Shown: piece after piece, positions 1-64,000 of the stretch
Layout: every line of letters begins with the position of its first letter
How positions within the stretch are numbered: position 1 is the stretch's first letter
DNA from: a virus
IMG/VR virus record: IMGVR_UViG_3300045988_174698
Direction: 5' to 3' (one strand)
Length of the DNA stretch: 64,000 bases
Translations under genes and position numbers: made by a program
The notes under the pieces: generated by a model
Databases searched by the model: none
Told to the model about the DNA's origin: nothing
What the model saw: only the letters and a program-made list of their open reading frames with translations

Positions 1-313
1 AGCCTTATATAAATTCAAAGCTAGAGGTTTTACCATTTCCTCTAGAGCAGTAATAGTATCAATCGTTATGTACTTATAAGGCTTCCCTGCATCGATAATT
101 GCTTTACAGACCTCTTTAATTTCTTTAACTGTATTTACTTTAATCTTAAGTGCATCGATGTAATCAGTTCCTGACTCACAATCGATAATTAGATTGTTAT
201 CAAGAGTTGAAAGAGTTGTAGTCTTCCCGCACTTTGGCAATCCATAGAGAATCAAGTACTTAGGGTCTTGTGTAGATGCTGGAATTTTACTTTTTGGTAA
301 TTCAATAGCCATA
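1..313 (-). CDS. RecA-fold ATPase, Sak4-like; C-terminus runs off the window
   Basis: Minus-strand ATG at 311-313. N-terminus MAIELPKSKI...LILYGLPKCGKTTTLSTL has a Walker A (GxxxxGKT) followed by ...IIDCESG, the pattern of phage Sak4/AAA ATPases. Confidence 0.45.
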
Positions 314-395
314 TTTAAAAACTAAATTTATTTTTATTTCTGATATCTTTTACTTCTGTATCTTTTACAGTTGCATCTTTTATTTCTTTTTCTCT

Positions 396-1271
396 TCATG
401 AAAGATAATCTTCATAATTTATTTCATCAGATTTAGGTAAAGGATAGAACATACCAATACTACCTTTGAAAGCAGACATGATAATTCTATTAGAAATACC
501 ATATCTATTTTTAAGAATAATAATAGATCTACAAATATCTTGTAAACCATATCCTTCGTTATCATCCATTATTTTATATCCTCTATAACTTTTTAGTTGG
601 GTTTTAAATGGACTAAATAATGCAATACAAATATCAGCAGCTTGTAATGGTTCACCTGACTGTTGAATTTCATCCGCAGTAGGCTCTTCCATACCAGCTT
701 TTCTCCTATCCATAGTTGTACTATTTCTATTTTCTTGCATTATAATATCAAAACTAGTCTGACATAGTTCTCTAAATCTGACACAATAAGTTGATATAAG
801 ATCCATTTCTTCTTTTTTAGTTCTCCCTTTTTGAGGATTTACTAAAAGTAAATGATCAATAACAACATTAACTATTTGATTAGGATTATTTGGGGTATAT
901 ATAGTTCTTTTTCCATCAGGACTTTTTTGAAAGGTTCCTAAACTTTTGTGGAGTTCCATCATTTCTGCATAAAAAGAATCTGCAGAGAGCTGTTTATCAT
1001 ATATAATAAACTTATGACTTATAGATTCTAATCACTCACGAGCTTCAATTACATACTTATGTATATCATCTGGTAACTTATTAGTAAATGACATTAATTG
1101 CATATATGTAACTTCAATACCATAAGTTTCATATAAATATAAGCTTAATAATTTCGCCAACAATGTATTAGCACTTAGTTCAAGAGAAAAATAAACTATA
1201 ATTATATCTTTATCTGGATAATCTTTTAAAATACGATATATATCTGTATATATAACAAAAGAGCTTTTCAA
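396..1271 (-). CDS. DnaB-family replicative helicase, C-terminal part (second segment of a split gene)
   Basis: ORFs 396..962 and 1032..1271 join in-frame through one TGA (..EAREW LESIS..). DnaB motifs present: IIIVYFSLELS (H1a), SGEPLQAADICIALF (H4, like SGxIEQDADxV) and ILKNRYG. The track's start is a TTG; the Walker A lies in the separate ORF at 2663..2860. Confidence 0.6.
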
Positions 1272-1708
1272 TTTGTTATCTTACTTGCTTTTTATCAAGT
1301 AATTCTTATAGTTTCCTATAAGTTCAGCATATATTTTCATCTCTTTGAGATGTCGGATACTCTTGGGAAAATTATATTCTGTATAACAGGTTCATTTCCT
1401 ATGCGTTACAATATAAAATAACTGTTAAATTACTTTATTATCTCGGGGTTAACATGCTTATATACAAAATTTGGATAATTATTCTGTACATATAGTTTAG
1501 CCTTCTCCGATATTACCCGATCATTATCTCTAAAATCACTTTTAGAGACGGCAAAATTATGATTTTTAAAACACAAATATCTATAATATTTCCTATTTAA
1601 ATAAATTGTAGAATTTTCATAAATTCACTGTAAAAATTTAATACTATTATTTATATTACTTTTTATATCAAATATTAGATCACTTGTTTTATTTGCAACA
1701 TATCATGT

Positions 1709-2122
1709 TCATGAAGTATTTGAATATACTTCTATATTTTGTAAAATATTTTTAGTTCCAACAATACAACATCTTGGTTTAAAAATATTTTTACTACCTC
1801 CATAAGATAAACATCCATCACCATCAAAATATCCTCTAATAAAATGTCTTATTAAATCTTTAGATTTAAAAATATTTTCATCAGGAAATTTTAAGACATA
1901 ACTTTTATTTGGAACACATCCTTTTTCTATTAGAGCATCTTTAATATGTTTACAAGAAATAGCAAATCTACATCGTTGCAATTTATTATCAGTTCTTGGT
2001 AATCTGAAAATATTTAAGGCACTATATAATTTTTCTAGATGTTCAATATCATCAATATGTAAATCACATGAGATATGGTAAGAATTTGTAGAAACATTAC
2101 CATCAGCATATAAAAATCCCAA
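1709..2122 (-). CDS. LAGLIDADG homing endonuclease (double-motif)
   Basis: Two LAGLIDADG-type motifs, GFLYADGNV and GYFDGDGCLS, with the spacing of a single-chain LAGLIDADG enzyme. The apparent start is TTG. The gene sits between the two DnaB helicase segments. Confidence 0.75.
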   Translation of the reverse strand: MGFLYADGNVSTNSYHISCDLHIDDIEHLEKLYSALNIFRLPRTDNKLQRCRFAISCKHIKDALIEKGCVPNKSYVLKFPDENIFKSKDLIRHFIRGYFDGDGCLSYGGSKNIFKPRCCIVGTKNILQNIEVYSNTS

Positions 2123-2195
2123 TCAATATGCTTTTGTTTCTGTGTCTATTACATCAAAAAATGATTCATTTACTGTTTTACGATTTAGGTTGAAA

Positions 2196-2621
2196 TTATG
2201 TTTTTTTTAGAAACTTTGAAATAACACAACCTTGAGTATTATATAATTTACCTATTTCTTTCAGAGACATACCGTTATTAAAACAATCAATCATATTTTT
2301 TAAATCATTTAATTTAAACGTATATGATATCCTATTACTTTTATGTGATAAATAAATTCCGCATCGTTTAAATAAATTACCTAATGCAGCAGATGTACAA
2401 TTGCACAATTTAGAAACAGATTTAAGTGATATTTCAGGATTTTCATGAAATTTACATAAGGCTTCTTTAACTTTTACATCATTTACTTTATGTTTTCTAA
2501 CATTCTTAAAATAAAAATCTAAAAGAATTAAATCTACAGCTTGTTTTGAAATATTTAATTTGTTGGATATTTCAAATGAATTTAAATTTTGTTTTCTTAG
2601 TTCTATTATTTTGTTTATCAT
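2196..2621 (-). CDS. HTH DNA-binding protein (NUMOD/sigma-r4-like), probably the DNA-binding module of the endonuclease cassette
   Basis: Two helix-turn-helix-like segments (ISNKLNISKQAVDLIL; SLKEIGKLYNTQGCVISKFLKK). Offset by +1 from the LAGLIDADG ORF, across an A8/T8 run at 2201-2210. Confidence 0.4.
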   Translation of the reverse strand: MINKIIELRKQNLNSFEISNKLNISKQAVDLILLDFYFKNVRKHKVNDVKVKEALCKFHENPEISLKSVSKLCNCTSAALGNLFKRCGIYLSHKSNRISYTFKLNDLKNMIDCFNNGMSLKEIGKLYNTQGCVISKFLKKT

Positions 2622-2662
2622 AGTAAAAATTATTTTAATTTTTACTACAAAAATAACGCAAT

Positions 2663-2860
2663 TTATTTATATTTACAAATATCTGCGTTGGAAATTATTA
2701 ATGTTTTACCAACACTACTTTTGCTGAATATTAACTTATATACACCCTTTTTAAATCCTCCAGTATAAAAATCCAATTTTAAAAGTCCTGTTTTAAGACC
2801 TATATTTTTACCTTCTCGCCCGTCTTCTATTTTAGAATATAATTCACCTACCAAACTCAT
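2663..2860 (-). CDS. DnaB-family helicase segment with Walker A (first segment of the split gene)
   Basis: GLKTGLLKLDFYTGGFKKGVYKLIFSKSSVGKTLI matches the DnaB linker-to-Walker-A region (GLxTGfxxLD...GKT). Ends at a TAA 13 residues after GKT. The FSLEM motif that should follow is 1.4 kb downstream in 396..1271. Confidence 0.55.
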   Translation of the reverse strand: MSLVGELYSKIEDGREGKNIGLKTGLLKLDFYTGGFKKGVYKLIFSKSSVGKTLIISNADICKYK

Positions 2861-3437
2861 TAAGCAGTTGTATAAACATCATAAGTACTGGTCTTACCTT
2901 GTATTCCCTTTATTTTCATTTCTTCAAATTCGTTTCACTTACAAGAAGCAACAAATTCAATAATAGGAATATGAATAAGATCGTTCATCTTAGCTCATTC
3001 TAATATTTCTAATACTTCTCGATGTTTACTTATACTATGTCCAATAGTTGATGCGTATCAAAAATAAAATTCTTGTAGGTCTCTAAATTTCTTAGAAATA
3101 TTCTTTAAACTTACAATCTTACCATTTAGATACAACGTTGTTGGATATGCATCCATTAACTCTTGTCCTAGTTCTCCAGTTAATTTGAAATACTGTTTAA
3201 TAAAGTTTTGATTAAACTCTATTTCATCAGGATCATAACAATTAGGATTATAATTTTTCTTAATAATACCTTTATCTTTGAGAGAATTAAATAAACTTTT
3301 TAATCGTTTATTACCACCGCCGTCATATCATTTTTTGAAATAAATACGATGCTCTTCGGGATTTCCATTCTCCGTTTGTGCAATAAAAGTTAAATATATT
3401 AACAAAACTTCATCAGCTGTTAACTGATATTTAGTCA
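2858..3437 (-). CDS. hypothetical protein (replication module), TGA-containing
   Basis: Hand translation MTKYQLTADEVLLIYLTF...KKWYDGGGNKRL... continues through several TGAs to a TAA that overlaps the ATG of 2663..2860 (TAATG). No motif recognised. Confidence 0.35.
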
Positions 3438-3513
3438 TAATATTTAAAATCGTATCTAACTTCATATAATACGATTAAAAGTAAACATAACGTATTACGT
3501 TAGATCTTTTAAA

Positions 3514-4740
3514 TTAAAATCTATGCTCTATATCTATTATGCCTTTTTTGGGTCTAGTAGAAATTTCACCACCTTTTAATATAACATCTAACTGATCCTC
3601 AGTAATAGTTATATAAGATTGATTTTTATTAGCATTATTATACCAAGTTTCTTCTATAGAACCTGCAATCACTAATGTAAAAAACTCTGCAACTTTATTT
3701 TCTTCAGCTCTGATCACACGGCCAATACGTTGTAAATCAGTCACTTGAGAAGAATTACAAGTTAAAGCTATACCTACAGATAATCCTCTAACATCGACAC
3801 CAGCATCTAAAGCTTTAGGAGAAACAATATTAGCAATATCTAATTGATTAAATGTTTCAAGAATTATCCTATTCTCCTTTTTCTTTTTCTGACTATGCAA
3901 TACTAAAGCTCTGGATTTAAATAGCTCTGCATCTTTTACAGTAGCAGTAAACAATATACATTTCTTGTCTCGTCTAAAGTCTAGAATTTTATTTGCAACT
4001 TCAAACTTTTTAGGATGAGTCATGACAAAAGTTTTTCTTAGCTTTAAGTATTTCATAAACTGAGCTAAGTAACCTCTTGTAGCATTATCACTTTTCCCAT
4101 ATTTTTGGGCCCAAATTTTCACTTTTTTGGGTGATTTGACTAGCTCCATCACCAGTTTAAAATCGTGATTAAAATAAGCAAATAATTGTTGGAATTTAGC
4201 ATTATACTCTCAATATTTCTCCATATCAACATGTAGAAGAACTTTATATTTTCTGTATGAAGATACTCAGTTATTTTCTAATGCTTCTTGTAATGTAATT
4301 GTATCACAAACGGACATAAACTGTTCAAGATATTTTTCACTTCCGTCTAGACGAGTTCAGGTTGCAGTTAATCCTAAAAGATATTTATATTCTACACAGT
4401 TATAGATATTGATAAACGTTGGACTTGCAGATAAATGACATTCATCTACTACTAATAGGTCAACTTGATATTGCTGTTTAATGATAGTATTAAATATTTC
4501 TACTTTACAGATAGAAAAGAGTTGGTTTTTAGCCAACTCTCTATTTCACTGTTCTTTCAAAACATCTGTTGGAACAGCAACTAATACTACGATGTTAGGA
4601 TTATGCTTATATAACGATTTAATAACCATTATACTACCATTTGTTTTACCTGTGCCAGTAGCCCATTCAAGTACACCTCTACCACCACTATCAATTCAGC
4701 GTCTTATACCTAATTTCTGACGTTCATCTCGGTTCATTAA
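3514..4740 (-). CDS. SF2 DEAD/DEAH-family helicase
   Basis: N-terminus MNRDERQKLGIRRWIDSGGRGVLEWATGTGKT (Walker A), VVDECH (motif II), GLTATWTRLDG (motif III, W from TGA), QRIGRVIRAEE (motif VI). ORF 3514..4152 fuses with upstream sequence through in-frame TGAs. The plus-strand ORF 4481..4720 is its antisense. Confidence 0.75.
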
Positions 4741-4773
4741 AGATACAAAAAATTGATTAGATATAAAAATAAG

Positions 4774-5619
4774 CTACTCTTTACTTGTCTTTTCGAATAT
4801 TGGTAATGAAATATTTCTTGCTTCAGCCACTCGTTGAATATTAGACATTAAAGTATTCCACTTATTTATATGATAATTTAAATCATTATCTAGTAATAAT
4901 AATATTTTATCTCTTAATGTCTTTAGTGCTATAGTTGACAATGATGTTATCTTAGGTAAAGAGGTAAGCTGAACTAATGAACGAAATTCAGAAAAAGATA
5001 ATCCTGTTGGACTAACTCGAAGTTTAATATCAGGATTCAAACATAATCTTTCCTTAATTACTTCCATTCTGTTACGTACTCTACCATTACTATCGACTTC
5101 AGTTAACTCAACTTTTTCATTATCCGTTAACCAGATTCCCTGTGCTAAAATAAACTTATCAGTAATCATTTTCTTATTTAAAATATCAAGTTTATCAAAA
5201 CAAGCATCCATGAGACGACTAACAGTTACCTTTTCAAAAATAGGCTCAAGTCCGTTAAATAGAACTGAAATAGATTCATTAAGTATATCCTCTTCATGGG
5301 AGGATCTTTGACTATTTATATAGTCAAGAATATCTTTCTTTGTTTTTATATCAGTGTCGCAGTCATGTAAAAGATATCTTACAAATAACTCTGTATTACA
5401 AGCATCCCATGTTTTATGAATATTTTCTCGAACGACATATTTGCCAGGGGACCATGGATATGCATTGTATAACATCTCATAACAGTGCTTATATCATTTC
5501 CTAATATCCTCTTCAGGAGCTGTCATAAGTTTTACATCGTTACCACTTTTATCTTTCCACGTTAATGATTCAATAGAATCCATTGCATTTTGCAATTTTT
5601 CACCAAATTCTGTACACAT
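4774..5619 (-). CDS. hypothetical protein
   Basis: ORF 4774..5475 extended upstream through a TGA to ATG at 5617-5619 (MCTEFGEKLQ...RKWYKHCYEMLYNAYPW...). Frame rechecked. Confidence 0.35.
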
Positions 5620-5620
5620 A

Positions 5621-5971
5621 CTATTCAAAATCAAATTTGTCTTGTTTACATATATCTTTTTGTTTAAAGAAATTTATAAAATAATTATTACTATAATTAT
5701 AAACTTCAAAATCTTTTAAATTTTTGTTAAACCATTGAGTAATACCACCTTCTACATATTGAAATTGTAAATAACCAATATCACCAACTTCAAATGTGTC
5801 AGCAGTATCCCAGTTTGGAAGTCTAACTATTGTAACATATTTTAAATCGTCTGTTATATTACGATTTAGGTCTTCAACAACTATTTCAGTATATTGTCCT
5901 TCTTGAATAACTAAGACTTTACAATATATTGTTACTGCTTGAGGGGTCATAATATCTACAGGTTTCTCCAA
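5621..5971 (-). CDS. hypothetical protein
   Basis: 116-aa ORF that overlaps the 3' end of the phosphatase gene in another frame. Confidence 0.25.
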   Translation of the reverse strand: MEKPVDIMTPQAVTIYCKVLVIQEGQYTEIVVEDLNRNITDDLKYVTIVRLPNWDTADTFEVGDIGYLQFQYVEGGITQWFNKNLKDFEVYNYSNNYFINFFKQKDICKQDKFDFE

Positions 5972-6725
5972 TGTTAAGTAATCGAAAACAGATATTATCT
6001 ACAATTTGAGTATTGCTTTGATGGAAATGTCCGTAATACCAATTAGTAATATCATCTTTATAATCATTATAGACCATATCCATAACAGCTCTCTCCTCTT
6101 CTATATCCTTTAATAATTCATTATCGTATTGAGAGTATTCTTGTACAATACTCCCCTTATCTGTTGGAAAACAGAATGAAGGAGCTGTATGAGAACAGAT
6201 AATATCTATTTTCGCGTCAACTTTAGGTCGATATTGAACAATCTCATCTTCCCAATACGTCTTAGGAGCATTTAGTTCTGCTGTTTTATAGTCACAATTG
6301 TGGTATTTCATATATCTAACTATATTAATAGAATCATTTTGCTTCCTAATAATTCTATCTACAGATGTAGCTCCTCCAATACAAAGAATATTAAGATTAC
6401 AAGTATTTATTATAGTATAGTCAGGAACACACTTAACATAATTAGTATTAATAAGTTGATTATTGTAATACTTTGGGTTACTGTGATTTCCTCTAATCCA
6501 AATAAATATATCATTAAACTTTTTTAATACTTTATGTAATTCAGGAATTACATGATCTGTATAATGTTTCAACCGCTCAAATCCTATTCCCACATCTCCG
6601 CAGAAAATAAATACTGAATTTTTTATTTTATATTGTCGAATGTTATGTATAACTGAATTCCATTCTCCATGTACATCTCCAACTATGTAGAGGTCTTTAA
6701 TTGTATCAGGAAGATTAATTGTCAT
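5919..6725 (-). CDS. calcineurin-like metallophosphoesterase (PP-lambda-like Ser/Thr phosphatase)
   Basis: YIVGDVHGE, FCGDVGIGFER and IRGNHS match the DxH(x)nGDxxDRG(x)nGNH(D/E) metallophosphatase signature. Confidence 0.7.
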   Translation of the reverse strand: MTINLPDTIKDLYIVGDVHGEWNSVIHNIRQYKIKNSVFIFCGDVGIGFERLKHYTDHVIPELHKVLKKFNDIFIWIRGNHSNPKYYNNQLINTNYVKCVPDYTIINTCNLNILCIGGATSVDRIIRKQNDSINIVRYMKYHNCDYKTAELNAPKTYWEDEIVQYRPKVDAKIDIICSHTAPSFCFPTDKGSIVQEYSQYDNELLKDIEEERAVMDMVYNDYKDDITNWYYGHFHQSNTQIVDNICFRLLNIGETCRYYDPSSSNNIL

Positions 6726-6731
6726 AACTTT

Positions 6732-7100
6732 TTATATTTTAAACCCTCCGATTGGAAGGGAATAAATATTATATATTTTGTTGTTAATCTCTATATAATA
6801 TCTATAAGAGTTAAAGATATTAATACAATAAAAGAAATCATTCTTATACTTAATATCACTAAGATAAAAACCTGATTCCTCAGGATTACTAAGGAGGTTT
6901 ATATCAAATTTTAGAAGATATGGTGGCAAGATATTCACATTACTAACTCTAAAGACTATTTTTAGTCCAAAACTAGAGTTGAATTTAGTTTTTGGTACAT
7001 ATGCTAAAACCCCCATTCCAATATTTAAACAGGCTTTAATATAATTAGGATCGTTTCTGTAGACAATTATGTTATGCTGTTCGAGCTCCAGTATAGACAT
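6732..7100 (-). CDS. hypothetical protein
   Basis: 122-aa ORF with an ATG at 7098-7100. Confidence 0.3.
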   Translation of the reverse strand: MSILELEQHNIIVYRNDPNYIKACLNIGMGVLAYVPKTKFNSSFGLKIVFRVSNVNILPPYLLKFDINLLSNPEESGFYLSDIKYKNDFFYCINIFNSYRYYIEINNKIYNIYSLPIGGFKI

Positions 7101-7333
7101 ATTAGTCTATGTCCCCCTTATAGGCATTCATAATAGATTTTTCCTTTCTAAGCCAAGAGCCCTCAGTTTCTGCTATATCTAGAACAGTACGGCTAATAGA
7201 TTCTTCTTCTCAATTTTGTTATCGTATAGCTTTTTATCTATACTTCTTATACTTCATTTTGTATAAGCTCAGCATATATTTTCACCTTCAGCATTATCTG
7301 TTAAGGGTAAATCACTCGTGGGTTTATTTTATT

Positions 7334-8089
7334 CTAATCTGTTATTAATATTTTATAATTGTATATAGCGTTGTATACCTGTTTTGGAAGTATATTTTTA
7401 TATTTGTTAGCATATTCCTTTAAACAAGTTTCTTTCTCTTTCTTATATGCTCTAAATGCTTCTTCAATTGTAGAAAAAGTTCCTATATGTTTTTTCTTAT
7501 TCATATAATTAATTTGAGCAATTATTTTATTGTTTTTGATTCTGACTCCTATTGGAGTATTACCTCTACATTGAAATCTTCAAGTAATAGCAGTATTAAT
7601 TTCCTTTGGGATAAAACAACAATAATTTGGAGAATAAATTTTATTCCCCTTTACCAAGAAATCTTTATCTATAACAAATGATTCGTTATAACAATTATTA
7701 TAATATCAATCCGCAAAATTCTGAAAATTTAATCATTCTTTACAAACAGTAACTCCATTTCCTCCATAGTTATTATATTCAGAAACTTTTGGACAATAAC
7801 ATCTTCCAATCATTTCTTTCCAAATTTTATAACATCGAGTTTGTTTACCGTTTTTGTCCCTAGAACTATATTGACCTACTCCAAAATAACCTGTATTGTA
7901 TACAGACGGATAATAAGGATCTTTAACAGAGCCCTTTTTTAGATTACCTAGTTCAGCAGTAATAATAGTACCTGTTTGTAAAAATTTTATTATTACATTA
8001 TATGAATCAATATATTCTAGAATGATAAAATCTCCAGAACTATTTGAAGTCATAATTTTATTTTCATAAATTTGTTTGTTATTTGTCAT
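7334..8089 (-). CDS. HNH-family homing endonuclease with a C-terminal AP2 DNA-binding domain
   Basis: ORF 7733..8089 continues through two TGAs to a TAG at 7334-7336 (frame checked). VIDKDFLVKGNKIYSPNYCCFIPKEIN is HNH_3-like. IGVRIKNNKIIAQINYMNKKKHIGTFSTIEEAFRAYKK is an AP2-type fold typical of phage homing endonucleases. Confidence 0.6.
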
Positions 8090-8264
8090 ATATCATAATA
8101 TTTTAATTAAACATAGTACAAATATACAAATTCTTTTTCAGACTCACAAACAAATTAGGTTCAAAACCTATGCGTTACACTGACTTAATATATTACTATT
8201 AAGTTTAGCACGGTATTAGCATCTCAGCCTTCACCGTTTTTGATTTATTCTATTCTACTTATTT

Positions 8265-8753
8265 CTAAGCAGACAGGCAGAATTCTACCTGCTCGTTCAC
8301 TAACATTCCTGTCTCTTTATCATGCCCGTTCAACCAGTTGAAAGTAGCCCAATCACCCTCATTAGCTGCCTGATCAACAATTTCATTAATCATTTGAGTA
8401 GTTTCAATTTCAAGATCTACGGTAATCTTAAAAGGATCTACCATATCTTCTACTTTCTTATCAAACTGCTCAATAGTAGGATAAATATACTCTGCATCGT
8501 TTTCATTTAAATATTTACGAATCCAGGAATGATGTAAGTATTCTTCATCTGCTCTTTGTTTGTAATACTCTTCAAGAATAACAAATCCTCTAACACCAAA
8601 GTAATTTGCAAAATTCATATACGCATTATGATTTTGCAATTCATGCTTAAGCTGACGAAGAAGTAGTTTTTGAATTTCAGCACTTAAAGTGCATTCACGC
8701 CTACTAACATCCTTTTTTTCTACAGGATCATTTGCCTCATTTTTAATTATCAT
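8265..8753 (-). CDS. ferritin-like (non-haem ferritin/FtnA-type) protein
   Basis: QRADEEYLHHSWIRKYL and INEIVDQAANEGDWATFNWLNGHDKETGMLVNEQVEF align with FtnA ([48 protein letters not shown]). Length of 162 aa fits a ferritin monomer. Confidence 0.6.
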   Translation of the reverse strand: MIIKNEANDPVEKKDVSRRECTLSAEIQKLLLRQLKHELQNHNAYMNFANYFGVRGFVILEEYYKQRADEEYLHHSWIRKYLNENDAEYIYPTIEQFDKKVEDMVDPFKITVDLEIETTQMINEIVDQAANEGDWATFNWLNGHDKETGMLVNEQVEFCLSA

Positions 8754-8790
8754 AAATTAGGTAATTTAAAGTATAAAACATTTCTGCTAT

Positions 8791-9153
8791 CTAGTAAATA
8801 TGGATCCTATAACTCTCCTTATGAAAGTTAAAGTTAAATTGATTTTCTAATAACCAGTAAATATCAGAATATATTGTGAATTCATGATTATTAATTACAA
8901 ATCTAAGATAAAAACTATCATAAGTAGTTAAATACCTAGTAATATCTTGTTCATTAAAATAGATAATATTTATACCCTCAAGTTCAATACCTAGATTCTC
9001 AAACTCTACTGTAAGTTCTTCACTTCCACAAACATCAATGATAGATAAGTACCTGTCAGTTTTTTTGTCAAATCCATCAATATACCCTCTCATGTGATTA
9101 ACACAAGGATACCAATGATTACCAACTCTTTTCAAAGTTAATTTCTTTTCCAT
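8791..9153 (-). CDS. hypothetical protein
   Basis: 120-aa ORF; its start overlaps the RNase H stop. Confidence 0.3.
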   Translation of the reverse strand: MEKKLTLKRVGNHWYPCVNHMRGYIDGFDKKTDRYLSIIDVCGSEELTVEFENLGIELEGINIIYFNEQDITRYLTTYDSFYLRFVINNHEFTIYSDIYWLLENQFNFNFHKESYRIHIY

Positions 9154-9155
9154 AG

Positions 9156-9626
9156 TTAATTCTGTTTAATATCTTCCTTTGGATTGATTACTGTTGCAGC
9201 AATATTAGCATAACAATCTGCAAGTTCATTAAATTTATTATTATTGTGGCCTTTTAATCAAAAGAACTTTACTTTATGAAAGTGTAATAGATTAACTATT
9301 TTAACTCATAGATCCATATTCTTCTTTGAATTATCTTGCTCTGCAATTCATCTATATACATGACCATTGTTAATACTACTAACAATATAACTTGAATCAG
9401 AATATATTTCTAAATTCCTAGGTTCCTTAAAATATTCTAAGGAGTATAGAACTCCCATTAATTCTGCTCTATTGTTAGTAGTATGTATATAACCTTGATA
9501 TAAAATCTTAATTACTTTGTTGTCCTCAGTAATTATAGAGGCATAACCCCCTTGGTCTGTTGTTGGTTTGTAACTTCCATCAGTATAGATTCTAATCATC
9601 AATAATTTCAGCATCGTCAAACTCAA
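9156..9626 (-). CDS. ribonuclease H (RNase HI family)
   Basis: IYTDGSY...GGYA..., TNNRAELMGVLYSLE and EIYSDSSYIV match RNase HI. Past two TGAs the C-terminus reads NMDLWVKIV...VKFFWLKGHNN, like E. coli NVDLWQRL...IKWEWVKGHAG. These alignments put Trp at the TGA positions. Confidence 0.75.
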
Positions 9627-9749
9627 TAACTCTTATAGTTCCCTTAAAGGCAGCCTCTCTAGAAACTAGAAAGTTATTAAAATCTTCTATAAATGCATCT
9701 TTGTTTTTATCTTCTATACTAATATAACCATTAAAAATGATGTCAACCA

Positions 9750-10130
9750 TTACTCAACAAAATAATTGGAATTAAAAAGCTTAGGATTATGTCTTTTTAA
9801 AAGTTTCTTCTCCTTTTCTATCATAATACTCATGACTTCATCAGCATAGTCATTTCTACGACCTCCAAAGTTTTCAATAACATGAAACGGATTCTCTAAA
9901 GCATTACGCTCAGCAATCTTTCGACCAATAGCTTTATTAAAGTTATCTACAGGCTGACATACTGCAAGTCCAAACTTAATAGTATGACTATTATCATCAT
10001 AAACTGCAGCTATAGTATACCTACGACATGGTTTAACATCATAAACAACAGTTTTCTCAATAATAGGATTCACAGAAACAGTGCCTTGATATACAGGAGC
10101 ACTGTAATAATACTTAACTACTCTACTCAT
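9750..10130 (-). CDS. hypothetical protein
   Basis: 126-aa ORF ending at a TAA. Confidence 0.3.
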   Translation of the reverse strand: MSRVVKYYYSAPVYQGTVSVNPIIEKTVVYDVKPCRRYTIAAVYDDNSHTIKFGLAVCQPVDNFNKAIGRKIAERNALENPFHVIENFGGRRNDYADEVMSIMIEKEKKLLKRHNPKLFNSNYFVE

Positions 10131-10167
10131 ATCTTTCTTATTTTTTTATGATTTACATTTTAAATTG

Positions 10168-10416
10168 TTACTTCCTAGAAAGCTTACACCTCCATTTTTC
10201 TAGATTTTTACCAAATCTAGCATCAAATATATAATCACAGTAACTATAATCATTAACTATTGTTCTAGGATTAGGAATATTACAATCAAAGTCTTTATCT
10301 TGAAGTTTAAAAAAATTACTTTTTAAGTAATTCTTTATTCTTCTTTTAACAATTCGATGATAAATATTCTTTATACCTTTATCCTTGTAAACTGGAACCT
10401 TATAACTCTTTGACAT
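10168..10416 (-). CDS. hypothetical basic protein
   Basis: 82-aa K/R-rich ORF. Confidence 0.25.
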   Translation of the reverse strand: MSKSYKVPVYKDKGIKNIYHRIVKRRIKNYLKSNFFKLQDKDFDCNIPNPRTIVNDYSYCDYIFDARFGKNLEKWRCKLSRK

Positions 10417-10438
10417 ATTAAGATAATATTAAATATAA

Positions 10439-10987
10439 TTAAGTTACTATATTTTTCATAAATGATATTCTAGCAATGTTTCGTAAATCACTAGATAATA
10501 CTTTAACAACTATATCTTGTCGGCCATTTCTTTGATAATAAGTATATAAAGACCTAGACTTATCTATACTCTTATTTGTTACCTTAGAATCAATTAGTTT
10601 AATTATGTCAGTTCGTCTACATACAATTCAATCTTTCTCTCCTTCAAATGCTATATAATCAGCCTTTCCAAATAGTCATCCAGGATTTCCTCGAACATTT
10701 TTTAGTTCTACTCAGTTGATATTATAATCTGGAGTATTATCAGCTCTACGATTTTTTTTTGCGCTCTTGATGTCAAATGTAAAAGTTCTATTATTATATG
10801 TTCATATAATATCAATATGATCATACATATCTTGATACTTAGATGGAATCTGAACAGTTCCTCCAACCTGAGATAGTAACAATTCAGAAAACTCAGATTC
10901 TTTTATCTTTCCTAATTTAGAGCAATCTATATATTTATTCATAATTGTGACCCCATTTTTCAGCTTCTTCAAATGTACTAAAAACAA
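10439..10987 (-). CDS. hypothetical protein, TGA-containing
   Basis: ORF 10802..10987 continues through four TGAs to a TAA at 10439-10441 (frame checked). Confidence 0.3.
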
Positions 10988-11198
10988 GATATTCTGGAAT
11001 CATTGTTACTATATCTTCAAAAGCATAAAATATATGAGGACCAGAATCTAAATATGAGACTATAATATCCTTAACTGTTCTAGGAGTAGTATCTACAGTA
11101 TAAGTATCTACAAAAACTCCTGCTTCAAATTGATGGGTCTTTTGACAAATAAATACTGTCTGCCCAATATCAAATTTGGTTTCTATACTAATTTTCAT
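10935..11198 (-). CDS. hypothetical protein
   Basis: 87-aa ORF. Confidence 0.25.
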   Translation of the reverse strand: MKISIETKFDIGQTVFICQKTHQFEAGVFVDTYTVDTTPRTVKDIIVSYLDSGPHIFYAFEDIVTMIPEYLVFSTFEEAEKWGHNYE

Positions 11199-11200
11199 TT

Positions 11201-11809
11201 TAGTTATCTATTATTTCAATATATCTCTGTTTAGGAGTAGTAACGTAAGGATTTTGATCTATAATAATAACTTCTATAACAGTATGTTTTCTAGTAAACC
11301 ATCGTGGTAGAAACCATTTTCGTGGTTTAATAGGTTCTTTATGAGAACTTAGAGTTATATACTTTTCATTATTATACTCATTACTTAAAGCTATTGTTCC
11401 TGGATAGGAAAGGTGTAGACAACTTCTGTTTCATTTATCTACAATACAAGTATCTAACACAAACCCAGGTTCTCTAAATATTGTATCTCTAATAACAATA
11501 GTATCTTTCTTAGAAAAATGTTCTAATTGATATTGTAACGCTTTAATTTTATTATCCTTAACTTTGTTCTCATTAGCTACTTTTTTCATTTTAAGCATTA
11601 AAGAATCGCTAAAGTATTCTAATTGCTCAATTGAAAGCTTAAATACACGATTACTTTCTTTTAATCATGAATTTTCCGCAGCATATGCTTTTTCATTATT
11701 TATAGAATTATCTAACGCAATATTCAGATTTCTAATTTTATTGGTCATAAAAATTATAGCCAATACAAGTAAAGTATAACTTAATATTCTTAAAATTATT
11801 TTTTTCATT
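11201..11809 (-). CDS. hypothetical membrane-anchored protein
   Basis: 203-codon minus-strand ORF (frame checked). N-terminus MKKIILRILSYTLLVLAIIFMT is a signal or transmembrane segment; one TGA. The plus-strand ORF 11564..11779 is its antisense. Confidence 0.35.
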
Positions 11810-12161
11810 ATATTAATTCTCTGTTAAAAGTTGAAACTACAAAACTTCGGAATAGAATTAAATCTTCTAGAGCATTATCTAACGATGCTACTTGTTTTTT
11901 AACTCTTAAATATTTTTCAGTAATAATTTGTATAATATTTTTAATATCTCTAATAGAACAAGGATCGTATTCAAACATACATAATCTTCTATTTAAAACA
12001 CCAATAGGCTCATTTGTTAAAATTATAGGAATTCTCTTGTTAGATTGAATTTTTATAACAAAAGGAATAGATCCAAGGTCTACTAATAATTTTAGATATC
12101 TTATATCTACATTATTTGGAAATATAAATCCTGCCTGTTTAAGATTTCTAGTAATTAACAT
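11809..12161 (-). CDS. hypothetical protein
   Basis: 117-aa ORF; its stop overlaps the next start (TAATG). Confidence 0.3.
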
Positions 12162-12204
12162 AGTATTAAAAAATAAGGCATTAGAAAACTAATGCCTTAA
12201 TATT

Positions 12205-12774
12205 TTATTGTTTATTAACAGTGTATCCATGATGTTCTAAAACTAGTTTACATAAGTTTAAGTACTCTTCTACAGTTAAATCACTTTTAGAATAATTAGC
12301 TGCAGGAGTTGTAATACCTAAATTTGATAAATCATTCGACCCGCCTTTAGAAACTGGTATTATATGATCAAAACAATAATCATCTTTTTCTAAATCAATA
12401 GGAGTGCCTGTTAAATAGCACTTTGTTTTTGTGCCAAATTTATTAATAATATCTAAAGTCTTAATTTTATTTAAACTCTTCATTCCTCTATTTTGAAAAT
12501 GTTCAATATATCTCCTTAAACGTTTACGTCATGTTCTATTAGAGATTCTTCTACATCCATGAGAGATTCTAGCACAAAAAGTACATAGTCTAGATTTAAT
12601 TCTCCCCTTAAGTGTATTACGTCATAATGAAGTAGATTTTCGTTGTTTACTATTAGTTATATCATTACAATAATATCCAACAATACTTTTGCTACATCCA
12701 AGTATCTTAGCAATTTCATTATAACTTTTATTATCACTTCTTAAAATAAGAATTTGTTCCTTTAACTTACTCAT
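12205..12774 (-). CDS. HNH endonuclease with N-terminal HTH (homing-endonuclease-like)
   Basis: C-terminus CYLTGTPIDLEKDDYCFDHIIPVSKGGSNDLSNLGITTPAANYSKSD is a canonical HNH motif. The N-terminal extension reaches ATG at 12772-12774 through two TGAs and has an HTH (SYNEIAKILGCSKSIVGYY). Frame checked. Confidence 0.7.
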
Positions 12775-13295
12775 AATCAACTTATTAGCACGAGCTCTCC
12801 GATTCGAACAGAGACCGTAGGGTTTGGAGCCCTACAATACGGTTTTGCTTACCACTATAGTTTTCACTACCAGTTTTACTGTTTGTAGTCTGGACTATAT
12901 CAGCTTGATATACAAGTGTGGCATTTAGTCTCTACACATTTATAGAGTAAAGTAGGATACATAGAGAAGTGTACGGCTTTAATTTTCGACCTACTAAGCA
13001 CTCCGCCTATTTTACACGGCATAAACAGCCTATGTTCTCTACTGTATTTTACTCTAATTTAGCTCGGTATTATCAGCTATCCATATTTCAGGACCTTAGA
13101 CTTTCTTAGAAAGCTGATTCGCATGATTTTTATCATCTTATTTCGCTTTTACCGAATTTGCCACAATTTTCACGCCAAGCGTGCTCCAATTCGAAGACCG
13201 CTGTGCTACCATTACACTAAGCTCGCATTTATTATCTTTAGTTATACAGCAAAGATAACAAAAATCTGTGAACAATCAAAAATTTAATTAACAAA
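12775..13295 (-). ncRNA. ORF-free 520-nt tract with higher GC; candidate structured RNA with a tRNA-like 3' module
   Basis: No ORF of 60 aa or more on either strand. GC is visibly above flanking DNA. Read on the minus strand, 12817-12835 is a perfect 6-bp stem with a 7-nt loop CUCCAAA (anticodon-like CCA), followed by a T-arm-like CTCTG-TTCGAAT-CGGAG at 12797-12813. No matching 5' acceptor or D-arm was found. Confidence 0.25.
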
Positions 13296-14501
13296 TTATA
13301 AAGAAAATTTGCGAATTTTGGTTAAATAAATCTCTTTACGATATTGGTTAACTCCACCATAGTCACCATAACTCATCTGCACTTTACGAAGATGGTATAG
13401 CTTACCTCCCTCTAATTTTAATTTATCTGCTATATCCTTTGGAAAAGTAAAATCAATAACCTTGTCAACTGTTATTTTTTTATAGTTACTATCCTTTGAA
13501 TTTATAACATATATTAAGAAAGCACTTAATATAAGCAGGTACCACTTAATTTCAGAGTAATCTGTAGTGGGTCTTAAAAATCTGAATTCTACAGTTTTAT
13601 GGGCATCACCTGAAATTAAATGCATTATATTCATATTAAAATATCTACCGTGCACTTCCCACTTACGCTCCTCTGTTGAATCATATGAATTAGGTAAATA
13701 AAAACTTTGGTCATCATTATACTTATTACCAGTGAACCTTTTGTAGAATGTAGGGAGAGATGCAATACTCGGAAAAGGTTTATTGTAAGCTTTACCATTA
13801 CTTTTATAGCGTTCTGTATAGTAACTATATCTTGGTATGTACATACTAATAGACCATTGAAAATGGCACCAGAACTTACACAGACGATTAATATAACTAT
13901 TATTAATTGGAAAGTTACCAAAATGAATATGCAAAGAGCAGTTTTTATCGTAAAACGTGTATCTTTCAAGCAGTTTCAAATGCTGTTTAATAATAGGTAA
14001 ATCTATATGTGTTAATGGAAAAGTTACATATTCATGCCCATTAATTGAACCATCATACAGTGGTACTAGATTTGTATCAATACAACTTAACCAAGGTATG
14101 TTTCCTGCGGATGTTTCATATTCAAGGCCAAAGGTAAAGTCTTCAATATATGTAAATTCTTTATCAGGTATTAATTTAATATACTTAGGTTTTAAAGATA
14201 GTTTTGAAAAATTGTAACATCTATCTATTGGATAATTAAACACATATTTAGAATCTGTAATGATATTATTAGATAGTTTTAAATCTATCGTATAGCAACA
14301 AATATTATTTACCCAATATAATGGTATTTTGCAGTTCTCGCGTCTTTCCAAATAGGTAATTTTCCCTTCTATTACTAGAGGAATATTTAGTGGGTCTATT
14401 TCAAAATAACCATATTCTATATATGCGTAATCAATATAGATCACACCTCTTAGTAAGGTATCTCCAGTTTCCCACCTTTTTTTAGTATTATTGTACAGCA
14501 T
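13296..14501 (-). CDS. glutamine-synthetase-like COOH-NH2 amidoligase (Amidoligase_2-type)
   Basis: FTFGLEYETSAG (GxExE metal-binding strand), NCSLHIHFG (HxH) and TVEFRFL (ExR). These are the conserved residues of the GS-like amidoligase superfamily described in phage operons. Confidence 0.55.
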   Translation of the reverse strand: MLYNNTKKRWETGDTLLRGVIYIDYAYIEYGYFEIDPLNIPLVIEGKITYLERRENCKIPLYWVNNICCYTIDLKLSNNIITDSKYVFNYPIDRCYNFSKLSLKPKYIKLIPDKEFTYIEDFTFGLEYETSAGNIPWLSCIDTNLVPLYDGSINGHEYVTFPLTHIDLPIIKQHLKLLERYTFYDKNCSLHIHFGNFPINNSYINRLCKFWCHFQWSISMYIPRYSYYTERYKSNGKAYNKPFPSIASLPTFYKRFTGNKYNDDQSFYLPNSYDSTEERKWEVHGRYFNMNIMHLISGDAHKTVEFRFLRPTTDYSEIKWYLLILSAFLIYVINSKDSNYKKITVDKVIDFTFPKDIADKLKLEGGKLYHLRKVQMSYGDYGGVNQYRKEIYLTKIRKFSL

Positions 14502-15810
14502 CTAAATTAACAAGTCTATTAGTTATAAACTGTAAAATCTGTGTTTCTAGTACTTCAAAATCGAATGTTGTATTTTCTGCATTATTCTTGAAAATTTCAA
14601 AAGCGCTAGGAGCATAGGTATATGTTGTAGAACTTACTCCATCTTTTACATTAACTTTATCAGGAGCATTAAATAGAGTAACATATGATCCTTCCATGTA
14701 CTTCATATAATTGAAGTCTTTGTCAACAGTAGTTAAGACACCATTAATAATTCGAGGATTATATGCAAAGTAATCAATAACTTCGGGACAATAAACAGAA
14801 AGAACATCATTTGTAAAAAGGTCATCTATATTTTCAAGGAAATCATAACTTTCTTTATTGGGTAACAATCGCCCATAGAAGAAGTAGAAAGTATGTCTAT
14901 ATGCGTTAGAGCTGGCATATGCTTCGGGTACTAAATGCCCAGAAGGATAAGCTAGATACATACCGTGTGCTGGAATTTCATTTAACATATACGTACCTGT
15001 AGTTTGACTGTAATATAAGTTATTAGAGGTATATGCTGGGGAATTATCCTTATAAGAAGCACCATATACTGGTATGCAAAGGGTTCTCCTTAATTTTTCA
15101 CGATTAATATTTCTAATACAGTAAACCTTGTTATCCTTAATTCGGCATAACTTATTTACAGGAAATTCATAGATTGTTTTTTTACAGTTGATGGAATATA
15201 GAGAAGCATACATCGACGAAAAATAAAGTTTACCCTCGTTAATCATATAAACTAAAGGTCGCTCAGATTTTGTTTTGTTTTCATTATAACAAGAGCTCCC
15301 TTTGAACATGAGTACTTCTGGAGTCAAAGATCTATAATCTACCATTATAAGAACAGCACAACCTGTATATTCTTCTAGAACATCATATCCATGTTCATAA
15401 ATAATTTCTGCCAAAATTTGAGAATCAGACATACCAAGAGTATTAGGTTCTGGAAGATATTTATTAGATAATTCTCCAATATTAAGAATAGTACCATTAT
15501 GCATTAGTACAAACTCAATTTTGTTACCACGTCTAATAACAACTGGCTGAGCCTGATCTAAATTCACAGGATATCCAGGAGAGGCCTTTCGACAATGTAA
15601 TAAAGCAATAGAAGCTGACTTTGGATAATTTATACTAGTAGTAAAGTTCCTAAATAATTTTCTGTCACTGACTCCATATTCTACCTTACCATCAATAAAA
15701 ATACCACAACTATCTCCCCCTCTTTCATCGTTTAGGGTTCCAAGTATATTAAAGTGGTTTATGTTAAATTCAGTCTTTTCAGTAGAAATTATTCCAGCTA
15801 GTCCGCACAT
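14488..15810 (-). CDS. class II (Ntn) glutamine amidotransferase-like protein
   Basis: N-terminus MCGLAGII has Cys2 as the predicted nucleophile (AsnB/PurF/GlmS-type). GDSCGIFIDG follows. Confidence 0.55.
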   Translation of the reverse strand: MCGLAGIISTEKTEFNINHFNILGTLNDERGGDSCGIFIDGKVEYGVSDRKLFRNFTTSINYPKSASIALLHCRKASPGYPVNLDQAQPVVIRRGNKIEFVLMHNGTILNIGELSNKYLPEPNTLGMSDSQILAEIIYEHGYDVLEEYTGCAVLIMVDYRSLTPEVLMFKGSSCYNENKTKSERPLVYMINEGKLYFSSMYASLYSINCKKTIYEFPVNKLCRIKDNKVYCIRNINREKLRRTLCIPVYGASYKDNSPAYTSNNLYYSQTTGTYMLNEIPAHGMYLAYPSGHLVPEAYASSNAYRHTFYFFYGRLLPNKESYDFLENIDDLFTNDVLSVYCPEVIDYFAYNPRIINGVLTTVDKDFNYMKYMEGSYVTLFNAPDKVNVKDGVSSTTYTYAPSAFEIFKNNAENTTFDFEVLETQILQFITNRLVNLDAVQ

Positions 15811-16589
15811 ATTCCATAAAGTTTAATTAGATGTTCTGCCAGTACTTTATTAGATGTATTAATACACTTTTGAACTAAATCTCCTTCTGGCAAAGGAAAT
15901 CCTTCATTAAACATATCTACAGCTAACATAGTTTGTTTATAAATCATTGGAAGGTATTTGTCATTAAGCATAAAGCTACTTAGACATCTTGCTTCTACTC
16001 CCCACTCAGGACAACGGAAACTTCCTGCTTGACCATATAGAGTTCTTCTAAAAGTATCTCTATCATATAATACAGAAGGAACTCCACAGCATAGATCAAA
16101 GAACTTAATAAGCTTAACAGATGTATCAAAATTAGGGTTATCATATCCTATGTGAATGTGTGAACCTGCCACTCTTCTATTATCAGGATAACCTTGTGGC
16201 TTATCGTTTTCACACTCTGTATAAGCATCATAATCACTAGAACATCCAATTTCATTTGCTTTAGGATCAAGTAATTGATCTTCAGGCACGGGCATAGATG
16301 CACTACAACAAATATCAAGATTGTTATCGAATTGTTTAACCCAATTACGAATCCAATCTTTCATATATTTAATAGAATCTACAAATTCATTACTAGAAGT
16401 ACAAGGTGGGATATTAAATTCTCCTAAAATACAGTCAATCTCCACACCAAATCCTTTTGGCATGCCTTTAGTATATGGTTTACCTTTTTCTCCTGGAATT
16501 ATTCCAATTGCAGATACTACTTGGTTTGTTTTTGTATTAAAAATAAATAACTCGGGGTCTGCTCCAACTGTAATATTTTTAATTTTCAT
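15798..16589 (-). CDS. second GS-like carboxylate-amine ligase (GCS2/YbdK-like), tentative
   Basis: N-terminal strand ITVGADPELFIF resembles the GxExEF first strand of GCS2/amidoligase enzymes. The rest was not recognised. Confidence 0.35.
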   Translation of the reverse strand: MKIKNITVGADPELFIFNTKTNQVVSAIGIIPGEKGKPYTKGMPKGFGVEIDCILGEFNIPPCTSSNEFVDSIKYMKDWIRNWVKQFDNNLDICCSASMPVPEDQLLDPKANEIGCSSDYDAYTECENDKPQGYPDNRRVAGSHIHIGYDNPNFDTSVKLIKFFDLCCGVPSVLYDRDTFRRTLYGQAGSFRCPEWGVEARCLSSFMLNDKYLPMIYKQTMLAVDMFNEGFPLPEGDLVQKCINTSNKVLAEHLIKLYGICAD

Positions 16590-17226
16590 CTGCTATTAAT
16601 TTATCAATTATTTCATTTATTCTTATAACAATTGGTGATTCAGGTCTCATATATTCAGGATGTCCTTGGATAGCCAAACACTTTGGAAGATTTGGTCTGT
16701 CATACAAAACAATTTCAGGTTCACAAGGAGGAGACATAACATTATCTCCCTCATATATACTTGACCGATGACTAGTTGAATAAAACAAACATGTCCAATA
16801 CTTATATGGTATTATAAATGGATACTGCATTTGATGGTGTGTACTGGTAATTTCATACATTTTATTCGTACTTATCTCTGTAATAGAGTGAGTTATTCGA
16901 ATAGCATGATTTTCCACATTCTGAATAAGTATGCCACCATTCATAATACATAAATATTGACTGCCTCGGCAGATCCCCACAGCTAACTGATCAGGTCTGA
17001 TTTTCTCAAATTCTTTCTTTTCTGCGAGATCCCTTTGTAAATTAGCACAAGTAGTAGGATGAGGTTTACAGTTATACAAAGAAGGGTGTACATCTTCTCC
17101 ACCTGTAAAAATAACAATATCTGCATCGTTAATATCATCTACTAGCTCACGCTTAGTAATAAAATTAGCATAGTGTACTTGATTACCAACGACATATACT
17201 TTTTTTGTTTTTAGCATAGTATTCAT
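16579..17226 (-). CDS. class I glutamine amidotransferase / C26 gamma-glutamyl-hydrolase-like protein
   Basis: IVIFTGGEDVHPSLY and LAVGICRGSQYLCIMNGG (GxCxGxQ nucleophile elbow) and GHPEY (His of the triad). Confidence 0.55.
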   Translation of the reverse strand: MNTMLKTKKVYVVGNQVHYANFITKRELVDDINDADIVIFTGGEDVHPSLYNCKPHPTTCANLQRDLAEKKEFEKIRPDQLAVGICRGSQYLCIMNGGILIQNVENHAIRITHSITEISTNKMYEITSTHHQMQYPFIIPYKYWTCLFYSTSHRSSIYEGDNVMSPPCEPEIVLYDRPNLPKCLAIQGHPEYMRPESPIVIRINEIIDKLIADEN

Positions 17227-17881
17227 TCGCTATAAAATTAATTCCCTTGACAATTTGAGGTAATTGCTTCGAGTTAAATACTCGAAGCAAATGGCACAAA
17301 CTATTATGTTCAGCCATAATCCTACAAAAACTTTCACTATAGTTAAAGTCCCTTCTAATTAAATTAAACTGGCACTTAGGATTAATGTTATAAAATGTTA
17401 GGTTATCTAATCCTGGGCAATGACATCTTCTTCCATCATGAAACAATGTAATATAAAGTTGCATAATTTGAGTAATATCCAATTCTGGAAAGTTTGCTCT
17501 ATTTTGCCATGCAGAGTATAATAATAACCAAAACGGATTTTCGTATACATATCTAATATACATAGCACTATAGACAAAGAATCTATTGTCAGGAGCACAC
17601 CTAATTTGTAATTTGTATGAATGTGTACTCTTTACAAGTGATATTAATGTAAACCCCAGTAGTCTTGAGATTTCCTTAAAGTACTCAATTAATGTTTTCG
17701 TATCAAATGTACAGTAGTTAAGCTGAACTTGTCTACTTCGAGGCCATATAATAGTAGCATAATAATAACCATTAAATTCACCTTGAGAACATCCCCTACT
17801 AAAACAAGCCATATTTTCATAAAAGTAATTACCAGCATAGTAATTACATTTATATTCTTTTCCTCTAAAATCTAGTATCAT
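17183..17881 (-). CDS. hypothetical Cys-rich protein
   Basis: 232-aa ORF. Overlaps the GATase-I gene start by about 44 nt. Confidence 0.3.
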   Translation of the reverse strand: MILDFRGKEYKCNYYAGNYFYENMACFSRGCSQGEFNGYYYATIIWPRSRQVQLNYCTFDTKTLIEYFKEISRLLGFTLISLVKSTHSYKLQIRCAPDNRFFVYSAMYIRYVYENPFWLLLYSAWQNRANFPELDITQIMQLYITLFHDGRRCHCPGLDNLTFYNINPKCQFNLIRRDFNYSESFCRIMAEHNSLCHLLRVFNSKQLPQIVKGINFIANEYYAKNKKSICRW

Positions 17882-18608
17882 AGTACTTTTTTAAATGATT
17901 CCCATAATAAGTTATCCCAAAAGAAGCCAGAGAAGGAGCTGTATTACTTTCAACAATGATATAACTATTATCACTACACAATATATCAAAGCAGGCAATT
18001 GTGAGGTCCATTTGTTTTAATGCCTTAATACAATCACTAATTATATTTTCCCAACATACAGGTAATTTGTGTTCCTCTGTTACTAAAACAAATATTGAAT
18101 TATCAGCATGTTTATGCCATTGTACTTCAGCGTCTTGTTTCAGCACTTTTTTACAAGCATAAAAACAACCATGATGAACATCAATATGTACTCTATATTC
18201 ATTTGGGAAGAAGTAATACTTTTCAAACACGAAATCCCTTATATTAACATTATTACATAGATCGTCTAAAGATTTGGGATTATCAATATAATAAATATTC
18301 TTCCCTTTCGATGAATGTTTATGTTTTGCTATAAGAATTTTGTGCTGCATAAAAAACTTATAAATGCTTGCTTTGTTAGAAGAACTAATCCATTCACTAT
18401 GAGATACACCCGCTTTGTCAAAGGCACGCTTCATTAATATTTTATTCCCAGAAGTTTTAACTCCCTCTATAGTATTAATTTCCAAATATTTATATTTAGA
18501 AATTAAAGGAGTTGTGCTCCCTAAACGTAGTAGTACTCTTTGATTAAAAGGTATACTACGTAAAGGAGCACAACTTGTATTTGGACTGAAAACTCGAAGT
18601 TTTAACAT
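17865..18608 (-). CDS. ATP-grasp ligase (RimK/glutathione-synthetase-like)
   Basis: ILIAKHKHSSKGKNIYYI (ATP-binding lysine strand) and IIVESNTAPSL (the E-N pair of the ATP-grasp C-domain). Confidence 0.5.
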   Translation of the reverse strand: MLKLRVFSPNTSCAPLRSIPFNQRVLLRLGSTTPLISKYKYLEINTIEGVKTSGNKILMKRAFDKAGVSHSEWISSSNKASIYKFFMQHKILIAKHKHSSKGKNIYYIDNPKSLDDLCNNVNIRDFVFEKYYFFPNEYRVHIDVHHGCFYACKKVLKQDAEVQWHKHADNSIFVLVTEEHKLPVCWENIISDCIKALKQMDLTIACFDILCSDNSYIIVESNTAPSLASFGITYYGNHLKKYYDTRF

Positions 18609-18609
18609 A

Positions 18610-19152
18610 CTATAGTTCTAATGCCTTATTATAGCAGTACACAGCCAGTTCCTTCTGGGTTAACTTATTATAATCAGCAAATTCAGCCCCATGGTCCTGT
18701 AAAAGCTTTGCAATATACTGTAGTTCGTGTTTTTTTAGTTTGCTAAATTGAGTGGCCGAGAATTCTGCGACCTTCTTATCAAGAGCAATTAATTTGAGGA
18801 ATACTTTTCCAAATGGTTTATTATTAAATTTATTAATATATACCTTTTGGTCAATATTATCCTCTACTGGGATAGCTTTAGGTTCAGGGTTAGGAACAAC
18901 CTCGTCATATGGGATAATCATAAATTCAGGTACCCATATGCCTATAGATAGAAAATATGGAATATCTGGGTCATTCTTATCTACATCCTCAATAACAGCA
19001 ACATTACCAAAATAGGGAAAATCAGAAAATAAGACATATTTCATGTCTTTGTTACAATAAACACCTTCTAAGTCAGGTGCTTCCTTGAGTAGATTATCCT
19101 TAAGTAAACAATCAAGATTTTTAATGATAACTTTGTCTCCTTGTTCAAACAT
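18610..19152 (-). CDS. hypothetical protein
   Basis: 180-aa ORF. Confidence 0.3.
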   Translation of the reverse strand: MFEQGDKVIIKNLDCLLKDNLLKEAPDLEGVYCNKDMKYVLFSDFPYFGNVAVIEDVDKNDPDIPYFLSIGIWVPEFMIIPYDEVVPNPEPKAIPVEDNIDQKVYINKFNNKPFGKVFLKLIALDKKVAEFSATQFSKLKKHELQYIAKLLQDHGAEFADYNKLTQKELAVYCYNKALEL

Positions 19153-19166
19153 AACTATTTTTATTT

Positions 19167-20243
19167 TTATTTGAAAAATGATAAATATTCTAATGGACTA
19201 ACAATTCTATATTTAGTCTTTCTAAACTCTAAAAGGTCAAAAGAATCTGAATAACTCATCATTGACCTTAAGTAGTCAACGAAATTTTCACACCAATCTT
19301 GTAACTTATACAAAACTGGAACTGTGGTTTCAATACCCTCAGCAGTTTTGAGTTTTTGGTTTCCTATTTCTATCTGTGCTTTTTTAGTAGACATACCATA
19401 GTATTTACGTCTGAGTCCTAGATTTGGATCTGTAACAGGTAGTAACTCTCCACAGGCTTCTTGAGATTGTGCAAAGAGTTTTCCAACCATTACATAATCA
19501 GCTCCAAGAGCTAGTGCTTTAATAATCTTATCATAATTATCAAATCCTCCGTCCGCAATAATAAATGGAACACTTTTGTATGGATGAGTTATTGAGTTAC
19601 AACCCAAGTAAAAACCAGAGTCACCCGCTATATTAACTACTTTTGTTTCTTCAATACATTTTTCTATAGCCCGCTTTTTATCAACAACTTCCTTAATTAA
19701 GGAAGCCATTGCATAGTGTATTCCACCATTAGCAGAAGTAGTACATACAGAACCTCCCCCTACACCTATCCGTACAAAATCAATTCCTGCTAGTGAATAA
19801 TCAGCATAAGTATCAGGGTTAGCAATATTGCCCGCCATTAATGACAATCGACCTCCAAATATAGACTTTGCTTGTGAGCATAAATCAATTAACTTTAACA
19901 TGTGGCCATTAGCAATATCAACACACACATAACGAATATCATTGGTGGTATCATATATATTTTCAAAATCTGTAATAAATCTTTCAAACTCAGATAAGCC
20001 AAGTGCAACAAACGTACTTGTAGACAACTCCCATCGTTTATCATAATCTACTCCTCTTGGAATAATTGTATTGATCTTATTTCTAAGAAAAACTTCATAA
20101 TTATTCTCATTAATAACAGAATTCATAGGAGCAGTAAATAACGGCAGCATACCATCAAAGTTATATGGATTACAGTCTGCACGATGTTCTATTCTACTGG
20201 TTCTAGCTGGTACTAAACAAATATCATTTAACCCATATGTCAT
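19167..20243 (-). CDS. GMP reductase / IMP dehydrogenase family protein (GuaC-like, no CBS domains)
   Basis: RIGVGGGSVCTTSANGG matches the IMPDH/GMPR catalytic Cys loop G(I/V)GxGSxCTT. IIADGGFDNYDKIIKALALGADYVMVGKLFAQSQEACGE matches GuaC SDGGC...GADFVMLGGMLAGHEESGG. Length of 358 aa. Confidence 0.7.
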   Translation of the reverse strand: MTYGLNDICLVPARTSRIEHRADCNPYNFDGMLPLFTAPMNSVINENNYEVFLRNKINTIIPRGVDYDKRWELSTSTFVALGLSEFERFITDFENIYDTTNDIRYVCVDIANGHMLKLIDLCSQAKSIFGGRLSLMAGNIANPDTYADYSLAGIDFVRIGVGGGSVCTTSANGGIHYAMASLIKEVVDKKRAIEKCIEETKVVNIAGDSGFYLGCNSITHPYKSVPFIIADGGFDNYDKIIKALALGADYVMVGKLFAQSQEACGELLPVTDPNLGLRRKYYGMSTKKAQIEIGNQKLKTAEGIETTVPVLYKLQDWCENFVDYLRSMMSYSDSFDLLEFRKTKYRIVSPLEYLSFFK

Positions 20244-20416
20244 TTTTAATCTCTCTTAATTAGTTTATTTTTCTGTTCCTCAGTATCCCTAAATTTTTTT
20301 ATTTTTCTTTTCTTATTTAGACGAGCAATCTCTTCCTCGTACCTATTATATTTATCCAATTGATTACCTCGAATAAATTTACCCATGATAAAAAACAGAA
20401 TTTCAATTTTGATTTA

Positions 20417-21199
20417 CTATTGAATCTCTAAAGTACCTGGTTCCAGTCCAAGTTCTTTCTCGACTTCTGCGATTGTTTTCTTTACAACCTTATTCTTTAC
20501 TTTTGGCCAAGCAACATCCATTTTTGTGTAATCACTAAGTTTAAAACAGTGTGGTGTTGGAACAAAAATCTTCTTAACTTGGTAGAAACTCCCATTTTTA
20601 GGGGAATTAAAGCATCCACTTAAATAACCCTTAATTTCTCCTTTATTGTTAACATAAACAATAGCTTTAGAAGAAATAATAAATCCAAAATACTCTTGAT
20701 CTTTAACTATTAACTGTACTATTCGCCCAGGTAAAAACTCAGACTTAAAATCATTATTAAGATTAGAATCTACCTTATTATCCTCAACCTTATTTTTTTC
20801 TTTACCTAGAATCTTTTCAAACTGGTCTATAATAGATATGTCATTTGATTTTAATTCAGGTGATTCAAGTAATTTTAATAGATTCTTTTCTGATTTTAAA
20901 ATAATATCACTATATAGAGCAAGTTTATTCTCTTCTATATCATTAATACCTAACTCTTTAAGGATAGTGTTGTCATCATCTGAACAGAAGATATCACTAT
21001 CTCCAGTAAGGTAATGAATATTCTGATTATATGTAACAACATAATAAGATCTTTTATCTGTATCAATTAAGATCTTATAAGGGTGTCCTGAAAGTAATAA
21101 AGATATACTTACCTTAGGATAGTTTAATGTATATCCGTATCTACTTAAGATAAACAAAATGGTATTTAAACTGTTACCATTATATAATAAATAACGCAT
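20417..21199 (-). CDS. hypothetical protein
   Basis: 260-aa ORF. Confidence 0.3.
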   Translation of the reverse strand: MRYLLYNGNSLNTILFILSRYGYTLNYPKVSISLLLSGHPYKILIDTDKRSYYVVTYNQNIHYLTGDSDIFCSDDDNTILKELGINDIEENKLALYSDIILKSEKNLLKLLESPELKSNDISIIDQFEKILGKEKNKVEDNKVDSNLNNDFKSEFLPGRIVQLIVKDQEYFGFIISSKAIVYVNNKGEIKGYLSGCFNSPKNGSFYQVKKIFVPTPHCFKLSDYTKMDVAWPKVKNKVVKKTIAEVEKELGLEPGTLEIQ

Positions 21200-21252
21200 A
21201 ATTTGATTTTTTTGTTCTTTTTAGTTAAAAAACAGTAACAAGTGAAGGCTCA

Positions 21253-22185
21253 CTATTCTTTTACTTCTATAATTTTATATACAGAATTTTGAGTATGAAA
21301 ATGATTTTTATCTACGATTTTAGTTACAGGTGAGGTTGAGAAGCGAAATCCAAGACAAGCTCGAAACCCTACAGTTATAGGTAGACTTAAATATCCTTGA
21401 GTAAGGTACCCTTTATTGATTCCATTTGGATGATGACCTGGCTTATAATTACAAGTATCAGTATCTTCTAACTTTTCAATCTGAACTTTAGTTTGTGCAG
21501 GATAACTACACACCTCATAATATAATTCACGTACACTCCTCAAAGTTTCCTCATGGTGATCATCTGATTCAGGTATTGATCCTTCACAATCACATTTCTT
21601 TAATAGTAGTAATGCTTCGAAGTCAATACACTCTAGATTATTAGCTAACCTTAGAATAGCCGACTTGATATCTCTTTGTTTTAAAATATAAAGAGGTTGC
21701 ATGTGACACCTTACCAAAGAAAGAATAGCTCTTTTGTACTGAGGTTTAATATCAGAAATATATGTATCTAAAATATGTTCAGCAATTGGAACTCCTTTAA
21801 TTGCATGGTCCTTACAGTGGTAAAGTCCATCTTCTCCCTTTTTTGTAGTAACTGGTTTACCTATATCATGTAATAGAGCAGCAAAGATTAGAATATTTCG
21901 ATAGTCCATGTCTTGAAAAAGTACTTCATTACTGTTTTCAATATGCTTCAACATACATTTTGTAACCATACAAGTATGGGTGAAAGCGTCTCCCTCTTTA
22001 TGCCAAAGTATATTCTGAGGAGTTTCTGACAACGCTTTAAATTCAGGAATTTTTAAAAGTTCATCCCAAAAGACAATATTAGTTTTTGGATCATAAATCA
22101 TATTATATAATAAGATTATAAGAGATAATAGTAGTAACAAATAAAATAGCTGAAGATTTTGCAAAATGTATAAAAGTTGAATCAT
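21253..22185 (-). CDS. HD-domain phosphohydrolase
   Basis: IFAALLHDIGKPVTT is the HD motif; downstream His and Asp residues are present. The N-terminus is a hydrophobic segment. Confidence 0.55.
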   Translation of the reverse strand: MIQLLYILQNLQLFYLLLLLSLIILLYNMIYDPKTNIVFWDELLKIPEFKALSETPQNILWHKEGDAFTHTCMVTKCMLKHIENSNEVLFQDMDYRNILIFAALLHDIGKPVTTKKGEDGLYHCKDHAIKGVPIAEHILDTYISDIKPQYKRAILSLVRCHMQPLYILKQRDIKSAILRLANNLECIDFEALLLLKKCDCEGSIPESDDHHEETLRSVRELYYEVCSYPAQTKVQIEKLEDTDTCNYKPGHHPNGINKGYLTQGYLSLPITVGFRACLGFRFSTSPVTKIVDKNHFHTQNSVYKIIEVKE

Positions 22186-22582
22186 AATCCGACATTATTA
22201 GAGATCCTATAGTAATTGCAAATAAAAGGGCAATTGACACTATAAAAATATCTCTATACACTTTGTATGTTTTGTTATTAGATACTACCCACCCTTTAAG
22301 TTTATATGTTAATATAACACCAGGTTTGTTATGGTATATATGGTAATCTTCTGGAGTAGCCTCAAAACTAAGTATTTTATTAGTTTTTATATCTTTTGCA
22401 ATAAGATACATCTTACCATTAGTTTTATAGCCTCCAGATATCTTTTCTCCTCCTATAATCTCACATTGATATGGATTAGTATTTACATAGTTACTAAATT
22501 CAGAGTAATGTAGATTCAAACTTATAAGTATAACTACTATAGAAGGAACCCAATAAGCTAAAATTTTAGAAGGTATATCCAT
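22103..22582 (-). CDS. hypothetical membrane protein
   Basis: 159-aa ORF with two hydrophobic segments. Confidence 0.25.
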   Translation of the reverse strand: MDIPSKILAYWVPSIVVILISLNLHYSEFSNYVNTNPYQCEIIGGEKISGGYKTNGKMYLIAKDIKTNKILSFEATPEDYHIYHNKPGVILTYKLKGWVVSNNKTYKVYRDIFIVSIALLFAITIGSLIMSDYDSTFIHFAKSSAILFVTTIISYNLII

Positions 22583-22583
22583 T

Positions 22584-23006
22584 TTATATCCATGTCTTTA
22601 AAGCTTCCAAAAAAGCTGATTCTAAAGCTTCTTCATATGTATTATAATCTACTCCACTTGCATCTATACTATGAGGAGGTCTTACAATTTTCTTAGAAGG
22701 ATCTATCTGAATATCAACGATTTTATATGTCCAATATCCATGAATAGTGGGAACTATTATAATATGTATCTTATGAATATCTCTTAACCATTTTTGAAGT
22801 TTAGATTGAGTTGGAGCTAAATAATAATTATCTGTAGGATCATAAAACTTACAATTCCAAAGCACTCCTTTTTCATCATAACAAGGGCTACAATTTACAT
22901 ATCCTAATTTTGGAAATAGTTTAGATATTCTATTTCCATCCATATAATGTTTTTCCTTTGCAAGTTTAGCAGTATCAAAAGTAATATGTGATTCCATTAT
23001 TCCCAA
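22584..23006 (-). CDS. hypothetical protein, family A (paralog of 40687..41055)
   Basis: Shares N-terminus M..HxxFDTAKLAKEKHY and APTQSKLQKWLRDIHKIHIII...EEALESAFLEAL with 40687..41055. Confidence 0.4.
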   Translation of the reverse strand: MGIMESHITFDTAKLAKEKHYMDGNRISKLFPKLGYVNCSPCYDEKGVLWNCKFYDPTDNYYLAPTQSKLQKWLRDIHKIHIIIVPTIHGYWTYKIVDIQIDPSKKIVRPPHSIDASGVDYNTYEEALESAFLEALKTWI

Positions 23007-23342
23007 GGTAAAATTTTCTGAGTTATTCTTTTATAGTTATTTAATATTCCTAAGATGTTTGCTCGACCTACAGGATTTGCAGATTGACTTGCAAACTGTG
23101 GAAGGACATATCCTTCATCTATACATTTATCTACAATATACTTGGCTATATCGTATCCAGATTTTTCCTCTCCTAAATCATGATCGAGACAAATTGCATA
23201 AGGTCATTCTTTTTCAAGGAAGTCAATAGCTTCTTGATAAGACTGAGCCCATACAACTTTACAATTTCTGCCAATTGGACTAAAATTCATCCAATCATCT
23301 TCCATTGGATTACGAGCATCATCTATCCAAAAAAGTGTTTTC
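22999..23342 (-). CDS. CheY-like receiver-domain protein (stand-alone)
   Basis: Hand translation MKTLFWIDDARNP...VVWAQSYQEAIDFLEKEWPYAICLDHDLGEEKSGYDIAKYI has the acidic pocket (DD, and D in ICLDHD) and spacing of a REC domain. One TGA. Confidence 0.35.
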
Positions 23343-23346
23343 ATAA

Positions 23347-23592
23347 TCATCTAATTCTTAAATGAGAAAGTAAATTAAAAACTATTAATATAATACAAGC
23401 CATAGTTGGAATAAAGTTTAAAGGAGTCCAAATGAGTATTATAAAGACAAAGCTACTAATATATTTATCCTCAGTATAGTATAAATACATATCTCCTAGA
23501 GTAGTTCCTTCTTTAGATTTTATCCTCCAATAAACGTAGAGAATAATATGATTAATAATTATACATACAAACCAGCAATATACAAATTCCAT
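23347..23592 (-). CDS. hypothetical membrane protein
   Basis: 81-aa hydrophobic ORF. Confidence 0.25.
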   Translation of the reverse strand: MEFVYCWFVCIIINHIILYVYWRIKSKEGTTLGDMYLYYTEDKYISSFVFIILIWTPLNFIPTMACIILIVFNLLSHLRIR

Positions 23593-23642
23593 AATTATAT
23601 TTTATTTAAATGAAATTTTCACTACCTAATTATTTATAAAAG

Positions 23643-23715
23643 TATCCCCACCTTGATTCGAACAAGGACCTTTCGGGTAGAAGCCGAAGATTCTCTCCAT
23701 TGAACTATGGGGACT
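23643..23715 (-). tRNA. tRNA-Arg (anticodon TCT)
   Basis: Hand-folded cloverleaf. Anticodon stem TTCGG/CCGAA, loop CTTCTAC. T-arm CCTTG-TTCGAAT-CAAGG. The acceptor stem pairs. Confidence 0.7.
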
Positions 23716-23755
23716 AAATAAATAGTTTATCTTACTATTTATATAAATATTATTA

Positions 23756-24085
23756 TTAAAGTTTTTGAATATTCTTCATAAAAACTCTAGTAATAATATC
23801 TATATTCATCTTACATTGCTCAAATATATCTATTTTATAAGAATCTTTCAGTGGGCTATCCTCTTTGTATGGCCAATGTGCAATTATAAATTCATATTCA
23901 CATCTAGCCCAGTATTGATACATTAATTTTCTCGTTACAAAATCCTTACACTGCTCAAAATTTTCTTTAGAAGGTTTATCTGCTTTATAAGCATCATTAT
24001 ACTTTCTAACTAGGTAAGGCATTATATCATAATAGGTTGGTTTATTTTTATTATATTCTAACCATAATACTTTGAATGGTATCAT
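23756..24085 (-). CDS. hypothetical protein
   Basis: 109-aa ORF. Confidence 0.25.
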   Translation of the reverse strand: MIPFKVLWLEYNKNKPTYYDIMPYLVRKYNDAYKADKPSKENFEQCKDFVTRKLMYQYWARCEYEFIIAHWPYKEDSPLKDSYKIDIFEQCKMNIDIITRVFMKNIQKL

Positions 24086-24096
24086 AAATTTTACTA

Positions 24097-24294
24097 TTAC
24101 AATTTTTCACCTAAATAATTAACTTCTATAACATTTAAATAGTTAACTTTAAATGGATAATCATCAACTATAGTATTATACTGTATACAAACACTTCTTT
24201 TATCTGTATCATGAAAGCAAGATACAACATGATTGAAATTGATATTACAGTTATATCCTTCACCTATAATATTAATAATATTTATCTTTTTCAT
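24097..24294 (-). CDS. hypothetical protein
   Basis: 65-aa ORF. Confidence 0.2.
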   Translation of the reverse strand: MKKINIINIIGEGYNCNINFNHVVSCFHDTDKRSVCIQYNTIVDDYPFKVNYLNVIEVNYLGEKL

Positions 24295-24334
24295 ATTGTA
24301 TTTATGTAAAAGCTCTTAGTAATAAAATCTTAAC

Positions 24335-24619
24335 TTAAAATTCTAAGTGGTTTTTATACTTGGCAGCACATCGAAGAAACCTATATGGATCCTTTATAAA
24401 AATGCGTTTTATATTAGGATTTAAATGGCTAAGATCTGGGTAAAAACAAAAAAAGCCAAACTTACCTGTATCATCTAAAACAACAACAGAGCTCTGGATT
24501 TTATTACCTTTCATGTATATCTGAACGTCGAAATATGGCCTATACCCAAGTTTAACTAGACTGCTGTAAAATAAAAGGAATTGTTTAGATAATATTATAG
24601 TATATGGATATTCTTTCAT
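24335..24619 (-). CDS. hypothetical protein
   Basis: 94-aa ORF. Confidence 0.25.
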   Translation of the reverse strand: MKEYPYTIILSKQFLLFYSSLVKLGYRPYFDVQIYMKGNKIQSSVVVLDDTGKFGFFCFYPDLSHLNPNIKRIFIKDPYRFLRCAAKYKNHLEF

Positions 24620-24802
24620 TATAGTAGTGAATTAATTATTAAGATAGCTTTTTTACTGTCATAACGACCCTTGTAATCAGATTTAGGTATAATATTCAAT
24701 ACCTTATTGACAATATTCTCACCACTAGTAGCATATAATGCTCCACTTGGATGATAAAAATCATGTCGTAAATCTACAACAATTAATGTACGCTTCATAT
24801 AG

Positions 24803-25120
24803 TTAAATTAAGCATAATAAAATTTGAATAAAGTGTAGACTTTGATCAATATAATATGAAGTAAAATCCTTCATATACTTTTTATAAAGTCCTCTACACT
24901 TCCAGTAATCAATAGCATAATGTCCAACTAGTAACATTATTAATTTCCAAATTGCAGCTAATCCCAAAAAGTGTAATGCAATATAAATACCTAACGCCCA
25001 AATTGCACAATGTACAAACAAGACATAATTATTTTCACATTTATACTTCTTACAAAACTCATCTTGCAACGGATAGTCTAAAACTAAATTTAGAAAGTAA
25101 AGTATAATAAAATTTATCAT
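24803..25120 (-). CDS. hypothetical membrane protein
   Basis: 105-aa polytopic hydrophobic ORF. Confidence 0.25.
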   Translation of the reverse strand: MINFIILYFLNLVLDYPLQDEFCKKYKCENNYVLFVHCAIWALGIYIALHFLGLAAIWKLIMLLVGHYAIDYWKCRGLYKKYMKDFTSYYIDQSLHFIQILLCLI

Positions 25121-25527
25121 TATCTAATCTTTATTTTTGAGAACAAACTTCCAATATCTAAGAAGATTTGTATTATCAATACAATAGTATTTACTACAGG
25201 AACCCATATTAAAAGGAAGATCCAATCATTATCTTGATCTACATAAAAAGAATAAAGATCACCTATTGTGCTTCCACACTTGTCTTCTTCAATCCAATCA
25301 AAATACAGGGAAACGTGTAAATAAACAACTCCTATTAGATAAATACCTAAAATAATTAAAAATGTATACATATTAATCCAGTTTTTCCCAGCATTCTTGA
25401 TCAAAATTCCAATGTCTAATATCACAAATATTAAACTCGAAACATAATCCAAGAATGCCGATATTAAAACAAAAGCCTGCATGATCCCCTTTATTATTAT
25501 AACTAATATGGAAATCAAGCAAGCCAA
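25120..25527 (-). CDS. hypothetical membrane protein
   Basis: 135-aa polytopic hydrophobic ORF. ORF 25373..25699 overlaps it in another frame. Confidence 0.25.
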   Translation of the reverse strand: MACLISILVIIIKGIMQAFVLISAFLDYVSSLIFVILDIGILIKNAGKNWINMYTFLIILGIYLIGVVYLHVSLYFDWIEEDKCGSTIGDLYSFYVDQDNDWIFLLIWVPVVNTIVLIIQIFLDIGSLFSKIKIR

Positions 25528-25926
25528 ATGTATTGATGTTTATAAACAAATAATAACAAATACCAAATAGTTGAATATCAAAGTCAAAAAATTTTGATAA
25601 CTTAAAGATTTTAAATCTAATAGACATTTCTAATGATTTAAACTCTCCTATAGGGTGCACAAACACCCACCACAAAAAATCTAATTTACAAAGCTTCATA
25701 TTTTTCTTAAATTAGAGTAATAAGCGGTTATAGACTATACTTCTAATTTGGGTTAATAACTAATATTATTGTAATACTTTATATCTTCAATATAAGTTTT
25801 CTGTGTATCTCCAGTAGGCCCTATCATAATATTAGGTTTTATTGTTCCGCATGATATATTAAGTATTACTAAGACTATTATAACTATTTTTACTATTGTT
25901 TTCATCTTTATGTTATTAATGTTTAG

Positions 25927-25999
25927 AGTAGGTAACAGGATTCGAACCTGTGATATAGCTTTTGCAGAGCTGGGCCTTAACCAACTTGGCGATACCTAC
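25927..25999 (-). tRNA. tRNA-Cys (anticodon GCA), one C:A mismatch in the anticodon stem
   Basis: Acceptor GTAGGTA/TACCTAC. T-arm ACAGG-TTCGAAT-CCTGT. Anticodon loop CTGCAAA. Confidence 0.55.
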
Positions 26000-26004
26000 A
26001 TGTG

Positions 26005-26095
26005 CGGTAAGGGTGGGATTCCAACCCACGCAGCGATTTCTATACGCTCTAATGCATTTCAAGTGCATCCTCTTAAAGCTCTTGAGTACCTTACC
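26005..26095 (-). tRNA. tRNA-Ser (anticodon TGA), class II with long variable arm
   Basis: Acceptor GGTAAGG/CCTTACC. Anticodon stem ATGCA/TGCAT, loop CTTGAAA. About 20-nt variable arm. T-arm GTGGG-TTGGAAT-CCCAC. Length 91 nt. Confidence 0.7.
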
Positions 26096-26133
26096 AAATT
26101 TATCTATCTATAAACTTTCTAGTAAGTTATTTG

Positions 26134-26206
26134 CTGGACCGATAGGATTCGAACCCACGTTACCCAAATTAACAGTTTGGTGCTTAAACCACTCAGCCAC
26201 AGTCCA
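26134..26206 (-). tRNA. tRNA-Asn (anticodon GTT)
   Basis: Anticodon stem CCAAA/TTTGG, loop CTGTTAA. T-loop TTCGAAT. The acceptor stem has one G-U pair. Confidence 0.6.
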
Positions 26207-26358
26207 GTACATTTTATATATTTATTACAGATAACTCTGCAAAAGTATTTGCAGAAATATTATAAATTAATTAGTCGAGAATGATAGTAATGCTCTATCC
26301 CCTAGAAATCCCAAATTTCTCGTGCTACTTCCACACCCCATTCTCGATAAACTATCCT

Positions 26359-26592
26359 TTATTCAAGGATAGCGTTTAATTTTGCAAGAACACCTTCGTT
26401 TTTCTTACGAATGTTTTCAAGAGCTTCTTTTTCAGCTTGAGCTGCTTTGATTTCCTCGTCTCTTGCTGCAATTTCTAATTCTGCAGAAGCATTTACTTCT
26501 TTAAGACCATCAATTGCAGTTTTGAAAGCATTTAAAACATTGTCTACTTTCTTAGACAGATCTACAGATGTTTTACTTTTTGAATTAAACAT
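26359..26592 (-). CDS. hypothetical coiled-coil protein
   Basis: 77-aa ORF, Ala/Glu/Lys-rich (EIAARDEEIKAAQAEKEALE). Sits inside the tRNA cluster. Confidence 0.3.
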   Translation of the reverse strand: MFNSKSKTSVDLSKKVDNVLNAFKTAIDGLKEVNASAELEIAARDEEIKAAQAEKEALENIRKKNEGVLAKLNAILE

Positions 26593-26649
26593 GTTTAATA
26601 GTTTTTTAAATTAATGCTGTGAGGAGATTTTTGGGACCCCCAATAATAG

Positions 26650-26721
26650 TGAACCATATGAGACTCGAACCCCTCTATTTCCTTGCAAAGGAAATGTGCT
26701 CGCCTTTACACTACATGGCCC
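26650..26721 (-). tRNA. tRNA-Ala (anticodon TGC) with a G3:U70 pair
   Basis: Acceptor GGGCCAT pairs with ATGGTTC, which gives the Ala identity element G3:U70. Anticodon stem TTTCC/GGAAA, loop TTTGCAA. T-arm GGGGTTCGAGTCTC. Confidence 0.65.
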
Positions 26722-26728
26722 AAAATAC

Positions 26729-26914
26729 TTAAAGTTTAATACGAAATTGTCTTATTTTATTACATATTTTACAACGCTGTATATAAACTTTTTCAACTTT
26801 AACTGGGCGACTTTGATAGTCATTTTCAAACACCTTTTTTAATTTTTCTTCAACTGTCTCCCAATCATGTACATGAAATTTCAATTCAAACCATTTCTTT
26901 ATAAGTTCTAACAT
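26729..26914 (-). CDS. hypothetical zinc-ribbon protein
   Basis: 61-aa ORF with a C-terminal CKICNKI. Confidence 0.25.
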   Translation of the reverse strand: MLELIKKWFELKFHVHDWETVEEKLKKVFENDYQSRPVKVEKVYIQRCKICNKIRQFRIKL

Positions 26915-26941
26915 ATTATAAAGTTTTTAATAAAATTTTAG

Positions 26942-27023
26942 AGCCTCCTGTCGGACTCGAACCGACGCGTTCAAATGAAGACGGATTACAAAACCGTTGC
27001 AGTCGCCGCTGTGCCAAGGAGGC
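26942..27023 (-). tRNA. tRNA of uncertain identity (possibly Thr-TGT) with atypical 14-nt extra region
   Basis: Acceptor GCCTCCT/AGGAGGC is perfect. T-arm GTCGG-TTCGAGT-CCGAC is perfect. Best anticodon fold is ACGGT/TCCGT with loop TTTGTAA (TGT). The 82-nt length and long variable region are unusual for tRNA-Thr. Confidence 0.4.
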
Positions 27024-27139
27024 TTATAAACACTATCGTAGTTTGCACGTCTGATTTTTATTGCCACAGAAACTCCATACAAATGATCAATTTATATGTT
27101 AAGAGTTGTTACGCCGCTAATGTCAAATTTAGAAATAAC

Positions 27140-28018
27140 TTATAATGACATAAATTGGTTATAGTTATCCTTGTATCCTATAGAAGTATTCACAAGAAGC
27201 TCGCCATGCATGCTTCTACCAGGCATTGGCACCATAAAGTCATTTCCATATATGTTAGTTAAAACACTTAAATATACTTCTGGAGCAGGAAACATTCCTC
27301 ACTCAAATTTAAGGTAAACCTTATTGTTATAGTCTCTAGCGTTTCTAAGACTTTGTATCTTATTTGGAAATGTAAGATTACCAAATGACTCTGTGGAGAG
27401 TACATTATATCGTTGTCGTAGCTCTTGATATTTTTCTCTAAGATATAAAAGTCTAGATGTGTTTTCCTTAGAAGAATCATAACATTGTATTCTTGTTTTT
27501 ACAGCCAGTGCTTCTAGTTTAATTAAGTGAAGCTGGTGCATAAACTTTTGTCTCTCAACTAGATCATCTGGAACATTATCAAAAGGACATATATCTATAA
27601 AGATCCCTTGGTTAAAGGTAAAATGACCTTCTAAATCCTTTTTGTGAATACATGTTGTGTCACTTCTTCTTAACTTCGTACAGCAATAAAAGGTACTGTC
27701 TGTTCAGTCATTTTGAACAAAATATGGATAATTCAACTCTTTAACTGCACACTCTAAAAATCTATCATAGTCTGTTCTAGGCATAGCAATATCAATATCA
27801 TCGTCCCATGGAATAAATCCACCATGTCTGACAGCACCAAGTAATGTTCCTCCATCTAAATAGTGCTTCAAATGATATTTATCACAGATATTTTTAAACT
27901 GTCATAGCAAATCTAGCTCAACTCCTCAAAGTTCTTTTCTTTCTTTAGACACCAAGAATCCATTTTTTACTTCTGCTTCAAAAAAGTTATCTGGTAATTT
28001 AATATTTAAGTTTACCAT
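27140..28018 (-). CDS. LicD-family phosphotransferase (LicD/FKTN/FKRP nucleotidyltransferase-fold)
   Basis: Reconstructed through at least five TGAs (frame checked). [40 protein letters not shown] is the LicD signature including the DxD motif. The two standard-code ORFs 27268..27480 and 27299..27541 are fragments of it. Confidence 0.6.
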
Positions 28019-28679
28019 TAAATAAAAATTTAGCCAACTCTAAATCATCAGGACTTGTAATTTTAAAATTCATAAGTTCTCCCGAGATATATAAGCATTT
28101 ATTTCCATTATGCTCATATAAGTCAGGTAAAGTCTGATAATTATCTATATTTTTAATCTTTGTAATTATATTATAAAGGCTTCTAAGCATAAAAGTTTCA
28201 GGAGTCTGTAAGATAGCAATTGGCTCCGTTCTTACTCCAGGAACATGTAACGAACTAAGATCTTTTAAAGTGCTAACTGTTGGAATGTATGGAACAACAG
28301 CCGAATTATTAGAATCACAAGAAGACAAACATCTTGTAATTAAATTTGAAGTGAAAAAAGGTCTAACAGAATCATGAAACATAATTTTTTCAATAGAAGG
28401 ATAGTAAGTCATTATGTATTCAAGACCAGCAATTCTAGATCTTAAGCATGAGTACCCTCCTTCTATAATTTTGATATAAGAAAATGGAAAAAGCTTTCGA
28501 AGAATAGGAATATATTCAGGTAGAGTAACTATAACAATTATGTTAAACAGTCTTAACCTAACAAACTTTTCAACAGTCAAATATACTATAGGATGTCCAT
28601 TAATATCTATAAACTGCTTAGGAATATTCATTCCTACCCTAGTTCCTTTTCCAGCAGCATTAATAACTAAGGCATTCAT
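27999..28679 (-). CDS. IspD/TarI/LicC-like cytidylyltransferase (CDP-alcohol synthase family)
   Basis: N-terminus MNALVINAAGKGTRVGMNIPKQFIDINGHPI matches the MobA-like nucleotidyltransferase motif of IspD/TarI/LicC (AAGxGxRxG...PKQ). Its 3' end overlaps the LicD-like start by about 20 nt. Confidence 0.6.
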   Translation of the reverse strand: MNALVINAAGKGTRVGMNIPKQFIDINGHPIVYLTVEKFVRLRLFNIIVIVTLPEYIPILRKLFPFSYIKIIEGGYSCLRSRIAGLEYIMTYYPSIEKIMFHDSVRPFFTSNLITRCLSSCDSNNSAVVPYIPTVSTLKDLSSLHVPGVRTEPIAILQTPETFMLRSLYNIITKIKNIDNYQTLPDLYEHNGNKCLYISGELMNFKITSPDDLELAKFLFNGKLKY

Positions 28680-28723
28680 ACACTTAATCTTATACTCTTT
28701 TTCTTTTAATACTAGTTAATACA

Positions 28724-28975
28724 CTAAAATAAAGATTCATTTCTATTCCTAAAGTAAAGGATAGTACATAGTACTATTACCACAAACCAGATAAAAAGAA
28801 ATAGTAATATTAGACAGTTAATTAGTACTGTTGCCATAGTATTATTTATTATATGTGAGAAATATTTATTTAATTTTAATAGTTGCTCGTTAAAGATTCG
28901 AACTTTAACTTTCACGTTCAAAGCGTGACGTGCACAAACCAAGTACACCAACGAGCAGAAGCAAATCCGCAGCAA
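28724..28975 (-). CDS. hypothetical membrane protein
   Basis: 83-aa hydrophobic ORF. Confidence 0.25.
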   Translation of the reverse strand: MLRICFCSLVYLVCARHALNVKVKVRIFNEQLLKLNKYFSHIINNTMATVLINCLILLFLFIWFVVIVLCTILYFRNRNESLF

Positions 28976-29085
28976 GAATCCACCACAAATATAAAGATAA
29001 AAGTCAATATAACCAAATATTTGTACACTTATTTCTATAATTTGTACAAATTTTTGAGATTACTATTCAGTATAATAACTAACAC

Positions 29086-29445
29086 TTACTTTTGCTTCTC
29101 TTTTAAATAAGTATAGATAATAATGATCATTAAAGTGATAACAATCATCACGAAGAAATATGTTAATACTGTAACAAAGAAGTTTATCCCTAATATGTTA
29201 TTAACAAAGTGTAATAAATAGCACACTAGAACACAATACAACAAAATTCTATGATAAATACAAAATTTGAATGTAAGAGATAAAACAATGAGACCTATTA
29301 GTACTACCATAACTGTTACCAAATCTACACAACTAATAATTACTGTAGAAATTGTATAGTAACGTAGTAGTATTTTAAATAATATGTTTAGTGCTAGTAA
29401 GAAAGGTGCAAAACGAATGAATATTAAACTAAGTTTCTTTAACAT
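29086..29445 (-). CDS. hypothetical polytopic membrane protein
   Basis: 119-aa ORF with about four hydrophobic helices. Confidence 0.3.
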   Translation of the reverse strand: MLKKLSLIFIRFAPFLLALNILFKILLRYYTISTVIISCVDLVTVMVVLIGLIVLSLTFKFCIYHRILLYCVLVCYLLHFVNNILGINFFVTVLTYFFVMIVITLMIIIIYTYLKEKQK

Positions 29446-29563
29446 TCTATAAAATAAAATATCAAATTAATAATTAATATAATAATCACCCAGCTAATTA
29501 TTGTTAATAATCTCGATAAACACCCTAATCTAGTAAGAATATCATGTGATGTAAGTTTCATTA

Positions 29564-29824
29564 TTAAAATTCAGGTTCAAACATACTAGACGCCCATGAC
29601 CAATAGCCACCATCTTCTTCTATAGAATACAAATAGCCATCATCAGGAAGTCTACCGTCTTGCATTTTATGCCAATATTTAGCTTTACTAATAGTGCATA
29701 CTCTTCCTCCATATTCTGTAAGCATATTTTCTGCAAACCAGTACGAATAATCGAGATCCTTACATCCTGGATCATACTTTTCCTTTATTAAAACATTATC
29801 TCCAATTTTGTATAATGATTCCAT
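29564..29824 (-). CDS. hypothetical protein
   Basis: 86-aa ORF rich in Trp and Tyr. Confidence 0.3.
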   Translation of the reverse strand: MESLYKIGDNVLIKEKYDPGCKDLDYSYWFAENMLTEYGGRVCTISKAKYWHKMQDGRLPDDGYLYSIEEDGGYWSWASSMFEPEF

Positions 29825-29842
29825 AAGTTAAAAAGATTTTTG

Positions 29843-29875
29843 TGTGGCTGATGAGAATTGAACTCATGTCCATTC
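29843..29875 (-). other. isolated tRNA 3'-end-like fragment (T-arm plus acceptor 3' strand)
   Basis: The minus strand reads ATGAG-TTCAATT-CTCAT followed by CAGCCAC. No upstream D-arm or anticodon arm, and the flank is AT-rich. Confidence 0.25.
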
Positions 29876-30580
29876 AACTATTAATAATAATTTTATTTAC
29901 ATGCTAGGTTATTTTATTCTCCTATTCCGAAAAATAACAAAACGTATCAGATAGTTTTTATCTTATCTCCTACAACTTATCTGAAATAACTCGGTTCTAT
30001 AATAGTAGTTAGTAATGATTAACTTACATCATCTGCATTAATCTATACAGAAAATCTTTGTCTATTATTTCTCCAGACTTGGATAGCTTAAGCTGCAAAA
30101 GCTACTTGAGCACGCATAGGAGTTGCAAGAGGCATAACCTTGTTAGCCATCTTACGTACAGTGTTCTTAGCGTTTATTTTTTGGTCCAGTTGTTAAAGAA
30201 GTTATACCAGCTCCTGCATGAATTGTTATCAACTATCTTGAATGTCAAAAACCTGGCAGGCCCAAAGACAGGGCAGTTTATACTTATACCCTAGAAGTGG
30301 TCCATAATAGCTAAAGTGTTTAATGCTCTAATTATATAGCAGCGACTAGTATACTGTTATACTTTTCTTGTAACTTCAAGAACTATTACTAAAACTTCAA
30401 TGTGAAGTTCCTAAAAGCCACTTGAGTATTTTTTGGGTTCACTCAAGAATACCGTGTTTTATTGTCGGGATCAAACAACCAAACTACCACCTTTCTATAT
30501 ACAAAGGCAAACTCATACTATCTGGCGTAACCCGTTACTATTATTTATATACCGCTAAGTAACCTAATGCGGTTTACTTT

Positions 30581-31171
30581 TTATCCTTTAAAGTATAATA
30601 ATGTTGGATTATTCTTATGCACATCAATATTCGGATATCGTTTTGCAAAAGTTGACATATCAAAAGGAGTTGTAATTAAATGAAAACCATTTTTAGTAGG
30701 AATCAAAGCCTTAAACTTTGAACCAATAGGTTGACATTCTCGTTCAATAAACAGTAAGATATTATTTACCGCACGATTATCTGTAGGTCCATCAATATCA
30801 ACAACCCATGTTTTATCGTCTTTATTACATGTTGATCCACAAGCATGATCATAACAACGATAAACTTCTTCCATCTGATCATATCGTATTCGTTCAGCAA
30901 GATTCTCTAAACAAACTAACGCTACATCTTTATAGCTTCGCTTGTTTAAATGAATATAAGCACGTGCTTTAAATATAGAACACATTTGCTTAATTTCCTT
31001 TTTCTTGCCTTCGAAATATTCAAGAGAACGTATACAATAGGAACGAACTAAACGGTTATTTACTCCTATATCGGGATTATCCTTTGATCTTTGTATAATC
31101 TGAAGATAATAAAAATCATCTTTAGATTCAAATTTCAAAAGACTTTTAATTAAGTCAAAATTATCTACCAT
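30581..31171 (-). CDS. hypothetical protein
   Basis: 196-aa ORF; no secure family match by eye. Confidence 0.3.
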   Translation of the reverse strand: MVDNFDLIKSLLKFESKDDFYYLQIIQRSKDNPDIGVNNRLVRSYCIRSLEYFEGKKKEIKQMCSIFKARAYIHLNKRSYKDVALVCLENLAERIRYDQMEEVYRCYDHACGSTCNKDDKTWVVDIDGPTDNRAVNNILLFIERECQPIGSKFKALIPTKNGFHLITTPFDMSTFAKRYPNIDVHKNNPTLLYFKG

Positions 31172-31250
31172 TTTCTTTAATAAGTAAATTTAATTTGCAT
31201 ATACAAAATATTTTTATTATATTTGATTTAATTATTAAATCAAATAAATC

Positions 31251-31628
31251 ATGAATATATTAATAAAAACATGTACGGTTTGTAAAGAATCAAAAGCCTT
31301 AGATGAGTTTCCAAAGCATCCACAGCATAAAGATGGATACAATAGTGTTTGTAAAAAATGTATGCAAAAAAGCAATAAAAAATGTAGATCAAATAAAAAG
31401 ATTCATTTTATAAAGAAAATAGGAGGAGAATGTACAAATTGTAAAATAAAATTGACTGAAAATAATTGACCAATATTTGATTTTCATCATATAGATCCTT
31501 CCCAAAAAGAAGTTTCTTGATCAACATTAAGAAATTGAAGTAATGATAAAATTGAAAAAGAATTAAACAAATGCACTTTACTATGTGCTAATTGTCATAG
31601 ACTTTTACACGCAAAGACTAAAGATTAA
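31251..31628 (+). CDS. HNH endonuclease (zinc-finger plus HNH), free-standing
   Basis: ORF 31251..31469 continues through four TGAs to a TAA at 31626-31628 (frame checked). CTVCKES...CKKC Zn knuckle, then FDFHHIDP...LLCANCHRLLH HNH motif. It is the only plus-strand gene inside the minus-strand block. Confidence 0.65.
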
Positions 31629-31681
31629 CTTTAGTCTTTTATTTTTATCTATTACTATTATTCTAGTCAATAAAAAATAGA

Positions 31682-31725
31682 GCCTACACCTCCGATCAAG
31701 GAGATGTAGGCAATGTTTATCGTCT
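31682..31725. terminator. hairpin terminator between convergent genes
   Basis: GCCTACACCTCC-gatcaa-GGAGATGTAGGC (12-bp stem, one mismatch) followed by a T-rich run. It sits between the 3' ends of the plus-strand HNH and the minus-strand small ORF. Confidence 0.45.
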
Positions 31726-31839
31726 TTTAAGAGCTTCATAATTTTTATATGGGCCCCTCCTCTTAGTAAAGGTTTTTCCTTTACCGTGTTAGAGGAAACT
31801 ATAGTGTTCTACTATAGAGACTACACCTTTGATTTAGCA

Positions 31840-32017
31840 GGTAGGCTTTTCTGCTTTGTAATTAGGTAAGTATAGAGCATTATGCCTTACTCTACGGTAA
31901 ACAGTTCTATACGAAAGTTCTCCTGTCTTTTTATCAAAAACAGGGTTGCCTTCTTCATCTACTTTAACTTCTTTAAAGGGCATTGTAATAGCCTTCATTT
32001 TAGGATGTGCCATCTGT
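31840..32017 (-). CDS. small hypothetical protein (59 aa)
   Basis: MAHPKMKAITMPFKEVKVDEEGNPVFDKKTGELSYRTVYRRVRHNALYLPNYKAEKPTC. Below the track's length cut-off. Local GC is higher than the flanks. Confidence 0.2.
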
Positions 32018-32022
32018 GTTAT

Positions 32023-33216
32023 TTAATTATTTTTACCTTGTTTTTTAGCAATATCAAGGAGCATATTCAGTCCTACAGCATCCATAGGATTAGCAGATGC
32101 TCCTTCTTTACCTCCAATAATCATTACTTCAGGAACCCAACGAACATTTGAGTTTGCTAATGCCTGAGCTACACCAATTGTGGTTTCTTTATCAATTGTT
32201 GCTCTTTGCAATGGGTCCAATCCAGCAAGTACTTTAGCTCGTGCTGCTGCAGCTTCTGCCATGCCCTGAGCTTCAATACGTTTTGCATCTTCCTTTGCCT
32301 TTAAAGCAGAAAGACGAGCTACTTCATATTCCTGTTCAGCCTTAGTAACCTCTACAGCCTTAATTTTCTCCTGTTCCCACTTAGCCTTCATAGCAAGTGC
32401 CTTACCCTCCTCTTCAGCACGAATTGCCTCTTGAGCAGCAGCAGCTGACTTCGCACGACTAGTTTGAATAAGCATATTTGCTTCCTGTTGCTGAGCAATC
32501 TGCCTATTTACTTTATCAGAATATGCAATCTTTGATACAGCTACCTGACCAATCTCTAGTCCATAATAAGCAAATGGGGAGGATTCACTACGCTTGTAAC
32601 CTCCTGCTGCTAATGAGTCAGGAATTAGTGTAGCTACATTAATAACTTTCTTTTCTCCAGTAATTGCATCAAGTACTTCGCTACGCTTGATTGCAGTTTT
32701 GTAGACACCATTATTTAACTGATCAGTAATATATTCAATCAAGTCATTCTTCTTCTCTGCATACGATTCAAAAGCAGACATCAGAGGACCTGAAGCATAA
32801 ATTACCTTAGTAACAGTCGGACGAACAAGATCATTCATTAGACGATCCATACCATTATAATCAGTCTGAATACGAGCGAGGTATTTAGGGTCAGTAGGAA
32901 GTTTTACACGAAGTGATCCATAAATCATACCATCTGAAGCATCATTGAAGATTACAGGAATAGGTTTTCCCTGCTGATCGCCAGCCTCAGAGTCAGATCC
33001 GAACCACAACTGTTGAGTTTTATAGTAAGTAGTGGTTTTGCCCCACCACTGCCAGTGAAAACCAGGACTAGTCCAGTATTCCATGTTACCAGTAAACGGA
33101 TACTGATTGACTACAATCGTCTCATTCTTTACATCTTCCCCGATTTTACCCAGAGAAACAACACAGAAAATAGCAAATACTACTACAAGAGCAGCAACAA
33201 TTTTTTTGAAATTCAT
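32023..33216 (-). CDS. SPFH/band-7 (stomatin/prohibitin/HflKC-like) membrane protein
   Basis: N-terminal membrane anchor, then an SPFH core and a long Ala/Glu/Lys-rich coiled coil (AVEVTKAEQEYEVARLSALKAKEDAKRIEAQGMAEAAAARAK). Confidence 0.7.
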   Translation of the reverse strand: MNFKKIVAALVVVFAIFCVVSLGKIGEDVKNETIVVNQYPFTGNMEYWTSPGFHWQWWGKTTTYYKTQQLWFGSDSEAGDQQGKPIPVIFNDASDGMIYGSLRVKLPTDPKYLARIQTDYNGMDRLMNDLVRPTVTKVIYASGPLMSAFESYAEKKNDLIEYITDQLNNGVYKTAIKRSEVLDAITGEKKVINVATLIPDSLAAGGYKRSESSPFAYYGLEIGQVAVSKIAYSDKVNRQIAQQQEANMLIQTSRAKSAAAAQEAIRAEEEGKALAMKAKWEQEKIKAVEVTKAEQEYEVARLSALKAKEDAKRIEAQGMAEAAAARAKVLAGLDPLQRATIDKETTIGVAQALANSNVRWVPEVMIIGGKEGASANPMDAVGLNMLLDIAKKQGKNN

Positions 33217-33394
33217 CTTTAGATTTTTAAATTACACAATTACCTTTTAAAAAAATAATAAAATGGAATTATTACCTTCCATGTAATTTTACGATTAGTA
33301 ATTTTACATGTATCTAATAACTGAAGAGTCATTAGAGTATAGTAAAGAATAAAGGAAATACTAACTAATAGTATAACAAAACGATAAAACCACA

Positions 33395-33676
33395 TTACTT
33401 TAAATTACTTTTAATGTTATCTCTTGTATCACAGTAGATTTTAATTTCTTGGGGGAAAACATGAATGATAGTAGTATCTTTCATTTCCTTAAATGTAGAA
33501 TTAATAATCCTCTCTAGGGAGTCTATCTGTAAAACTAGAGATTTTATATTCTCTTGGTTCTGTCTAAAAAAGGTTTCACTGCGTGTATTATCTATACAAA
33601 AAAATGCAAAACTTATTAGGAAAGAAGTTCCAAGAAGAAGTAAGACAACTCCAATTTTTATAGATTTATCTGTCAT
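33395..33676 (-). CDS. small membrane protein, possible SPFH partner (NfeD-like position)
   Basis: 93-aa ORF with one transmembrane helix, immediately 5' of the SPFH gene. Confidence 0.25.
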   Translation of the reverse strand: MTDKSIKIGVVLLLLGTSFLISFAFFCIDNTRSETFFRQNQENIKSLVLQIDSLERIINSTFKEMKDTTIIHVFPQEIKIYCDTRDNIKSNLK

Positions 33677-34328
33677 AACTAAGAATTAGCATATTAACTA
33701 TTTAAGTTAAGATAAGGATTAGATTTTTATTACAAAAATATATACCAGCTGTGTAACACAATTTTTGCCTGATTGGTACTAGCATTTACCATACACTTCC
33801 TTAACCAATATCAGAAACTATATGTACAGGTATATAAACAATAAATAGCTTCTGTAAGTGTACAACCTATTGCACAGATACTTTCACTATCTTATTATTG
33901 TGATTGGATAGGATTCAAACCTAATGTTTCCCTATTGTACAACAAGGCGAGTTTCATCACATTCTCCTCTCAATCAACCCCCAATCTTATTGAAAACAAT
34001 AAGACGCCCTTGTCTTGTCTGGGAGACTTTCATAAGGGTACTTTTTAAATAAAAAGAGGTAATCCCATAAGTATTATTCTACCTCCGCCTCATCTATAAA
34101 ATCATAGATTATCAGCAGCCTCTGCCAAGGCATCCCTGTTTTTCTATGAACTGGCAGATTCATAAATTATCAGGATAAACAGATTATTAAATTTCTTTAA
34201 TATTTCCGTTTTTATATTTCTTCTGAGTAGCAATCTTTATTATTCCATCCTCGTTTACTAGTTTCTCTTTTCATTCTTAGCTATAACTTTATTAGTATAT
34301 TACTAATATAATGCAGAAAGTAGTGTCA

Positions 34329-34622
34329 TTACTTCTCTAATCCAAATTCATTAATAAAATCAATATTCCTCTTACATAAACTTTTTACAGTAGCAACTTT
34401 ATGAGTTACATTTCCCGCGGTAACCTCAGAAGCTATCTCTGCAATATGCGTAAGATTATTGTATGCCATGATCTCACCATATTGTTTCTTTATTTTATCT
34501 GTATAATTAAATGCTAATGCTTTAATTAGAGCAACATTATGAGAGTAATTTTCAGTAGTTACTCTATCACATTTATTATTTATACGTGTAAACCATAATA
34601 TAACATCCTCTTTTGTTATCAT
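34329..34622 (-). CDS. hypothetical protein
   Basis: 97-aa ORF. Confidence 0.25.
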   Translation of the reverse strand: MITKEDVILWFTRINNKCDRVTTENYSHNVALIKALAFNYTDKIKKQYGEIMAYNNLTHIAEIASEVTAGNVTHKVATVKSLCKRNIDFINEFGLEK

Positions 34623-34648
34623 AGTGTTATGTGCTTATTGTTAGGTTT

Positions 34649-34906
34649 CTAAGAATGAATTTGTTTCCCTTTATATATAGACCAGCCTTTATCTTCTGCT
34701 ATTCTAACACAACGAGACTCCATTTGGCTATGTATTGTTTGAATGTTTTGATTTAAGGAGTACGTTATAGTATCTTCTTTACCATTAATAAGAATTTTGC
34801 CATTTTCATAGTCAAAAAGAATCTTATCTTTAAAGATTTCTATAACTAACAAATAAAGGGTTTCCGCATAGCAAGTTGTATAAATAGGATGAATAGCAAA
34901 GTACAT
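34649..34906 (-). CDS. hypothetical protein
   Basis: 85-aa ORF. Confidence 0.25.
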   Translation of the reverse strand: MYFAIHPIYTTCYAETLYLLVIEIFKDKILFDYENGKILINGKEDTITYSLNQNIQTIHSQMESRCVRIAEDKGWSIYKGKQIHS

Positions 34907-35820
34907 ATTGGGTTTGAATCTAATTATAAAAAAATACTCCTCTGTAACGCATGCCCTTGCAGGAGTATCAATTCACTATAATAATACTGGCTCCCTATAA
35001 TAGTTTCTGAACTCAAGACTACAGAATCTCAAAAGTAAAGTTATTCAATCAGAAACTTCTTGTTGTACCTATCGTATCTAACACATTCACAAATCTGGGG
35101 ATATTGTTTATGCTGACTAAATACTCCTGGCCTGGACTCAAGTTTTTCTACTCCTTCCCTCTAAACTTATAACGAGTGAACTCCCTTAGTAGACAAAGGA
35201 CTCATTGACAGTTTAACTACTACTATCAACCTGCAGTTTAACTCCCCGAATTTACGGAGTAATCCATGCAACTGTACATAGAACTTGCTCTTTTGTTACA
35301 CAACACAAGTTATTGTGAAAGATTTACGACTTCCTTAAACGATTTACCTTAGAACATTGCAGAACTTATTCCTTTAACATATGATTATTTCTACTAATAC
35401 GCATAATAATCTAGAATAAAAACCTCTGTTAAAGTTAAGATACACTAGGTTAATATTATCCTCTAATCCCCGCTATTAGAGTATTCTTTTTTTAGTTTAA
35501 CTCCCCTTCTACTATTGGGGTTTATCTACAATGCTTAAGTTTATATTAGAATTCTTTTTATCTGCGTTTGAATTCTGTAATATCCTCTTCATCATAGCCA
35601 ATTAAGGCTTCAAGAGGAACATCATCAACCATCTCGTCAATAATAGATGTATCTTCAATTTCCATACCCCCCCCTCTTTAAGTTTATAGGCTACTATAAA
35701 TAGTATAGTTGAGACTAAGATAATTAATATAAAAAATGATACTTTTTTAGTTTTGCTTGAGGTAAGTATCTAGATGAAACGTTATAATCTAATCAGTCAT
35801 TTCCTACTCATCTATTTTTA

Positions 35821-36486
35821 TTATATTCCTAAAGGTTTATCCTTTAGCAAGTTTAATGCTGTTTGTAAACCATCTTCTAAACAAGCAGAATAGTGTCTCT
35901 GCCGTACTTTACCAGGTCCAGAATATTCCTCAAGTGTAACTCCCAAGTTTAATTTTGTGATTGTCCAAAAATAGGATAGTGTTTGATCTAAGTGAACTAG
36001 TACAACTGTTCCACACTCGTTTCTGAGCCAGTATTGTAATTCTGTTTGATAGAGAGCTGGGATTAAATTGTCATACAGTTCACAGGTTCTTTTTGAATAA
36101 TGATAACTAATATTGTTCTCTGAACTTAAACTGTATTGTGACATATAATACTGTTGCTGACAGGTAGGATATCCTTTTCTAACAGCTATTTTAACAGTTT
36201 CAAAACTAATTCTTTTCATAAAAGTGATTCAATGAGCAGAAAGATAAATTACAGAGTCATCAGATAGAATTACTTTAGCTTTCGTATTCCTAGGTACATC
36301 CCACTTTTGAAGTTTTCTAACTAATGCTTTTAGAGATCCACACTTTCCTCTATAACAAGAGGAATATTCTGGATAATTAGGACATTCCTTAAACGGTACC
36401 CATGAGTCAATACTACTAACATACCAAAGGGACTTACCAGAGTAACTTAAATAAATTAAAATATTATGAGGTTTAGGAAAATACAT
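35821..36486 (-). CDS. hypothetical protein, TGA-containing
   Basis: ORFs 36229..36486 and 35821..36219 are in one frame (both codon phases 0 mod 3) and join through a single TGA (..YLSAH W ITFMKRISF..). 221 aa. Confidence 0.35.
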
Positions 36487-36497
36487 ACATTTAATTA

Positions 36498-36746
36498 TTA
36501 TTTATAGTAAATCCATTTATATGTTGTATCTTGCTCTACAATTGTATACTCTTTTTTTATTTTTCCTTGTTCATACTTATTCATTATATAATTAACAGTA
36601 AAGTCCCCGACTAGACAATTAATAGATAAAAGAACTATTATTATAGAGAGTAAAACTCTTGATCCTAAAAGTACAAGATTGTCATCATCATAACTTATTA
36701 CGTTGATTAAAAATAATGATGTAACAATGAGTATAACAGATAACAT
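36498..36746 (-). CDS. hypothetical membrane protein
   Basis: 82-aa hydrophobic ORF. Confidence 0.25.
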   Translation of the reverse strand: MLSVILIVTSLFLINVISYDDDNLVLLGSRVLLSIIIVLLSINCLVGDFTVNYIMNKYEQGKIKKEYTIVEQDTTYKWIYYK

Positions 36747-36756
36747 AGTTTATCGA

Positions 36757-37053
36757 TTAGTTGCTGACAGTGTTTAAATACTTAATAAAAGTCTTATTCT
36801 TGATATTGTTTAAAAACCCACTGAAGTTTTTATTAAAAGATATACTATCATAAGTAAACTCAGATTCCCATACATCTGGATAACTAAGTTTAGTAATATA
36901 CTTACGTTTTATCTCGTCTGAGAACCATGATTTATATTCTTTTCGAAAGATGTATACAAATATACTAATATCTTTACCAAAAATAGGATCACAATAAGTA
37001 TATTCTTTATGATATACTATCTTATCACTAATAGTTTTAGGAAATATATTCAT
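36757..37053 (-). CDS. hypothetical protein
   Basis: 98-aa ORF. Confidence 0.25.
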   Translation of the reverse strand: MNIFPKTISDKIVYHKEYTYCDPIFGKDISIFVYIFRKEYKSWFSDEIKRKYITKLSYPDVWESEFTYDSISFNKNFSGFLNNIKNKTFIKYLNTVSN

Positions 37054-37530
37054 AGAAGATAGATTAAAAATTCTAGGATTTGGGCGTTAAGCAGTCCATA
37101 TGCTCGGTTACATGACCACACTTTCAACTTCCGTATGTTTCAGCTATTAAGTTAGTTCCCCTCATTTAAAGATATACGAGCCTAATCGAATATCTTCCTA
37201 GAATAAATAGAAACTTTCTTGTAAATGAAAGCTGTAATGGGCTGAGATAGTGACCCTTACTCAGTCTGCGTTCATAATAGATTCTGAGATCATGGCAATA
37301 CATTAAGTGCTCGCTCCCTACAAATTCTATTTAATCACACGAATAAAAACTCGTAGCAGACATAGAATAATTATATTCTATTAACTTTTGAAACTTTAAA
37401 TTAAAATGAAGGTTACTTCATTCTCTTAAGGTTTCAGGTAAATAATACTAAGCTGTAGCTGTGCTGCTTGTTAACAGTATCCTTCCTCTACTATTAGTTT
37501 AACAGAATTAACAATCCTATATCACTAAGC

Positions 37531-38247
37531 TCAGTATTCAGTGAAATTATTATAACAGAGTCTATAGGCTTTTAACCATTCTGTTTTTGTATGTTTGTGA
37601 GGCATTTGAAAATTACGAAGAGACTTATAAAAACGAGGTGCATCATTAACCTCATCACATATTACATAGAAAGCTTGTATAATATCTCTCTTAAATACCT
37701 CTGATGTTTTTAGAATTTTACTAACTCTACGAAGAGCTTTGAGTCTCTCAAGAGCATACGCTATTAGTATACCATCAACATGAAGCTTACCACTCTGAAA
37801 ATCCTCAGTATTATACCTACCCAAAATTAACTGTATCGCAGATCTAATTTCAAGTTCTGGATTGTCTTTTAAAAAGTCCCTTAAAAGACAGTAGGAATTT
37901 TTACCTGTTTCACAGTAAGCATAAAGGTAATCCTTAGTTAACCATCTTTTATGTCCTGAATTAAACCTAATAGCTAAGCTAATTGGGTCTTCTTTTGAGT
38001 TTATTTTTAACATTCCTAACTCATAATGACGACTAGTATCAATGGAACATAATGTACAGAACGCTTTATAACGATGCTGTCCGTCTACTATATAATTATC
38101 CTTTACAAAGATTGGTGGAATCCAATCTCCCCTTTTCATAGACTGCATAATCTCCCTCACATGAGCAGGATTAGTTAGTCTGTTTGCAGATAAAAATTCG
38201 AGTGAAGGACTAGGTTTGTCCAAAATAATAATTTCTTCGGTTTTCAT
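37531..38247 (-). CDS. ParB-like nuclease domain protein
   Basis: IILDKPSPSLEFLSANRLTNPAHVREI...IFVKDNYIVDGQHRYKAF has the DGxHR core of the ParB/Srx fold. Confidence 0.55.
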   Translation of the reverse strand: MKTEEIIILDKPSPSLEFLSANRLTNPAHVREIMQSMKRGDWIPPIFVKDNYIVDGQHRYKAFCTLCSIDTSRHYELGMLKINSKEDPISLAIRFNSGHKRWLTKDYLYAYCETGKNSYCLLRDFLKDNPELEIRSAIQLILGRYNTEDFQSGKLHVDGILIAYALERLKALRRVSKILKTSEVFKRDIIQAFYVICDEVNDAPRFYKSLRNFQMPHKHTKTEWLKAYRLCYNNFTEY

Positions 38248-38248
38248 A

Positions 38249-38821
38249 TCAATTCCATATTATAAGACCTGAAAGCATTTGAGAACTGTCTTTATAACAA
38301 TAAAGCTTAGAGATTGTATATAAGGACTGAGTATGTTGTATAAATTGAACATATCTAGACCCTATTCCAATTTCTTCAGTAGATAACTTCTCAGCTTTTA
38401 AAGTATTTTTATAAAGAGTCTTGTTAAGAGTATCAATTGTTTTCTCCCTACCTCTAGAACCCCGAGTAGATACAGTAAAAAGTAAAGCCTTAGTACCTGA
38501 CAGCATAGTATTCATTCTGTAGAATACATTCATTATAGAATACTGACCATATAAAATAGTCTCTTCAAGATCAACGTCCATAACATGAGTAGGGAAAACA
38601 TCATCAATATAAGCTCTAACAATCCAGTTTTCAACTGGATGAATATCAACTAAAGTAATATTGTCTGGTAAAAAATACTTCTGATATTGCTGTAAAGCTA
38701 CTTTAGGACTATTTCCAGCTAAAGCTGTTAACTTTTTATTTTCAAATTTCTTAAGACAACCAAATAATTTGTTTTGGACATATCTCTTTGCTTGAGTAGA
38801 ATCTAAATCGTAGCTTTTCAT
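38249..38821 (-). CDS. hypothetical protein (co-directional with the ParB-like gene)
   Basis: 190-aa ORF immediately downstream of 37531..38247. Confidence 0.3.
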   Translation of the reverse strand: MKSYDLDSTQAKRYVQNKLFGCLKKFENKKLTALAGNSPKVALQQYQKYFLPDNITLVDIHPVENWIVRAYIDDVFPTHVMDVDLEETILYGQYSIMNVFYRMNTMLSGTKALLFTVSTRGSRGREKTIDTLNKTLYKNTLKAEKLSTEEIGIGSRYVQFIQHTQSLYTISKLYCYKDSSQMLSGLIIWN

Positions 38822-38845
38822 CTGTATTAGTATTTTTTAATTATG

Positions 38846-38918
38846 TGGGCCCTACAGGACTTGAACCTGTAATCTCTTGATTATGAGTCAATTGCTTCAA
38901 CCATTAAGCTAAGGGCCC
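38846..38918 (-). tRNA. tRNA with anticodon CAT (Met, fMet or Ile2)
   Basis: Acceptor GGGCCCT/AGGGCCC. D-arm GCTT-AATGGTTG-AAGC. Anticodon loop CTCATAA. T-arm ACAGG-TTCAAGT-CCTGT. Confidence 0.65.
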
Positions 38919-40259
38919 TTGCGGATATTTAATAGTGCTTACAGCAAACGTCTTTACACACTAATAGTAAGCTCCCCTTTCGGTATATTTGCCACTAATA
39001 ATTAAATATCCTTAAAAAAGACTATAACATTTTCTTATTGGGAGGCCAGGATCTATAATATACCTCCAGTTATCCAAATATATTGCGCAATAGTTGGTCC
39101 TTAGAGTTGTATCCCTTCATTCAGGCCAAGTGAAACATCTTGGGAAATGTGTACTGTTCTATGATCACTCAAACAGTCGCTTATAGTCTTTTGAAAACAT
39201 AAATTCTATATAAGTAGATAGTCTACTAACTTCCACTTATCAGCAGATAAAACTGGTAAATTATTTTATTTGGTAATGAATGTATATTAGTGACTATAAG
39301 AGTGGTCAAACTCTTATAGTCTAGATATTACTAAAGCGTGTTGTTACACCTAAAGAAGTACTATAAGTATTGCTAGTTATAGTACCGTAAGTCATTAACT
39401 TACCTTCATTGTAGGGAATCCAGCTGCGGCTTTTCAGGTTCTTAACTTGACTTCACTAGCTACTTACTCTTATATTTCAGATTCCTGACTTCGAGTCTAG
39501 TCTTTCACCATTATTTAAGTATACCTACAGTTTTTATTTGAGGAGTAAACTGTGAAACTTATACCTCACCACATACTGCTACTCATCTACTCATTAAAGA
39601 TAGCTACCTCCAAGCTCACTACTTTAGTAATAAAAATCTCCTCTCTTACCAAGTCATTGAGGAGATGAAAAATATGACTCTTGATTTGGGCAAGTACTTA
39701 ATGATCCAGGTTATATCATTACAATTCGTAGCATCATCTGTTGTAGGAATTTCACCTAACTCACCTGGTAGCATCGTTACTCATTTAATGCTTTGGCTGA
39801 GCTGCTTTGTAATAATCATTACTCACTAAGATTCACTTGGTCTTTTACTTAAGCCTAAAAGCCTCTCTATATAAGAAAACATATAGATGTTTTTGTAGAT
39901 AATCTCTATCTACCGAGACAGCCTTTATTTATACTCCCTGCTTATACTGGAGTATAATAATAAACTAAGAAGAGGTTTTACCGAGTTCCGCGGTTTTTTA
40001 TTTAGAGCGCCCTGAAGTCGTTACCTTCACCTTGGGGTCCCTCTAAGCTATAGCAAAGTATAGCAAATAGGTATCATTTAGTTTTCCTAACTACATTTCC
40101 TATTGATACATCTTATAGTATCCTACCTCTCTATACCTTTCTATGTATATCCTTAATTAGTCATGTAACCATTAAGATCTTAGTTTATAAAGGTTATCTG
40201 CTTTTGTTATATCTATACATTGGAGTCCTAATAACAGGTTACAGCCCGTGTATTAAAAA

Positions 40260-40628
40260 CTAGTTTCCTTCTTTTTTATCTTCCGAAGCAATAGAATCTA
40301 AAAGTCTATTAATAACTTCAAAAGACTTTTCAGGGAGCTCCTGTAATGCCTCAGAATTTTTAATTACTTCTGTTGCAATTGTAACTCCAAAAATTTGGTA
40401 ACAGGTAGATCTTGAAGGAACCAAAATAGTTAACACCATGGAAATTATCCCAGCGATACCAGTATATTTCCACCATCTCTTGGCTGTCTTCAATTCACAT
40501 TCATCACAATAATACGCAGTAGATACGATCATAAAAATACTCAGGCATACAATAAAAGTTGCTAATGCAATGATATATACTCCTCCAAAAACAGAACATA
40601 AATATAACCACCAAGCTAGATTTTCCAT
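40260..40628 (-). CDS. hypothetical membrane protein
   Basis: 122-aa ORF with two or three hydrophobic segments. Confidence 0.25.
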   Translation of the reverse strand: MENLAWWLYLCSVFGGVYIIALATFIVCLSIFMIVSTAYYCDECELKTAKRWWKYTGIAGIISMVLTILVPSRSTCYQIFGVTIATEVIKNSEALQELPEKSFEVINRLLDSIASEDKKEGN

Positions 40629-40686
40629 TATTTATTAATTATGTTGATTATTATTAAAGTTTCGGATTTCTAAGGCATTTGAATTT

Positions 40687-41055
40687 TTATTCTAGTAAAT
40701 TTAACGCTATTATTAAAGCTTCTCCCAAAGCATTTTCATACAACATGAAAAGCTCTTCCGTAAGTTTAGTGTCACTATTGATTACTGAATTTGGAGTATA
40801 AATGATATAGGCATAGTATCTGATTTGGTCTTTATAAACAGCAATAATAGAGATATGAATCCCTTTATCATCTCTTAACCACTCACTAAGTTCTTCCTGT
40901 AAAGGAGCATAGCAGCTAAAATTGGGAATGTACCCAATACCTTCACTATAAGTTTGGGTATATAAACTGCCCGTAGTATCATAGTAAACTCTGCTTGTTC
41001 CATTATAGCCTTTTTCCTTCGCAAGTTTGGCAGTGTTATAATGTACAAATTCCAT
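40687..41055 (-). CDS. hypothetical protein, family A (paralog of 22584..23006)
   Basis: MEFVHYNTAKLAKEKGY and APLQEELSEWLRDDKGIHISII...ENALGEALIIALNLLE are shared with 22584..23006. Confidence 0.4.
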   Translation of the reverse strand: MEFVHYNTAKLAKEKGYNGTSRVYYDTTGSLYTQTYSEGIGYIPNFSCYAPLQEELSEWLRDDKGIHISIIAVYKDQIRYYAYIIYTPNSVINSDTKLTEELFMLYENALGEALIIALNLLE

Positions 41056-41142
41056 AAGATGTATTTTTTAATTTTAAAAGTCCTCAGCTTAAAAATGAAT
41101 ATGAGTTACCACCCTGTGTTGTAGTGAAAACCACATATAGTC

Positions 41143-41334
41143 TTAATTGTTGTTGAACTTGAACTTAGCTAGTGTGTTAACAACAACACGTACTGCTACT
41201 ACAGTATTGATAACAGGGATCATTATTAGTACAAAAGCTGTTGTTGCATCTATATCTTCCCGCTCGACTAAATATACACCTGTTACTAAAGCACTAAATC
41301 CATAAATAATGGTGAAAAGTATCAAAAAAATCAT
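41143..41334 (-). CDS. hypothetical membrane protein
   Basis: 63-aa hydrophobic ORF. Confidence 0.2.
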   Translation of the reverse strand: MIFLILFTIIYGFSALVTGVYLVEREDIDATTAFVLIMIPVINTVVAVRVVVNTLAKFKFNNN

Positions 41335-41357
41335 TGGTTTAATATATTAGTTGAATG

Positions 41358-41440
41358 TGCAGGTAGAGGGACTCGAACCCCCACTTCTTTCGAAATATCG
41401 TCCTAAGCGATACGTGGCTGCCTAATTTCACCATACCTGC
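41358..41440 (-). tRNA. tRNA-Leu (anticodon TAG), class II
   Basis: Acceptor GCAGGTA/TACCTGC. Anticodon stem TATCG/CGATA, loop CTTAGGA. 13-nt variable arm. T-arm GGGGG-TTCGAGT-CCCTC. Confidence 0.7.
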
Positions 41441-41523
41441 AAAATATAATAACTAAGTTGCAACGTATATTCTATTATTTCTTTTTGTTGTTGAATCGAA
41501 CTTTCATATTTTGTATTATATGT

Positions 41524-41727
41524 TTAAACGAGGCTAACTAAGCTCCCACAAATACCACAATATCTTAGATACCAACCACAGTAACTAGATTCATCATAAA
41601 TGTAAATACAATCACATTCACCTGTCTTAGCATACTTTTCTTTAGCAGCTTTGACTTCTTCCTCAGAAACTTCTATAAGTTTAGTTCCTACACCATCATT
41701 TACTTCTCTATACAATTGTTGTTTCAT
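41524..41727 (-). CDS. hypothetical Cys-rich protein
   Basis: 67-aa ORF. Confidence 0.25.
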   Translation of the reverse strand: MKQQLYREVNDGVGTKLIEVSEEEVKAAKEKYAKTGECDCIYIYDESSYCGWYLRYCGICGSLVSLV

Positions 41728-41924
41728 TATGAAATTCCTTTAATAAATATTTCTCCTATAGCATTAGGTTTATAGATAGGTTTAGCATTAGGCCATGTTC
41801 CTACAAATATTACACGAACTAAAACTCTCCAATCTGATTCCCATACAGATCCTCTTGATATTTCTTTTACCTTATTGTATATCTTAATACAATCTTCAGC
41901 TTCCTTCTTATGCTCAGTCTTCAA
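41727..41924 (-). CDS. hypothetical protein
   Basis: 65-aa ORF. Confidence 0.2.
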   Translation of the reverse strand: MKTEHKKEAEDCIKIYNKVKEISRGSVWESDWRVLVRVIFVGTWPNAKPIYKPNAIGEIFIKGIS

Positions 41925-42207
41925 CCGATTTTGAAGGACATCGTATAACTTGCTCGTAGATTAAATCTTTTTATGATATCTTCCCAGATAGTGAATGCAA
42001 TTATGACAATACATGATATCTACATGAGAACATGACAAACATGGATAGTCATACCTTATTTTTGAAAAATTTATCTTCATAATATTATTTAGCTAAAAAT
42101 TACTCACTCTAGCATTTTCTAACTAGTAATATAAGATAGCCTGTATGCCTACAGGAAGAGTACCTAACTAGTAGTCTCTTCCTTAGTTGATGTGTACACC
42201 ATCAGAG

Positions 42208-42426
42208 CTAAAGTTTTCTGCCGCACATTGGACAATATCTTATTTCCATTGAAAAAGACTCATCTTCTGATTCATAATCTAATGTAAATTCCCCGTTATC
42301 ATATTTACTAATTGTAAATTTCCGATAAATTCCTATATAATCGGTTTCACAAATAATATTTTCTATATATGATTTGTTTATTTCTTTTAAATCAGTATTC
42401 ACTATTTTATTACAATGTATACACAT
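42208..42426 (-). CDS. hypothetical zinc-ribbon protein
   Basis: 72-aa ORF with CxxC...CxxC (MCIHCNK...YCPMCGRKL). Confidence 0.25.
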   Translation of the reverse strand: MCIHCNKIVNTDLKEINKSYIENIICETDYIGIYRKFTISKYDNGEFTLDYESEDESFSMEIRYCPMCGRKL

Positions 42427-42464
42427 AATAATATAATATTACTTATTCTTCTATTAAATAATTG

Positions 42465-42550
42465 TACTCGGAGCGGGAATCGAACCCGCACGGCCATTAC
42501 TGGCCAAGGGATTTTAAGTCCCTCGTGTCTACCTATTCCACCATCCGAGC
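42465..42550 (-). tRNA. tRNA-Leu (anticodon TAA), class II
   Basis: Anticodon stem AGGGA/TCCCT, loop CTTAAAA. Variable arm with a GGCC/GGCC stem. T-arm GCGGG-TTCGATT-CCCGC. The acceptor has a G1-U72 pair. Confidence 0.65.
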
Positions 42551-42572
42551 AAATCAAATAAAATGATTAATG

Positions 42573-42646
42573 TGGACCCTACAGGGCTTGAACCTGTAAC
42601 CTACTGATTATGAGTCAGTTGCTCTAACCAACTGAGCTAAGGGTCC
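42573..42646 (-). tRNA. second tRNA with anticodon CAT (Met, fMet or Ile2)
   Basis: Acceptor GGACCCT/AGGGTCC. D-arm GCTC-AGTTGGTTAG-AGC. Anticodon stem ACTGA/TCAGT, loop CTCATAA. T-arm ACAGG-TTCAAGC-CCTGT. Confidence 0.7.
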
Positions 42647-42660
42647 GTAAAATAAATTTG

Positions 42661-42789
42661 TCTAATTGACAGGATTCGAACCTGCAGATGTTTTGATTAA
42701 CACCACATATTGTTTCAATACAGCCAAATTAGTTTTCATTTGACGAAGGGATATTAGTCCCTAGCGTATACCAATTCCGCCACAATTAA
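42661..42789 (-). ncRNA. atypical 129-nt tRNA-like RNA
   Basis: The ends pair as an acceptor stem (TTAATTG / CAATTAG, six Watson-Crick pairs plus one G-U). 3' T-arm GCAGG-TTCGAAT-CCTGT. 5' D-arm-like GCG...CGC. Anticodon-like hairpin AGGGA-CTAATA-TCCCT (6-nt loop, or 8-nt if the closing pair opens). These flank a roughly 60-nt insertion before the T-arm. Confidence 0.3.
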
Positions 42790-42925
42790 ACAAACTTATC
42801 TTTAACTTTAAAATGAAGGAGTGGGTGACTGTCACTCTAACAGTTACTAATACTAGTATAATGGCCTAGCAGCTCAGTGCCACAGTCTTCCGACACATTA
42901 GTAATGTATTTTTACTTCATCTTGC

Positions 42926-43028
42926 AGGTGTAACGGGATTCGAACCAGACATACGATTCCCTCAAGAGTTCTCTCTTAGCGTATCTCCGAAGTTGCCACC
43001 TCGGTGTTTTACCATTAAACTATACACC
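42926..43028 (-). ncRNA. atypical 103-nt tRNA-like element
   Basis: Acceptor GGTGTAT / TTACACC (6 bp). D-arm GTTT-AATGGTA-AAAC. Anticodon-like stem CCGAG/TTCGG with an 8-nt loop GTGGCAAC. A roughly 40-nt hairpin insertion (ATACG...AAGAG-AGAA-CTCTT...CGTAT) sits before a weak TTCGAAT T-arm. Confidence 0.25.
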
Positions 43029-43072
43029 TAAAACAAGTTGCAAATATAGCACTTAATTATTGAATATGCAAA

Positions 43073-43402
43073 TTATTTACAACTATGATAAACATGAAAA
43101 GGTCCACAATGAATTTTACCATTTACAGAAGTTTCTCTTCTATAAATAATTTGAAAAACATTTGGATGATCCTTTATATAGTCTTCGACTTGCTGAACTG
43201 AAGAGAATGTTGCCAATATTTCCCATTTGTTAGAAATCGCATAATATTTACAATCTTTAGCAAATTTCAACAAACTTTTAGTCACTTCTTTATCAAGAAA
43301 TGCTTTACACTCTTCAGCACTTTTACTTGACTGACACTGATCAAAATGAGGGCAATGATGACAATTATCTCGCCAATTTTCTTTCTTAGGAATCATAATC
43401 AA
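43073..43402 (-). CDS. hypothetical Cys/His-rich protein
   Basis: 109-aa ORF (NCHHCPHFDQC...HCGPFHVYHSC). Confidence 0.3.
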   Translation of the reverse strand: MIMIPKKENWRDNCHHCPHFDQCQSSKSAEECKAFLDKEVTKSLLKFAKDCKYYAISNKWEILATFSSVQQVEDYIKDHPNVFQIIYRRETSVNGKIHCGPFHVYHSCK

Positions 43403-43595
43403 GGATTTTTAACTCTACAGGTTCGTCTTCCCACTTTAATTCTCTTCCAATCAGCTTTTTAGCAGATCCTTTAGGTAAAGGAAGAGTCATACTATATGAA
43501 TACAAAGGAAGAAACCTTTCTAAAATTTCTGATCTAACTGGACGAAATTGAAAAATAGCTTCCATCCCATTCTTATCTACTGCTATCCATGGCAT
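43386..43595 (-). CDS. hypothetical protein
   Basis: 69-aa ORF. Confidence 0.2.
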   Translation of the reverse strand: MPWIAVDKNGMEAIFQFRPVRSEILERFLPLYSYSMTLPLPKGSAKKLIGRELKWEDEPVELKILDYDS

Positions 43596-43611
43596 ATCTT
43601 TATATTTTTAG

Positions 43612-43685
43612 TGATCCCAGAGAGGTTCGAACTCTCGACCCCTACATTAAAAGTGTAGTGCTCTAACCAACTGAGCTACGGGATC
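43612..43685 (-). tRNA. tRNA-Lys (anticodon TTT)
   Basis: D-arm GCTC-AGTTGGTTAG-AGC. Anticodon stem CTACA/TGTAG, loop CTTTTAA. T-arm GAGAG-TTCGAAC-CTCTC. The acceptor has one G-U pair. Confidence 0.7.
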
Positions 43686-43691
43686 TATTTT

Positions 43692-43925
43692 TTATAACTT
43701 TTCTTCTTTTAAAATTTTATTTGATGCTTTGTCGACTAGTTGAACAGAAGAATATTTCTTTGAAAAACTTTTAAATATTCCCAAACCATTATCTTCTCTA
43801 CACATACACACAGAAGATTCAAATTCTTTGTGCATCATATTTTTGAATTTAATAGGAAATACTAAATTGTATTGTTTTGTAACTCCTATAATTCTGATTT
43901 CATATCGTATATTATTATTTTTCAT
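43692..43925 (-). CDS. hypothetical protein
   Basis: 77-aa ORF. Confidence 0.2.
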   Translation of the reverse strand: MKNNNIRYEIRIIGVTKQYNLVFPIKFKNMMHKEFESSVCMCREDNGLGIFKSFSKKYSSVQLVDKASNKILKEEKL

Positions 43926-44306
43926 ACTTAAATTTGTGTTTTACACCTAAAACTTATTACCAGATTTTGACGCTATAAAATAGGTACTCATGCTGTGATA
44001 TAAGAAACTGGTGCCCTCAACATCTTGGGAAGTTATTGAGTTTTTTAAACCTATCCAGCATTTTCCAACTGGTAAAGATTTGGCCCATATGCCTATGGGA
44101 TTATACCACAACTCAATGCGGCAGTGAAAGGTTCAACATATCCTGTACTCTTTAATCTACAATACTTAACAACTGTGGAATCAGTTTTACAATGTCACAT
44201 ACTTATAGTCATTTCAACTCCTTCCTGTCCGTCCTTAGCAGAAGTACGTTACTTCTCCCCCATTATATAACATTGTATAAGTATCTTCGAAATAGGTAAT
44301 ATAGTG

Positions 44307-44549
44307 TTAGAGATCTACAAATTTCACGTAATAGGCTCTTAAATCTCTGTCTAAATATCGGTTATTTAATGTATCTTCAAAATCTTTTAAAGATTTAAAG
44401 ATATGAGCCGATTCTTTATCAGCAATTATAAGCTCTTTTGCAAATTCATATAATTCTTTGTCTGTTTTTGATTCAATTTCATCATAGAAATTATCTATAC
44501 TGAAAATTGAAATTAAAAGTACTTTCATAGGAAATATTAATCTGTCCAA
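44307..44549 (-). CDS. hypothetical protein
   Basis: 80-aa ORF. Confidence 0.25.
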   Translation of the reverse strand: MDRLIFPMKVLLISIFSIDNFYDEIESKTDKELYEFAKELIIADKESAHIFKSLKDFEDTLNNRYLDRDLRAYYVKFVDL

Positions 44550-45641
44550 TCAATACAGGCTACTGCAAATTCTTCAGAAAGTTGACACAACCAATCGTTG
44601 TACTCTTCATCTGTTGAATTTTTACGTTTATTTTCTGCAGCTTTTGTCATTACATCGCCGAATGTTTCTTCCATATTATATTAATGTTAGAATTCTAAAA
44701 GAAAATTTTTCTCTTGCCCACACAACTTATTCGACCTTTATATCTAACTATACAAAGGAACTAAATTACGAACACAACTGGTTTTCGTCTGTGGGTAAAT
44801 TTCGACCCTATTGAGAAAAATTCTTGACAATTCTGCCATTTGCCTTTGCTCCATGTTGACGTACATGAACTCACGCTATCCCGCAAAATCTTTATATTAC
44901 TATAAAGCTTTATCCTTAAAAGACCGCTAGGTAGATCGACGCCTAATAAGTATTCACCTTCCTTTGCTCACTTTCTTAAGGACGTTAGGTTCCTAATTAT
45001 ACTCTTAAAAGTGGAAGAGTTTATTTAAAAAAAGATAAACGAGCTTATTTAGTTCATAATGATAGTATACTTCCATTATTTATCAGAATCTAGTATAAAG
45101 GGTCTACTGATTCTATATTTTGCTCTAATTATGGTATACCCTTTACTTATACTATAATGTTCATATCTTTGTATATAAGAAATGTGTAGTCAAAAATAGA
45201 GGAGGTACTATACTTCACTCCTCTATCTTACGATTTCCAGTTTTCGGCTCTTATTTATACTCGTTTAAGCCTACTTACATTAGATAAAACTAATCATAGT
45301 AAATCCAGACATTAATTTCTGGTAATCGTCAGGCACGATTTCGAGTTTTAAAAACAAATATACCTACTATCATGATATTCCTCAGTTACATAATCCTATC
45401 ATGAGGTGCCTCCACGATAAGTGACTAACTAAAGAGAACTGAGAGTCTTTAAGTTAGTATTATTTCTCCTCCTCGGTATATTTGAAAATACACAACCATA
45501 CTTAGTGCTATGAGCTTCCCAAAAACTACTCGCGCGTTTTCATTTAAGAGATTCTAAACTAAGTGATCCTACTCTATGGTAGATTAATTATGGCTGCTAC
45601 TTAATAGCAGAATTTAACCCTTAGGTTTTATGTGTATCTTT

Positions 45642-45926
45642 TTAAAGTATTGTATATACTACAATGATACTGTATTCATTTTCTACTTCTATGAAGTATA
45701 ACTCTATTATTTCATCATCAAATTTAAATAGACAGTAGTCACCACTCTCTTCTGTTGGTATTCCCAAAAGGAGAGAGTAGATTTCCTTGAACCGTCGGAA
45801 AGACTCTTTCCCCAATTCTTTATCGGTATAAACACCAAAAGACCCGATAATACCACATATGTTAGAATTGCTCGAATTTGTATCATTATATAAAATGTTT
45901 ATGTATGCTGGAAATAATTTGTCCAC
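45642..45926 (-). CDS. hypothetical protein
   Basis: 94-aa ORF. Confidence 0.25.
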   Translation of the reverse strand: MDKLFPAYINILYNDTNSSNSNICGIIGSFGVYTDKELGKESFRRFKEIYSLLLGIPTEESGDYCLFKFDDEIIELYFIEVENEYSIIVVYTIL

Positions 45927-46361
45927 TCTCTTCTGTTGGTATAAATCAATAAAATCTTATCAAACGCTTACTCAAACTTTAAATTATTAATTTATAAATT
46001 ATTAATTAAAGAGTAACTCGCTGAGTGTGAGAAGTTTATTGATTATAATATGTGAAAATTGTTTCTGAATTTTTTAAAAAATAAAAGAATAGAGTGTGGT
46101 TTAGAGATTGATAATCAAGCACTTAGCATCATTTATAAAAATATTTAATAATATATATTAAAAATATTTATAAATAATATTAAAAAAGAGACTGCCTCTG
46201 CTCAGTCTCTATCAATCACAGACAAAGGCACTTAATGTGCAGAGGGAGGGCTCTGCTTCACAGCAGTGCAAATTCAATTATTAACTATTAACCCTTGTTA
46301 ATTCTGTTTCAGAACAGTATTTAGTGTTTGTAGGGAAGTTTATTTTCCTACAAACAGAGTA

Positions 46362-46529
46362 GTTATTCAAGGAATGATGCTCCAGCAGCGATAGCATAAG
46401 ATATTACAGTACTTACTACAGGTGAATATCCTAATACTTCTGCACCACCGAATGCAAAAGCAGCGAGGAGAGTACCCCAGAAGATAGTACTAAATAGTCT
46501 TTCAGAAAAAGAACCTTTATTTTCCATTT
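46362..46529 (-). CDS. small membrane protein (55 aa)
   Basis: MENKGSFSERLFSTIFWGTLLAAFAFGGAEVLGYSPVVSTVISYAIAAGASFLE. Below the track's cut-off. Confidence 0.2.
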
Positions 46530-46713
46530 AGTTGAATAACTTTTTGGATATAGAATTCGTTGTTTTTAGTTGCTTTGATTACGTAGAAAGCGAGTTTATT
46601 GTGTATTCAGCCTCTTCAGTTGTATACTACATAATCGCCGCAATTGGTAGTTAAGATGTTAAAAGGGAGTTTTCACTCCCCTTTAACAGTTAACTGGCCG
46701 TTACGAGCAGGTT

Positions 46714-47196
46714 TTAGGCTTTCCATACGAGGTTAGCCGTTTCCTTCTCGGTGGTGGTATCGAGAGGCAGCCCGTTGTCGAAGTCCCGTTGCTTGAACTT
46801 GACGGTTCCCTGAGCTACGATCGTCTTACCGAGGCAAGCTTCGAGGCGATCATAGTCGGTTTCGAGATTGCAGAGGTCAGCAGATACAGGATGAACGGGC
46901 TGCATATCTGCGTCACGACGGCGGAGGTTTGCCAACGAGAAGTTAGCCAGCTTGCCGTTCTTGAGGCCCATGACGAGCACTTCGACGTTCTTGGAGTCTT
47001 TCCGCACCTGACGGGTAGTGATTACGGCGTCTTCAAGAGTGTCAGGGAATTCAAAGACATCGCCATTGGAAAGGCCATAGCTGACGAGGCCGATACCAGT
47101 GCTCTTCAGAAAGTCTACTGCGACCTGCTTTACTTCGAGGCCGTTTCGAGTAGGAATAATAGGAAACTCTTCCTTCTTGAATTGATTAATCTTCAT
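46714..47196 (-). CDS. hypothetical protein encoded by a compositionally foreign, GC-rich (about 50%) gene
   Basis: 160-aa ORF with GC-rich codon usage (GGC, CTG, GAC, GCC, CGG) unlike any other gene in the window. It uses TGG for Trp and has no in-frame TGA. The plus-strand ORF 46789..47211 is its antisense. Confidence 0.5.
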   Translation of the reverse strand: MKINQFKKEEFPIIPTRNGLEVKQVAVDFLKSTGIGLVSYGLSNGDVFEFPDTLEDAVITTRQVRKDSKNVEVLVMGLKNGKLANFSLANLRRRDADMQPVHPVSADLCNLETDYDRLEACLGKTIVAQGTVKFKQRDFDNGLPLDTTTEKETANLVWKA

Positions 47197-47417
47197 AGTA
47201 TAAATATTTAATTAATTGTTATAAATCTCGACATTTGTTGTCGTAATAATTTGTTGGAAGCTTTTGTTTATGTTCTTCCTAGTTATTAGTTGGAAGCTTT
47301 GGTAAATGTTAGTTGTTTTGGTTTACATTGATTTCAAATAAAAACAGTTTGAGGGCAGTTCGAAGAACTGGGCTATTAAGTATAGTTCTTTAAGTATAGG
47401 TATTAAGTATAGTTAGG

Positions 47418-47500
47418 GTTTAAAAATGCAATTGATCGGTTTAAAAATACAACACCTTATAGTTTAAAAATACAATTGATTAGTTTAAAAATACAATCGT
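47418..47500. repeat. four tandem 21-23-bp direct repeats (GGTTTAAAAATACAAT core), upstream of initiator-like gene 1
   Basis: Copies start at about 47418, 47439, 47462 and 47483 (gggtttaaaaatgcaattgat / cggtttaaaaatacaacacc / agtttaaaaatacaattgat / tagtttaaaaatacaatcgt). They end about 100 bp before the ATG at 47597. Confidence 0.6.
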
Positions 47501-47596
47501 TATTAAATTTTATGGTAAAAAATTACCAATTATTTGCACAATTAAAGTTAATTATGTATCTTTGTGTTTAGATAATTAATTTAATATAAGAATAAG

Positions 47597-48358
47597 ATGA
47601 ATCAGTATGTAATATTACCGAAAAAAGAGAATGGGGAGCTACTCCAAAAGTATGAGATTCTAATATATGTGTGTATACGTAGGTATATGAATAAGGATAC
47701 TATGGAGGCATTTCCATCCTTAGATAGAATTGCTAAGGATTCTGGGTGTAGTAAGCCCACCGTTATAAAAACACTAAAAGAGATTAGAAGAAAAGGCTAT
47801 ATTACCTGGAAGTCTTGTGGTAGAGCTACGGTGTATACTTTTAATAATGAGAAATCTTTTGAGCCGTTCAGTTATGAGTTTTTAGATAAGAAAGACTTAT
47901 CTAAATCTGAGAAGCTTCAGATACTCTGTACCCAGCAATATATGTATAAAGATAATGGTATCGGAAAGATGTCATTTTCAGATAGAGAGTTATGTGAAAT
48001 GACAGGTCTTAATTGGAGAACTCTTAATAAAAACACACAGTCATTAATACAAAAAAATTATGTAAATCAAGTTTCTCTTCAGATTCGTGATAAAGAATCA
48101 GGTTGTTTTAAAAAAGAAACTATTTATAATCTTAATGATCTGGGTCAGGCTATTGTATTTGCATTTCAAAATCATGAAAATAGAATACAACGAAATGAGG
48201 ATTCTATTGAAGAATTAAGAAATCAGGTTCAAAAACTTGAAGAGAGAGATCAGAAGAGATCAAAGGATGTTGAGTTGTTATTAAGTGAAGTAAGAAGACT
48301 TCAGAAGGAGAACAGTCAACTTAAGAACGGAGAAATTCCAGAAGTATTTGAGATGTAA
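47597..48358 (+). CDS. winged-helix DNA-binding initiator-like protein, paralog 1
   Basis: 253 aa. N-terminal wHTH-like region (FPSLDRIAKDSGCSKPTVIKTLKEIRRKGYI). Conserved block FEPFSYEFLDKKDL...QQYMYKDNGIGKMSFSDRELCEMTGLNWRTL shared with 50906..51688. C-terminal coiled coil. Confidence 0.5.
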   Translation: MNQYVILPKKENGELLQKYEILIYVCIRRYMNKDTMEAFPSLDRIAKDSGCSKPTVIKTLKEIRRKGYITWKSCGRATVYTFNNEKSFEPFSYEFLDKKDLSKSEKLQILCTQQYMYKDNGIGKMSFSDRELCEMTGLNWRTLNKNTQSLIQKNYVNQVSLQIRDKESGCFKKETIYNLNDLGQAIVFAFQNHENRIQRNEDSIEELRNQVQKLEERDQKRSKDVELLLSEVRRLQKENSQLKNGEIPEVFEM

Positions 48359-48379
48359 ATAAAAGGAGTAGCCACAAAC

Positions 48380-48535
48380 TACTCCTTTACTTGTTCCATA
48401 TCTATTCCTGTTTCTTCTTTGATGTAGTTGGTTAGTACATAAACAGGAATATTAGTGAATTGGATAGATCTCTGAGTATTCTCAAGAGCTTCCATCAGAT
48501 GTTCGATCTTCTTGTTGAGTTCTTCTCGTGTCATA
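48380..48535 (-). CDS. small hypothetical protein (51 aa)
   Basis: MTREELNKKIEHLMEALENTQRSIQFTNIPVYVLTNYIKEETGIDMEQVKE. GC-richer codon usage. Confidence 0.2.
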
Positions 48536-48560
48536 GCAGATAATAATAAGAAGGGAGATA

Positions 48561-48893
48561 TTACTCTCCCTTCATTTGTTTGATAGCTTCTCTGACGATA
48601 TCTGTGATAATATCATCTTCCTTCAGAGATTTGCACTTCTTCCTAGGATAAACAACTCTGTGTCGTCTAACCTCTACTTGCATGTGAATCTCTGTAACCG
48701 TTTCGACCTCTACAAGGAGACCATTAACAACGATATACACCATACTCGAAGAAATTTTCAAGGGCTCTGGAAACTCCACAGCCCAGATTTTGGGTACTAG
48801 AGATAGATGATTGAAAATGATATTCATTTTCCTCAAACTTAGGAACGTTACGTTTCTCTCGTAATTCCTTGAATGCTTGAGAGTTGGTAACAC
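48561..48893 (-). CDS. hypothetical protein (overlaps 48724..48999 in another frame)
   Basis: 110-aa ORF ending at a TAA. Confidence 0.25.
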   Translation of the reverse strand: MLPTLKHSRNYERNVTFLSLRKMNIIFNHLSLVPKIWAVEFPEPLKISSSMVYIVVNGLLVEVETVTEIHMQVEVRRHRVVYPRKKCKSLKEDDIITDIVREAIKQMKGE

Positions 48894-48999
48894 GACTTAC
48901 AAGAATAGGATCTTTCTCTTCTAAGAAAGCTTGTAATGCAAGAGCAGTCATATAGCAGAATTTTAAATTTAAATAAACTACTGTATCTTTGGTATCCAT
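48724..48999 (-). CDS. hypothetical protein (overlaps 48561..48893)
   Basis: 91-aa ORF ending at a TAA. At most one of the two overlapping frames is likely real, unless there is a frameshift. Confidence 0.2.
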   Translation of the reverse strand: MDTKDTVVYLNLKFCYMTALALQAFLEEKDPILVSRVTNSQAFKELREKRNVPKFEENEYHFQSSISSTQNLGCGVSRALENFFEYGVYRC

Positions 49000-49157
49000 A
49001 TGGGAGTAAAACTACTCCCCATCAATATATCTGACAATCCTTCCAAGATACAAATAATTGTACACTATAAAAGGAATCCAGCATATAATTAATGGCAAGT
49101 AGTCCACCCCAACAACAAGAAACAAGATCACAAAGATCTCACCAACGATGAGCTTTT

Positions 49158-49367
49158 TCATTGCATAATCTTAAATGAATAGATAGTTCCTTTGAAGATA
49201 TGTTCTTGCTCATCAGTTTTAAATCCGATAAGGTTCTCCGTATCATAAATAGGAGAAATCTTACGAGTGTCTTTAATGGACACTGTAATTCTTTTACCCT
49301 CTACTAATAAATAAACACGAAGAGTCATAACATTACCAGTCTGTGCTGTTTCTACGAACCCAAGCAC
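49158..49367 (-). CDS. hypothetical protein
   Basis: 69-aa ORF. Confidence 0.2.
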   Translation of the reverse strand: MLGFVETAQTGNVMTLRVYLLVEGKRITVSIKDTRKISPIYDTENLIGFKTDEQEHIFKGTIYSFKIMQ

Positions 49368-49500
49368 CAGTGATAGTGCTGATCTTTGCTATAGCAATAA
49401 CTGCTACGATAAGAATAATAACTTCCATAATAGTATAGAGTTAAAGTTAAACTTAACAACCTTTTGTAAGTTTTAGTTACCTATAAAAAGAGATAGAGGA

Positions 49501-49944
49501 TTACTCCTCTATCTCAATGAGGCTATACTCTTCACTAACCCTCTTATAACCAGAAGATTTCTTGAGTATAACCATATCCCAACCCTGTTTCTTAAGGGCT
49601 AGTAATGCTAACTCGAAGGAAGGCAGACGTTGTACCTTCTTTTCAACCTTAACTCTGCTCTTAACGTCTTTCGTGTAAGTACGATATACTTCGGTTAGCA
49701 ATGCAGGGTTAGGTGCACATTTTGACGTATTCCAGTAGCACTTCTGCTGAGCACGTTCTCCTTCAATAATAATCTGTTGCATTTCTGCAAGAATATTACG
49801 AACTTTCATGAGAACGTTGGCAGATGTGTTGCAATCTGCAGCAAGTTTATTGACATTTTTCTGGTCAATTTTAGCCTTGCTATAGTTACGGTAGATACCG
49901 TCAATGATAATGCCAATCTCAGGCATTGTGTAAATCTTAGCCAT
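49501..49944 (-). CDS. hypothetical protein
   Basis: 147-aa ORF, GC about 40%. Confidence 0.3.
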   Translation of the reverse strand: MAKIYTMPEIGIIIDGIYRNYSKAKIDQKNVNKLAADCNTSANVLMKVRNILAEMQQIIIEGERAQQKCYWNTSKCAPNPALLTEVYRTYTKDVKSRVKVEKKVQRLPSFELALLALKKQGWDMVILKKSSGYKRVSEEYSLIEIEE

Positions 49945-50576
49945 GGATATATGAGTTAAGGTAAATAGATTGCAAAAAAAAACAACAGCCTAACTTATAA
50001 ACCATCTACGCATCGGTAGGCCACACTGGTATAGTACTGTTGTTAAATTAAAGATCCTATTTTTGAAACCAAGAATCAACGTAACTGTCCAATTGCTCTT
50101 CAGCAATATCTTCTTGATAACATATCTCATTCAGCTCCTCAGGAGTATAGTCAGTAATATCAAGGTTAATCATGACTCCACGTTTTTTGAAATTATCCTA
50201 CAGATATGTTTAAAGCTTTGATTACTAGAGAATAAAGTTATCCCTACTTAGTAGGGATAATTGTAAGTGCTCCAGTAATCAGCAGCATGGTAGCTGCATA
50301 TGAAAATGCTTCGTGATGAGAAACTGAGTAGAACAGTAAACCAATAGCTATTATGGCAGCAACAGCTATTAGAACATTAACGGTTCGTTTCATAGTAAAC
50401 AGTGTTAAGGTTATGAAAAGGTTATATGCTTTGGTAAATTTAATTCAATTTTTTATGGGAATTTTTGTCTTAAAATAAATCGTTTTCCCATTGGTGGTGG
50501 GAGGGGGCTAAAATACTATGTAACCGTATTTGTGCATTATATACCCACATTTTATTTAGAGAATTGAAAATTTTTA

Positions 50577-50597
50577 GGAACCTATGAATTAGGTTCC
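50577..50597. other. perfect hairpin next to G-rich patches
   Basis: GGAACCTA-tgaat-TAGGTTCC. Two G-runs (GGTGGTGGGAGGGGGC at about 50492-50507 and GGAGGGGGGGGC at about 50610-50621) are unusual in this AT-rich sequence. Confidence 0.3.
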
Positions 50598-50715
50598 ATT
50601 TCGTTTAAAGGAGGGGGGGGCTTTTAGTGCTCAGCCTTAAATCTAGTTCCATCCGAGCGCCTCCGCGAAGCGAGGATGCATATAGTATATAGATAGATAT
50701 CAAATTAACATCACT

Positions 50716-50789
50716 TATGTATTAACCTAACATCAGTATGTATCGTGTCAATGTATCAATCTGACATCGGTATGTATCAATCTGACATC
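50716..50789. repeat. direct repeats (ATGTATCAATCTGACATC core, two perfect 18-bp copies plus degenerate copies), upstream of initiator-like gene 2
   Basis: Perfect copies at 50751-50768 and 50772-50789. Related copies start at 50716 and 50737. About 115 bp before the ATG at 50906. A near-palindromic TACAAAtatTTTGTA lies at about 50843. Confidence 0.55.
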
Positions 50790-50905
50790 ACATGCTGTAT
50801 TACAATATTAATAATTATTTATACAAATTATATAAAATAATATACAAATATTTTGTATATTGTAATATTATTCATATTTTTGTACTATAATTAAAATAAC
50901 TAATT

Positions 50906-51688
50906 ATGGAAGAGAAAAAAATATCAAAACAACATATTCAAGTTCCACATAATCTAGGAGAAAGAAATGAGGAAATAAAAATAAAAATGAATCCAACAGA
51001 TTATCTTGTATATGGTTATTTACGTAAATTTATGAATAAAGATACTTATCAAACGCTTGTGTCTTTAAGAAAGTTAGCCAATTTAGTAGATGTATCTATT
51101 AACACTGTACAAGCTAGTATTAAAAAGTTAAAAGAAGCAGGAGAGATTAAGGTTTTGGAAGAAAAAAATGGTAGAAGTAATATATATGAAATACAGAAAG
51201 GCAGTAAATATTTTGAACGATTTACTTTTGAATTTTTAGATTTAGATGATAATATTCTTAAACCTGAAGATAAGGGAGTTCTGTTAGCGATGCAACAATA
51301 TAGTGATACTTCTAGCGGAACATTTGCCATTAATACTAGTTCTAATAGAGAGTTATCTAAAAAGTTACATATTGGGACTAGAGCCTTATCAAGTGTATTT
51401 CAGAGACTTGAAGATAGAGGCATTTTAACTACAAAACCTCTTACTACCAGAGATTCTATCACAGGATTAAATAAAACTGCTAAATATATAGATTTATCTA
51501 TTATTTGCCAAGCTATATTATTTATCAATAAAAAAGTAGATGAACAAGGTGAACAGATTAATGAGCATGATAAGAGGCTACATACTGTAGATAAAAATAT
51601 TCTTAAAATGCAAGAAGAGATAAACAGACTAAAAGAAATTATTGAAAAGAGTAATTTAAAAGAGTCATCAGGCTTTAAATTTGAATAA
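50906..51688 (+). CDS. winged-helix DNA-binding initiator-like protein, paralog 2
   Basis: 260 aa. FERFTFEFLDLDDN...QQYSDTSSGTFAINTSSNRELSKKLHIGTRAL aligns with paralog 1. C-terminal coiled coil. The minus-strand ORFs 51049..51330 and 51400..51717 are antisense. Confidence 0.5.
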   Translation: MEEKKISKQHIQVPHNLGERNEEIKIKMNPTDYLVYGYLRKFMNKDTYQTLVSLRKLANLVDVSINTVQASIKKLKEAGEIKVLEEKNGRSNIYEIQKGSKYFERFTFEFLDLDDNILKPEDKGVLLAMQQYSDTSSGTFAINTSSNRELSKKLHIGTRALSSVFQRLEDRGILTTKPLTTRDSITGLNKTAKYIDLSIICQAILFINKKVDEQGEQINEHDKRLHTVDKNILKMQEEINRLKEIIEKSNLKESSGFKFE

Positions 51689-51692
51689 AAAT

Positions 51693-51902
51693 ATGGATCA
51701 ACAGAAAAACTTACCATTTAGTTTTAATCCTATTAGTTTAGAAGGTATAGGAGACGATTACAGTATTATCATAGATACAGGTAGAGATCATTTAGATAGA
51801 TTTAAAACAAGGGAAGAGGAGAGATTAGATGAGCTCTACGATAGAGTAGAGAAGTTAGAATATAGGATTGTAGAACTAGAAAACAGGTTAAGGAATAGAT
51901 AA
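51693..51902 (+). CDS. small coiled-coil protein
   Basis: The track ORF starts at a TTG (51681); the first ATG is at 51693. C-terminus EERLDELYDRVEKLEYRIVELENRLRNR. Confidence 0.3.
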   Translation: MDQQKNLPFSFNPISLEGIGDDYSIIIDTGRDHLDRFKTREEERLDELYDRVEKLEYRIVELENRLRNR

Positions 51903-51987
51903 GTTATTATTACTGAATAGTAGAATATTATTTGTTTTTGTTAAAAAAAAATGTTATATTTGCGAAATAAAAAGTAAATATACTAAT

Positions 51988-54240
51988 ATGGATATAACCT
52001 ACAAACCGTATATTAGAGATTCTTCATTTAAAGAATTATCTATTAAAAGTCCTACTATTAATATTAAAGGATACAAACCTAAATATACTATTAAACAAGA
52101 TAAAGAGGAGACAATTACTCCAGTAGAGTCTCCAATAGAAGAGATACAAATGCATAAGAAACCTAAGATTAAAGAGGCAACTGCAAAAGCCATAAGATTT
52201 GAATCTAAAGAGGAGTTTAAGGATACTATGATTCCAATATATGAGTCTCTCTTAGTTAAGAGGGGTTTAAATCCAGTATTTGCCAAAGCTTTAGTAGCTC
52301 AGGATGGATTAGAGTCTGCTTGAGGGTCTAAACCATCTGGAAATTTTAATTTTGGGGGGATTAAAGGTAAAGGGGCTATTAAAAGAACTAGAGAGGTTAT
52401 TAATGGTAAAGATGTCTATATAAATGATAGTTTTAGAGATTTTAATTCTCTAGAAGACTATGCTAATTTTAAGATTGACCTACTTAATAGTAATCGTTAT
52501 AATGCTTTCTCAGGGAATATTTCAGAGTTTGCAGATAGGGTTCAAAAAGGAGGATATGCCACAGATCCAAACTATTCTAGGACTTTAAACAAGGTAATTG
52601 CTACTGCTAAGTATGGTGGTACTCTTAAACTTCAACTAGGAGGTGTTGTTCAAGGCAAACAATGAGTTAAAAATTGATATAAAAATCGTACATTTCAGAT
52701 AAAAAGAAATATACAACAACATCAATTAATACCTATACCAGTTACAGGTGCCTTAGGGTATAATATTCTTGCGCATAATATAGATCTTACTACTGCCTCC
52801 ATAGATCCTTCTAGAGTTCCTACGGATTCTAAAGGTGTATATTCCTATGGAGGTCGTAAAATATATCTAAGAGATGACTCTCCTTCTACTGCTGTTCATG
52901 AATGAGTGCATAGTAGCAGGCCTGATCCTCAAGTTAAAGAGATAGCTAGAATTAAGAATTTACTAGGGGATGCTTTTTATGACCAAAACTCAGTTATACC
53001 TGATGATTATCTAGATGATCCACAAGAGATATATGCAAGATTAATGCAGTTTAGGTATGCCTTAGGAGTAGATCCGAATCATAAGTTCACTAATGAAGAA
53101 ATTGAAGACCTTAAAAAGAAGCATGTAAAACAAATAACTCTAACAAATAGACTTAAAGGGAAAGATCATAATAGTTTTTCTACTACGGTGTTTGATAATG
53201 AAGGTAATGTTATCAGTACAGAGCCTTATCAACCTGAGTATAAGTATATTCCAGAAGAATCTACTGTTCATAGAGAATATGATACAAATAATACTTTTCA
53301 GTTCTTAGATAGATATAGTACTGATAGTATTCGTAGGATGTTAAATGATGTTGCACAAGTTCCTAATAAAAAGAAAAATTCTACTTTATATATAAAATTA
53401 GGATTAAAGATACCTAAATATCAACATTCTGGAGTTTTAAGAAATGCTTATAATGACCCAGAACATTATTATGATTATTCTAAAGGATCATATGATCCTG
53501 ATACAGAACATTGATCAGGTAGAGATCCTGTAACTGGAATGGAATTAAAAAATCCAAACCATCCTACTGCATTTATGCACCATGAAGTAGAACAACAATT
53601 AGGGAATAAAAGATATCAAGATAGTAATGGTAGATACTATACATTTCCAAATGGTGAAGCTCCGATCTGAAGAAACGTATATGGCCCACTTTCTGAGACT
53701 CCAGGACTCAAAGAGGTAAAATATCCGAGTTATGGAAAAGGAAAAGCCAGTGTGGAAGAAGCTATAAAAGACAATCTCCCAAGAGTACAATGAATTTGAG
53801 ATCAATTAATTAGTGCAGGAGCATCTAAAGAGCAAGCAGCTGCTATATTGGGAAATTTCTGAAAAGAAAATCAAATTCAACCTTACGGTAAACCTTCAAG
53901 TAAAGGTGCTATGGGGCTTGCGCAACTTAAAGAAGGCAGATACGATAGATATATAGAATTTTTAAATAAAAATAAATTAATAGATAGTACTGAGTCTCAA
54001 ATAAAATATTTGTTACCTATTATTTTTACAGATGAAGTAAATCCTCATAATTTAGATAATTATAACTCTTTTTGAAATGATTGAACAAAATCACAAAGAG
54101 AGGCTTTTAGAACTGCGAAAGGTCTAGATGATCTTACAGTATCGTTTGCAGATAACTTTGAAAGAATGGGTAAAAAGGAAGCAGATTATGAGACTCGTAT
54201 AAATGCCGCGAGATATATTTACAACTTAATGGTAAAATAA
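51988..54240 (+). CDS. large multidomain peptidoglycan hydrolase (glucosaminidase/FlgJ-like plus phage tail-lysozyme-like domain), probably virion-associated
   Basis: One 750-codon frame with nine or more TGAs (frame checked; no TAA or TAG). It fuses track ORFs 51988..52323 and 52906..53514. ...LVAQDGLESA-W-GSKPSGNFNFGGIKG...ADRVQKGGYATDPNYSRTLNKV matches glucosaminidase (ESGWG...NLFGIK). ...AAAILGNFWKENQIQPYGKPSSKGAMGLAQL matches the phage tail-lysozyme domain. Confidence 0.65.
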
Positions 54241-54266
54241 TTATAAATAAATTTAATAAATACATA

Positions 54267-54518
54267 TATGTTTGCATTAAGAAAAATTACAAATGACGGT
54301 TTAGAAATGAATTTTAGTTTAGGAGACTCTTATACTTTAGTTATAAAAGAACGTTCTCCGAAAGAATTTGAAGATAAGATGAAAGATCATCCTTTTTATG
54401 ATAAAACTTATGCTTTTATTTATTGAAAAGATGAGATATTACCGTTATATAAAAATCAAAAAAACTATATTGTTTCTGAAAATGGGACAACTTATAGTAA
54501 CTTAACATATAAATAATA
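54267..54518 (+). CDS. hypothetical protein
   Basis: 83 codons with one TGA. Confidence 0.3.
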
Positions 54519-54709
54519 TGACAACAATGACTTGGAAAACAAAATTAATTATTGCCACAATCGTAATTGCTTTAGTATTAGCAGGTTGTGGCATTGTGTC
54601 AGCTATGAGCTTTGGAAGTTTGTTGCTTGCATTAGTAAGTTTAGCAGTAGGAGCGGGTTGTGGTTGGTATGCTAAGCATATCTATGATAAATATTTTAAA
54701 GGTAAGTAA
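54518..54709 (+). CDS. small two-TM membrane protein (holin-like)
   Basis: MTTMTWKTKLIIATIVIALVLAGCGIVSAMSFGSLLLALVSLAVGAGCGWYAKHIYDKYFKGK: two hydrophobic helices and a charged C-terminus. Confidence 0.35.
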   Translation: MTTMTWKTKLIIATIVIALVLAGCGIVSAMSFGSLLLALVSLAVGAGCGWYAKHIYDKYFKGK

Positions 54710-54712
54710 TAA

Positions 54713-55762
54713 ATGAATACAATATTTTTTGGGCAGAATGTTCCTATACAATCAGCAACAAAGGTTAAAATATATTATATCAATAAAACTAAACTTCCTA
54801 TTAAAGTCAGTATTCGTTGAAGAGATAGAGATGTTCTAAATTATACTACTGAAACTTTAAATCTACTAGCTGCGGGAATAGTTGAACAAACAGTAGCATT
54901 AAAAGAATTTGAATCAACCTCTGGAAAGGGTCTAGTAGTTGAGCCAATAACGAATGCAATTATCCAGTCTAGTACAACCTATCCTAATTTATTTATTAAA
55001 GCTACAGTAAAAGAGGTAGCAACAGGAGATACTATAGGGACATTTAACAAGGGAGGAACTATTAGTCCTATAATGGCTACAAAAGAGTATCAAGCAACTG
55101 TTACTTTTGAATATAATTCTGGAATTTATATCAATAGTACTGCTGCTAGTTATGTTCCTTCTGTTACCAGCAATCGCCCTACAATAACTGTATTTAGTGA
55201 TGCTGATTCATATGGTATTACTGGAATATTTACACAAGACACAGCAGTAACTTATGCTGATATAGAAGGAGATGGTTATACTCATTATATTAAAGTAAAT
55301 AACTGTAAGAATATTGCATTAGATAGATATATTAGTGGAACTAATTCTGGATCTAACTCTAGTATTAGTTATTCAGATTTATATCCAACGGATATAGGAA
55401 CAATAGATATCGGCAAAACTTTATTTTTATGAGTAAAATCATTTACATATGAAAAAGAATCTACTCCTACTCCTGATCCTTCAATTAGTTGTGATGTTTA
55501 TGTATGTAGTCGCAATAATTTAAATAACACAGAATGTAGTATAGATATATATGAGGGGTATGGAACAACAGGAGTTCGTTTAGCCAATCTATCACTGGCC
55601 CCTGGGGAAGGAAATTGAGTTTCATATCAAGGTGGATATAGAACATTCAGTTCCATACGTTTAAATTCGATTTTAAAGGGAACCCAGATAACTATCGCAT
55701 TAAATGGGTCTCAAGTAAGTGATTGAGTAAATGAAACAACTAAATATGTTTGAATTAATTAA
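54713..55762 (+). CDS. tail fibre / receptor-binding-like structural protein
   Basis: 349 codons with five TGAs (frame checked); includes track ORF 55073..55432. Ser/Thr/Gly/Asn-rich beta-like sequence (TITVFSDADSYGITGIFTQDTAVTYADIEGDGYTHYIKVNNCKNIAL). Confidence 0.4.
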
Positions 55763-55770
55763 AAATAAAA

Positions 55771-55799
55771 AGGGAGCTACTTAGCTCCCTTTTTATTTT
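55771..55799 (+). terminator. rho-independent terminator (usable on either strand)
   Basis: AGGGAGCT-actt-AGCTCCCT followed by TTTTTATTTT. Lies between the plus-strand structural gene and the minus-strand lysis cassette. Confidence 0.6.
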
Positions 55800-56168
55800 C
55801 ATATTGTTTTGCGCTTATAATAAAGCATACTAGACTTAGTAATATATATATAGGTTGCAGTACTTTAGTACTTGTTATAAAAAATATTCCCATAAATATC
55901 AATCCTATAACATATCAAAATTTATACATTTCCAAATTTTTTTAAAAAATCTCATAATGTGAGATTTGAATTTTTTATTGCATTTTGTTTTAAAGCATCC
56001 ATACTATCTTTTAGGTACACCTCCAAGTTTATCAGCTCATCTCTCTGAGAAAAACGAGTAATAAGATCTTTTAGACTTTGGGGTATGGACAGCTGCTCAA
56101 ATAATACTAGGCAGTCCTATAATTAGTAAATAGAGGGGGCCTAAATATAAAGATTGTCGAGTATGTCC

Positions 56169-56390
56169 TCATTCATGTTCTTTTGTGTAATTTCTGTTAT
56201 ATTTCCAACTTGATTCTCCCATTAAGATATATAATCCTAATGAAATACCTCCAGGAAAGTCTCCCGCATAAATTGGAATTTCCCTAAAAGTTTCTTTGTA
56301 CTCTACATTATAGCACCAAGTTAAAATAAGACCGAGAAGACACTGTGGAAATTCCCATATCCATCTCAGTATTTTAATATACCATTTCAT
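56169..56390 (-). CDS. hypothetical protein
   Basis: 73-aa ORF with a hydrophobic core. Confidence 0.25.
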   Translation of the reverse strand: MKWYIKILRWIWEFPQCLLGLILTWCYNVEYKETFREIPIYAGDFPGGISLGLYILMGESSWKYNRNYTKEHE

Positions 56391-56519
56391 ATAATATTTA
56401 ATTTATTATTTATAGTAAATTTGTTTAAATTGTTTTCAAAGTGAGTATTGAGCATCTATTGCTTCTTGTTCTCAAGGTCTTAACATATAATCCAATGAAG
56501 AATCAAACTGCTGTCCCTT

Positions 56520-56885
56520 TCATAAGAATACTAGTTTAGAGTCTTTTTTCACAAGTTCAAGATCTCTCCTTTCGTATTGATCAAAATGTTGCATTTCATG
56601 ACATATAATAGTACTAAGACTATCAGATAACTTAGTTTTTAATAATAGATTATATGTATGAGGCACTGGTGTTTTATCTAATAGAGCTTGTAGTTCACAT
56701 TCCTCAGTTGAAAATTTATTTAAGATTTTATCATTATATTGTACTAAGATATTTGCATTAGTATAGTCAAATATTTTAGTTCCTATGACTTTAATTAATT
56801 CCTCCACATCATATTGTTTTGGAGATTCAATTAATGAGGTTACTTTAAATGTCTCAGGGAACTCTAATTTAGATCTTTCCTTCAT
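56520..56885 (-). CDS. hypothetical protein with HExxH motif
   Basis: 121-aa ORF; IICHEMQHFDQYE contains HEMQH. Confidence 0.3.
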   Translation of the reverse strand: MKERSKLEFPETFKVTSLIESPKQYDVEELIKVIGTKIFDYTNANILVQYNDKILNKFSTEECELQALLDKTPVPHTYNLLLKTKLSDSLSTIICHEMQHFDQYERRDLELVKKDSKLVFL

Positions 56886-56916
56886 ATTATTTAAAAACTA
56901 GTTATTATAACCTCTA

Positions 56917-57354
56917 TTAAACTCGTAGTTCTCCATATTGGTTTCTCATTCTTGGAGATATTCCTAAATGTACCCATGTAGTAGACCCACTTTTTTCAAT
57001 AAAGCATTGATCTATAATGACTTTATTTCTAGTAAAATAATCTTTAATAAAGTTAAAGAAGTTTTCTACTCCTTTAACAGAAGTATCTTCAGGTTGTAAA
57101 TCTACTGCTTCATAGTATTGATGAGAGCTATTACTTACGCCCCCCACAGCTTTATTAAGGCTTGGCGATCTATATCCAGAAGTAATAGTAATAGCAGAGC
57201 CTCATGCTTCTCTTAATGGATCTAAATATTCTATAGCTAGTTTACTTAGTTTTTCTATTCCCTCTCATGTAGGTAGATTTTCTATTTTTTTACTAATAGC
57301 TGTATCACTTCTTAAAAGTTCACTTAATTCAAAATATTTAGGGGTATTTATCAT
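56917..57354 (-). CDS. peptidase M15 family lysin (L-alanyl-D-glutamate / D-Ala-D-Ala peptidase type)
   Basis: ORF 56917..57147 extends through two TGAs to ATG at 57352-57354 (frame checked). ...PLREAWGSAITITSGYRSPSLNKAVGGVSNSSHQYYEAVDL...TTWVHLG carries the M15 Zn-ligand pattern SGYR...H...D...H. Confidence 0.7.
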
Positions 57355-57455
57355 AATTTAATCTATAATATATAATTTACCAAATTTCTCTAAAATCATA
57401 TAAATATTTATTTGCGCTTTGATTTTCTTCCATGTCGTCATTTTTATACACCTCC

Positions 57456-57734
57456 TTACTTCTTATTTCATTTACGGCTATTGGCAGCAAATGTTGCTCG
57501 TTTTCTAATTGCTGGATCGGGGGATCTTTTGCCTTTAGCTATACACTCACTAGTTACTTTCCCACCACAATATTCTGTAAACTTACCTCTATTTTTCTTT
57601 TTAATATGAATCTTAGAACCTTTTTTCATCATTTCTATGTACCCACTTGTAATATTATCTAGTCCGAGATTGTTATGATACTCTGTACTATATACCTCTA
57701 CAATTTTGTTTAAAATGTCATTGTTATATTTCAT
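57456..57734 (-). CDS. hypothetical basic protein
   Basis: Track ORF 57468..57734 continues through one TGA (..ANSRKWNKK) to a TAA. Confidence 0.25.
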
Positions 57735-57902
57735 ACTTTATAAAATAATTAATAGGATTATTATCTAGTAATATATGTTTTTGCAAAAATAATTATTTAT
57801 TTAGATATTTGCAAGTATTTGGATAAATTATTTGGATATCAGAAAGATTTATTATATATTTGCATCATTCAAGTAAAATTATAAAGAGTTATATATATAA
57901 AT

Positions 57903-58595
57903 ATGGCAAAAACAAAACCTGATATAGATTCTGGACTTTCATGACTAGAAAGAATCCTACAATTATGTAAAGAGTATGGAGTATTTAATATTTTGAAGGG
58001 GTTATTTATTCTAATTATGTTAAGTTTAACACTTAGGATTTGTTACAATCCTAGTTTTTTATTTGACAAATATACTGACTACATGACTCAAAGACATGCG
58101 AAAGAGTTACATAAAAGGACAGAATATGATCAACAAATAAAAAGTCTCCTGCCTGTATATTTATATAAATATCATGCAGATAGGATATGAATTATTCAGT
58201 ACCATAATGGTATTATGGACTGACAACATGGAACTATGAGATTTGAATTATGTAATGATGAAGTTGAATCAATTAAAAATCAATATAATGATTTTAATCT
58301 AACCTGGATTAATCTTCCTTATTATTTAAAGACGAACGAAGTATTTATAGGGGATATGGTTAAATTAGATAGTATTGATTCAACTCTTTATACACAACTC
58401 AAAAAAAATAATGTACAATATTTAGCCTGTACAATTATAAAAGATAATAGTGGTTATCCAATTGGTATTTTAGGAGTGACTTGGAAAAATATTCCACCAA
58501 ATATTGATAGATTACAAAATAAAATACATAACTATCTTATAGATGATAGAGCAGATATTAAAACTCTTATCCAATCTAATTATAATAAAGAATAA
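57903..58595 (+). CDS. hypothetical membrane-anchored protein
   Basis: 230 codons with three TGAs; fuses track ORFs 57993..58190 and 58236..58595 (all in frame 0). Transmembrane helix LFILIMLSLTLRICY. Confidence 0.35.
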
Positions 58596-58604
58596 AAGTA
58601 TAAT

Positions 58605-59543
58605 ATGCCTAAACTTAGAGGGAGTAAATTAAAATATGTTAATGGGTATGCAGTAGATAAAGAAAATGATAATATTATATACTCTGATGAAAAGCATATT
58701 TATATGGATAAGACCGATAATTCGAAATATGAATCTGTAACGACAATAATAGGACAGTACTGTCAAAAATTTGATTCAGACTTTTGGTCATCATATAAAG
58801 CTTGTGAGGCGTTATTAGACCCCACAGTGTTTTACCCATTAAAATCAAAACTTCTTTCTTCTAAAAAATGAAAGGAGTCTTATATTGAAGAATATGGATT
58901 AGATCCTGTTGAATTTCTAAATAAGAAATCTGAAATCCTACAAAGTTATGAAGATAAGAGGAATGCTAGTACGGAACGTGGTACTAAAATTCATGCTATG
59001 ATGGAAGATCTATTTTATCAAGGGGATAAAAAGGCAATAAGCAAATATGCAGGAGGAGGAACTTTTGAGGTAAAGAAGGGATATTATAAACTAGATATTG
59101 ACAGGGCAATTTATCCTGAGTTTCTTATAAGTTATGAATTTGACGAATACTTAAAGATTGCTGGTCAAATAGATTATTTACAGATAAGTGATAATGAGAT
59201 AGTTTTGTTAGATTGAAAGACTAACGGTAAGATTGATAAAGAGTCTTATTTTGATAGAACTACTAAGAAAAGACAGATGATGCTCTCACCATTAGAAAAT
59301 ATTATGGATTGTAATCTATGTCACTATCAGTTACAACTTAGTATGTACGCATATCTTCTTCAGAAGATTAATCCTAAATTCAAAATAAAAAAGCTAGCAA
59401 TTGTTCATTTTGATCACGACGGTAATGAAACTGAATATGAAGTAAAATATTTAAAAGATGATATTGCCAGACTTCTTTTATATCATAGGAAGAAGAATAA
59501 AATAAAAGCAGAACTTGATAGAGACAAACCAATAGTATTTTAA
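58605..59543 (+). CDS. PD-(D/E)XK nuclease (RecB/YqaJ/Cas4-like fold)
   Basis: 312 codons with two TGAs; fuses three track ORFs in frame 0. ERGTKIHAMMEDLF...GQIDYLQISDNEIVLLDWKTNGK gives the D...(D/E)xK core, with W from TGA in the usual DYKT position. Confidence 0.5.
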
Positions 59544-59549
59544 AATATA

Positions 59550-59789
59550 ATGATTATGGAAAATGTAGATGATTTATATGAAAATAGAATGAAGATTTGC
59601 AAAGAATGTCCTCTATATCTAGATAGTCCTATGGGAGCTAGATGTAATTCTAGGCTATATTTATCCGAAGCTGATAAAAAGACAGTAAGTGATAGACCCA
59701 AATTAGGATATAAAAGAGGTTGTAACTGCATGTTACAGAGAAAATTACGTATGCCCGCTGCAAAATGTGTTGTAGGGAAATGATAAGAT
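59550..59789 (+). CDS. small Cys-rich (zinc-ribbon-like) protein, paralog 1
   Basis: CKECPLY...ARCNS...GCNCMLQ. Ends W(TGA)-TAA. Confidence 0.3.
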
Positions 59790-59791
59790 TT

Positions 59792-60010
59792 ATGAGAAAA
59801 ATATTACATACAATTAAAAATATTATAATAGGGTGATATCGTAGATTCTTTAAACCTATCCCTGATTGAGCTGAAAGAAGATATAAGGTATGTTTAAACT
59901 GTCCTCATAAAGAAAAATTATTTGGAGAATACTGATGTACTTTATGTGGATGTAATTGCTATAGTAAATCATTAGTAGAAGATGAACAATGTTATGATAA
60001 TAGATGATAA
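59792..60010 (+). CDS. small Cys-rich (zinc-ribbon-like) protein, paralog 2
   Basis: 72 codons, five of them TGA: MRKILHTIKNIIIGWYRRFFKPIPDWAERRYKVCLNCPHKEKLFGEYWCTLCGCNCYSKSLVEDEQCYDNRW. The ORF track misses it entirely. Confidence 0.3.
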
Positions 60011-60037
60011 TGTATAATTTTAAAATAATAATGAATT

Positions 60038-60562
60038 ATGAGTAAAGAAAAGTATCTAGGAACTGATTACTATCAGTTAACAGGAAAACATTTAATGGGC
60101 AATAATATTAAACGTGAAATTGATCCTGAAGCACTTAAAAGGGCACAAGAAAAATCAGAAAGAGATCAAATGGAGTATGTAGCTAATTTAATGGCAAAAG
60201 ATAAAGATTGCAAACCATATGAGAATAAGAAAATTGTTCCTACGGCAGGTAGAGTAGTTGTATTACCTTACGAAAAGAATCCTTATCGTTTACCATTACA
60301 TGAAACCACCTCTGGACTTATCTTAGGTGATTTTGAAACATCTGCAACATATAAATCACAGGAAACTGGAGAACAAGAAGCCTCACAGCGTGGTATTTGG
60401 TGTTGTAAAGTTATTGCTGTTGGTAATGAATGTAAAAGTGTATTAGAAGGGGAAGATGTATATATTAATTTTACATTAGCTGCGCCACTCCCCTTTGGTG
60501 GAAAAGGATACTATACAATCAGTGAAAATAATATTATTTGTAGTATAAGAGATAATGAATAA
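60038..60562 (+). CDS. GroES/Hsp10-like co-chaperonin fold protein
   Basis: KIVPTAGRVVVLPYEK...TTSGLILGD...CKVIAVGNECKSVLEGEDVYINF follows the GroES pattern (KPLxDRVLV...TxSGIVLP...GxVVAVG...VKxGDxVLF) after an N-terminal extension. Confidence 0.45.
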   Translation: MSKEKYLGTDYYQLTGKHLMGNNIKREIDPEALKRAQEKSERDQMEYVANLMAKDKDCKPYENKKIVPTAGRVVVLPYEKNPYRLPLHETTSGLILGDFETSATYKSQETGEQEASQRGIWCCKVIAVGNECKSVLEGEDVYINFTLAAPLPFGGKGYYTISENNIICSIRDNE

Positions 60563-60590
60563 GATGCACTAAAGGTGAATATAAAAAGTT

Positions 60591-60842
60591 ATGGATATGA
60601 ATGAAAATTTGAATAAAGAAGGTAACTCATACCTATTTTACACCCCTGGTCAGCTTGTAACCTTAAAACATAAGGAGCTAAATTCTCCAATAATGCTTAT
60701 TCAAGAGAAAGTTACAAGGCAGTTTAAACAGGGAGATCAGATGTATAATATCTTCAAGGGTATGAAATGTATTTGATTTGATAAAAATAATGTGCTGCAA
60801 GAAGCAGTATTTTCAACAAAAGATTTGGAATTATATAAATAA
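60591..60842 (+). CDS. hypothetical protein
   Basis: Track ORF 60591..60776 extended through one TGA. Confidence 0.25.
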
Positions 60843-60850
60843 ACAATCAT

Positions 60851-61076
60851 ATGACTTTACAAATTGATGGATTTATAGTTACAGGGACGCCTGATGAGGT
60901 AAATACTTTTATTAAACTGTATCAGGTAAAACAATATACCATTGTTAATTCCCAACAACCAATTATACCATTATATTATTCCCCTGATACTGATATTAAA
61001 AAGTGAGAGATAACTTGTAAAGATAGTAGTAATATTAGTAGTAATATTAATGGTAGTGTAGTTAAACCAGAATAAG
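60851..61076 (+). CDS. hypothetical protein
   Basis: 75 codons with one TGA. Confidence 0.25.
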
Positions 61077-61077
61077 T

Positions 61078-61938
61078 ATGAATAAAGAAGACTTAACTCA
61101 GTTTATAGAGTGACTCCCAGTTAATATTAATGAGTTTAAAGATAAAACTCCTGATGAAGTAGTCACTATTCTAAATAAATTAGCCCAAACAGAAGAGGGG
61201 TTAAATGAAATATCTGGTCTTATTAGTCAATTTAAACAAAAACAGATGTTTAAATTTGGGGGTAAATTAGGGCAACTTATTAATAAATTTCAACAAGGAG
61301 GAAAATCTGATCAGAGAAAATCTGATAAAGTAAGAAAAAATTTTCATGGAGTTAGTTTATTTGAATATGGTCCTAATAAATATAAAACTGCAAGAGGCAC
61401 TTTAGTTAGAGATTTAAAACCAGGAGTTCATCAAGAAACTCTTCCTAATGGTATAGGTCTAAGACAGATTACTAGAAATAATACTACAACATCAGAATTA
61501 GTATCTCCAGATAAAAGGGATACATTATATATTAATAATGCAGATGCTGGAAGAATTGACAGTAATATTAATGATGCTGGTATATTAGGTAAATTAGGAT
61601 TACGGACACCAACCCCTGTAAGTTCTAATTTTAGAAGATTACAAGGTATTTTTAATGCCAAAAAATTTAATACAGGAGGAGAGGTAACTAAAGATGGATA
61701 CAAGTCTAGTTCTGTAACAAATCCTGATGGTTCTATAAAACAAACTTTAAGATATCCTTCTGGGAAAGAAGAATATAGAACTATAAGTAGAGACAAACAA
61801 GATACTATATATACTAATAGTGTCAATGGTATTACTAGAAGAAATAATCCTAAATGATACCACTTTGTTGACAAAGAAGCTAATAAAAAAGGCTATGCAG
61901 AAAGACAAAGACGATTTAATGAACATTACAAAGAATAA
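61078..61938 (+). CDS. hypothetical virion/late protein
   Basis: 287 codons with two TGAs; includes track ORF 61246..61857 (frame 1). Ends at a TAA at 61936-61938. Confidence 0.35.
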
Positions 61939-62522
61939 TGACAGATATATTCCTTTATAATAATACTACAGGATCTCTTGAACTTAATGTTCATGAGATC
62001 CTACTTGTAAAGGAGTTTGAGGCATTATGAGACTTAGATAGAAATAAATGTAGTGAAGATCCTACAGGTAAAAAGAGACTACGAGCATGAAAAGAATTTA
62101 AATATATTTGATTATTTGCTGATTGGAAGAGTCCATATCAACAATATTTAGAGATGGAAAAACACAAAGCAGCTATGGAAGATTCAGGACTATCTGATGA
62201 AGAATGAAATGATCCCACTTTTAGAGCTGCCGTTAGAAAATATATTGAAATTAAAGATTCTTCTCGTATTCTAAGTCTTATAAAAACTGCCTTCAGAACT
62301 CTTGAAAAGATGAGAGTATCATTAGACAATATTGACCTTGAAGAAAGAGATCCTGTAAATAACAAACCAATCTGAAAAGCTAAAGATATTCTTGATAGTA
62401 TTGGTTCTATCGGCACTATGACTGATAAGTTAAAGGAACTAGAACTAAACTATAAGAAAGATCAAATTGAAAGTAGTTCTAAAGTTAGAGGTGGTTTGGA
62501 GCGAGGATTTATGGATGAGTAA
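61938..62522 (+). CDS. hypothetical protein; small-terminase candidate by position
   Basis: 195 codons with five TGAs (frame 0). Lies immediately upstream of the large terminase. Confidence 0.3.
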
Positions 62523-62528
62523 TGAACT

Positions 62529-64000
62529 ATGGCGAAAAAACTAAGTATTGAAGCTGAAATGAGAGCTGCTCAGAGAGATATGAAGAAGAAGTTGAGTGGT
62601 GAAGATAAGGAAGAGGTAAAGAAGGTTAAAAAGAAAGCTAAACCAGTAAAAGAACAATATAAGGAAATAAAAGAATCTCTTAAAGAAAAAGAGGCTCCTA
62701 AGGAAATTGCTTTTAAAGATAATTATGAAGAGGAATTAATTAGGGAATTATTTAAAGGTGATATTACTGTTTCCCAAGCTCTGGGTAAAGAAGATGAGCC
62801 TGAACAACCTAAAAGAGAGAAAAGTGGATTGTGGGATTATGTTCTCGAAGATGAAATAGAATTCTTTGACCCTGAATGTAGTTATGAATTGACTGGTTAT
62901 AGACCTATAGATGAAACTCATGGATTAGATTTTGATCCAGCACCTTTTTGTGAAGCGGGAAGAGTCTATACTGAAACTGGTCACTATACTGAATATCCGT
63001 CTGGATCTAAACCATATGCTGATTTCTGACAAGAACAATTAGATAGATGCATTAATGGTTATACGATTGGTAAGTATAGAATTACTGGAGATAATTATTT
63101 CTTCCTTAATTTTTATAGGATGCCTGTTGTAGACGATTCTAAAAAACTGGCGGAAGCTTCTGGAGAAGGATTTCCAAAATTTGTAGCAGAGCAATATAAA
63201 TTCTTTCATTATTTTGAAATGTGCGAACTACTTAAAAAAGACTGCGTTGCACTAAAAAGCCGAGGCATAGGCTGAAGTGAGATAGGAGCTTGTTTAGGAG
63301 TTCGTCCATTTATAACAGGAAGAAATTTTAATTCAACATATATTACTTCTTCACTAAACTATCTGGAGCCGACATTAAATAAATGTTGAGCCCAGCTTCA
63401 TTTTTTAAATGGAAACACCAACGGTGGATTTAGAAGACCTATGATGAAGATTAACAATGCTCTTCATAAAAGAACTTCTCTTACTGATAATGAAAATCGC
63501 GAATGAGGCAGATTAAATAATATAGAAGGAATTGTAGCAGATAATATTAACAAAGTCCGTGGTATTCGTTCTAATAGACTTTTCTGAGAGGAGGGAGGGT
63601 CCTTCAAAAATCTAGAGACTGCTTGAATTAAAGGAGAGGCATTAGTAACAGTTGCGGGTGCTAGAAAAGGCATTATGAGTGTCTGAGGTACAGGAGGTGA
63701 TTCAGATGCTTCTGCACTAGAGGGTCTATCTAAAATGTTTAATAGTCCAAAAGAATACAATGTACTTCCATATAAAAATAATTACTCTGAGGATGGTGAA
63801 GTTCAATATACTGGTTATTTTATACCCGCTTTTAATATTATGCTTAAAAAAGGTTTCTATGATAATAGAGGAGTTACAGATAGGAAAAAAGCAAGAGAAC
63901 ATTATGAAACTGAAAGAAAAAAGAAGTCTGGGCAAAATTTATTAGATTATTGTGCAGAATTTTGTTTCACCCCTAGTGAGGCATTATTAAAACAAGGTGA
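62529..64000 (+). CDS. terminase large subunit (ATPase domain), runs past the window end
   Basis: At least 490 codons in frame 0 with nine or more TGAs, no TAA or TAG. Walker A-like CVALKSRGIGWSEIGACLG. No other ATPase was seen in the late module. The antisense track ORFs 63464..63760 and 63726..63935 are artefacts. Confidence 0.55.

Follow-up and report, generated by a model that had tools for sequence, protein, structure and literature searches.

The window, by which we mean the whole 64,000-nt stretch of IMG/VR virus record IMGVR_UViG_3300045988_174698, is organised in three main blocks of genes (Table 1). The first encodes AAA_24, a split DnaB, an SF2 helicase, a metallophosphatase, a ferritin-like protein, RNase H and HNH/LAGLIDADG endonucleases; the second contains an amidoligase/GATase cluster, IMPDH-like, HD and SPFH genes, tRNAs and a tmRNA; and the third encodes HTH_36, a glucosaminidase with tail lysozyme, an exonuclease, a GroES-like protein and the terminase TerL, with minus-strand ORFs, an M15 peptidase among them, inside it at 55.8-57.4 kb. 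Conserved genes on both strands were interrupted by in-frame TGA and were restored when TGA was read as sense, as a preliminary description of this DNA had reported. Re-calling genes with table 4 instead of table 11 bore this out: at 1-12.8 kb ORF density was 0.71 with table 11 and 0.91 with table 4, and the corresponding values for 50.7-64 kb were 0.66 and 0.96; a control with TAG as sense gave no comparable gain in ORF density. Two of the earlier counts were too high: the part of the terminase within the window has 7 in-frame TGAs rather than nine or more, and the small gene at 59792..60010, credited with five, corresponds to an ORF (59765-60010) with 4.

Table 1. Features of the window discussed in the text
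Feature	Position	Strand	Remarks
Replication/nuclease block, recoded	1..12780	-	TGA 32, TGG 23
DnaB_C	315-1271		in-frame TGA within conserved gene
SF2 helicase	3514-4737		in-frame TGA within conserved gene
RNase H	9156-9626		in-frame TGA within conserved gene
tRNA(UCA) exon 2	12789..12847	-	C35-A36-A37-A38, anticodon stem 3' half, extra arm, T arm, acceptor 3' strand, G73
Group I intron, 346 nt, ORF-less	12848..13193	-	between U34 and C35 of the anticodon
tRNA(UCA) exon 1	13194..13226	-	acceptor 5' strand, D arm, anticodon stem 5' half, C32-U33-U34
Bacteroidota-type promoter motif	13250..13280	-	TTTG-N19-TAtcTTTG, 24 nt upstream of the suppressor tRNA
Standard-code-compatible (TGA-poor) block	13296..44000	-	TGG 91, TGA 16
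cREC gene	22997-23350		one sense TGA; within TGA-poor block
TGA, probable stop	23347..23349	-	ATGA overlap with the next gene's ATG
LicD	27140-28018		four sense TGAs; within TGA-poor block
HNH gene	31251-31628	+	three sense TGAs; within TGA-poor block
Penultimate-codon TGA, then TAG	37531..37533	-	probable stop with back-up
TGA, probable stop	38249..38251	-	1 nt before the next gene's ATG; in-frame TAG 12 codons further on
Lysis/packaging block, heavily recoded	50738..64000	+	TGA 53, TGG 14
Glucosaminidase/tail lysozyme	51988-54240		11 TGA, 0 TGG
PD-(D/E)XK exonuclease	58605-59543		in-frame TGA within conserved gene
TerL, N-terminal 490 aa in window	62529-63998	+	phrog_6681, E=4e-35; 7 in-frame TGAs

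The residue at these codons could be read from relatives of the phage. Orthologous codons opposite the window's TGA codons were again TGA in 83 cases and TGG in 24, and the partner profile of the window's TGG codons mirrored that of its TGA codons. Three TGA codons of TerL (167, 287 and 366) fell in invariant or nearly invariant W columns (W in 120/120, 120/120 and 119/120 homologues), and TGA31 of LicD faced W in 115/116 homologues, all of ≤48% identity; few of these LicD homologues carried source names, and those that did were bacterial. In RNase H, NMDL-X aligned with NVDLW, where X is the TGA codon. The sum of TGA and TGG per residue was constant over the three main blocks (1.4-1.6%), and TGG alone dropped to 0.34% per residue in the late block. 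From the swaps between TGA and TGG in relatives and the invariant Trp columns of TerL, LicD and RNase H we conclude, on comparative grounds, that TGA means Trp; the earlier assignment of Trp to the conserved-domain TGAs, in replication as well as lysis and packaging genes, is thereby upheld.

The recoding is block-wise, so the preliminary description, which had extended it over the whole window, was right about the meaning of TGA and the restored genes but not about its reach: replication, lysis and packaging genes are recoded, most heavily in the divergently oriented lysis/packaging block, and a block of about 30 kb with other genes is mostly spared (Fisher test, p=1e-17 against the late block and p=4e-8 against the replication block). 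This large TGA-poor block had gone unnoticed in that description. Only about 8 of its 16 TGAs are in sense use, and three or four of its genes seem, from their sequence, to terminate at TGA, the apparent stops forming ATGA or TGAnATG stop-start junctions. The replication genes had also been labelled early; that they are recoded stands, but the label is not established; on their own strand, these genes lie downstream of a suppressor tRNA gene.

The boundary between the TGA-poor and replication blocks falls at this tRNA, and the same boundary is common to 8 relatives, in which TGA and TGG number 1-6 and 27-39 upstream of the tRNA and 11-22 and 19-24 downstream of it. An alternative is that the TGA-poor block reflects history, having been gained recently from standard-code phages or bacteria, with the tRNA at its edge by chance. 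Its richness in auxiliary, 'moron'-like genes (the amidoligase cluster, IMPDH-like, LicD/IspD and SPFH) would suit such an origin, and the code can change between phages sharing >90% ANI (Borges et al., 10.1101/2021.08.26.457843). We regard this as unlikely given the boundary shared by the 8 relatives, the apparent use of TGA as a stop within the block, and the fate of TGG: every TGG examined in the genes at 13.3-23.0 kb, the core of the block, was kept in relatives at 63-91% protein identity, whereas outside the block TGA and TGG were swapped at ~20% of positions, and in the replication block the two codons interchange at orthologous positions.

The gene at this boundary (12789-13226, minus strand), lying exactly between the TGA-poor and TGA-rich blocks, encodes a tRNA(UCA) that had been reported absent, one of the two earlier options being a suppressor encoded outside the window; it is missed by default tRNA finders because a group I intron splits its anticodon. 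ARAGORN with introns allowed placed a tRNA at c[12788,13226]; exon 1 was parsed from the sequence by hand, and its coordinates were checked. The junction has U at the end of the 5' exon and G at the end of the intron, and intronless alleles read GGTCTT/CAAAACC, with the slash marking the insertion site. Against Rfam RF00028 the window intron scored 18.5 bits (E=0.027), which is below the gathering threshold of 50 bits, and a homologous 192-nt intron scored 41.9 bits (E=1.7e-9). Homologous introns carry an ORF for a PF11645 endonuclease or a weak HNH/EndoVII-like one. The spliced tRNA folds at minimum free energy into a five-helix cloverleaf (-34.1 kcal/mol) with the anticodon loop CUUCAAA, anticodon UCA, the extra arm GUAGGG-CUCCAAA-CCCUAC and no encoded CCA end. 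For 21/21 spliced or intronless homologues ARAGORN gave the anticodon tca. In the alignment of these tRNAs 96% of cells pair and 17 pairs have changed on both sides (0/500 shuffles match), so that covariation backs all arms except the D stem, which is near-invariant. We infer that the phage carries its own UGA-reading tRNA, matured by splicing.

The same tRNA bears on whether UGA might stand for another residue, be it Gly (code 25), Ser or Sec, or Cys. ARAGORN labelled it SeC, a long extra arm and G73 count among the determinants of SerRS too, and codon 48 of the gene at 11200-11808 faces Gly/Ala codons in relatives. However, its acceptor stem is 7 bp and its D stem 4 bp, where tRNA-Sec has 8/5 plus a 6-bp D stem; SelA and SelB were not found among the scanned ORFs; Ser stood opposite TGA just once, in a doubtful ORF; and after TGG the orthologous codons most often encode Tyr/Leu/Phe. 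Together with the W columns of TerL and LicD and the RNase H motif (NxDLW), this leaves a residue other than Trp extremely improbable.

No release-factor or TrpRS domain was detected among the ORFs scanned in the window; for release factors this agrees with the earlier account, and RF1 in particular was not found in the window. The main identity elements for TrpRS are the anticodon CCA plus G73. In the extra arm of the suppressor the stem covaries while the loop UCCAAA, identical to U33-A38 of the tRNA-Trp anticodon loop, is conserved, which points to selection for the loop sequence itself. When the search placed no constraint on the extra arm, and so was not circular, the loop was [C/G]UCCAAA in 18/21 long-arm UCA tRNAs, and the remaining 3 still had CCA. 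Metagenomes added 51 further distinct sequences, and of the contigs sharing this sequence context 22 have the long-arm form and 5 the short one. The arm together with G73 may present a CCA 'anticodon' in cis that lets the host TrpRS charge the tRNA, and such an arm may replace a dedicated synthetase. The variable-arm loop of an L-shaped tRNA, though, lies away from the anticodon position, so it is not obviously possible sterically for the TrpRS anticodon domain to bind it. An ordinary tRNA-Trp(CCA) gene adjoins the suppressor in many relatives, 77-100 nt away, so the arm could partly reflect origin rather than function. The arm may instead have no role in Trp charging, being a remnant of duplication or fusion with that obvious source, or acting through a different partner, for example a modification enzyme, or protecting against an anticodon nuclease. 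The unlike geometries of variable and anticodon arms and the five short-arm UCA tRNAs known here speak for this, and we give it appreciable weight, although less than an even chance, because UCCAAA stays constant in dozens of lineages, on three or more different tRNA bodies, while the stem covaries, and because the loop matches the chief identity element for TrpRS.

A search for the promoter consensus of Bacteroidota (TTTG-N18-21-TAnnTTTG) found 11 copies in the window against 2.39 expected, and 0/100 shuffles reached 11; 10/11 lie upstream of genes or tRNAs. TerL has its nearest annotated relatives, distant ones, in crAss-like phages; the hosts of those in culture are Bacteroidota. The host is therefore most likely a standard-code Bacteroidota, as suggested by a short AT-rich promoter motif and these distant relatives. 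The preliminary description had offered a host that itself uses code 4. Such a host, which the phage would mirror, could be one of the Mycoplasmatota or related Bacilli, and TGA as Trp in replication as well as late genes, the low GC (30.6%) and the presence of the sole true homologue of the tRNA in binned genomes on a 'Bacilli' MAG contig fit that option. This contig, however, has the phage-like genes PhoH, dUTPase and GIY-YIG and is thus probably a mis-binned phage. Neither the 30-kb block with TGG at 91/107 Trp/TGA codons, kept so in relatives, nor the genes there that seem to end at TGA in stop-start overlaps would be expected with such a host, and with the enriched Bacteroidota-type promoters and the cultured TerL relatives they make a code-4 host very improbable.

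We consider it likely that the window derives from a large phage of gut type, distantly related to crAss-like phages (relatives' genomes are 100-176 kb), that infects a standard-code Bacteroidota, reads UGA as Trp in part of its genome and encodes its own intron-split suppressor. In this reading the suppressor gene would be transcribed from its own host-type promoter and the group I intron would splice out to give a Trp-like opal suppressor with the loop CUUCAAA, which the CCA-loop arm and G73 may allow host TrpRS to charge despite the UCA anticodon. Genes of the TGA-poor block would be translatable before the suppressor accumulates, and replication, lysis and packaging genes would need the mature tRNA, as in the code switch modelled by Borges et al. 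Since LicD, HNH and cREC in the TGA-poor block contain sense TGA, such a temporal gate would be leaky, or these genes would be expressed later.

Group I introns in bacterial tRNA anticodon loops occur in cyanobacterial/plastid tRNA-Leu(UAA), Azoarcus tRNA-Ile and Synechocystis tRNA-fMet, the last with I-Ssp6803I, of which we take the PF11645 PD-(D/E)XK endonucleases to be the family. The intron described here resembles these in the U before its 5' splice site, its final G and the match of its compact 192-nt homologue to RF00028, and, like that of tRNA-Leu(UAA), is inserted directly after position 34. Unlike them, it interrupts a phage opal suppressor, and the window copy is ORF-less and low-scoring. 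In relatives, codons 4-5 of the intron ORFs include in-frame TGA, which makes translation of these ORFs dependent on the tRNA that they interrupt. In the literature consulted we found no description of an intron-split Trp-like opal suppressor with a covarying UCCAAA-loop extra arm, nor of a suppressor gene exactly at a code boundary.

Gut phages that recode TGA and switch code in mid-infection were reportedly described by Ivanova in 2014 and Yutin in 2021. Phage UGA-to-Trp recoding as such is already published, including TGA-recoded phages of ~127 kb ('Agate') in which late genes are recoded and replication genes variably so (Borges et al., 10.1101/2021.08.26.457843), and a phage tRNA(UCA) has been shown to insert Trp at UGA (PMC12636597). 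Our phage is like those of Borges et al. in its phage-encoded suppressor, heavily recoded lysis, structural and packaging genes, variably recoded replication genes, standard-code-compatible gene set with few genes ending in TGA, recoded homing-endonuclease ORFs and the size of its relatives; it differs in that the suppressor is intron-split, lies exactly at the code boundary and has a Trp-anticodon-like extra arm. Jade phages encode TrpRS:tRNA-Trp(UCA) 'code-change modules' (Borges et al., 10.1101/2021.08.26.457843; PMC12636597), with which our phage shares a Trp-like tRNA(UCA) with G73 but, in the window, neither a TrpRS nor an RF1 gene, having instead the CCA-loop arm in cis. The CUUCAAA loop decoding UGA as Trp is also that of tRNA-Trp(UCA) in the code 4 of Mycoplasma and mitochondria; there the change is genome-wide and RF2 is lost, whereas here it is block-wise, some UGAs appear to remain stops and the decoder is viral.

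We called open reading frames across the window (30.6% GC) with only TAA and TAG as stops and compared Trp coding along it, which separated a replication block (R), a TGA-poor block (E) and a lysis and packaging block (L) by their TGA/TGG usage (Fisher test: E vs L, p=1e-17; E vs R, p=4e-8). Replacing translation table 11 by table 4 raised greedy ORF density clearly in R (0.71 to 0.91) and L (0.66 to 0.96) but little in E (0.76 to 0.79), and a control with TAG as sense gave no comparable gain. TGA plus TGG made up 1.4–1.6% of residues in all three blocks while TGG alone fell to 0.34% in L; a constant combined share with declining TGG is the pattern expected if TGA is a Trp codon. Genes cut by in-frame TGA (Pfam, PHROGs) included those for DnaB_C, SF2 helicase, RNase H, HNH and LAGLIDADG endonucleases, M15 peptidase, PD-(D/E)XK exonuclease and the large terminase subunit (TerL; phrog_6681), and the glucosaminidase and tail lysozyme region (750 residues) had 11 TGA and no TGG codons. 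Reading TGA as sense regained full-length conserved-domain proteins.

Blocks, suppressor tRNA parts and terminator-like TGA codons in the window (exons and intron as read from the sequence)
Feature	Position	Strand	TGA	TGG	Sequence or remark
Block R (replication)	1-12,780	-	32	23	
Block E	13,296-44,000		16	91	
Block L (lysis/packaging)	50.7-64 kb		53	14	
Suppressor tRNA, exon 1	13226-13194	-			GCGAGCU-UA-GUGU-AAUGGUA-GCAC-A-GCGGU-CUU
Suppressor tRNA, intron	13193-12848	-			346 nt
Suppressor tRNA, exon 2	12847-12789	-			CAAA-ACCGU-AUU-GUAGGG-CUCCAAA-CCCUAC-GGU-CUCUG-UUCGAAU-CGGAG-AGCUCGU-G
Terminator-like TGA	23347-23349				overlaps next ATG (AGATGA)
Terminator-like TGA	38249-38251				1 nt ahead of next ATG
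Terminator-like TGA	37531-37533				penultimate codon, TAG after
Terminator-like TGA	36229-36231				between two in-frame ORFs

Block E had been overlooked in the preliminary description, which read UGA as Trp in early and late genes alike. A code 4-type reassignment would make UGA a sense codon genome-wide, with no use as a stop; at 13.3–44 kb we instead found 91 TGG against 16 TGA, with probable TGA stops. Sense TGA in this block is confined to LicD (four), a plus-strand HNH gene (three) and a cREC-domain gene (one), and four further TGAs resemble terminators. Its TGG codons are kept as TGG in relatives at 63–91% identity, and TGA and TGG interchange freely in R and L. One of the terminator-like codons divides two in-frame ORFs at 35821-36486 (minus strand); since UGA suppression would join them, the code switch could be followed by a readthrough product. 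LicD (cholinephosphotransferase-like) carries its four sense TGAs despite TGA-poor surroundings and adjoins an IspD-like cytidylyltransferase gene (27140-28679, minus strand) with neither TGA nor TGG. A TGA-free cluster at 13296-17226 (minus strand) encodes an amidoligase_2, a glutamine amidotransferase, a phiEco32-like COOH-NH2 ligase and a peptidase C26, and resembles a cassette for peptide or metabolite modification. Both codes give a low ORF density (0.51–0.59) at 44000-50700, where the cumulative GC skew has its minimum and gene orientation diverges; this stretch may be a replication origin or regulatory region.

For the residue read at TGA, we compared codons with those of IMG/VR relatives fetched by protein homology. 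Opposite the window's TGA codons these had TGA at 83 positions and TGG at 24, followed mostly by Tyr, Leu and Phe codons, and opposite its TGG codons they showed the mirror profile (TGG at 84 positions, TGA at 22). Three TGA columns of TerL held W in 120/120, 120/120 and 119/120 homologues, a test that is partly circular where the relatives were themselves called with table 4; the remaining TGA columns were aromatic or hydrophobic. LicD TGA31 stood opposite W in 115 of 116 homologues of at most 48% identity, and the few of these with a named source were all bacterial (Lachnospiraceae, Muribaculaceae, Prevotellaceae). The RNase H motif NMDL-X paired with NVDLW or NIDLW in every PDB homologue displayed, and the remaining two TGA sites in this protein lay opposite W in some homologues. 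PDB alignments of the glucosaminidase stopped short of its TGA column, and the DnaB-like fragment had no match among PDB sequences. Gly, Ser and Cys found no support in the codon comparison or the homologue columns. Thus the meaning of UGA as Trp and the restoration of domains hold up as first described, but its use across the whole window does not.

The preliminary description had seen no tRNA with an unambiguous TCA anticodon and considered a suppressor only outside the window, and default ARAGORN and Rfam at gathering scores likewise returned 12–15 tRNAs in the window, none with this anticodon. When introns were allowed, however, ARAGORN reported a tRNA at c[12788,13226] and sized its intron at 344 nt, a suppressor candidate inside the window that overturns both statements. 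Intronless alleles in other phage contigs fix the splice junction between GGTCTT and CAAAACC, and the spliced anticodon loop is CUUCAAA, giving the anticodon UCA; splicing at 12789-13226 would give a mature tRNA of 92 nt, its ligated exons reading ...GGUCUUCAAAACC.... ARAGORN assigned 'tca' to the spliced tRNA; of its 20 homologues, spliced or intronless, 19 were given the same anticodon and one (L048) an unassigned call. The minimum-free-energy fold of the spliced RNA was a five-helix cloverleaf. In an alignment of 21 sequences pairing was kept in 96% of cells and 17 of 27 pairs had changed on both sides, values reached by none of 500 shuffles and lost when the alignment was slid, and the last column (the G73 discriminator) was G in all 21 homologues.

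Other candidates for a UCA tRNA were discarded. A plus-strand 'tRNA-SeC(tca)' at 39374-39460 was one of dozens of false low-threshold ARAGORN calls and had no Rfam support, and neither of two long Rfam tRNA matches (42925-43029 and 42661-42789) has a UCA loop. The first of these (minus strand) has a Trp-like acceptor (A1-U72, G73), its own Bacteroidota-type promoter (43041-43072), and a 7-bp stem with a GGCA tetraloop in the place of the anticodon arm plus an extra hairpin, and is thus a tRNA-like gene without an anticodon; BLAST found no homologue of it in the fetched loci. The second (minus strand; Rfam tRNA, 32.8 bits) is tRNA-Leu-like; its 'anticodon' loop, CUAAUA, has 6 nt, and its variable region carries three additional hairpins. 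ARAGORN also labels the suppressor a tRNA-Sec, an identity that does not fit: its acceptor stem is 7 bp and its D stem 4 bp across the alignment, whereas tRNA-Sec has an 8-bp acceptor stem combined with a 5-bp T stem, and a 6-bp D stem; neither SelA nor SelB was found among the window ORFs scanned (Pfam, PHROGs), and the TGA columns are Trp.

The gene lies precisely between blocks E and R, in the same orientation as its neighbors. In eight relatives the 10 kb upstream of it contained 1–6 TGA vs 27–39 TGG, and the downstream side 11–22 TGA vs 19–24 TGG.

TrpRS identity is reported to rest mainly on the CCA anticodon and G73. The suppressor has UCA, not CCA, at the anticodon position, and CCA occurs only in the loop of an extra arm, a second hairpin in the variable region. 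This loop is CUCCAAA in the window, identical to positions 32-38 of bacterial tRNA-Trp, and its stem covaries (GUAGGG/CCCUAC here; GGAG/CUCC, CUGG/CCAG, CGGGU/ACCCG, UAAGGU/ACCUUA and more elsewhere). Since our first searches had specified the loop, we repeated the search with the arm left free. Among 21 distinct long-arm UCA tRNAs, CUCCAAA was present in 10 and GUCCAAA in 8, and the other three, which have another tRNA body and U73, nonetheless had CCA in the loop. Where the sequence context was the same, long-arm genes occurred in 22 contigs vs short-arm genes in five, and metagenomes yielded a further 51 distinct sequences, one with a class-II-like body.

An alternative parse of the gene is a tRNA-Trp(CCA) that has gained a hairpin between positions 26 and 27. 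We judged this less likely because the first hairpin occupies the canonical position of the anticodon arm and equals the anticodon arm of a neighboring phage tRNA-Trp except for C34U. Such an ordinary tRNA-Trp(CCA) lies 77–100 nt from the two-armed tRNA(UCA) in many relatives (loci L025, L027, L029, L182, L184 and others); none was found within the window. For a UCA suppressor, the simplest reading is that the extra arm would supply the CCA element in cis, through an interaction of uncertain geometry.

The intron follows a U that closes the 5' exon and itself ends in G, at a junction made exact by the intronless alleles. The group I model RF00028 scored 18.5 bits on it (E=0.027) and 41.9 bits on the homologous 192-nt intron of locus L032 (E=1.7e-9), both below the 50-bit gathering score; on such sequence features we classify it as a predicted group I intron. 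Longer homologous introns (527–707 nt) hold either an ORF for a PF11645 PD-(D/E)XK endonuclease or a weak HNH/EndoVII-like ORF; a search of five relatives with Rfam at E<=0.01 did not report these long ORF-bearing introns. In the intron ORFs of loci L009-L016, L018, L019 and L021, the fourth codon (PF11645 type, MSD-TGA-K) or the fifth (HNH-like, MKCE-TGA-C) is TGA, so their translation would need the very spliced tRNA that they interrupt. Elsewhere in the window, a DnaB-like helicase gene (315-2860, minus strand) is split into a Walker-A piece (2663-2860) and a remainder (315-1271) by a 1.4-kb insert with an HTH ORF (2196-2621), a promoter-like motif (2648-2679) and a weak LAGLIDADG-like ORF (1430-2122; three TGA; below the Pfam cut-off, E=0.0016). 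The insert probably represents a further intron; Rfam at gathering scores reported no group I intron in it.

It is possible, if somewhat short of probable, that these parts belong together in one widespread family of two-armed opal suppressors. A variable-region arm with a 5–6-bp stem and a UCCAAA loop would offer CCA to the host TrpRS while the UCA anticodon reads UGA, and a mobile group I intron in the anticodon loop, with UGA in its endonuclease ORF, would gate tRNA maturation in many members. Intron-split genes could then explain some of the ~65% of code-4 phage genomes for which Borges et al. reported no suppressor tRNA.

As a separate observation, a tmRNA-like gene lies at 29842-30263 (minus strand; RF00023, 52.3 bits, gathering score 47; no ARAGORN call), with a tag frame read as AKNTVRKMANKVMPLATPMRAQVAFAA followed by UAA, and the relative L018 has a tmRNA match of 73.7 bits. 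This gene might rescue ribosomes that reach mRNA ends once UGA is suppressed.

The recoding of replication genes had earlier been taken to suggest, as one of two options, a host that itself uses code 4. A TTTG-N19-TAnnTTTG motif, which corresponds to the promoter consensus reported for Bacteroides, lies 24 nt upstream of the suppressor tRNA. The motif occurs 11 times in the window vs 2.4 expected (a count reached in none of 100 shuffles), and 10 of the 11 copies are correctly oriented ahead of a gene or tRNA. The best annotated TerL relatives were from a 117-kb human faecal phage, itself unannotated (47% identity), and crAss-like phages (31–35%), and the cultured relatives all have Bacteroidota hosts; a megablast search with the 50-64 kb stretch matched no INPHARED phage. 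Neither CRISPR nor prophage evidence linking the window to a host was found. The promoter motif and TerL relatives, combined with block E and the TGA stops, make a code-4 host unlikely, which is an indirect argument from sequence and not proof. A scan of genome collections with a loose two-loop pattern gave at least 120 matches, and structural filtering left one true tRNA among the matches listed, on a 41.7-kb contig of a 'Bacilli bacterium' MAG (L171; JAEDHQ010000011.1). Since this contig carries PhoH, dUTPase and GIY-YIG genes it is probably a mis-binned phage, and the scan is therefore uninformative on the host. Overall, the preliminary observation was largely correct and its interpretation partly so.

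The window suggests a concrete cause for missed suppressors, a group I intron in the anticodon loop, and the position of the gene exactly between UGA-poor and UGA-using blocks, conserved in relatives, makes a clean genomic layout. The CCA-loop arm acting in cis is a testable structural hypothesis for Trp charging of a UCA tRNA without a phage TrpRS. The suppressor, which decodes UGA naturally and could be a substrate of unmodified TrpRS, may interest genetic-code-expansion work. Annotation of such genomes needs block-aware gene calling and intron-aware tRNA models.

In the literature that we searched and read, we found no description of an intron-split, two-armed suppressor or of its placement at a block boundary, an absence that is not proof of novelty. 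UGA-to-Trp recoding itself is already known: Borges et al. (10.1101/2021.08.26.457843) described TGA-recoded phages in which lysis and structural genes are recoded, replication genes are recoded to a variable degree, TGA stops are few and intron endonucleases are recoded too, and in which suppressor tRNAs could be detected for only 35% of the code-4 genomes; Trp insertion at UGA by phage tRNA(UCA)/TrpRS pairs has been shown (PMC12636597). A hidden suppressor of unusual design is thus a variant of a known phenomenon, and worth experimental test. The window resembles the code-switch phages of Borges et al. in a lysis and packaging block enriched in TGA beside a gene set compatible with the standard code, and it agrees with Agate phages in two respects only, its recoding pattern and the size of its relatives (100–176 kb).

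Follow-up and report, generated by a model that had tools for sequence, protein, structure and literature searches.

We analysed a 64,000-nt viral stretch (IMG/VR record IMGVR_UViG_3300045988_174698; hereafter the window) and consider it very probable that positions 2707-1269 are a mobile group I intron in the Walker A coding sequence of a crAss-type, DnaB-like helicase gene. The kind of element is classical, and it belongs to a large family of phage introns that goes undetected by the standard Rfam model. A group I intron with an endonuclease had been proposed in a preliminary description of this DNA, and it is the best-supported reading, on the strength of exact splice junctions, of an ORF-less copy at the same site (in the relative L006), of an RNA core with a P3/P7 pseudoknot and strong covariation, and of P1, P10 and the terminal G. 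After splicing, the helicase of this genome would be a single intact gene, neither two fragments nor a pseudogene. The sequences show the intron boundaries, the restored frame, the covarying RNA fold, the homology of the endonuclease ORF and its frameshift. Self-splicing itself, its dependence on guanosine, and the activity and target of the intron's endonuclease are predictions that we draw from sequence.

An insertion at the Gly-Lys codon boundary of a helicase P-loop

The helicase, the insertion and the endonuclease all lie on the minus strand (Table 1). TGA is a sense codon in the window: the long ORFs hold 105 in-frame TGA against 83 TGG, and translation with table 4 raises the ORF content of the window from 12,954 to 19,653 aa. 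The LAGLIDADG ORF and the C-terminal part of the helicase appear fragmented when TGA is taken for a stop; in helicase exon 2 a single in-frame TGA (Trp) stands at 1034-1032. A split DnaB-like helicase had been recognised on this strand from the outset, and Pfam bears this out, the two pieces matching DnaB_C with 20.2 and 28.3 bits separately and with 54.6 bits once joined (cut-off 27). The FSLEM-type segment DYPDKDIIIVYFSLELS, reported near 1215 on this strand, some 1.4 kb further downstream, is found there. Joining the exons in silico restores the P-loop in frame and gives one 368-codon ORF with SKSSVG↓KS whole (arrows mark splice or insertion sites), in which SSVGKS, a Walker A GK[ST], is followed by the FSLEM-type motif of YFSLEL. 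This product has no DnaB N-terminal domain, and its closest annotated relatives are the replicative helicases of crAss-like phages.

The insertion had been placed at 1216-2665. Alignment with L006 and with L005, a homolog in which the same site is empty, moves it to 2707-1269 (1439 nt), where it falls exactly between the codons for Gly and Lys in the ATP-binding loop. Exon 1 ends ...GUU GGU↓, its final codon GGT occupying 2710-2708 and its final base being U2708, and exon 2 starts ↓AAA AGC (1268-1263), which encodes the P-loop Lys-Ser. The exon 1 boundary was fixed by the alignments to L005 and L006, and the 3' splice site was set at 1269 because of these two sequences and of the family-wide tail GAUAACA-N-G↓. 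The spliced product, ...SSVG↓KSSFVIY..., aligns to L005 without a gap, with ...SKSSVGKS-SFVIYTDIYRIL...YFSLEL in the window (2708/1268 joined) against ...SNSGAGKT-SFALYAYVYRPL...YFSLEM in the uninterrupted protein. The predicted ligated-exon junction of the helicase mRNA is ...AGTAGTGTTGGT↓AAAAGCTCTTTTGTT; the intron-less site in L005 reads GGTGCAGGT↓AAGACTTCG. A first guess at the splice, GKT-F-SFV (5' site after ACA TT, 3' site after AAAAG), was dropped.

The 65-codon ORF at 2860-2663 carries GLKTGLLKLDF...SSVGKT, and a TAA does follow 13 codons past its 'GKT', as first described. The K and T, however, are the intron codons AAA ACA, and the 'GKT' visible in the helicase DNA is a decoy.

Table 1. 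Features of the helicase gene and its intron, with a second intron of the same family (positions of the window)
Feature	Position	Strand	Details
Helicase exon 1 (DnaB-like, crAss-type)	2708..2860	-	ATG 2860 to ...AGT AGT GTT GGT; Pfam DnaB_C positions 1-38
Very probable group I intron, 1439 nt	1269..2707	-	begins AAAACAUUAAU, finishes GAUAACAAAUUG; omega G at 1269
Intron codons read through from exon 1	2663..2707	-	KTLIISNADICKYK, then TAA 2665-2663; origin of the apparent 'GKT'
Endonuclease, N-terminal HTH part, 141 codons	2196..2621	-	ATG 2621 in the 3' arm of hairpin 2647-2621
A8 homopolymer, frame break	2201..2208	-	comparison with full-length homologs
Endonuclease, LAGLIDADG part	1430..2206	-	own start codon absent
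Internal guide sequence (IGS)	1549..1556	-	5'-UUUUGCCG-3'; sequence inspection
P2 hairpin	1528..1547	-	CUCUAAAA-GUGA-UUUUAGAG; alignment helix 1, MFE
P3, 5' strand	1515..1520	-	UCGGGU, partner AUCCGA 1358-1353; helix 2
P4-P5-P6 domain	1410..1510	-	P4 = UCGG/CCGA (1510-1507 / 1446-1443); P5 with window-specific extension (1502-~1453); P6 = variable hairpin, 1442-1410; alignment helices 3-5, MFE
J6/7 and P7, 5' strand	1400..1409	-	GUAAC-GCAUA; P7 partner UAUGC 1331-1327; helix 6
P7.1/P7.1a peripheral hairpin	1366..1399	-	between P7 and P3'; GGAAA-UGAA-CCUGU..ACAG-AAUAUAA-UUUCC; helices 7, 8
P3 3' strand, P8, J8/7, P7 3' strand	1327..1358	-	P3' 1358-1353; P8 1352-1338; J8/7 AAAAUA 1337-1332; P7' UAUGC 1331-1327
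P9, P9.1 and tail	1269..1322	-	P9 = CUUAUAG-GAAA-CUAUAAG, 1322-1305; P9.1 1302-1281, invariant loop AUAAAAAG; tail GAUAACAAAUUG = 1280-1269, closing omega-G; helices 11-13
Helicase exon 2	315..1268	-	begins AAA AGC TCT TTT (K S S F...); TAA 317-315
Second intron of the family, 1076 nt	7211..8286	-	splits a ferritin-like gene into exons 8753-8287 and 7210-7102

A frameshifted endonuclease gene in the P1 loop

The HTH ORF and the double-motif LAGLIDADG ORF that had been reported between the two helicase parts are indeed coding, and they are one endonuclease gene of ~396 aa rather than two genes, situated in the loop of P1 and broken by a +1 frameshift in a run of eight A. A run of seven would restore the frame; L127, an independent assembly 97-98% identical to the window at the same site, has six and is likewise out of frame. 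Both LAGLIDADG motifs, AYW(TGA)LGFLYADG at ~2128-2099 and IRGYFDGDG at ~1834-1814, belong to one chain, and the final ~42 codons overlap the IGS, P2, P3, P4 and P5. Pfam assigns LAGLIDADG_3 (E = 5e-6) and LAGLIDADG_1 (E = 7.5e-4). Homologs number more than 5000 and carry PF14528, and many are ~390-410 aa long and cover 95-100% of the fused HTH and LAGLIDADG query. A PDB sequence search gave a single weak and uninformative match (7qst_A, E = 0.004). Because of the frameshift in the A8 run, the endonuclease of the window intron is probably inactive or made at a low level only. The ribozyme would have been retained despite its broken endonuclease because the function of the helicase depends on it.

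A probable ribozyme core at the 3' end of the intron

The last ~290 nt of the intron (1556-1269) hold a ribozyme core whose helices follow the group I order, P1-P2-P3-[P4-P5-P6]-P7-[P7.1]-P3'-P8-J8/7-P7'-P9, with A-rich J4/5 and J5/4 junctions. An earlier fold, with P3 = GCAUA/UAUGC, P4 = GGAAA/UUUCC and P7 = GUAUC/GAUAAC, was dropped because it had no J3/4, P6 or J8/7 and one surplus hairpin, and because the UCGGGU/AUCCGA pairing was found. To test covariation we aligned 35 sequences to the proposed structure with its 13 helices. Paired cells make up 91.8% of this alignment, compared with 64.6% in shuffled and 34-43% in slid controls, and 62 of the 69 pairs show compensatory changes on both sides. 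P3 (helix 2) is 91.9% paired, covaries in all six of its pairs, and crosses P7 to make a pseudoknot. P7 (helix 6) is paired in every sequence and switches between A-U and G-C in 12 of the 35; its first two pairs, G-C and C-G, are invariant (35/35) and are candidates for the conserved pair that binds guanosine in group I introns. The peripheral helices P7.1 and P7.1a (7 and 8) are 99.4% and 82% paired. Single-sequence MFE folding of the window copy recovers P2, P3, P5, P6, P8, P9 and P9.1 (z = -4.6).

The joining segments also resemble canonical group I motifs, in the AAC of J6/7 and in J8/7. J6/7 with P7 reads GUAACGCAUA here and UUCAACGACUA in the intron that Rfam detects in L027, a sequence that also carries a family copy, and J8/7 with P7' reads GAAAAUAUAUGC against GAAGAUAUAGUC, close to the canonical S element. 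Extra helices between P7 and P3', by which subgroup IA is recognised, are present as P7.1/P7.1a, and the position of these inserts agrees with that in the canonical intron of L027 as aligned by Rfam. The subgroup is probably IA, and a label of IA1 or IA2 would be tentative. The placement of such extra helices between P7 and P3' is confirmed by published work (PMC3428280).

The guide sequence lies downstream of the intron ORFs, 1.15 kb past the 5' splice site. Its GCCG forms pairs with UGGU, the last four bases of exon 1, with a U2708·G1552 wobble at the splice site, and its UUUU (1556-1553) pairs both with the AAAA that starts the intron, extending P1, and with the AAAA of exon 2, forming P10. 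The preliminary description had named a U·G at the 5' splice site, P10 and a terminal G as features to look for, and all were found. An exon-final U paired with a G of the IGS, an intron-final G, and P10 occur in all seven family introns with mapped junctions (the two of the window, two in L047, and those of L006, L004 and L128), a rule for P1 and the U·G that was judged by inspection. Each mapped member has a G before exon 2, and IGS and exon covary (GCCG/UGGU, GCCAG/UUGGU, GCCUG/CAGGU, GUCG/UGAU). Two other candidates for the IGS were rejected: CCAAC (2692-2688) pairs with GUUGG but leaves U-1 facing U, and the 'ACCAAU' of L006 is the 5' strand of P3.

From this layout a course of splicing can be proposed. 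The phage that carries the intron is of gut type and translates TGA as Trp, and its crAss-type, DnaB-like replicative helicase gene would be transcribed through the intron. The 3'-terminal ~290 nt (1556-1269) would fold as a subgroup-IA-like group I ribozyme, and UUUUGCCG would pair with UGGU↓AAAA to give P1, placing the wobble pair at the cleavage site. Exogenous guanosine would attack after U2708, the same UUUU segment would next pair with the AAAA of exon 2, and the terminal G1269 would dock in P7; ligation of the exons would then yield the 368-codon ORF.

P1 is short (4 exon bp and 4 intron bp) and has to form across the 1.15-kb loop, and a local competitor lies near the 5' splice site, where GUUGG (2713-2709) can pair with CCAAC without making a U·G. 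Together with the frameshifted endonuclease gene, these features are what one might expect if the intron had decayed and no longer spliced, in which case the helicase would be a pseudogene with its function supplied elsewhere. We regard such decay as very unlikely: the window preserves all core helices as well as the IGS, its U·G pairing and the final G of the intron, both exons are open and conserved, L127 keeps the structure, and no second DnaB-like gene was seen within the window.

Relatives at the same site and in other phages

At the same site, L006 carries a 381-nt ORF-less intron (GIG↓KSSAALY) and L128 an intact 387-aa HTH-LAGLIDADG ORF (SSVG↓KTSLVIY). With the empty site of L005 and the frameshifted gene of the window and L127, four alleles at one site represent the whole homing-endonuclease cycle: empty, intact, frameshifted and ORF-less.

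These alleles also bear on the possibility, raised in the preliminary description, that an endonuclease gene was inserted without an intron. A free-standing cassette without splicing would leave the helicase as two chains, one of 65 aa with Walker A and one of ~318 aa begun at TTG 1271, which would have to assemble non-covalently, as the products of split genes do in some T4-like phages. TTG 1271 does open an ORF spanning the C-terminal part of the helicase, read-through of exon 1 does recreate a 'GKT' before the stop, and Rfam finds no intron. Still, this alternative, to which we give hardly any credence, conflicts with the RNA structure and with the existence of an ORF-less copy. A cassette leaves unexplained why L006 has an insertion without an endonuclease ORF at the identical position, and why the 3' ~290 nt encode a structured RNA that is conserved, covaries extensively and has the topology of group I. 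The boundaries follow the U↓...G↓, P1 and P10 rules, again with covariation; the join judged against L005 is seamless, whereas two chains would break a helix right after the P-loop; and TTG 1271 has no ribosome-binding context before it.

The RNA core recurs in at least 120 IMG/VR contigs and in at least 72 GenBank phage records. The GenBank copies split terminase, tape-measure, RecD-like helicase and other genes, most of which are annotated as separate ORFs or as 'none'. In different helicases the intron is found precisely at the G↓K codons of the P-loop, a clear case of a mobile element that targets an invariant catalytic motif. DNA-level matches between the window intron and other phages involve only the non-coding 3' block of the intron, which always lies between an endonuclease ORF and the second half of a split gene. 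The window itself holds a second member (Table 1), with an AP2/HNH-like ORF (8053-~7337) in the loop of P7.1a, a P10 in which AGAA pairs with UUCU, and the predicted ligated junction ...GAGCAGGT↓AGAAGAAGAATC.

The Rfam model Intron_gpI (RF00028), to which the preliminary description had looked for a test, returned no match on the whole window at the gathering threshold or on the region 900-3100 at E<=10, and none on the relatives L001-L004 or on the ORF-less L006, L047, L063 and L058. As a positive control it finds the canonical intron of L027 (1967-2217, 103.7 bits), which lies 45 nt from a copy of the family to which the model is blind. Given a clear comparative structure and a model that did work on L027, we take the Rfam result as a false negative; because RF00028 detects none of the family, membership in group I rests on our own structural assignment. 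One might conclude from this selective blindness, and from a classical P/Q/R/S consensus that is not present verbatim, that the RNA is of another ribozyme class, self-splicing or protein-assisted, that mimics the P3/P7 topology. We find this extremely improbable: in order and nesting every helix has its counterpart in group I, a U·G marks the 5' splice site, the intron ends in G and P10 forms, as they do in group I, J4/5 and J5/4 are A-rich, and J8/7-P7' resembles the S element of canonical introns.

If the RNA is group I, as we hold, a wider reading can be put forward, tentatively and as something we think on the whole rather unlikely. The window intron may stand for a large subgroup of group I introns in phages that has so far not been catalogued, with an IA-like core, P7.1/7.1a, and a conserved P9.1 and tail. 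One lineage of it might home between the Walker A Gly and Lys codons of DnaB-like, RecD-like and SNF2-like helicases, carry its endonuclease in the P1 loop, and use the C-terminal endonuclease codons doubly as IGS to P5. Endonuclease expression may in turn depend on slippage at the A-run, of which A6, A7 and A8 alleles are envisaged.

The intron database of PMC11835236 starts from RF00028 hits. Perhaps the RNA family is missing from databases seeded in this way, because RF00028 is blind to it. In the literature we covered, which is incomplete, we found no earlier description of the RNA family or of phage introns that target P-loops. The standard Rfam model misses all copies, and a dedicated covariance model for the family would mend many phage annotations.

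Comparison with known systems

The closest known systems are the subgroup IA introns of phages, such as those in T4 td, nrdB and nrdD, in the DNA polymerase genes of the Bacillus phage SPO1 and the cyanophage Pf-WMP3, and in orf142 of the Staphylococcus phage Twort (PMC3984707, PMC3428280). Like these, the window intron interrupts an essential replication gene at a conserved motif, has a core with a P3/P7 pseudoknot and an extra hairpin between P7 and P3', uses a U·G at the 5' splice site, a final G and P10, runs into an in-frame stop shortly past the 5' splice site, and bears an endonuclease ORF that partly overlaps the core. Unlike them, it is undetected by RF00028, has one compound P7.1/7.1a hairpin instead of P7.1 and P7.2, and has a conserved P9.1 with its invariant loop AUAAAAAG and the tail GAUAACA-N4-5-G. 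Its ORF occupies the P1 loop and precedes the guide sequence, and its endonuclease is of the LAGLIDADG type, whereas the usual endonucleases of phage introns are GIY-YIG, HNH, PD-(D/E)xK and EDxHD (PMC3984707).

Many group I introns and endonucleases have been described in the 'Jug' jumbo gut phages, which have Bacteroidota-type hosts (PMC12880540). Those introns split essential genes (terL, nrdD, DNA polymerase), average ~206 nt, and were found with subgroup-specific covariance models; metatranscriptomes confirmed splicing for about half of those tested (PMC12880540).

DnaB inteins offer another parallel, in that a DnaB-family helicase has an insertion at or close to its P-loop and a LAGLIDADG-type endonuclease goes with it. 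Here, however, all three frames contain stops between 2707 and 1269, the endonuclease is encoded in a different frame, and Pfam matches no Hint or intein domain; because of this, removal of the insertion must take place at the RNA level, and an intein was rejected. A group II intron was rejected as well, there being no Rfam group II match, no domain V, and no RT domain in the ORFs.

In T4-like phages, free-standing homing endonucleases split essential genes into two ORFs around the endonuclease gene. The window shares with these the two ORFs that flank an endonuclease gene, and differs from them in having a structured ribozyme beside that gene and, in L006, a copy at the same site without it.

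The helicase intron and its host gene

The insertion in the DnaB-like replicative helicase gene is of a known kind, the phage group I introns with homing endonucleases, which are textbook in phage replication genes (PMC3984707) and abundant in gut phages (PMC12880540). Less ordinary are the TGA-recoded genome, the LAGLIDADG enzyme within a phage intron, the position of its ORF in the P1 loop with an overlap from the internal guide sequence (IGS) to P5, the choice of a P-loop G^K junction (^ marks junctions throughout) as target, and membership of a family, sharing an RNA core of about 290 nt, that the Rfam group I model (RF00028, Intron_gpI) does not see. We found no earlier description of this family in the searchable literature, at incomplete coverage.

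Under the bacterial code the region falls into separate ORFs (see table of features), with TGA codons inside evidently coding stretches such as AY-TGA-LGFLYADG and EARE-TGA-LESIS. Translation with table 4 joins the fragments of the helicase/endonuclease region and raises the total of ORFs of at least 100 aa in the whole window from 12,954 to 19,653 aa (about +6,700), and long ORFs bounded by TAA or TAG hold 105 in-frame TGA codons versus 83 TGG. TGA is a Trp-like sense codon in the window, and because of these observations we take its source to be a recoded-TGA phage. Searches of the window with ARAGORN and Rfam gave no tRNA bearing a UCA anticodon. A tmRNA gene (29842-30263, minus strand; Rfam 52.3 bits) and 12-15 tRNA genes clustered at 23642-43685 suggest a large phage genome. 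Two Rfam tRNA matches are over-long (42661-42789, 129 nt; 42925-43029, 105 nt); the former is a tRNA-Ile(aat) with a 41-nt intron according to ARAGORN with introns allowed, which further suggests a tRNA-Ala at 12788-13226, split by an intron of 344 nt, that may be spurious.

Features of the intron-bearing regions of the window
Feature	Coordinates	Strand	Details
65-codon ORF	2860..2663	minus	bacterial code; 3' end ...SSVGKTLIISNADICKYK-TAA
Helicase intron	2707..1269	minus	1439 nt; AAAACAUU...GAUAACAAAUUG
141-codon HTH-like ORF	2621..2196	minus	bacterial code
LAGLIDADG-motif fragments	3' of HTH-like ORF	minus	bacterial code
ORF from TTG 1271		minus	bacterial code; includes ...DIIIVYFSLELS
Window intron 2, same RNA family	8286..7211	minus	1076 nt; host exons 8753-8287 + 7210-7102

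Replicative helicases of crAss-like phages are the closest match to the joined protein. In L005 (MT836666.1; 37.5% identity), a homolog with no insertion, the sequence is ...LILSNSGAGKT^SFALYAYVYRPL...FKVLYFSLEM, and a second gut phage (L006, MT835492.1) carries at the same site an insertion of only 381 nt with no intact ORF, whose junctions (exon 1 ...GGT ATT GGT^, intron end ...AACUG^, exon 2 AAA TCA AGT) give the spliced protein GIG^KSSAALYSYVY. Aligned to these two, exon 1 of the window ends with ...AGT GTT GGT (2708); exon 2 starts with AAA AGC TCT TTT (1268). Splicing in silico yields a 368-codon ORF (...FSKSSVG^KSSFVIYTDIYRIL...) without gaps relative to L005, and its Pfam DnaB_C score is 54.6 bits versus 20.2 and 28.3 bits for the separate pieces. 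Joining the predicted exons, as the preliminary description had proposed, restores a DnaB-like reading frame, and its placement of both helicase pieces on one strand was correct; the HTH-like and LAGLIDADG features, too, are on the minus strand. Its 'GKT' stands only in part: the Gly belongs to exon 1, but K-T is encoded by the first two codons of the intron, and the true P-loop Lys-Ser is supplied by exon 2.

Fold of the RNA core

The fold of the core was worked out from compact ORF-less members such as the third intron of a terminase large-subunit (TerL) gene in the related locus L047 (...FGAKD^ESSADLIQGITLCALYID^EVALIPQ...). Without exception, the 6 nt directly 5' of an A-rich linker and the first conserved hairpin form the reverse complement to the 6 nt after CCAAGAGU: UCGGGU/AUCCGA in the window, and CAGACC/GGUCUG, CAAACC/GGUUUG, UAGUCC/GGACUA, UUCCGC/GCGGAA and UUGCGU/ACGCAA. 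The crossing of this helix with GCAUA/UAUGC identifies them as P3 and P7 in a group I pseudoknot. From 5' to 3' the elements run IGS - P2 - P3 - J3/4 (A-rich) - P4 - J4/5 - P5 - J5/4 - P4' - P6, followed by J6/7 - P7 - P7.1/7.1a - P3' - P8 - J8/7 - P7' - P9 - P9.1 - tail, with a GNRA-type P9 loop, an invariant P9.1 loop (AUAAAAAG) and the tail GAUAACA-N4-5-G.

On a 35-sequence MAFFT alignment, 91.8% of cells are paired in the proposed structure, compared with 64.6% for shuffled 3' partners and 34-43% for partners slid by 1-3 columns; both sides change in 62 of the 69 pairs, and the covariation score is 0.681 versus 0.09-0.16 in slid controls. P3 is 91.9% paired with covariation at 6/6 pairs, and P7 is 100% paired, with a switch from A-U to G-C in 12 sequences. 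Folded alone, 295 nt of the window recover P2, P3, P5, P6, P8, P9 and P9.1 (MFE -61.9 kcal/mol, z = -4.6). J6/7+P7 (GUAACGCAUA) and J8/7+P7' (GAAAAUAUAUGC) resemble the canonical UUCAACGACUA and GAAGAUAUAGUC of an Rfam-aligned intron in the related locus L027, with which the position of the P7-P3' hairpin also agrees. An additional hairpin here is a hallmark of subgroup IA, in which its position is likewise confirmed (PMC3428280). A ribozyme of another class, its topology only resembling that of group I, is not favoured.

Guide sequence and splice sites

The guide sequence is the conserved UUUGCCGUC that precedes P2; the window version reads UUUUGCCG (1556-1549, minus strand). Exon UGGU pairs with IGS GCCG, setting a U2708·G1552 wobble at the cleavage site; the first four intron bases, AAAA, extend P1 by pairing with IGS UUUU, and the final intron base is G1269. 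After step 1, IGS UUUU would re-pair with the first four bases of exon 2, AAAA (P10). A G-U at the 5' splice site, P10 and a terminal G were the signs of a group I intron anticipated earlier. Across the mapped introns the IGS covaries with the exon (see table of guides). With the guide 1.15 kb 3' of the 5' splice site, the ORFs fall inside the P1 loop. Locally, the exon 1 end GUUGG can pair with CCAAC just inside the intron (2713-2688, minus strand), which imitates P1 but sets U-1 opposite U, and may be a competitor of the genuine long-range P1.

Exon ends and guide sequences of mapped introns
Intron	Exon end^intron start	Guide	Exon 2
Window intron 2	CAGGU^AG	CU-GCCUG	AGAA (pairs UUCU)
L006	UUGGU^	GCCAG	
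L047, two introns	(U)GAU^	GUCG	
L004	GGU^AAA	UUUGCC	
L128	UGGU^AAAG	CUUUGCCG	

Both this ribozyme and the ORF-less L006 allele speak against a free-standing endonuclease cassette that would leave the helicase as two polypeptides. Stops in all frames and the lack of Hint domains exclude an intein, and a group II intron is excluded because domain V and an RT are both missing. A dead intron is not favoured.

The second window intron was matched by profile search at 8242-8151 and 7338-7209. Its host gene is ferritin-like (Pfam Ferritin 51.4 bits after splicing, which gives ...GMLVNEQ-V-EEESISRTV...), its P3 is UAAAUC/GAUUUA, and it carries an AP2/HNH-like ORF of ~238 aa in the P7.1a loop.

The intron endonuclease

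When its HTH and LAGLIDADG parts were fused as one query, more than 5000 relatives were found, many of them single chains of 387-419 aa at 95-100% query coverage, and the homolog alignment is unbroken through ...VISKFLKK-H/K-xF...NE.FFD.IDTE.KAYWLGFLYADG. Both parts recognised in the preliminary description are thus present, but what it took for separate ORFs is a single chain in the homologs. The window frame breaks at CTAAAAAAAACAT (A8, 2208-2201) and would be kept with A7. In L127, assembled independently and 97-98% identical to the window, the run at this position is A6 and the intron boundaries are unchanged. L128, a more distant relative of this helicase, keeps the ORF intact (387 aa) within the same intron and at an identical insertion site. 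Simple decay, homopolymer error and slippage-dependent low-level expression are three possible explanations of the A6 and A8 alleles. Together the loci cover a classical homing-endonuclease cycle at one site: empty (L005), with an intact endonuclease gene (L128), frameshifted (window and L127) and ORF-less (L006).

IGS-P2-P3-P4-P5 also codes for the invariant NFAVSKSDF.DNDRAISEKAK at the C-terminus of the protein, a stretch under dual constraint. An 11-bp hairpin (2647-2621, minus strand; UAGUAAAAAUU...AAUUUUUACUA), whose 3' arm ends with the endonuclease ATG at 2621, may sequester that start codon. One mosaic endonuclease (P0004) has a C-terminal half near-identical to the window LAGLIDADG part and an unrelated N-terminal HTH region, suggesting domain shuffling among intron endonucleases.

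Spread of the family and choice of site

The Rfam search suggested in the preliminary description came back negative: Intron_gpI had no match in the window at gathering score, in 900-3100 at E<=10, on four related loci or on ORF-less relatives. This negative is specific to the family, because the same search detects a canonical IA-type intron of L027 (1967-2217, 103.7 bits), 45 nt away from a family copy. By blastn against 50,697 phage records, the region matches only in the non-coding 3' block (~1265-1455; 69-79% identity), in Staphylococcus 6ec-like, Clostridioides phiCD211-like, Bacillus, Arcanobacterium, Oenococcus and crAss-like phages. Wherever it was examined, this block is flanked on one side by an endonuclease ORF and on the other by a split gene's second half (terminase large subunit, tape measure, or a RecD-like helicase that carries an annotated 'mobile intron protein'). 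At least 120 IMG/VR contigs with the conserved pattern of the core were retrieved, and a profile search of the fetched loci gave 143 copies, two or three in several loci.

In the window, the insertion separates the Walker A Gly codon from the Lys codon that follows it. A family member occupies the equivalent P-loop site in the RecD-like helicase of Bacillus phage PJN02 (GGGGMG^KSWLQ, exon GGU^AAA), and several more have GGU at the end of exon 1 and AAA-[Ser/Thr codon] at the start of exon 2, which suggests a lineage that may be specialised on P-loop codons. A second copy in L006 (1308-1629) lies just upstream of, or within, an SNF2-like helicase gene; its exon 2 begins AAA TCC (Lys-Ser), so a different Walker A may be its site. 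The window counterpart of this gene (about 4600-3514) is without a family copy.

In the GenBank records of four related loci (L001-L004) each split gene is entered as two CDSs (terminase large subunit twice, RecD-like helicase twice, tail/tape measure), and the label on the ribozyme region is 'none' or terminator; these entries are likely systematic mis-annotations from undetected introns. The two intron kinds are densely packed in the phiCD211-like tail/tape-measure region of L027, where a family copy (1677-1922) precedes the canonical intron and a weaker copy (2441-2660) follows it. In L047 (~2017-412, minus strand) the terminase large-subunit gene holds three family introns in 1.6 kb, one ORF-less (~290 nt) and one with an HNH/AP2-like ORF in the P5 loop.

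Follow-up and report, generated by a model that had tools for sequence, protein, structure and literature searches.

The introns in orf142 and nrdE of Staphylococcus phage Twort are self-splicing, and a crystal structure exists for the orf142-I2 ribozyme. The architecture of their 3′ domain and much of its sequence recur at two loci, intron A and intron B, in a 64-kb stretch of viral DNA (the window). Common to the Twort and window introns are GUAAC-P7, AUAUA in J8/7, P7′-CUGAAC, a P9 hairpin capped by a GAAA-type loop, the P9.1 helix and (G)UAACAnnnUUG at the 3′ end. The P7 helix itself differs, but in a compensated manner (GCAUA/UAUGC in the window versus GACUA/UAGUC in Twort). Both groups reside in protein-coding genes of phages, often together with genes for HNH or other endonucleases. 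The two loci in the window are, with high probability, mobile group I introns from one widespread phage family, of a subgroup IA type related to the Twort introns. Judged from sequence, the P7.1 helix and the Twort homology point to subgroup IA, an assignment that stops short of choosing between IA2 and IA1/IA3 because most members have one composite P7.1 hairpin, not two.

Conserved blocks and the RNA fold

An earlier note on this DNA had drawn attention to two non-coding blocks shared by two endonuclease loci. Block 1 (TATAAGYTCAGCATATATTTTCAYCT) is indeed identical at 24 of 26 positions between 1317-1342 and 7262-7287. Block 2 (AGGTTCANNNCCTATGCGTTACA) was correctly placed at 1388-1410, and its second copy spans 8157-8179, the start given previously (8156) being one base off. 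The arrangement was described accurately as well: at locus 1 the LAGLIDADG ORF has both blocks on its 3′ side, and at locus 2 they flank the HNH ORF (7334..8089). When further copies were sought, the 64-kb window contained just two per block, with no other copy of block 1 at up to 3 mismatches (0 expected from 100 shuffles) and no third copy of block 2 (0 expected by chance). A covariance model (R1) of the 148-nt 3′ domain surrounding the blocks, built from the intron family, likewise found only two loci over the 64 kb, scoring 146 bits (intron A) and 58 bits; the next-best score in the window was 13 bits (E about 0.8). Applied to the 131-kb Twort genome, R1 gave four matches (E 3e-6 to 5e-3), all at published introns (references 22 and 115 listed in PMC3984707).

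The blocks correspond to the ribozyme's most conserved part, namely both strands of P7 and the adjoining junctions. On the minus strand, block 2 comprises J6/7, the P7 5′ strand and the start of P7.1, and block 1 comprises the end of P8, J8/7, the P7 3′ strand and the start of P9. The three positions at which the copies of block 2 differ (TTT versus AAA) are compensated in their partners (TTTC at 1367-1370 versus AAAC at 7322-7325).

The likeness to group I intron cores with an endonuclease ORF at differing internal positions, proposed in the earlier note, was borne out for both loci, and the search for a conserved secondary structure found strong support from covariation. In 32 non-redundant family members (plain MAFFT alignment), RNAalifold predicted P3, P4, P5, P6, P7.1, P8, P9 and P9.1, with compensatory changes in 34 of 45 pairs. 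When P7 was added as a pseudoknot, 96.6% of all cells were paired, compared with 32-43% for slid partners; two-sided changes occurred in 36 of 54 pairs, and 0 of 500 shuffles reached any of these measures. P7 crosses P3, resulting in a P3/P7 pseudoknot with a P4-P6 domain in the core. It reads GCGUA/UACGC in two relatives (L062 and L067), in addition to the Twort version. Directly 3′ of P7 lies P7.1, all four variable pairs of which covary (GGAAA/UUUCC, GGUUU/AAACC, GGAGC/GCUCC and GAGAU/AUCUC). A GNRA-capped P2, situated 3-11 nt before P3 and preceded by ...UUU-G-CC..., was present in 24 of the 32 members. The 3′ end ...UAACAnnn(U)G was found in 30; the two without it (L083 and L183) were shortened by the end-finding pattern. 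Both window introns are preceded by U, end in G and have a guide sequence that pairs with both exons (Table 1).

Table 1. Coordinates of the two predicted introns, their RNA elements, host exons and endonuclease genes in the window
Feature	Coordinates	Strand	Details
Intron A, group I	2707..1269	-	1439 nt; begins after U2708, last base G1269; DnaB-type helicase
Helicase exon 1	2708..2860	-	ATG 2860 to GGU 2708; ends within Walker A, ...SSVG
Helicase exon 2	315..1268	-	starts AAAAGC = KS...; has FSLELS motif; stop 315-317
Intron A guide sequence and P2	1526..1556	-	layout as in intron B and 24 of 32 family members
Intron A P10	1556-1553 with 1268-1265	-	UUUU with exon 2 AAAA, base pairing
Intron A P1	1552 with 2708; 1551-1550 with 2710-2709	-	G1552.U2708; CC with GG; guide at family-typical position before P2
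Intron A P2	1548-1527	-	UCUCUAAAA-GUGA-UUUUAGAGA
Intron A catalytic core	1269..1520	-	terminal G 1269
Intron A P3; P4; P5	1520-1514/1359-1353; 1510-1505/1448-1443; 1502-1500/1453-1451	-	RNAalifold and pair counts
Intron A P6; P7; P7.1	1442-1432/1419-1410; 1404-1400/1331-1327; 1399-1395/1370-1366	-	RNAalifold and pair counts
Intron A P8; P9; P9.1	1352-1348/1342-1338; 1322-1316/1311-1305; 1302-1296/1287-1281	-	RNAalifold and pair counts
LAGLIDADG homing endonuclease gene	1430..2621	-	intron A P1 loop; N-terminal helix-turn-helix region
Intron B, group I	8286..7211	-	1076 nt; begins after U8287, last base G7211; ferritin gene
Ferritin exon 1	8287..8753	-	467 nt; ends ...VNEQ + GU of Val156
Ferritin exon 2	7102..7210	-	A + EEESISRTVLDIAETEGSWLRKEKSIMNAYKGDID + stop TAA 7104-7102
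Intron B P1/P10/P2 region	8254..8291	-	
Intron B P1	8291-8287 with 8278-8274	-	CAGGU with GCCUG; U8287.G8278 wobble; read from sequence
Intron B P10	8282-8279 with 7210-7207	-	UUCU with exon 2 AGAA; read from sequence
Intron B P2	8273-8254	-	UCUGCUUA-GAAA-UAAGUAGA
Intron B core 5′ part	8164..8247	-	P3 5′ strand 8247-8241; P4 8237-8232/8215-8210; P5 8229-8227/8220-8218; P6 8209-8199/8188-8179; P7 5′ strand 8173-8169; P7.1 5′ strand 8168-8164
Intron B P7.1 inner hairpin	7334..8158	-	CUAAUUUGU 8158-8150 / ACAGAUUAG 7342-7334; loop = HNH gene
HNH endonuclease gene	8089..7334	-	251 aa, three in-frame TGA; intron B P7.1 loop
Intron B core 3′ part	7211..7325	-	P7.1 3′ strand 7325-7321; conserved CACGAGUG; P3 3′ strand 7314-7308; P8 7307-7303/7287-7283; J8/7; P7 3′ strand 7276-7272; P9 7267-7261/7252-7246; P9.1 7243-7238/7229-7224; terminal G 7211

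The split helicase and ferritin genes

Intron A is inserted at the Walker A codons of a DnaB-type helicase, with GUUGGU|AAAAGC as the predicted ligated junction. The helicase read from the joined exons matches DnaB_C without a break and runs colinear through the junction (VGKSSFVIYTD) with the one intron-less allele found, a distant helicase of 53% identity (L075; SAKSSYVIYTD). In L072, a relative, the intron opens with the codon AGA instead of AAA, which indicates an absence of protein selection on the read-through 'GKT'. Intron A has a short P1 (three to four pairs, two of them wobbles), the possible fourth pair being a wobble of G1549 with U2711. A competing complement lies nearby, CCAACGC (2691-2685), which pairs better with exon GUGUUGG (2715-2709) and places a U opposite the splice-site U. 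The canonical guide (1556-1549) is located 1.15 kb downstream of the 5′ splice site, inside the endonuclease ORF, the start codon of which is buried in a 15-bp hairpin (2650-2618). It is conceivable, if improbable, that the alternative pairings and the start-codon hairpin act as a switch that links the splicing of the helicase mRNA to how the TGA-rich endonuclease gene is transcribed or translated, in which case the phage's change of genetic code would set the timing of both splicing and homing.

Intron B lies inside the conserved EQxEEE helix of ferritin. The view that locus 2 is situated between two complete genes proved wrong: since the intron splits ferritin, the gene is not complete at 8265, where the exon 1 frame meets a stop inside the intron, and its C-terminus (the final 35 codons) is encoded at 7210..7105 on the minus strand. 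Because the apparently complete ferritin frame consists of exon 1 plus read-through into the intron, the fallback ideas of the earlier note can be set aside: an intron in an untranslated region, a free-standing endonuclease gene equipped with a promoter/terminator cassette, and a relic. Across the predicted ligated junction (CAGGU|AGAAGAAG), the spliced 191-aa ferritin aligns without gaps with solved PDB ferritins (1z4a: VDEQVEEEDQVREILD). Around 50 related phage contigs carry an intron-less ferritin gene of exactly 191 codons, corresponding to the predicted ligated exons, with a junction reading ...CA(A/G)GT|(A/T)GA(A/G)GA.... At the same codon, at least 11 loci contain an intron of ∼1.08 kb (1076-1099 nt), and three contigs have an ORF-less intron of 257 nt at this site. 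P2 covaries among the ferritin-intron variants (CUGCUUA/UAAGUAG, UUGUUUA/UAAACAA, CUGCAUA/UAUGCAG and CUAUAUA/UAUAUAG).

Endonuclease genes, predicted mobility and extent of the family

The LAGLIDADG gene (Pfam LAGLIDADG_3, 5e-6) carries a frameshift in the window: the A run at 2201-2208 has eight residues (A8), one more than in relatives (A7). Relatives contain an intact ORF of 396 aa, and an intact relative matched the phrog_4645 endonuclease at 1e-53. The last ∼125 nt of the gene overlap the guide sequence, P2, P3, P4, P5 and P4′. Of the label 'HNH-AP2' given earlier to the other gene, HNH stands (phrog_953 HNH endonuclease, 4e-57), whereas AP2 was not confirmed, Pfam giving no match for it even at E ≤ 10. 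The HNH stop codon, UAG, is inside the 3′ strand of the P7.1 inner hairpin; homologous HNH ORFs occupy the same P7.1 loop in L024, L034 and L067, and in the ORF-less intron of L062 a 3-bp stem with a GAAA cap takes the place of intron B's inner hairpin. Both endonuclease ORFs have their own start codons and prefer TGA over TGG (7 of 8 Trp codons versus 57 of 132 overall; Fisher p = 0.02).

In the transcript, the guide sequence would base-pair with both exons: with the end of exon 1, where the splice-site U forms a wobble with G, and with the first bases on the exon 2 side. Free guanosine would then attack after U2708 (intron A) or U8287 (intron B), and the released exon 1 would attack after the terminal G (1269 or 7211), joining the exons and thereby restoring the helicase and ferritin reading frames. 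The position of the endonuclease genes in a peripheral loop (P1 in intron A, P7.1 in intron B) should leave the core undisturbed. By analogy with characterised phage introns, the endonucleases may cut intron-less alleles in co-infecting relatives, whereupon repair would copy the intron in. As a sign of co-conversion, the asymmetry between the exons failed its control: intron-less alleles, too, have an exon 2 that is better conserved than exon 1, which makes the asymmetry uninformative in this respect. The one hint of co-conversion comes from L024 and the window, between which nucleotide identity amounted to 94.9% in exon 1 (86.7% in its last 60 nt), 71-75% in the intron and 83.8% in exon 2.

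The element is of an ordinary phage selfish kind, and its family is widespread and not annotated in databases. More than 114 copies were found in viral contigs. The family also matches 70 annotated phage records, and among those listed none carries an intron label for it; in GenBank record CP011970.1 the homologous region is labeled 'terminator'. With the Rfam model Intron_gpI (RF00028), the window gave no match, whether the cut-off was the gathering score or E ≤ 10, and the related loci L001-L003 gave none at E ≤ 1; the Twort orf142 introns, in contrast, score 64-101 bits. RF00028 finds three Twort introns and misses those in nrdE, and its coverage of the subgroup is thus incomplete.

Competing explanations and known systems

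If the loci were relics, that is, group I descendants that no longer splice, the helicase and ferritin genes of this phage would be broken up or without function. The frameshifted LAGLIDADG gene, the weak P1 of intron A with its competing proximal pairing and the lack of an Rfam match in the window fit this reading, which is nevertheless very unlikely: all core helices of both introns are intact and obey the family covariation, in both exon pairs the frames have stayed open and the motifs are conserved, at least 5-6 independent contigs contain near-identical introns whose exons are intact, and the phage could hardly do without a replicative helicase. Moreover, it is usual in the homing cycle for the endonuclease gene to be lost at a stage when the ribozyme is still intact.

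Less probable still is that the blocks are common to both loci through recent ectopic transposition of one intron within this genome, not through a wider family. The copies are separated by 6 kb of this genome, and their blocks show 88-92% identity, but the whole cores of introns A and B share 63% identity, whereas each reaches 78% with an intron of another phage (L160 for A, L062 for B); the endonuclease genes are unrelated and sit in different loops, and more than 100 unrelated viral contigs contain the blocks in near-invariant form. As to free-standing endonucleases with a common promoter/terminator cassette, an intein or a group II intron, the probability is close to nil. Phage endonuclease genes are often free-standing, and the 'terminator' label in CP011970.1 would suit a cassette, but all three are refuted by the intron-less alleles, in which precise absence of the element restores the host frame, and the two copies of each block in 64 kb are both at endonuclease loci. 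The exon 1 frames meet stops 11 and 7 codons into the element (after ISNADICKYK and EFCLSA, respectively), and protein splicing is therefore impossible; for group II, both a reverse transcriptase gene and a group II Rfam match are missing. Mobile group I introns remain the explanation by far to be preferred.

For the TGA-recoded Agate phages, a 'Group I intron endonuclease inserted in an early gene' has been reported (Borges et al, bioRxiv 10.1101/2021.08.26.457843), with no description of the RNA itself, of ferritin and helicase as host genes or of a wider family of introns. Like those phages, the phage of the window is a gut phage of roughly 100-175 kb with TGA read as Trp, a likeness that stops short of assigning it to them; the intron endonuclease genes in the window, with TGA preferred over TGG, extend the likeness. 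Compared with Twort, the host genes are different (ferritin and a DnaB-type helicase), and the phage has 30% GC and reads TGA as Trp. Classical examples of subgroup IA introns that carry homing endonucleases in phages are those of T4 (td, nrdB and nrdD) and the DNA-polymerase introns of the Bacillus phages SPO1 and Bastille (review: PMC3984707). By description, these resemble the window introns in having an endonuclease ORF in a peripheral loop, in interrupting highly conserved codons of DNA-metabolism genes and in being polymorphic for presence or absence among related phages. The T4, SPO1 and Bastille ORFs lie in P6 or P8 loops, unlike those in the window, one of which occupies the P1 loop (extending into P2-P5) and the other the P7.1 loop.

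The shared blocks and the RNA structure they form

Two non-coding sequence blocks are common to the two endonuclease loci of the window. Block 1 was found where the earlier note had placed it (1317-1342 and 7262-7287, 24 of 26 nucleotides identical), as was the first copy of block 2 (1388-1410); the second copy of block 2 starts at 8157, one nucleotide off the reported 8156, and ends at 8179. Beyond these two loci, neither block occurs again in the 64-kb window at up to three mismatches (0 expected from shuffled sequence). R1, a 148-position covariance model for the 3′ domain of the intron family described below, likewise matched only two loci, with 146 and 58 bits, and the runner-up scored 13 bits. 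This restriction to two loci excludes the reading that the earlier note had set against introns, a general promoter or terminator. The weakest R1 candidate (58102-58209, plus strand, 13 bits, E ~0.8) is probably a chance match.

Read on the minus strand, the blocks are UGUAAC-GCAUA-GG... (block 2) and ...AAAAUA-UAUGC-UGA (block 1). GCAUA in the former pairs with the complementary UAUGC in the latter to form P7 (P1 to P9.1 and P10 designate group I intron helices), and where the block 2 copies differ, at three bases of the P7.1 stem (UUU versus AAA), the opposite strand has compensating changes. When positions 1-9000 were compared with phages by megablast, only short intron-derived matches were obtained; they were 86-97% identical to the 3′ part of locus 1 and came from unrelated phages, the copy in Bajarodcaudo virus 2 being compact and without an ORF. 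An exact-pattern scan with block 1 retrieved more than 114 copies from viral contigs. Among the matches listed, the block 2 motif lies upstream in 109 of 114, at a spacing of 21-114 nt in 102 and of 595-896 nt, with an intervening ORF, in 7.

Thirty-two non-redundant cores, including both loci (the HNH region of locus 2 being replaced by a tetraloop), were aligned with MAFFT and folded jointly, and a conserved secondary structure emerged. Without manual input, RNAalifold recovered P3, P4, P5, P6, P7.1, P8, P9, and P9.1, with compensatory double changes in 34 of 45 pairs. When P7, which crosses P3, was added as a pseudoknot, pairing reached 96.6% of cells (74% in shuffles, 32-43% with partners slid), both sides changed in 36 of 54 pairs, and the covariation score was 0.576 versus 0.150; none of 500 shuffles was as high on any measure. 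The lack of variation in P7 among these cores follows from their selection with the block 1 pattern; P7 is GCGUA/UACGC in two ferritin introns found via their protein (L062 and L067) and GACUA/UAGUC in the introns of phage Twort. Both introns belong to subgroup IA, as shown by the extra helix between P7 and the P3 3′ strand. A first hand fold of the intron at locus 1 (P3 = ATTTCC/GGAAAT, P4 = AACGCA/TGCGTT) was rejected on the related sequences, in which the stem that follows P7 proves to be P7.1, the true P3 3′ strand coming after CACGAGUG.

Over the core, the two introns are 63% identical to each other and each is 78% identical to introns of other phages; they are two members of the family and not the outcome of a recent duplication. 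The leading idea of the earlier note, related group I intron cores with differently placed endonuclease ORFs, is supported by the structure and by the intron-less alleles described next.

Intron boundaries in the ferritin and helicase genes

Locus 2 had been thought to adjoin a complete ferritin-like gene, which proved incorrect: the 162-aa ORF (stop at 8265) is truncated and the gene is interrupted by an insertion. Ferritin similarity is lost after ...ATFNWLN...VNEQ, and EEESISRTVLDIAETEG... is encoded in another frame downstream of the HNH gene. Joining U8287 to A7210 yields a 191-aa protein with a Pfam Ferritin match, which aligns with solved ferritins free of gaps over the junction (query VNEQVEEESISRTVLD, 1z4a VDEQVEEEDQVREILD). 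About 50 of 65 related IMG/VR loci carry an uninterrupted ferritin gene of exactly 191 codons, reading ...CA(A/G)GT and (A/T)GA(A/G)GA... on the two sides of the site, as in the predicted ligated exons. At the same codon, other related loci contain insertions of 1076-1099 nt, and three contain a 257-nt insertion without ORF. From these intron-less and intron-bearing alleles, the insertion (intron B; see the table) was delimited as following a U and ending in G. Its 5′ end is a textbook arrangement: in P1, exon CAGGU pairs with GCCUG, including the wobble U8287.G8278; in P10, UUCU beside the guide pairs with AGAA of exon 2; a GAAA-capped P2 follows, which covaries between variants of the ferritin intron.

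The closely related contig L024 (IMGVR_UViG_3300045988_163797) encodes a ferritin 97% identical to that of the window (7102-8753) and carries a different intron variant (1099 nt, 71-75% nucleotide identity). Exon divergence between the two is concentrated beside the intron, a pattern that suggests intron replacement by recombination; this comparison alone hints at mosaicism round the intron. An argument for co-conversion from the higher similarity of exon 2 than of exon 1 in L062-64 and L067 was dropped, since intron-less alleles, taken as a control, likewise have the more conserved exon 2.

Removal of the corresponding insertion at locus 1 (intron A) joins two parts of a DnaB-type helicase into a protein with a single DnaB_C match, colinear (...SGSAKSSYVIYTD...; 53% identity) with that of L075, the only intron-less helicase relative found. 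Reading through the proposed 5′ splice site would give 'GKT'; in the related locus L072, the first codon past this site is AGA, not AAA, so the read-through is not under protein selection. Like intron B, intron A starts after a U and has G as its final base, and its last bases (GAUAACAAAUUG) are similar to those of intron B (GAUAACAAAAUUG). The predicted ligated-exon junctions are GAGCAGGU with AGAAGAAGAAUC (ferritin) and GUGUUGGU with AAAAGCUCUUUU (helicase).

In 24 of the 32 family members, P2 has a GNRA cap, lies 3-11 nt before P3, and comes after a guide sequence of the form ...UUU-G-CC.... The layout of intron A at 1556-1526 is the same (UUUU-G-CC-G, then P2 UCUCUAAAA-GUGA-UUUUAGAGA), which gives a short P1 with a U2708.G1552 wobble and a four-pair P10 with AAAA of exon 2. 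Pairing the exon with a proximal CCAAC would set U against U at the 5′ splice site; this canonical guide at the family-typical position supersedes the proximal pairing, which is wrong or at best secondary. Seven nucleotides located 17 nt into the intron (2685-2691) are the complement of the last bases of exon 1 (2709-2715) and would compete with the canonical guide.

Endonuclease genes and genome context

The label 'HNH-AP2' given earlier to the ORF in intron B held for its HNH part (phrog_953, 4e-57); AP2 was not confirmed, Pfam returning no family even at E <= 10. The ORF occupies the loop of the P7.1 inner hairpin (8158-8150/7342-7334), where the ORF-less intron of L062 has a short GAAA-capped stem. 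The endonuclease gene of intron A matches Pfam LAGLIDADG_3 and phrog_4645 (1e-53). It is a single 396-aa ORF in relatives and is frameshifted in the window into pieces of 141 and 258 aa by a run of eight A, against seven in four related contigs; this may reflect genuine gene decay or an error in sequencing. Given the position of the guide, the LAGLIDADG ORF lies within the 1151-nt P1 loop, its last ~125 nt overlapping the guide sequence, P2, P3, P4, and P5.

The window has 30.6% G+C, and the genes of the intron region are on the minus strand. With TGA taken as sense, the ORFs of 100 aa or more sum to 19,054 residues window-wide instead of 12,743, and fragments are fused into recognisable full-length proteins (e.g., 396..1271, 3514..4773, and 7334..8089), which identifies a TGA-recoded, phage-like genome; TGA is read as Trp. 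No TGA-suppressor tRNA (UCA anticodon) was among the ARAGORN calls in the window. Two tRNA-like sequences have abnormally long variable-arm inserts (~57 and ~32 nt). The ORF next to helicase exon 1 overlaps the helicase start with its end (2860..2893 region) and may be a separate N-terminal helicase-associated protein.

Features of the intron region and of the tRNA region in the window
Feature	Position	Strand	Remark
Helicase exon 2	1268..315	minus	starts KSSFVIYTD...FSLELS
Intron A	2707..1269	minus	LAGLIDADG ORF
A8 run	2201-2208		in LAGLIDADG gene
15-bp hairpin	2618-2650		encloses LAGLIDADG start codon; z = -4.65 (113-nt region)
Helicase exon 1	2860..2708	minus	ends ...SKSSVG
204-aa ORF	2860-3474	minus	no Pfam match
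Intron B	8286..7211	minus	HNH ORF
HNH ORF	8089..7334	minus	251 aa, three in-frame TGA
tRNA array	23642-43685	minus	12-14 genes
tmRNA gene	29842-30263	minus	Rfam 52 bits
tRNA-like sequence	42661-42789	minus	33-35 bits (pair); not called by ARAGORN
tRNA-like sequence	42925-43029	minus	33-35 bits (pair); not called by ARAGORN

Relation to known introns

On the genome of Staphylococcus phage Twort (131 kb), R1 gave four matches, all at the orf142 introns and in gaps between ribonucleotide-reductase fragments; these are published self-splicing introns, and a crystal structure exists for one of them (cited through the review PMC3984707). Rfam returned nothing relevant in the window at gathering or permissive thresholds, nor in the related loci L001-L003 (E <= 1). 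Since its Intron_gpI model finds all three Twort orf142 introns, the silence on the window reflects model coverage. At its gathering score, the same model misses two Twort ribonucleotide-reductase introns seen by R1 (L192 7533-7621 and 9590-9734).

Of the deposited phage genomes, 70 gave a core match, among them those of Bacillus, Staphylococcus, Clostridium/Clostridioides, Streptococcus, and crAss-like phages; in the 60 of these records listed, no feature note carries the label 'intron', its place being taken by 'none', 'terminator', 'hypothetical protein', and others. Unannotated cores lie, for example, in KJ804259.1 (11717-11870), MT596499.1 (72721-72874), PQ358086.1 (22279-22412), and NC_055895.1 (99994-100121), and the features over such cores include 'terminator', 'terminase large subunit', and 'tail length tape measure protein'. 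Among bacteria, only 20 exact matches were found in 185,579 species-representative genomes, mostly on metagenome-bin contigs.

Introns A and B are new members of a well-known kind of element, a textbook selfish element, for which we infer splicing, endonuclease activity, and homing. The practical value of the finding lies mainly in annotation. Gene callers break the helicase into two or three fragments and report the ferritin as a 162-aa ORF that looks complete but is truncated; with the introns recognised, both proteins are restored, and a dedicated covariance model would mend many split phage genes (for example, terminases, tape-measure proteins, and helicases). Of modest biological interest are the insertion sites, the Walker A motif of the helicase and the conserved EQxEEE helix of the ferritin, as well as the placement of the endonuclease gene at two different positions within one intron family and the richness in TGA of both endonuclease genes of this recoded phage. 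Of the eight Trp codons in these two genes together, seven are TGA, versus 57 of 132 in the long minus-strand ORFs of the window, a preference that agrees with the one reported for an endonuclease of a group I intron in TGA-recoded Agate phages (Borges et al., bioRxiv 10.1101/2021.08.26.457843).

Follow-up and report, generated by a model that had tools for sequence, protein, structure and literature searches.

According to surveys of stop-codon-recoded phages, most phage genomes recoded at TGA contain no detectable suppressor tRNA, and the decoding of TGA was left open there. From the virus studied here, a window of 64,000 nucleotides (IMG/VR record IMGVR_UViG_3300045988_174698) was analysed. 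When TGA was read as a sense codon, the ORF coverage of the window increased from 0.54 to 0.71. In one phage gene TGA occurs 11 times and TGG never, and TGA codons 14, 64 and 157 of the helicase gene align with TGG (Trp) codons of a standard-code homolog. TGA is therefore a Trp codon in this phage.

The tract between positions 12775 and 13295 had been described, from the sequence alone, as ORF-free and rich in G+C, and both properties were confirmed. The longest stop-to-stop frame overlapping it has 74 codons, under genetic code 11 and with TGA as sense alike, and its GC content is 0.369 compared with 0.306 in the window, which places it at the 95th percentile of 521-nt windows. The tract is very probably occupied by one opal-suppressor tRNA gene (UGA to Trp) on the minus strand, with a predicted self-splicing group I intron between U34 and C35. 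All features described below are on this strand. The sequence-only reading had considered an unusual or permuted tRNA-Trp for UGA decoding; a tRNA of the Trp type that reads UGA was indeed found, but it is not permuted and its anticodon is not the one proposed. ARAGORN and Rfam detected no second UCA tRNA in the 64-kb window; the genome is probably about 170 kb long, and a further UGA decoder or a phage TrpRS may be encoded in its other parts. A group I intron conceals this tRNA gene from standard tRNA finders of the tRNAscan and ARAGORN type, and for one widespread lineage of gut phages the locus supplies a concrete answer to how TGA is decoded: the suppressor exists and the intron hides it.

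A tRNA gene split within its anticodon loop

The T arm reported in the sequence-only reading, CUCUG-UUCGAAU-CGGAG at 12797–12813, is present, separated by a GGU spacer from the 3′ side of a hairpin at 12817–12835; it was placed by ARAGORN, and four of its five pairs covary. A 5′ acceptor strand and a D arm had been thought to be missing. Both were found some 400 nt farther upstream on this strand (13226–13203, GCGAGCU UA GUGU AAUGGUA GCAC). They belong to a 5′ exon (13194–13226), identified from the sequence and by running ARAGORN on the in-silico spliced sequence, that consists of the acceptor strand GCGAGCU, U8 A9, the D arm GUGU-AAUGGUA-GCAC, A26, the anticodon stem strand GCGGU, and C32 U33 U34. 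Nucleotides 3–33 of this exon are 100% identical in the relatives L009–L016. The 3′ exon (12789–12847) was delimited by its sequence, by ARAGORN, and by intron-less alleles with the same junction. It contains C35 A36 A37 A38, the anticodon stem strand ACCGU, an extra arm, the T arm, the acceptor strand AGCUCGU and the discriminator G (12789), and it does not encode CCA.

Joining the exons generates a 92-nt cloverleaf with the anticodon UCA (U34 at 13194; C35 A36 at 12847–12846). Once positions 13193–12848 are removed, the sequence has a 7-bp acceptor stem, in which the 5′ strand pairs with 12796–12790, a D arm with G18 G19, a 5-bp anticodon stem, a 7-nt anticodon loop with U33 and a purine at position 37, a T loop of the UUCGAAU type, and a discriminator base. 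ARAGORN called the spliced sequence as a UCA tRNA, and found the unspliced sequence only in its intron mode. The predicted exon junction exists in nature: intron-less alleles have precisely this junction, the ligated sequence GCGGUCUU|CAAAACCGU is present intact in 32 viral contigs, and the same mature tRNA, with identical exons, is known both without an intron and with an intron of 593 nt. An alignment of 19 distinct relatives showed 98% of the cells paired and 15 pairs changed on both sides, a level that none of 500 shuffles attained; this covariation was seen in four helices, the anticodon stem being fixed by the search pattern.

A conserved hairpin, UUAUCUUU...AAAGAUAA, was identified by its sequence at 13232–13258, directly upstream of the tRNA 5′ end. 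In L049 its stem is ACUACCUUU/AAAGGUAGU. It may terminate the upstream gene or serve as a processing signal. Because a long insert is flanked by tRNA-like ends, a tmRNA-like molecule was also considered. This reading was dropped because the D stem and the anticodon arm are complete and a separate, real tmRNA was found by Rfam at another place in the window.

Group I features of the insert

The insert is 346 nt long (12848–13193) and has no ORF. It starts with CGAAUUGGAG and ends with GGUAAG, the terminal G being at 12848. A related element had been said to recur near the far end of the tract. There is a stretch with TTCGAA at about 13185–13200, but it is not a repeat of the T arm; it comprises the end of the 5′ exon, the P1 helix of the intron and the internal guide sequence (GGUCUU|CGAAUUGGAG), and resembles a T loop because the hexamer TTCGAA is common to both. 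In P1 (13184–13196), recognized from the sequence and invariant in 9/9 homologs, exon nucleotides C32 U33 U34 and intron C1 pair with GGAG, so that the 5′ splice site is marked by a U34·G wobble (the pair at alignment columns 8–16 is UG in all nine sequences). The UUG located just 5′ of GGAG can pair with CAA, the first three bases of the 3′ exon, forming P10. The guide is thus complementary to both exon ends, although P1 and P10 are short (4 bp and 3 bp, respectively). The GGAG guide was also found in the other intron forms, 3′ of their ORF. Each of the 31 distinct introns has GUAAG as its 3′ end, immediately before CAAAACC, and the splice-site rules (U before the intron, G at its end, and guide pairing) are kept in every intron form.

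The interior of the insert contains the elements of a group I core. The 5′ strand of P3 (UGUGGCA, 13159–13165) pairs with UGCCACA at 12917–12923, as aligned by Rfam. The 3′ part of the core (12892–12932), recognized by the R- and S-like sequences GUAGAGACUAAAU and GAUAUAGUCC, consists of the P7 5′ strand G-(A bulge)-GACUA (12932–12926), J7/3, the Rfam-aligned P3 3′ strand (12923–12917), the P8 hairpin (12916–12904), J8/7 and, by its sequence, the P7 3′ strand UAGUCC (12897–12892). The P3/P7 pseudoknot is therefore present, and P7 has the bulged A before the G-C pair (G-binding). P7 and P8 do not vary within this intron lineage, so the case for them is confined to the sequence match and the sister lineage, where P7 shows a compensatory change (GAGCA/UGCUC versus GAGUA/UACUC). 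The P9 domain (12851–12889) was first modelled as ACUAC/GUAGU, which leaves a C·A mismatch in most relatives. That model was replaced, on the basis of covariation, by an outer stem ACUAC/GUGGU, a variable hairpin and the hairpin GUAGU-GAAA-ACUAU with its GNRA loop. The P9 pair at column 335 occurs as CG, UG and UA, and between intron forms the stem of the GAAA hairpin changes in a compensatory way (UAGU/ACUA, CAGU/ACUG, CGAU/AUCG, and UAGC/GCUA).

In the final model of the intron, 97.9% of the cells are paired and 13 pairs are changed on both sides, which occurred in none of 500 shuffles; across models the values ranged from 97 to 98% and from 13 to 15 pairs. Pairs changed on both sides include three in P3, two in P6, two in P6b and one in P9. 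The minimum free energy of the intron has a z score of −3.3, and an unconstrained fold recovered P2, P3, P4, P5 and P6. When 12500–13500 was scanned with Rfam at E ≤ 10, the sole match was a weak one to half a tRNA. A 361-nt query matched Intron_gpI at 12917–13165, aligned over P3-P4-P5-P6-P7-P3′, with 15.4 bits (E = 0.13), below the gathering score of 50 bits. There was no Intron_gpI match in the 1-kb and whole-window Rfam searches, nor for the L015 intron. Since the Intron_gpI seed contains no bacterial introns (Williams 2020), the sub-threshold score weakens the group I assignment little. Of the earlier suggestion that the tract is the group I intron core of the endonuclease gene, the intron type was right, but the host is the tRNA gene. 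Self-splicing with a guanosine cofactor is what these features predict.

The insertion point is that of the classical tRNA-Leu intron, which also follows U34 ("CUU/...g/", type "3Ug"). Cellular tRNA group I introns share with this one the U-1·G wobble, the terminal G, the small size and an optional ORF. They differ in that their hosts are cellular sense tRNA genes, whereas the host here is a phage Trp-type opal suppressor, and in that several unrelated-looking intron 5′ parts were found at one site here.

We propose the following pathway. The precursor would be transcribed at the end of a TGA-free gene block, and the intron would fold with P1 formed by the exon CUU and the intron guide GGAG. 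Free guanosine would attack after U34, the terminal G at 12848 would then take its place, and the ligated exons would have CUUCAAA as their anticodon loop. The 92-nt tRNA would be completed by RNase P, by trimming of the 3′ end and by addition of CCA; the host TrpRS would most likely charge it with Trp, and it would decode the many in-frame TGA codons of other phage genes. Because the suppressor must splice first, intron excision could conceivably set the timing of the switch of the phage to its alternative code, a weaker reading of the same data. A predicted mobile ribozyme sits in the one gene that underlies the alternative code, and it may be asked if splicing is tolerated there or used for timing.

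Trp identity and the extra arm

The identity set of bacterial tRNA-Trp comprises G73, A1-U72, which is the typical first pair, G5-C68, and the anticodon C34 C35 A36 (PMC9976931). The body of the window tRNA is Trp-like, with G73, G5-C68, U31-A39 and a Trp-type D arm. G73 (12789) does not vary among the 19 distinct relatives of the alignment, nor does G5-C68 across the relatives aligned; among 37 distinct tRNAs, the Trp-like ones end in G and the tRNA-Sec L083 does not. The first pair is G1·U72 in the window tRNA and A1-U72 in 16 of the 19 relatives. The anticodon departs from the set, being U34 C35 A36, and an intact CUCCAAA is located in the extra arm instead.

This extra, or variable, arm is the hairpin at 12817–12835, which had been correctly described as a perfect 6-bp stem (GUAGGG/CCCUAC) closed by the 7-nt loop CUCCAAA, and had been taken for an anticodon arm with the anticodon CCA. 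ARAGORN placed it as the variable arm, and the real anticodon is the intron-split UCA. Among the 19 distinct relatives, four of five stem pairs are changed on both sides and the loop UCCAAA is invariant; the census of the loop covered 37 distinct tRNAs. Among phage tRNAs sharing the D arm, the extra arm was present in 17/22 with the anticodon UCA and in 0/101 with CCA (p ~1e-16). The loop copies the tRNA-Trp anticodon loop, CUCCAAA being also the anticodon loop of E. coli tRNA-Trp. A tentative explanation, which we consider possible although not the likelier outcome, is that the arm is a relocated Trp identity element, a copy of the wild-type anticodon stem-loop (N-UCCAAA) kept after the anticodon changed to UCA. 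The host TrpRS, whose normal recognition site is C34 C35 A36, could thereby continue to recognize and charge the suppressor through the extra arm. If this were true, it would be a natural tRNA in which the decoding anticodon is separate from the charging anticodon; as a synthetase recognition device, the arm would add a new principle to tRNA identity and offer a ready-made template for efficient opal suppressors.

This tRNA shares with the class II tRNAs (Ser, Leu, bacterial Tyr, and Sec) a long, helical arm located between its anticodon and T stems. Unlike them, it has Trp-like body and identity positions and a loop that is a conserved 7-nt look-alike of an anticodon loop (N-UCCAAA). In tRNA-Ser the length of the variable arm matters and not its sequence (PMC9976931), in contrast with the conserved loop sequence found here. 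A strict scan of the genome collection gave no match. A loose scan of the same collection recovered mainly genuine tRNA-Sec genes with UCCAAA in the variable arm, and also, on MAG contigs, a few tRNAs that are Trp-like and have the extra arm; UCCAAA alone is not specific because genuine tRNA-Sec genes also have it. The pattern of extra arm plus T loop also captured L008, an ordinary tRNA-Trp(CCA) of class I from an unrelated phage. For short intron-less loci with the extra arm, the comparison of ORF coverage between code 11 and TGA-as-sense was too noisy to place all of them in TGA-recoded phages.

Two other readings of the mature RNA have to be weighed. The CUCCAAA hairpin could be a working anticodon arm, in which case the product would resemble tRNA-Trp(CCA) or be a structured RNA bearing a tRNA-like 3′ domain. 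Together with the 3-nt spacer and the T arm, the hairpin does have the geometry of an anticodon arm followed by a T arm, the loop is the same as in the ordinary phage tRNA-Trp L008, and the Rfam tRNA model aligns the L015 equivalent in this manner, at a sub-threshold 18.4 bits. However, all intron-less alleles possess a better-placed anticodon arm, GCGGU-CUUCAAA-ACCGU, right after the D arm, and taking it as the anticodon arm gives the standard class II layout with a long variable arm. The alternative demands an additional arm between the D and anticodon arms, which no known tRNA architecture has, and leaves unserved the need of the phage for a UGA reader; we regard it as very improbable. Even less credence is due to a selenocysteine tRNA that reads UGA as Sec. 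ARAGORN labels the gene "SeC", but it gives this label to any UCA tRNA. The long variable arm and the anticodon loop CUUCAAA are features of tRNA-Sec too, as is, in some genuine genes, UCCAAA in the variable-arm loop. Nevertheless, the acceptor stem has 7 bp (a 7/5 layout with the T stem) and not the 8 bp found in the genuine tRNA-Sec genes, and the D stem has 4 bp with a 7-nt loop containing GG and not 6 bp with a 4-nt loop. The TGA sites align with Trp/TGG of homologs. Sec insertion requires a dedicated signal at each site, so the gene with 11 TGA positions and no TGG is a poor fit.

Intron forms and the neighbouring HNH gene

Related phages harbour at least seven intron forms of 341–707 nt, all inserted at the same U34|C35 site, and some of them carry PD-(D/E)XK or HNH ORFs. 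One sister form encodes a PD-(D/E)XK ORF of the PDB 2OST family, 2OST being I-Ssp6803I of the Synechocystis tRNA-fMet intron. A metagenome scan with the 5′ exon of the window returned at least 37 matches with an intron and at least 27 without. Therefore, intron-aware tRNA searches should recover many of the "missing" suppressors, and should improve code prediction and annotation. The homology with L009 (98.8%) breaks off precisely after the final nucleotide of the 5′ exon and starts again past the HNH gene. The intron is mobile and optional.

The HNH gene (12205–12774) starts 14 nt past the tRNA discriminator base, outside the intron and the tRNA, and has two in-frame TGA codons and no TGG. 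Its 189-aa translation matches Pfam HNH_4 (26.6 bits, cut-off 22) and PHROG 6050, and has an N-terminal helix-turn-helix, for which the Pfam matches are below threshold (best, HTH_38, 21.4 bits, cut-off 27). Its presence is polymorphic after otherwise near-identical tRNA alleles: it was found in L001, L002 and L004–L007 and is absent from L003 and L049–L059. With a nuclease domain, a location beside an intron-containing target gene, and this polymorphism, it is an endonuclease of the homing type, encoded separately by a free-standing gene. The intron, the 3′ exon and its own gene are probably moved by it as one block, the tRNA gene being its presumed cleavage target. In collaborative homing, reportedly described by Zeng, Bonocora and Shub in 2009 for the cyanophage psbA intron and F-CphI and for the T7-like phage PhiI, an ORF-less intron is served by a neighbouring free-standing endonuclease. 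The locus resembles the psbA intron/F-CphI pair in that a free-standing HNH gene immediately adjoins a gene interrupted by an ORF-less group I intron, and resembles collaborative homing in that the intron, flanking exon and endonuclease depart together from the closest relative, the break falling exactly at the insertion site. It differs from the former in that the target is a tRNA gene and that this intron is also found where the HNH gene is missing.

These comparisons also bear on whether the tRNA gene is alive. If the inserted element no longer spliced, the tract would be a tRNA(UCA) pseudogene, a possibility close to the degraded tRNA contemplated in the sequence-only reading. The Rfam score below threshold and the decay of intron ORFs in relatives (truncated in L009, internally deleted in L010) would fit such a gene. 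We consider it quite unlikely, since the exons are intact, with compensatory pairing in 37/37 distinct tRNAs with or without the intron, the pairing of the intron core is maintained through changes on both sides, the splice-site rules hold throughout, and the phage depends on TGA decoding. Compensatory changes in related phages, which had been named as one way to check the tract, were found in both cloverleaf and intron. Least probable, to the point of being negligible, is that the tract is an intron of the HNH gene or that this gene is intron-encoded. The two are adjacent and relatives such as L013 do have intron-encoded HNH ORFs, but the position of the ORF beyond the tRNA and the near-identical pre-tRNAs that lack it speak against both versions.

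The phage shares several features with recoded gut phages as presented in the passages searched of the literature (Borges et al. 10.1101/2021.08.26.457843; Yutin et al. 2021 PMC7886860; Zeta crAss-like phages, PMC12386605): low GC content and a genome of about 170 kb, TGA read as Trp in part of the genome, a suppressor adjoining a standard-code block, and abundant introns and homing endonucleases. The difference is that the suppressor is present here, hidden by its intron; those passages describe neither an intron in a suppressor tRNA nor the extra arm. No close relative was found among the INPHARED phage records. The phage helicase is 28–39% identical to Bacteroidota phage proteins, and a placement in the Zeta crAss-like phages is a lead. 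Pieces of the intron core match, over short lengths, unannotated stretches of crAss-like and Enterococcus phages in INPHARED. A terminator-like hairpin followed by a T run is located past the HNH gene (12174–12199), and in L009 it lies directly 3′ of the tRNA.

A split tRNA gene on the minus strand

The tract at 12775-13295 was read on its minus strand as one gene in three pieces, and it is a real, functional-looking feature, an intron-split opal-suppressor tRNA gene of Trp type with an adjoining homing-type endonuclease. The sequence-only reading had noted the lack of a substantial ORF and a raised GC content, and both held: the longest frame was 74 codons under both codes, and GC was 0.369 versus 0.306 for the window (95th percentile). 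The 6-bp hairpin at 12817-12835 with the loop CUCCAAA and the T arm downstream of it were exactly as described there, but the 5' acceptor strand and D arm, thought to be missing, lie about 400 nt upstream. The 5' exon (13226-13194, -), GCGAGCU UA GUGU-AAUGGUA-GCAC A GCGGU CUU, has a 7-nt acceptor strand, U8 and A9, a normal D arm with G18 and G19, A26, and the 5' strand of the anticodon stem followed by C32, U33 and U34. An insert of 346 nt without an ORF (13193-12848, -) separates it from the 3' exon (12847-12789, -), CAAA ACCGU AUU GUAGGG-CUCCAAA-CCCUAC GGU CUCUG-UUCGAAU-CGGAG AGCUCGU G. Across the exons the acceptor strands form 7 bp, including G1.U72, and GCGGU pairs with ACCGU in the anticodon stem. 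The TTCGAA element said to recur at the far end is present at about 13185-13200, but it consists of the exon end and the first helix of the intron.

When 13193-12848 was removed in silico, ARAGORN returned a cloverleaf tRNA whose anticodon is UCA and whose variable arm is long; the tRNA has 93 bases as delimited by the program and 92 nt to the discriminator base. On the unspliced DNA, ARAGORN reported no tRNA here without its intron mode and found the gene only with that mode on, which is why the split UCA tRNA was not among the 12 tRNAs of a standard scan of the window. The ligated junction, GCGGTCTTCAAAACCGT, was uninterrupted in 32 viral contigs, among which about 17 distinct contigs have the same kind of tRNA; these natural intron-less alleles confirmed the predicted exon junction. 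Scanning metagenomes for the 5' exon yielded at least 37 copies with and at least 27 without an intron, collapsing to at least 37 distinct mature tRNAs and at least 31 distinct introns. Among the matches listed, identical exons, forming one mature tRNA, occurred both without an intron and with one of 593 nt.

When 19 distinct mature sequences were aligned, 98.2% of cells were paired in the cloverleaf with the extra arm (the hairpin at 12817-12835), and 15 pairs had changed on both sides; none of 500 shuffles was as good, and slid controls had 38-45% of cells paired. Compensatory differences separate the window allele from its nearest relative at pair 2-71 (C-G versus G-C) and in the T stem (CUCUG/CGGAG versus GAGGG/CCUUC). 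Immediately upstream of the tRNA 5' end there is an 8-bp hairpin (13232-13258, -), kept with compensatory changes (ACUACCUUU/AAAGGUAGU) in the relative L049; it may act as a processing signal or terminate the amidoligase gene.

The group I intron, its insertion site and the HNH endonuclease gene

Its predicted structure identifies the insert as a group I intron. P1 has 4 bp, formed by CUU|C and GGAG, and includes a U.G wobble at U34, where the 5' exon ends; UUG, the base triplet immediately 5' of GGAG, is complementary to CAA, with which the 3' exon begins (P10), and the last intron base is G. The core comprises P3 (UGUGGCA/UGCCACA), P4 (UCGGUA/UACCGA, with an AAU junction just before it), P7 (G-(bulged A)-GACUA/UAGUCC, the usual guanosine-binding arrangement) and a small P8 hairpin. 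The GUAGAGACUAAAU and GAUAUAGUCC strands match R and S, the classical conserved elements of such introns. A comparison with Rfam, proposed earlier as a check, gave no Intron_gpI match in the 1-kb and whole-window searches. In a 361-nt search, model positions 50-157 aligned to 13165-12917 at 15.4 bits (E=0.13), well under the gathering score of 50, and the alignment assigned P3, P4, P6, P7 and P3' exactly as read directly from the sequence. The Intron_gpI seed is without bacterial introns (Williams, bioRxiv 10.1101/2020.01.27.920355). An unconstrained minimum-energy fold recovered P2, P3, P4, P5 and P6 (z = -3.3).

The same intron lineage includes at least 17 distinct copies of 341-385 nt, 74-99% identical. 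The intron model applied to nine of them had 97.9% of cells paired and 13 pairs changed on both sides, located in P3 (3 pairs), P5b, P6, P6a, P6b, P6c, P9 and P9a; 0 of 500 shuffles were as good, slid controls were 32-41% paired, and P7 and P8 do not vary within the lineage. Compensatory changes, which the sequence-only reading had suggested seeking by comparative alignment, were found in both tRNA and intron. Other group I introns with the P7/J8-7 core (TAGAGACTAAAT...GATATAGTCC) in common were seen at L057:1318-1365 and L058:5422-5467, in apparently protein-coding contexts of unrelated viral contigs; the former has P9 and the 3' end in common with the tRNA introns.

Further relatives were collected via the neighbouring amidoligase gene. 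They have a homologous tRNA in the same genomic place, with introns of 527-707 nt likewise inserted at U34|C35 and carrying an ORF in the P1 loop. This ORF encodes a PD-(D/E)XK endonuclease (Pfam PDDEXK_5, 54 bits; PDB 2OST, E=4e-4); the L015 copy is intact, those of L009 and L010 are decayed, and the L013 intron has an HNH endonuclease ORF instead. Past the ORF, the longer introns have the same GGAG guide, P2 with a GAAA loop and P3 CACGAU/AUCGUG, and their P7 changes from GAGCA/UGCUC to GAGUA/UACUC. A GAAA-capped hairpin close to the intron 3' end covaries across intron forms, and forms of 583, 593, 605 and 629 nt were among the metagenome matches listed. The variety of introns at U34|C35, together with the intron-less alleles, marks this site as a hot spot of mobile group I introns and shows the intron to be optional. 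Anticodon loops of bacterial tRNAs are well-known sites of group I introns, and the classical tRNA-Leu intron is likewise inserted after U34.

Starting 14 nt after the tRNA, a free-standing gene (12774-12205, -) encodes an HNH endonuclease of 189 aa (Pfam HNH_4, 26.6 bits, cut-off 22; PHROG 6050) with a sub-threshold helix-turn-helix match. It has two TGA codons and no TGG, so that its own synthesis would need the predicted spliced suppressor. The gene is followed by a terminator-like hairpin (12199-12174, -), which in L009, the closest relative, stands directly 3' of the tRNA. Window and L009 are 98.8% identical as far as 13194, the last exon base, then diverge completely until the alignment resumes at 12204. 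This pattern indicates that, relative to L009, intron, 3' exon and HNH gene were exchanged as a unit with a break at the insertion site, the trace that homing with co-conversion would leave. The presence of the HNH gene after six near-identical pre-tRNAs and its absence after L003 and L049-L059 point to an independent, free-standing element. By analogy with collaborative homing, the endonuclease would be expected to target intron-less alleles.

TGA decoding, tRNA identity and the extra arm

Codon usage and codon alignment show that this phage uses TGA for tryptophan. With TGA as sense, ORFs of 100 codons or more covered 0.71 of the window instead of 0.54, and the longest ORF grew from 444 codons to 782. 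The genes at 51988-54240 (+; 11 TGA) and 54713-55762 (+; 5 TGA) have no TGG, all their tryptophans being written TGA. TGA codons 14, 64 and 157 of the helicase gene (3514-4737) fall at columns that are W in 38 of 38 homologs of <50% identity; a JGI homolog, without TGA, has TGG at all three. No TGA codon occurs in 13 consecutive ORFs between 13296 and 22997, whereas the genes on the opposite side of the tRNA (315-12774) have many, which places the suppressor where a standard-code block ends, an arrangement described for 'code change modules'. ARAGORN and Rfam found no second UCA tRNA within the window. The standard-code block upstream of the tRNA (13296-22194, -) includes genes for an amidoligase, glutamine amidotransferases, a phiEco32-like COOH-NH2 ligase, a peptidase C26, an IMPDH/GMP-reductase-like protein and an HD-domain protein.

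ARAGORN labelled the spliced tRNA 'SeC', which reflects the anticodon only. The phage tRNA differs from tRNA-Sec in its 7/5 acceptor/T layout and in its D arm, which has a stem of 4 bp and a loop of 7 nt; genuine 8-bp tRNA-Sec genes were recovered as by-catch of the searches. The tRNA body fits the bacterial Trp identity set (summarised in PMC9976931), with G73 and G5-C68 invariant and U31-A39; A1-U72 is found in 16 of 19 relatives, and the window allele has G1.U72. From this set and the reading of TGA as W, we infer charging with tryptophan.

Four of the five extra-arm stem pairs changed on both sides in the 19-sequence alignment, and the loop bases UCCAAA were invariant. The 37 distinct tRNAs listed, most of them retrieved via the anticodon arm, intron, neighbouring protein or 5' exon and not via the loop, had CUCCAAA (28), GUCCAAA (8) or GUCCAAC (1). 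CUCCAAA is the anticodon loop of an ordinary tRNA-Trp (L008) and of E. coli tRNA-Trp. Among viral-contig tRNAs with the D arm GUGUAAUGGUAGCAC in common, the long arm was present in 17 of 22 distinct UCA tRNAs, the other 5 being without it, versus 0 of 101 distinct CCA tRNAs (Fisher p = 9e-17); its loop was UCCAA in 16 of the 17 and UCCAU in one. Stem covariation, loop constancy and the contrast between UCA and CCA tRNAs indicate that the extra arm is under selection and coupled to the change of anticodon. It resembles a Trp anticodon arm that was retained or duplicated, and we hypothesized that TrpRS may read it.

Trp-like tRNA(UCA) genes with a UCCAAA extra arm and different anticodon stems were also seen in GTDB MAG contigs (L061, L080, L082, L089), short contigs binned into Coriobacteriia, Treponema and Bacilli that are probably phage or prophage DNA. 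Genuine tRNA-Sec with an 8-bp acceptor from Caulobacteraceae and other Alphaproteobacteria (L063, L065, L067 and similar) has GUCCAAAAG in the variable-arm loop, so a UCCAAA variable arm is not unique to the phage Trp-like family.

Large crAss-like phages are known to be intron-dense and to use opal suppression, the Zeta crAss-like genome c815351 is listed with opal suppression and a TCA suppressor (PMC12386605, Table 1), and suppressors are undetectable in many TGA-recoded phages (two papers). The literature searched, incomplete in coverage, yielded no description of a phage suppressor tRNA split by an intron or of a Trp-anticodon-like extra arm. The intron-split suppressor matters in practice for annotating phage genetic codes, and the extra arm is one possibly new principle.

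Other features of the window

An Rfam tmRNA match (RF00023, 52.3 bits, gathering score 47) at 29842-30263 (-), not reported by ARAGORN, would be a phage-encoded tmRNA within a tRNA-rich region. ARAGORN also missed two over-long tRNA-like genes of 105 and 129 nt at 42925-43029 (-) and 42661-42789 (-) (Rfam 34.7 and 32.8 bits), with variable-region insertions of about 32 and 57 nt and odd anticodon loops of 6 or 8 nt; the former combines A1-U72 and G73 with a D arm of Trp-like type. Within the window, GC is highest at 46400-46900, up to 0.51 versus 0.306 overall, and overlapping ORFs on both strands lie there at 46687-47211.
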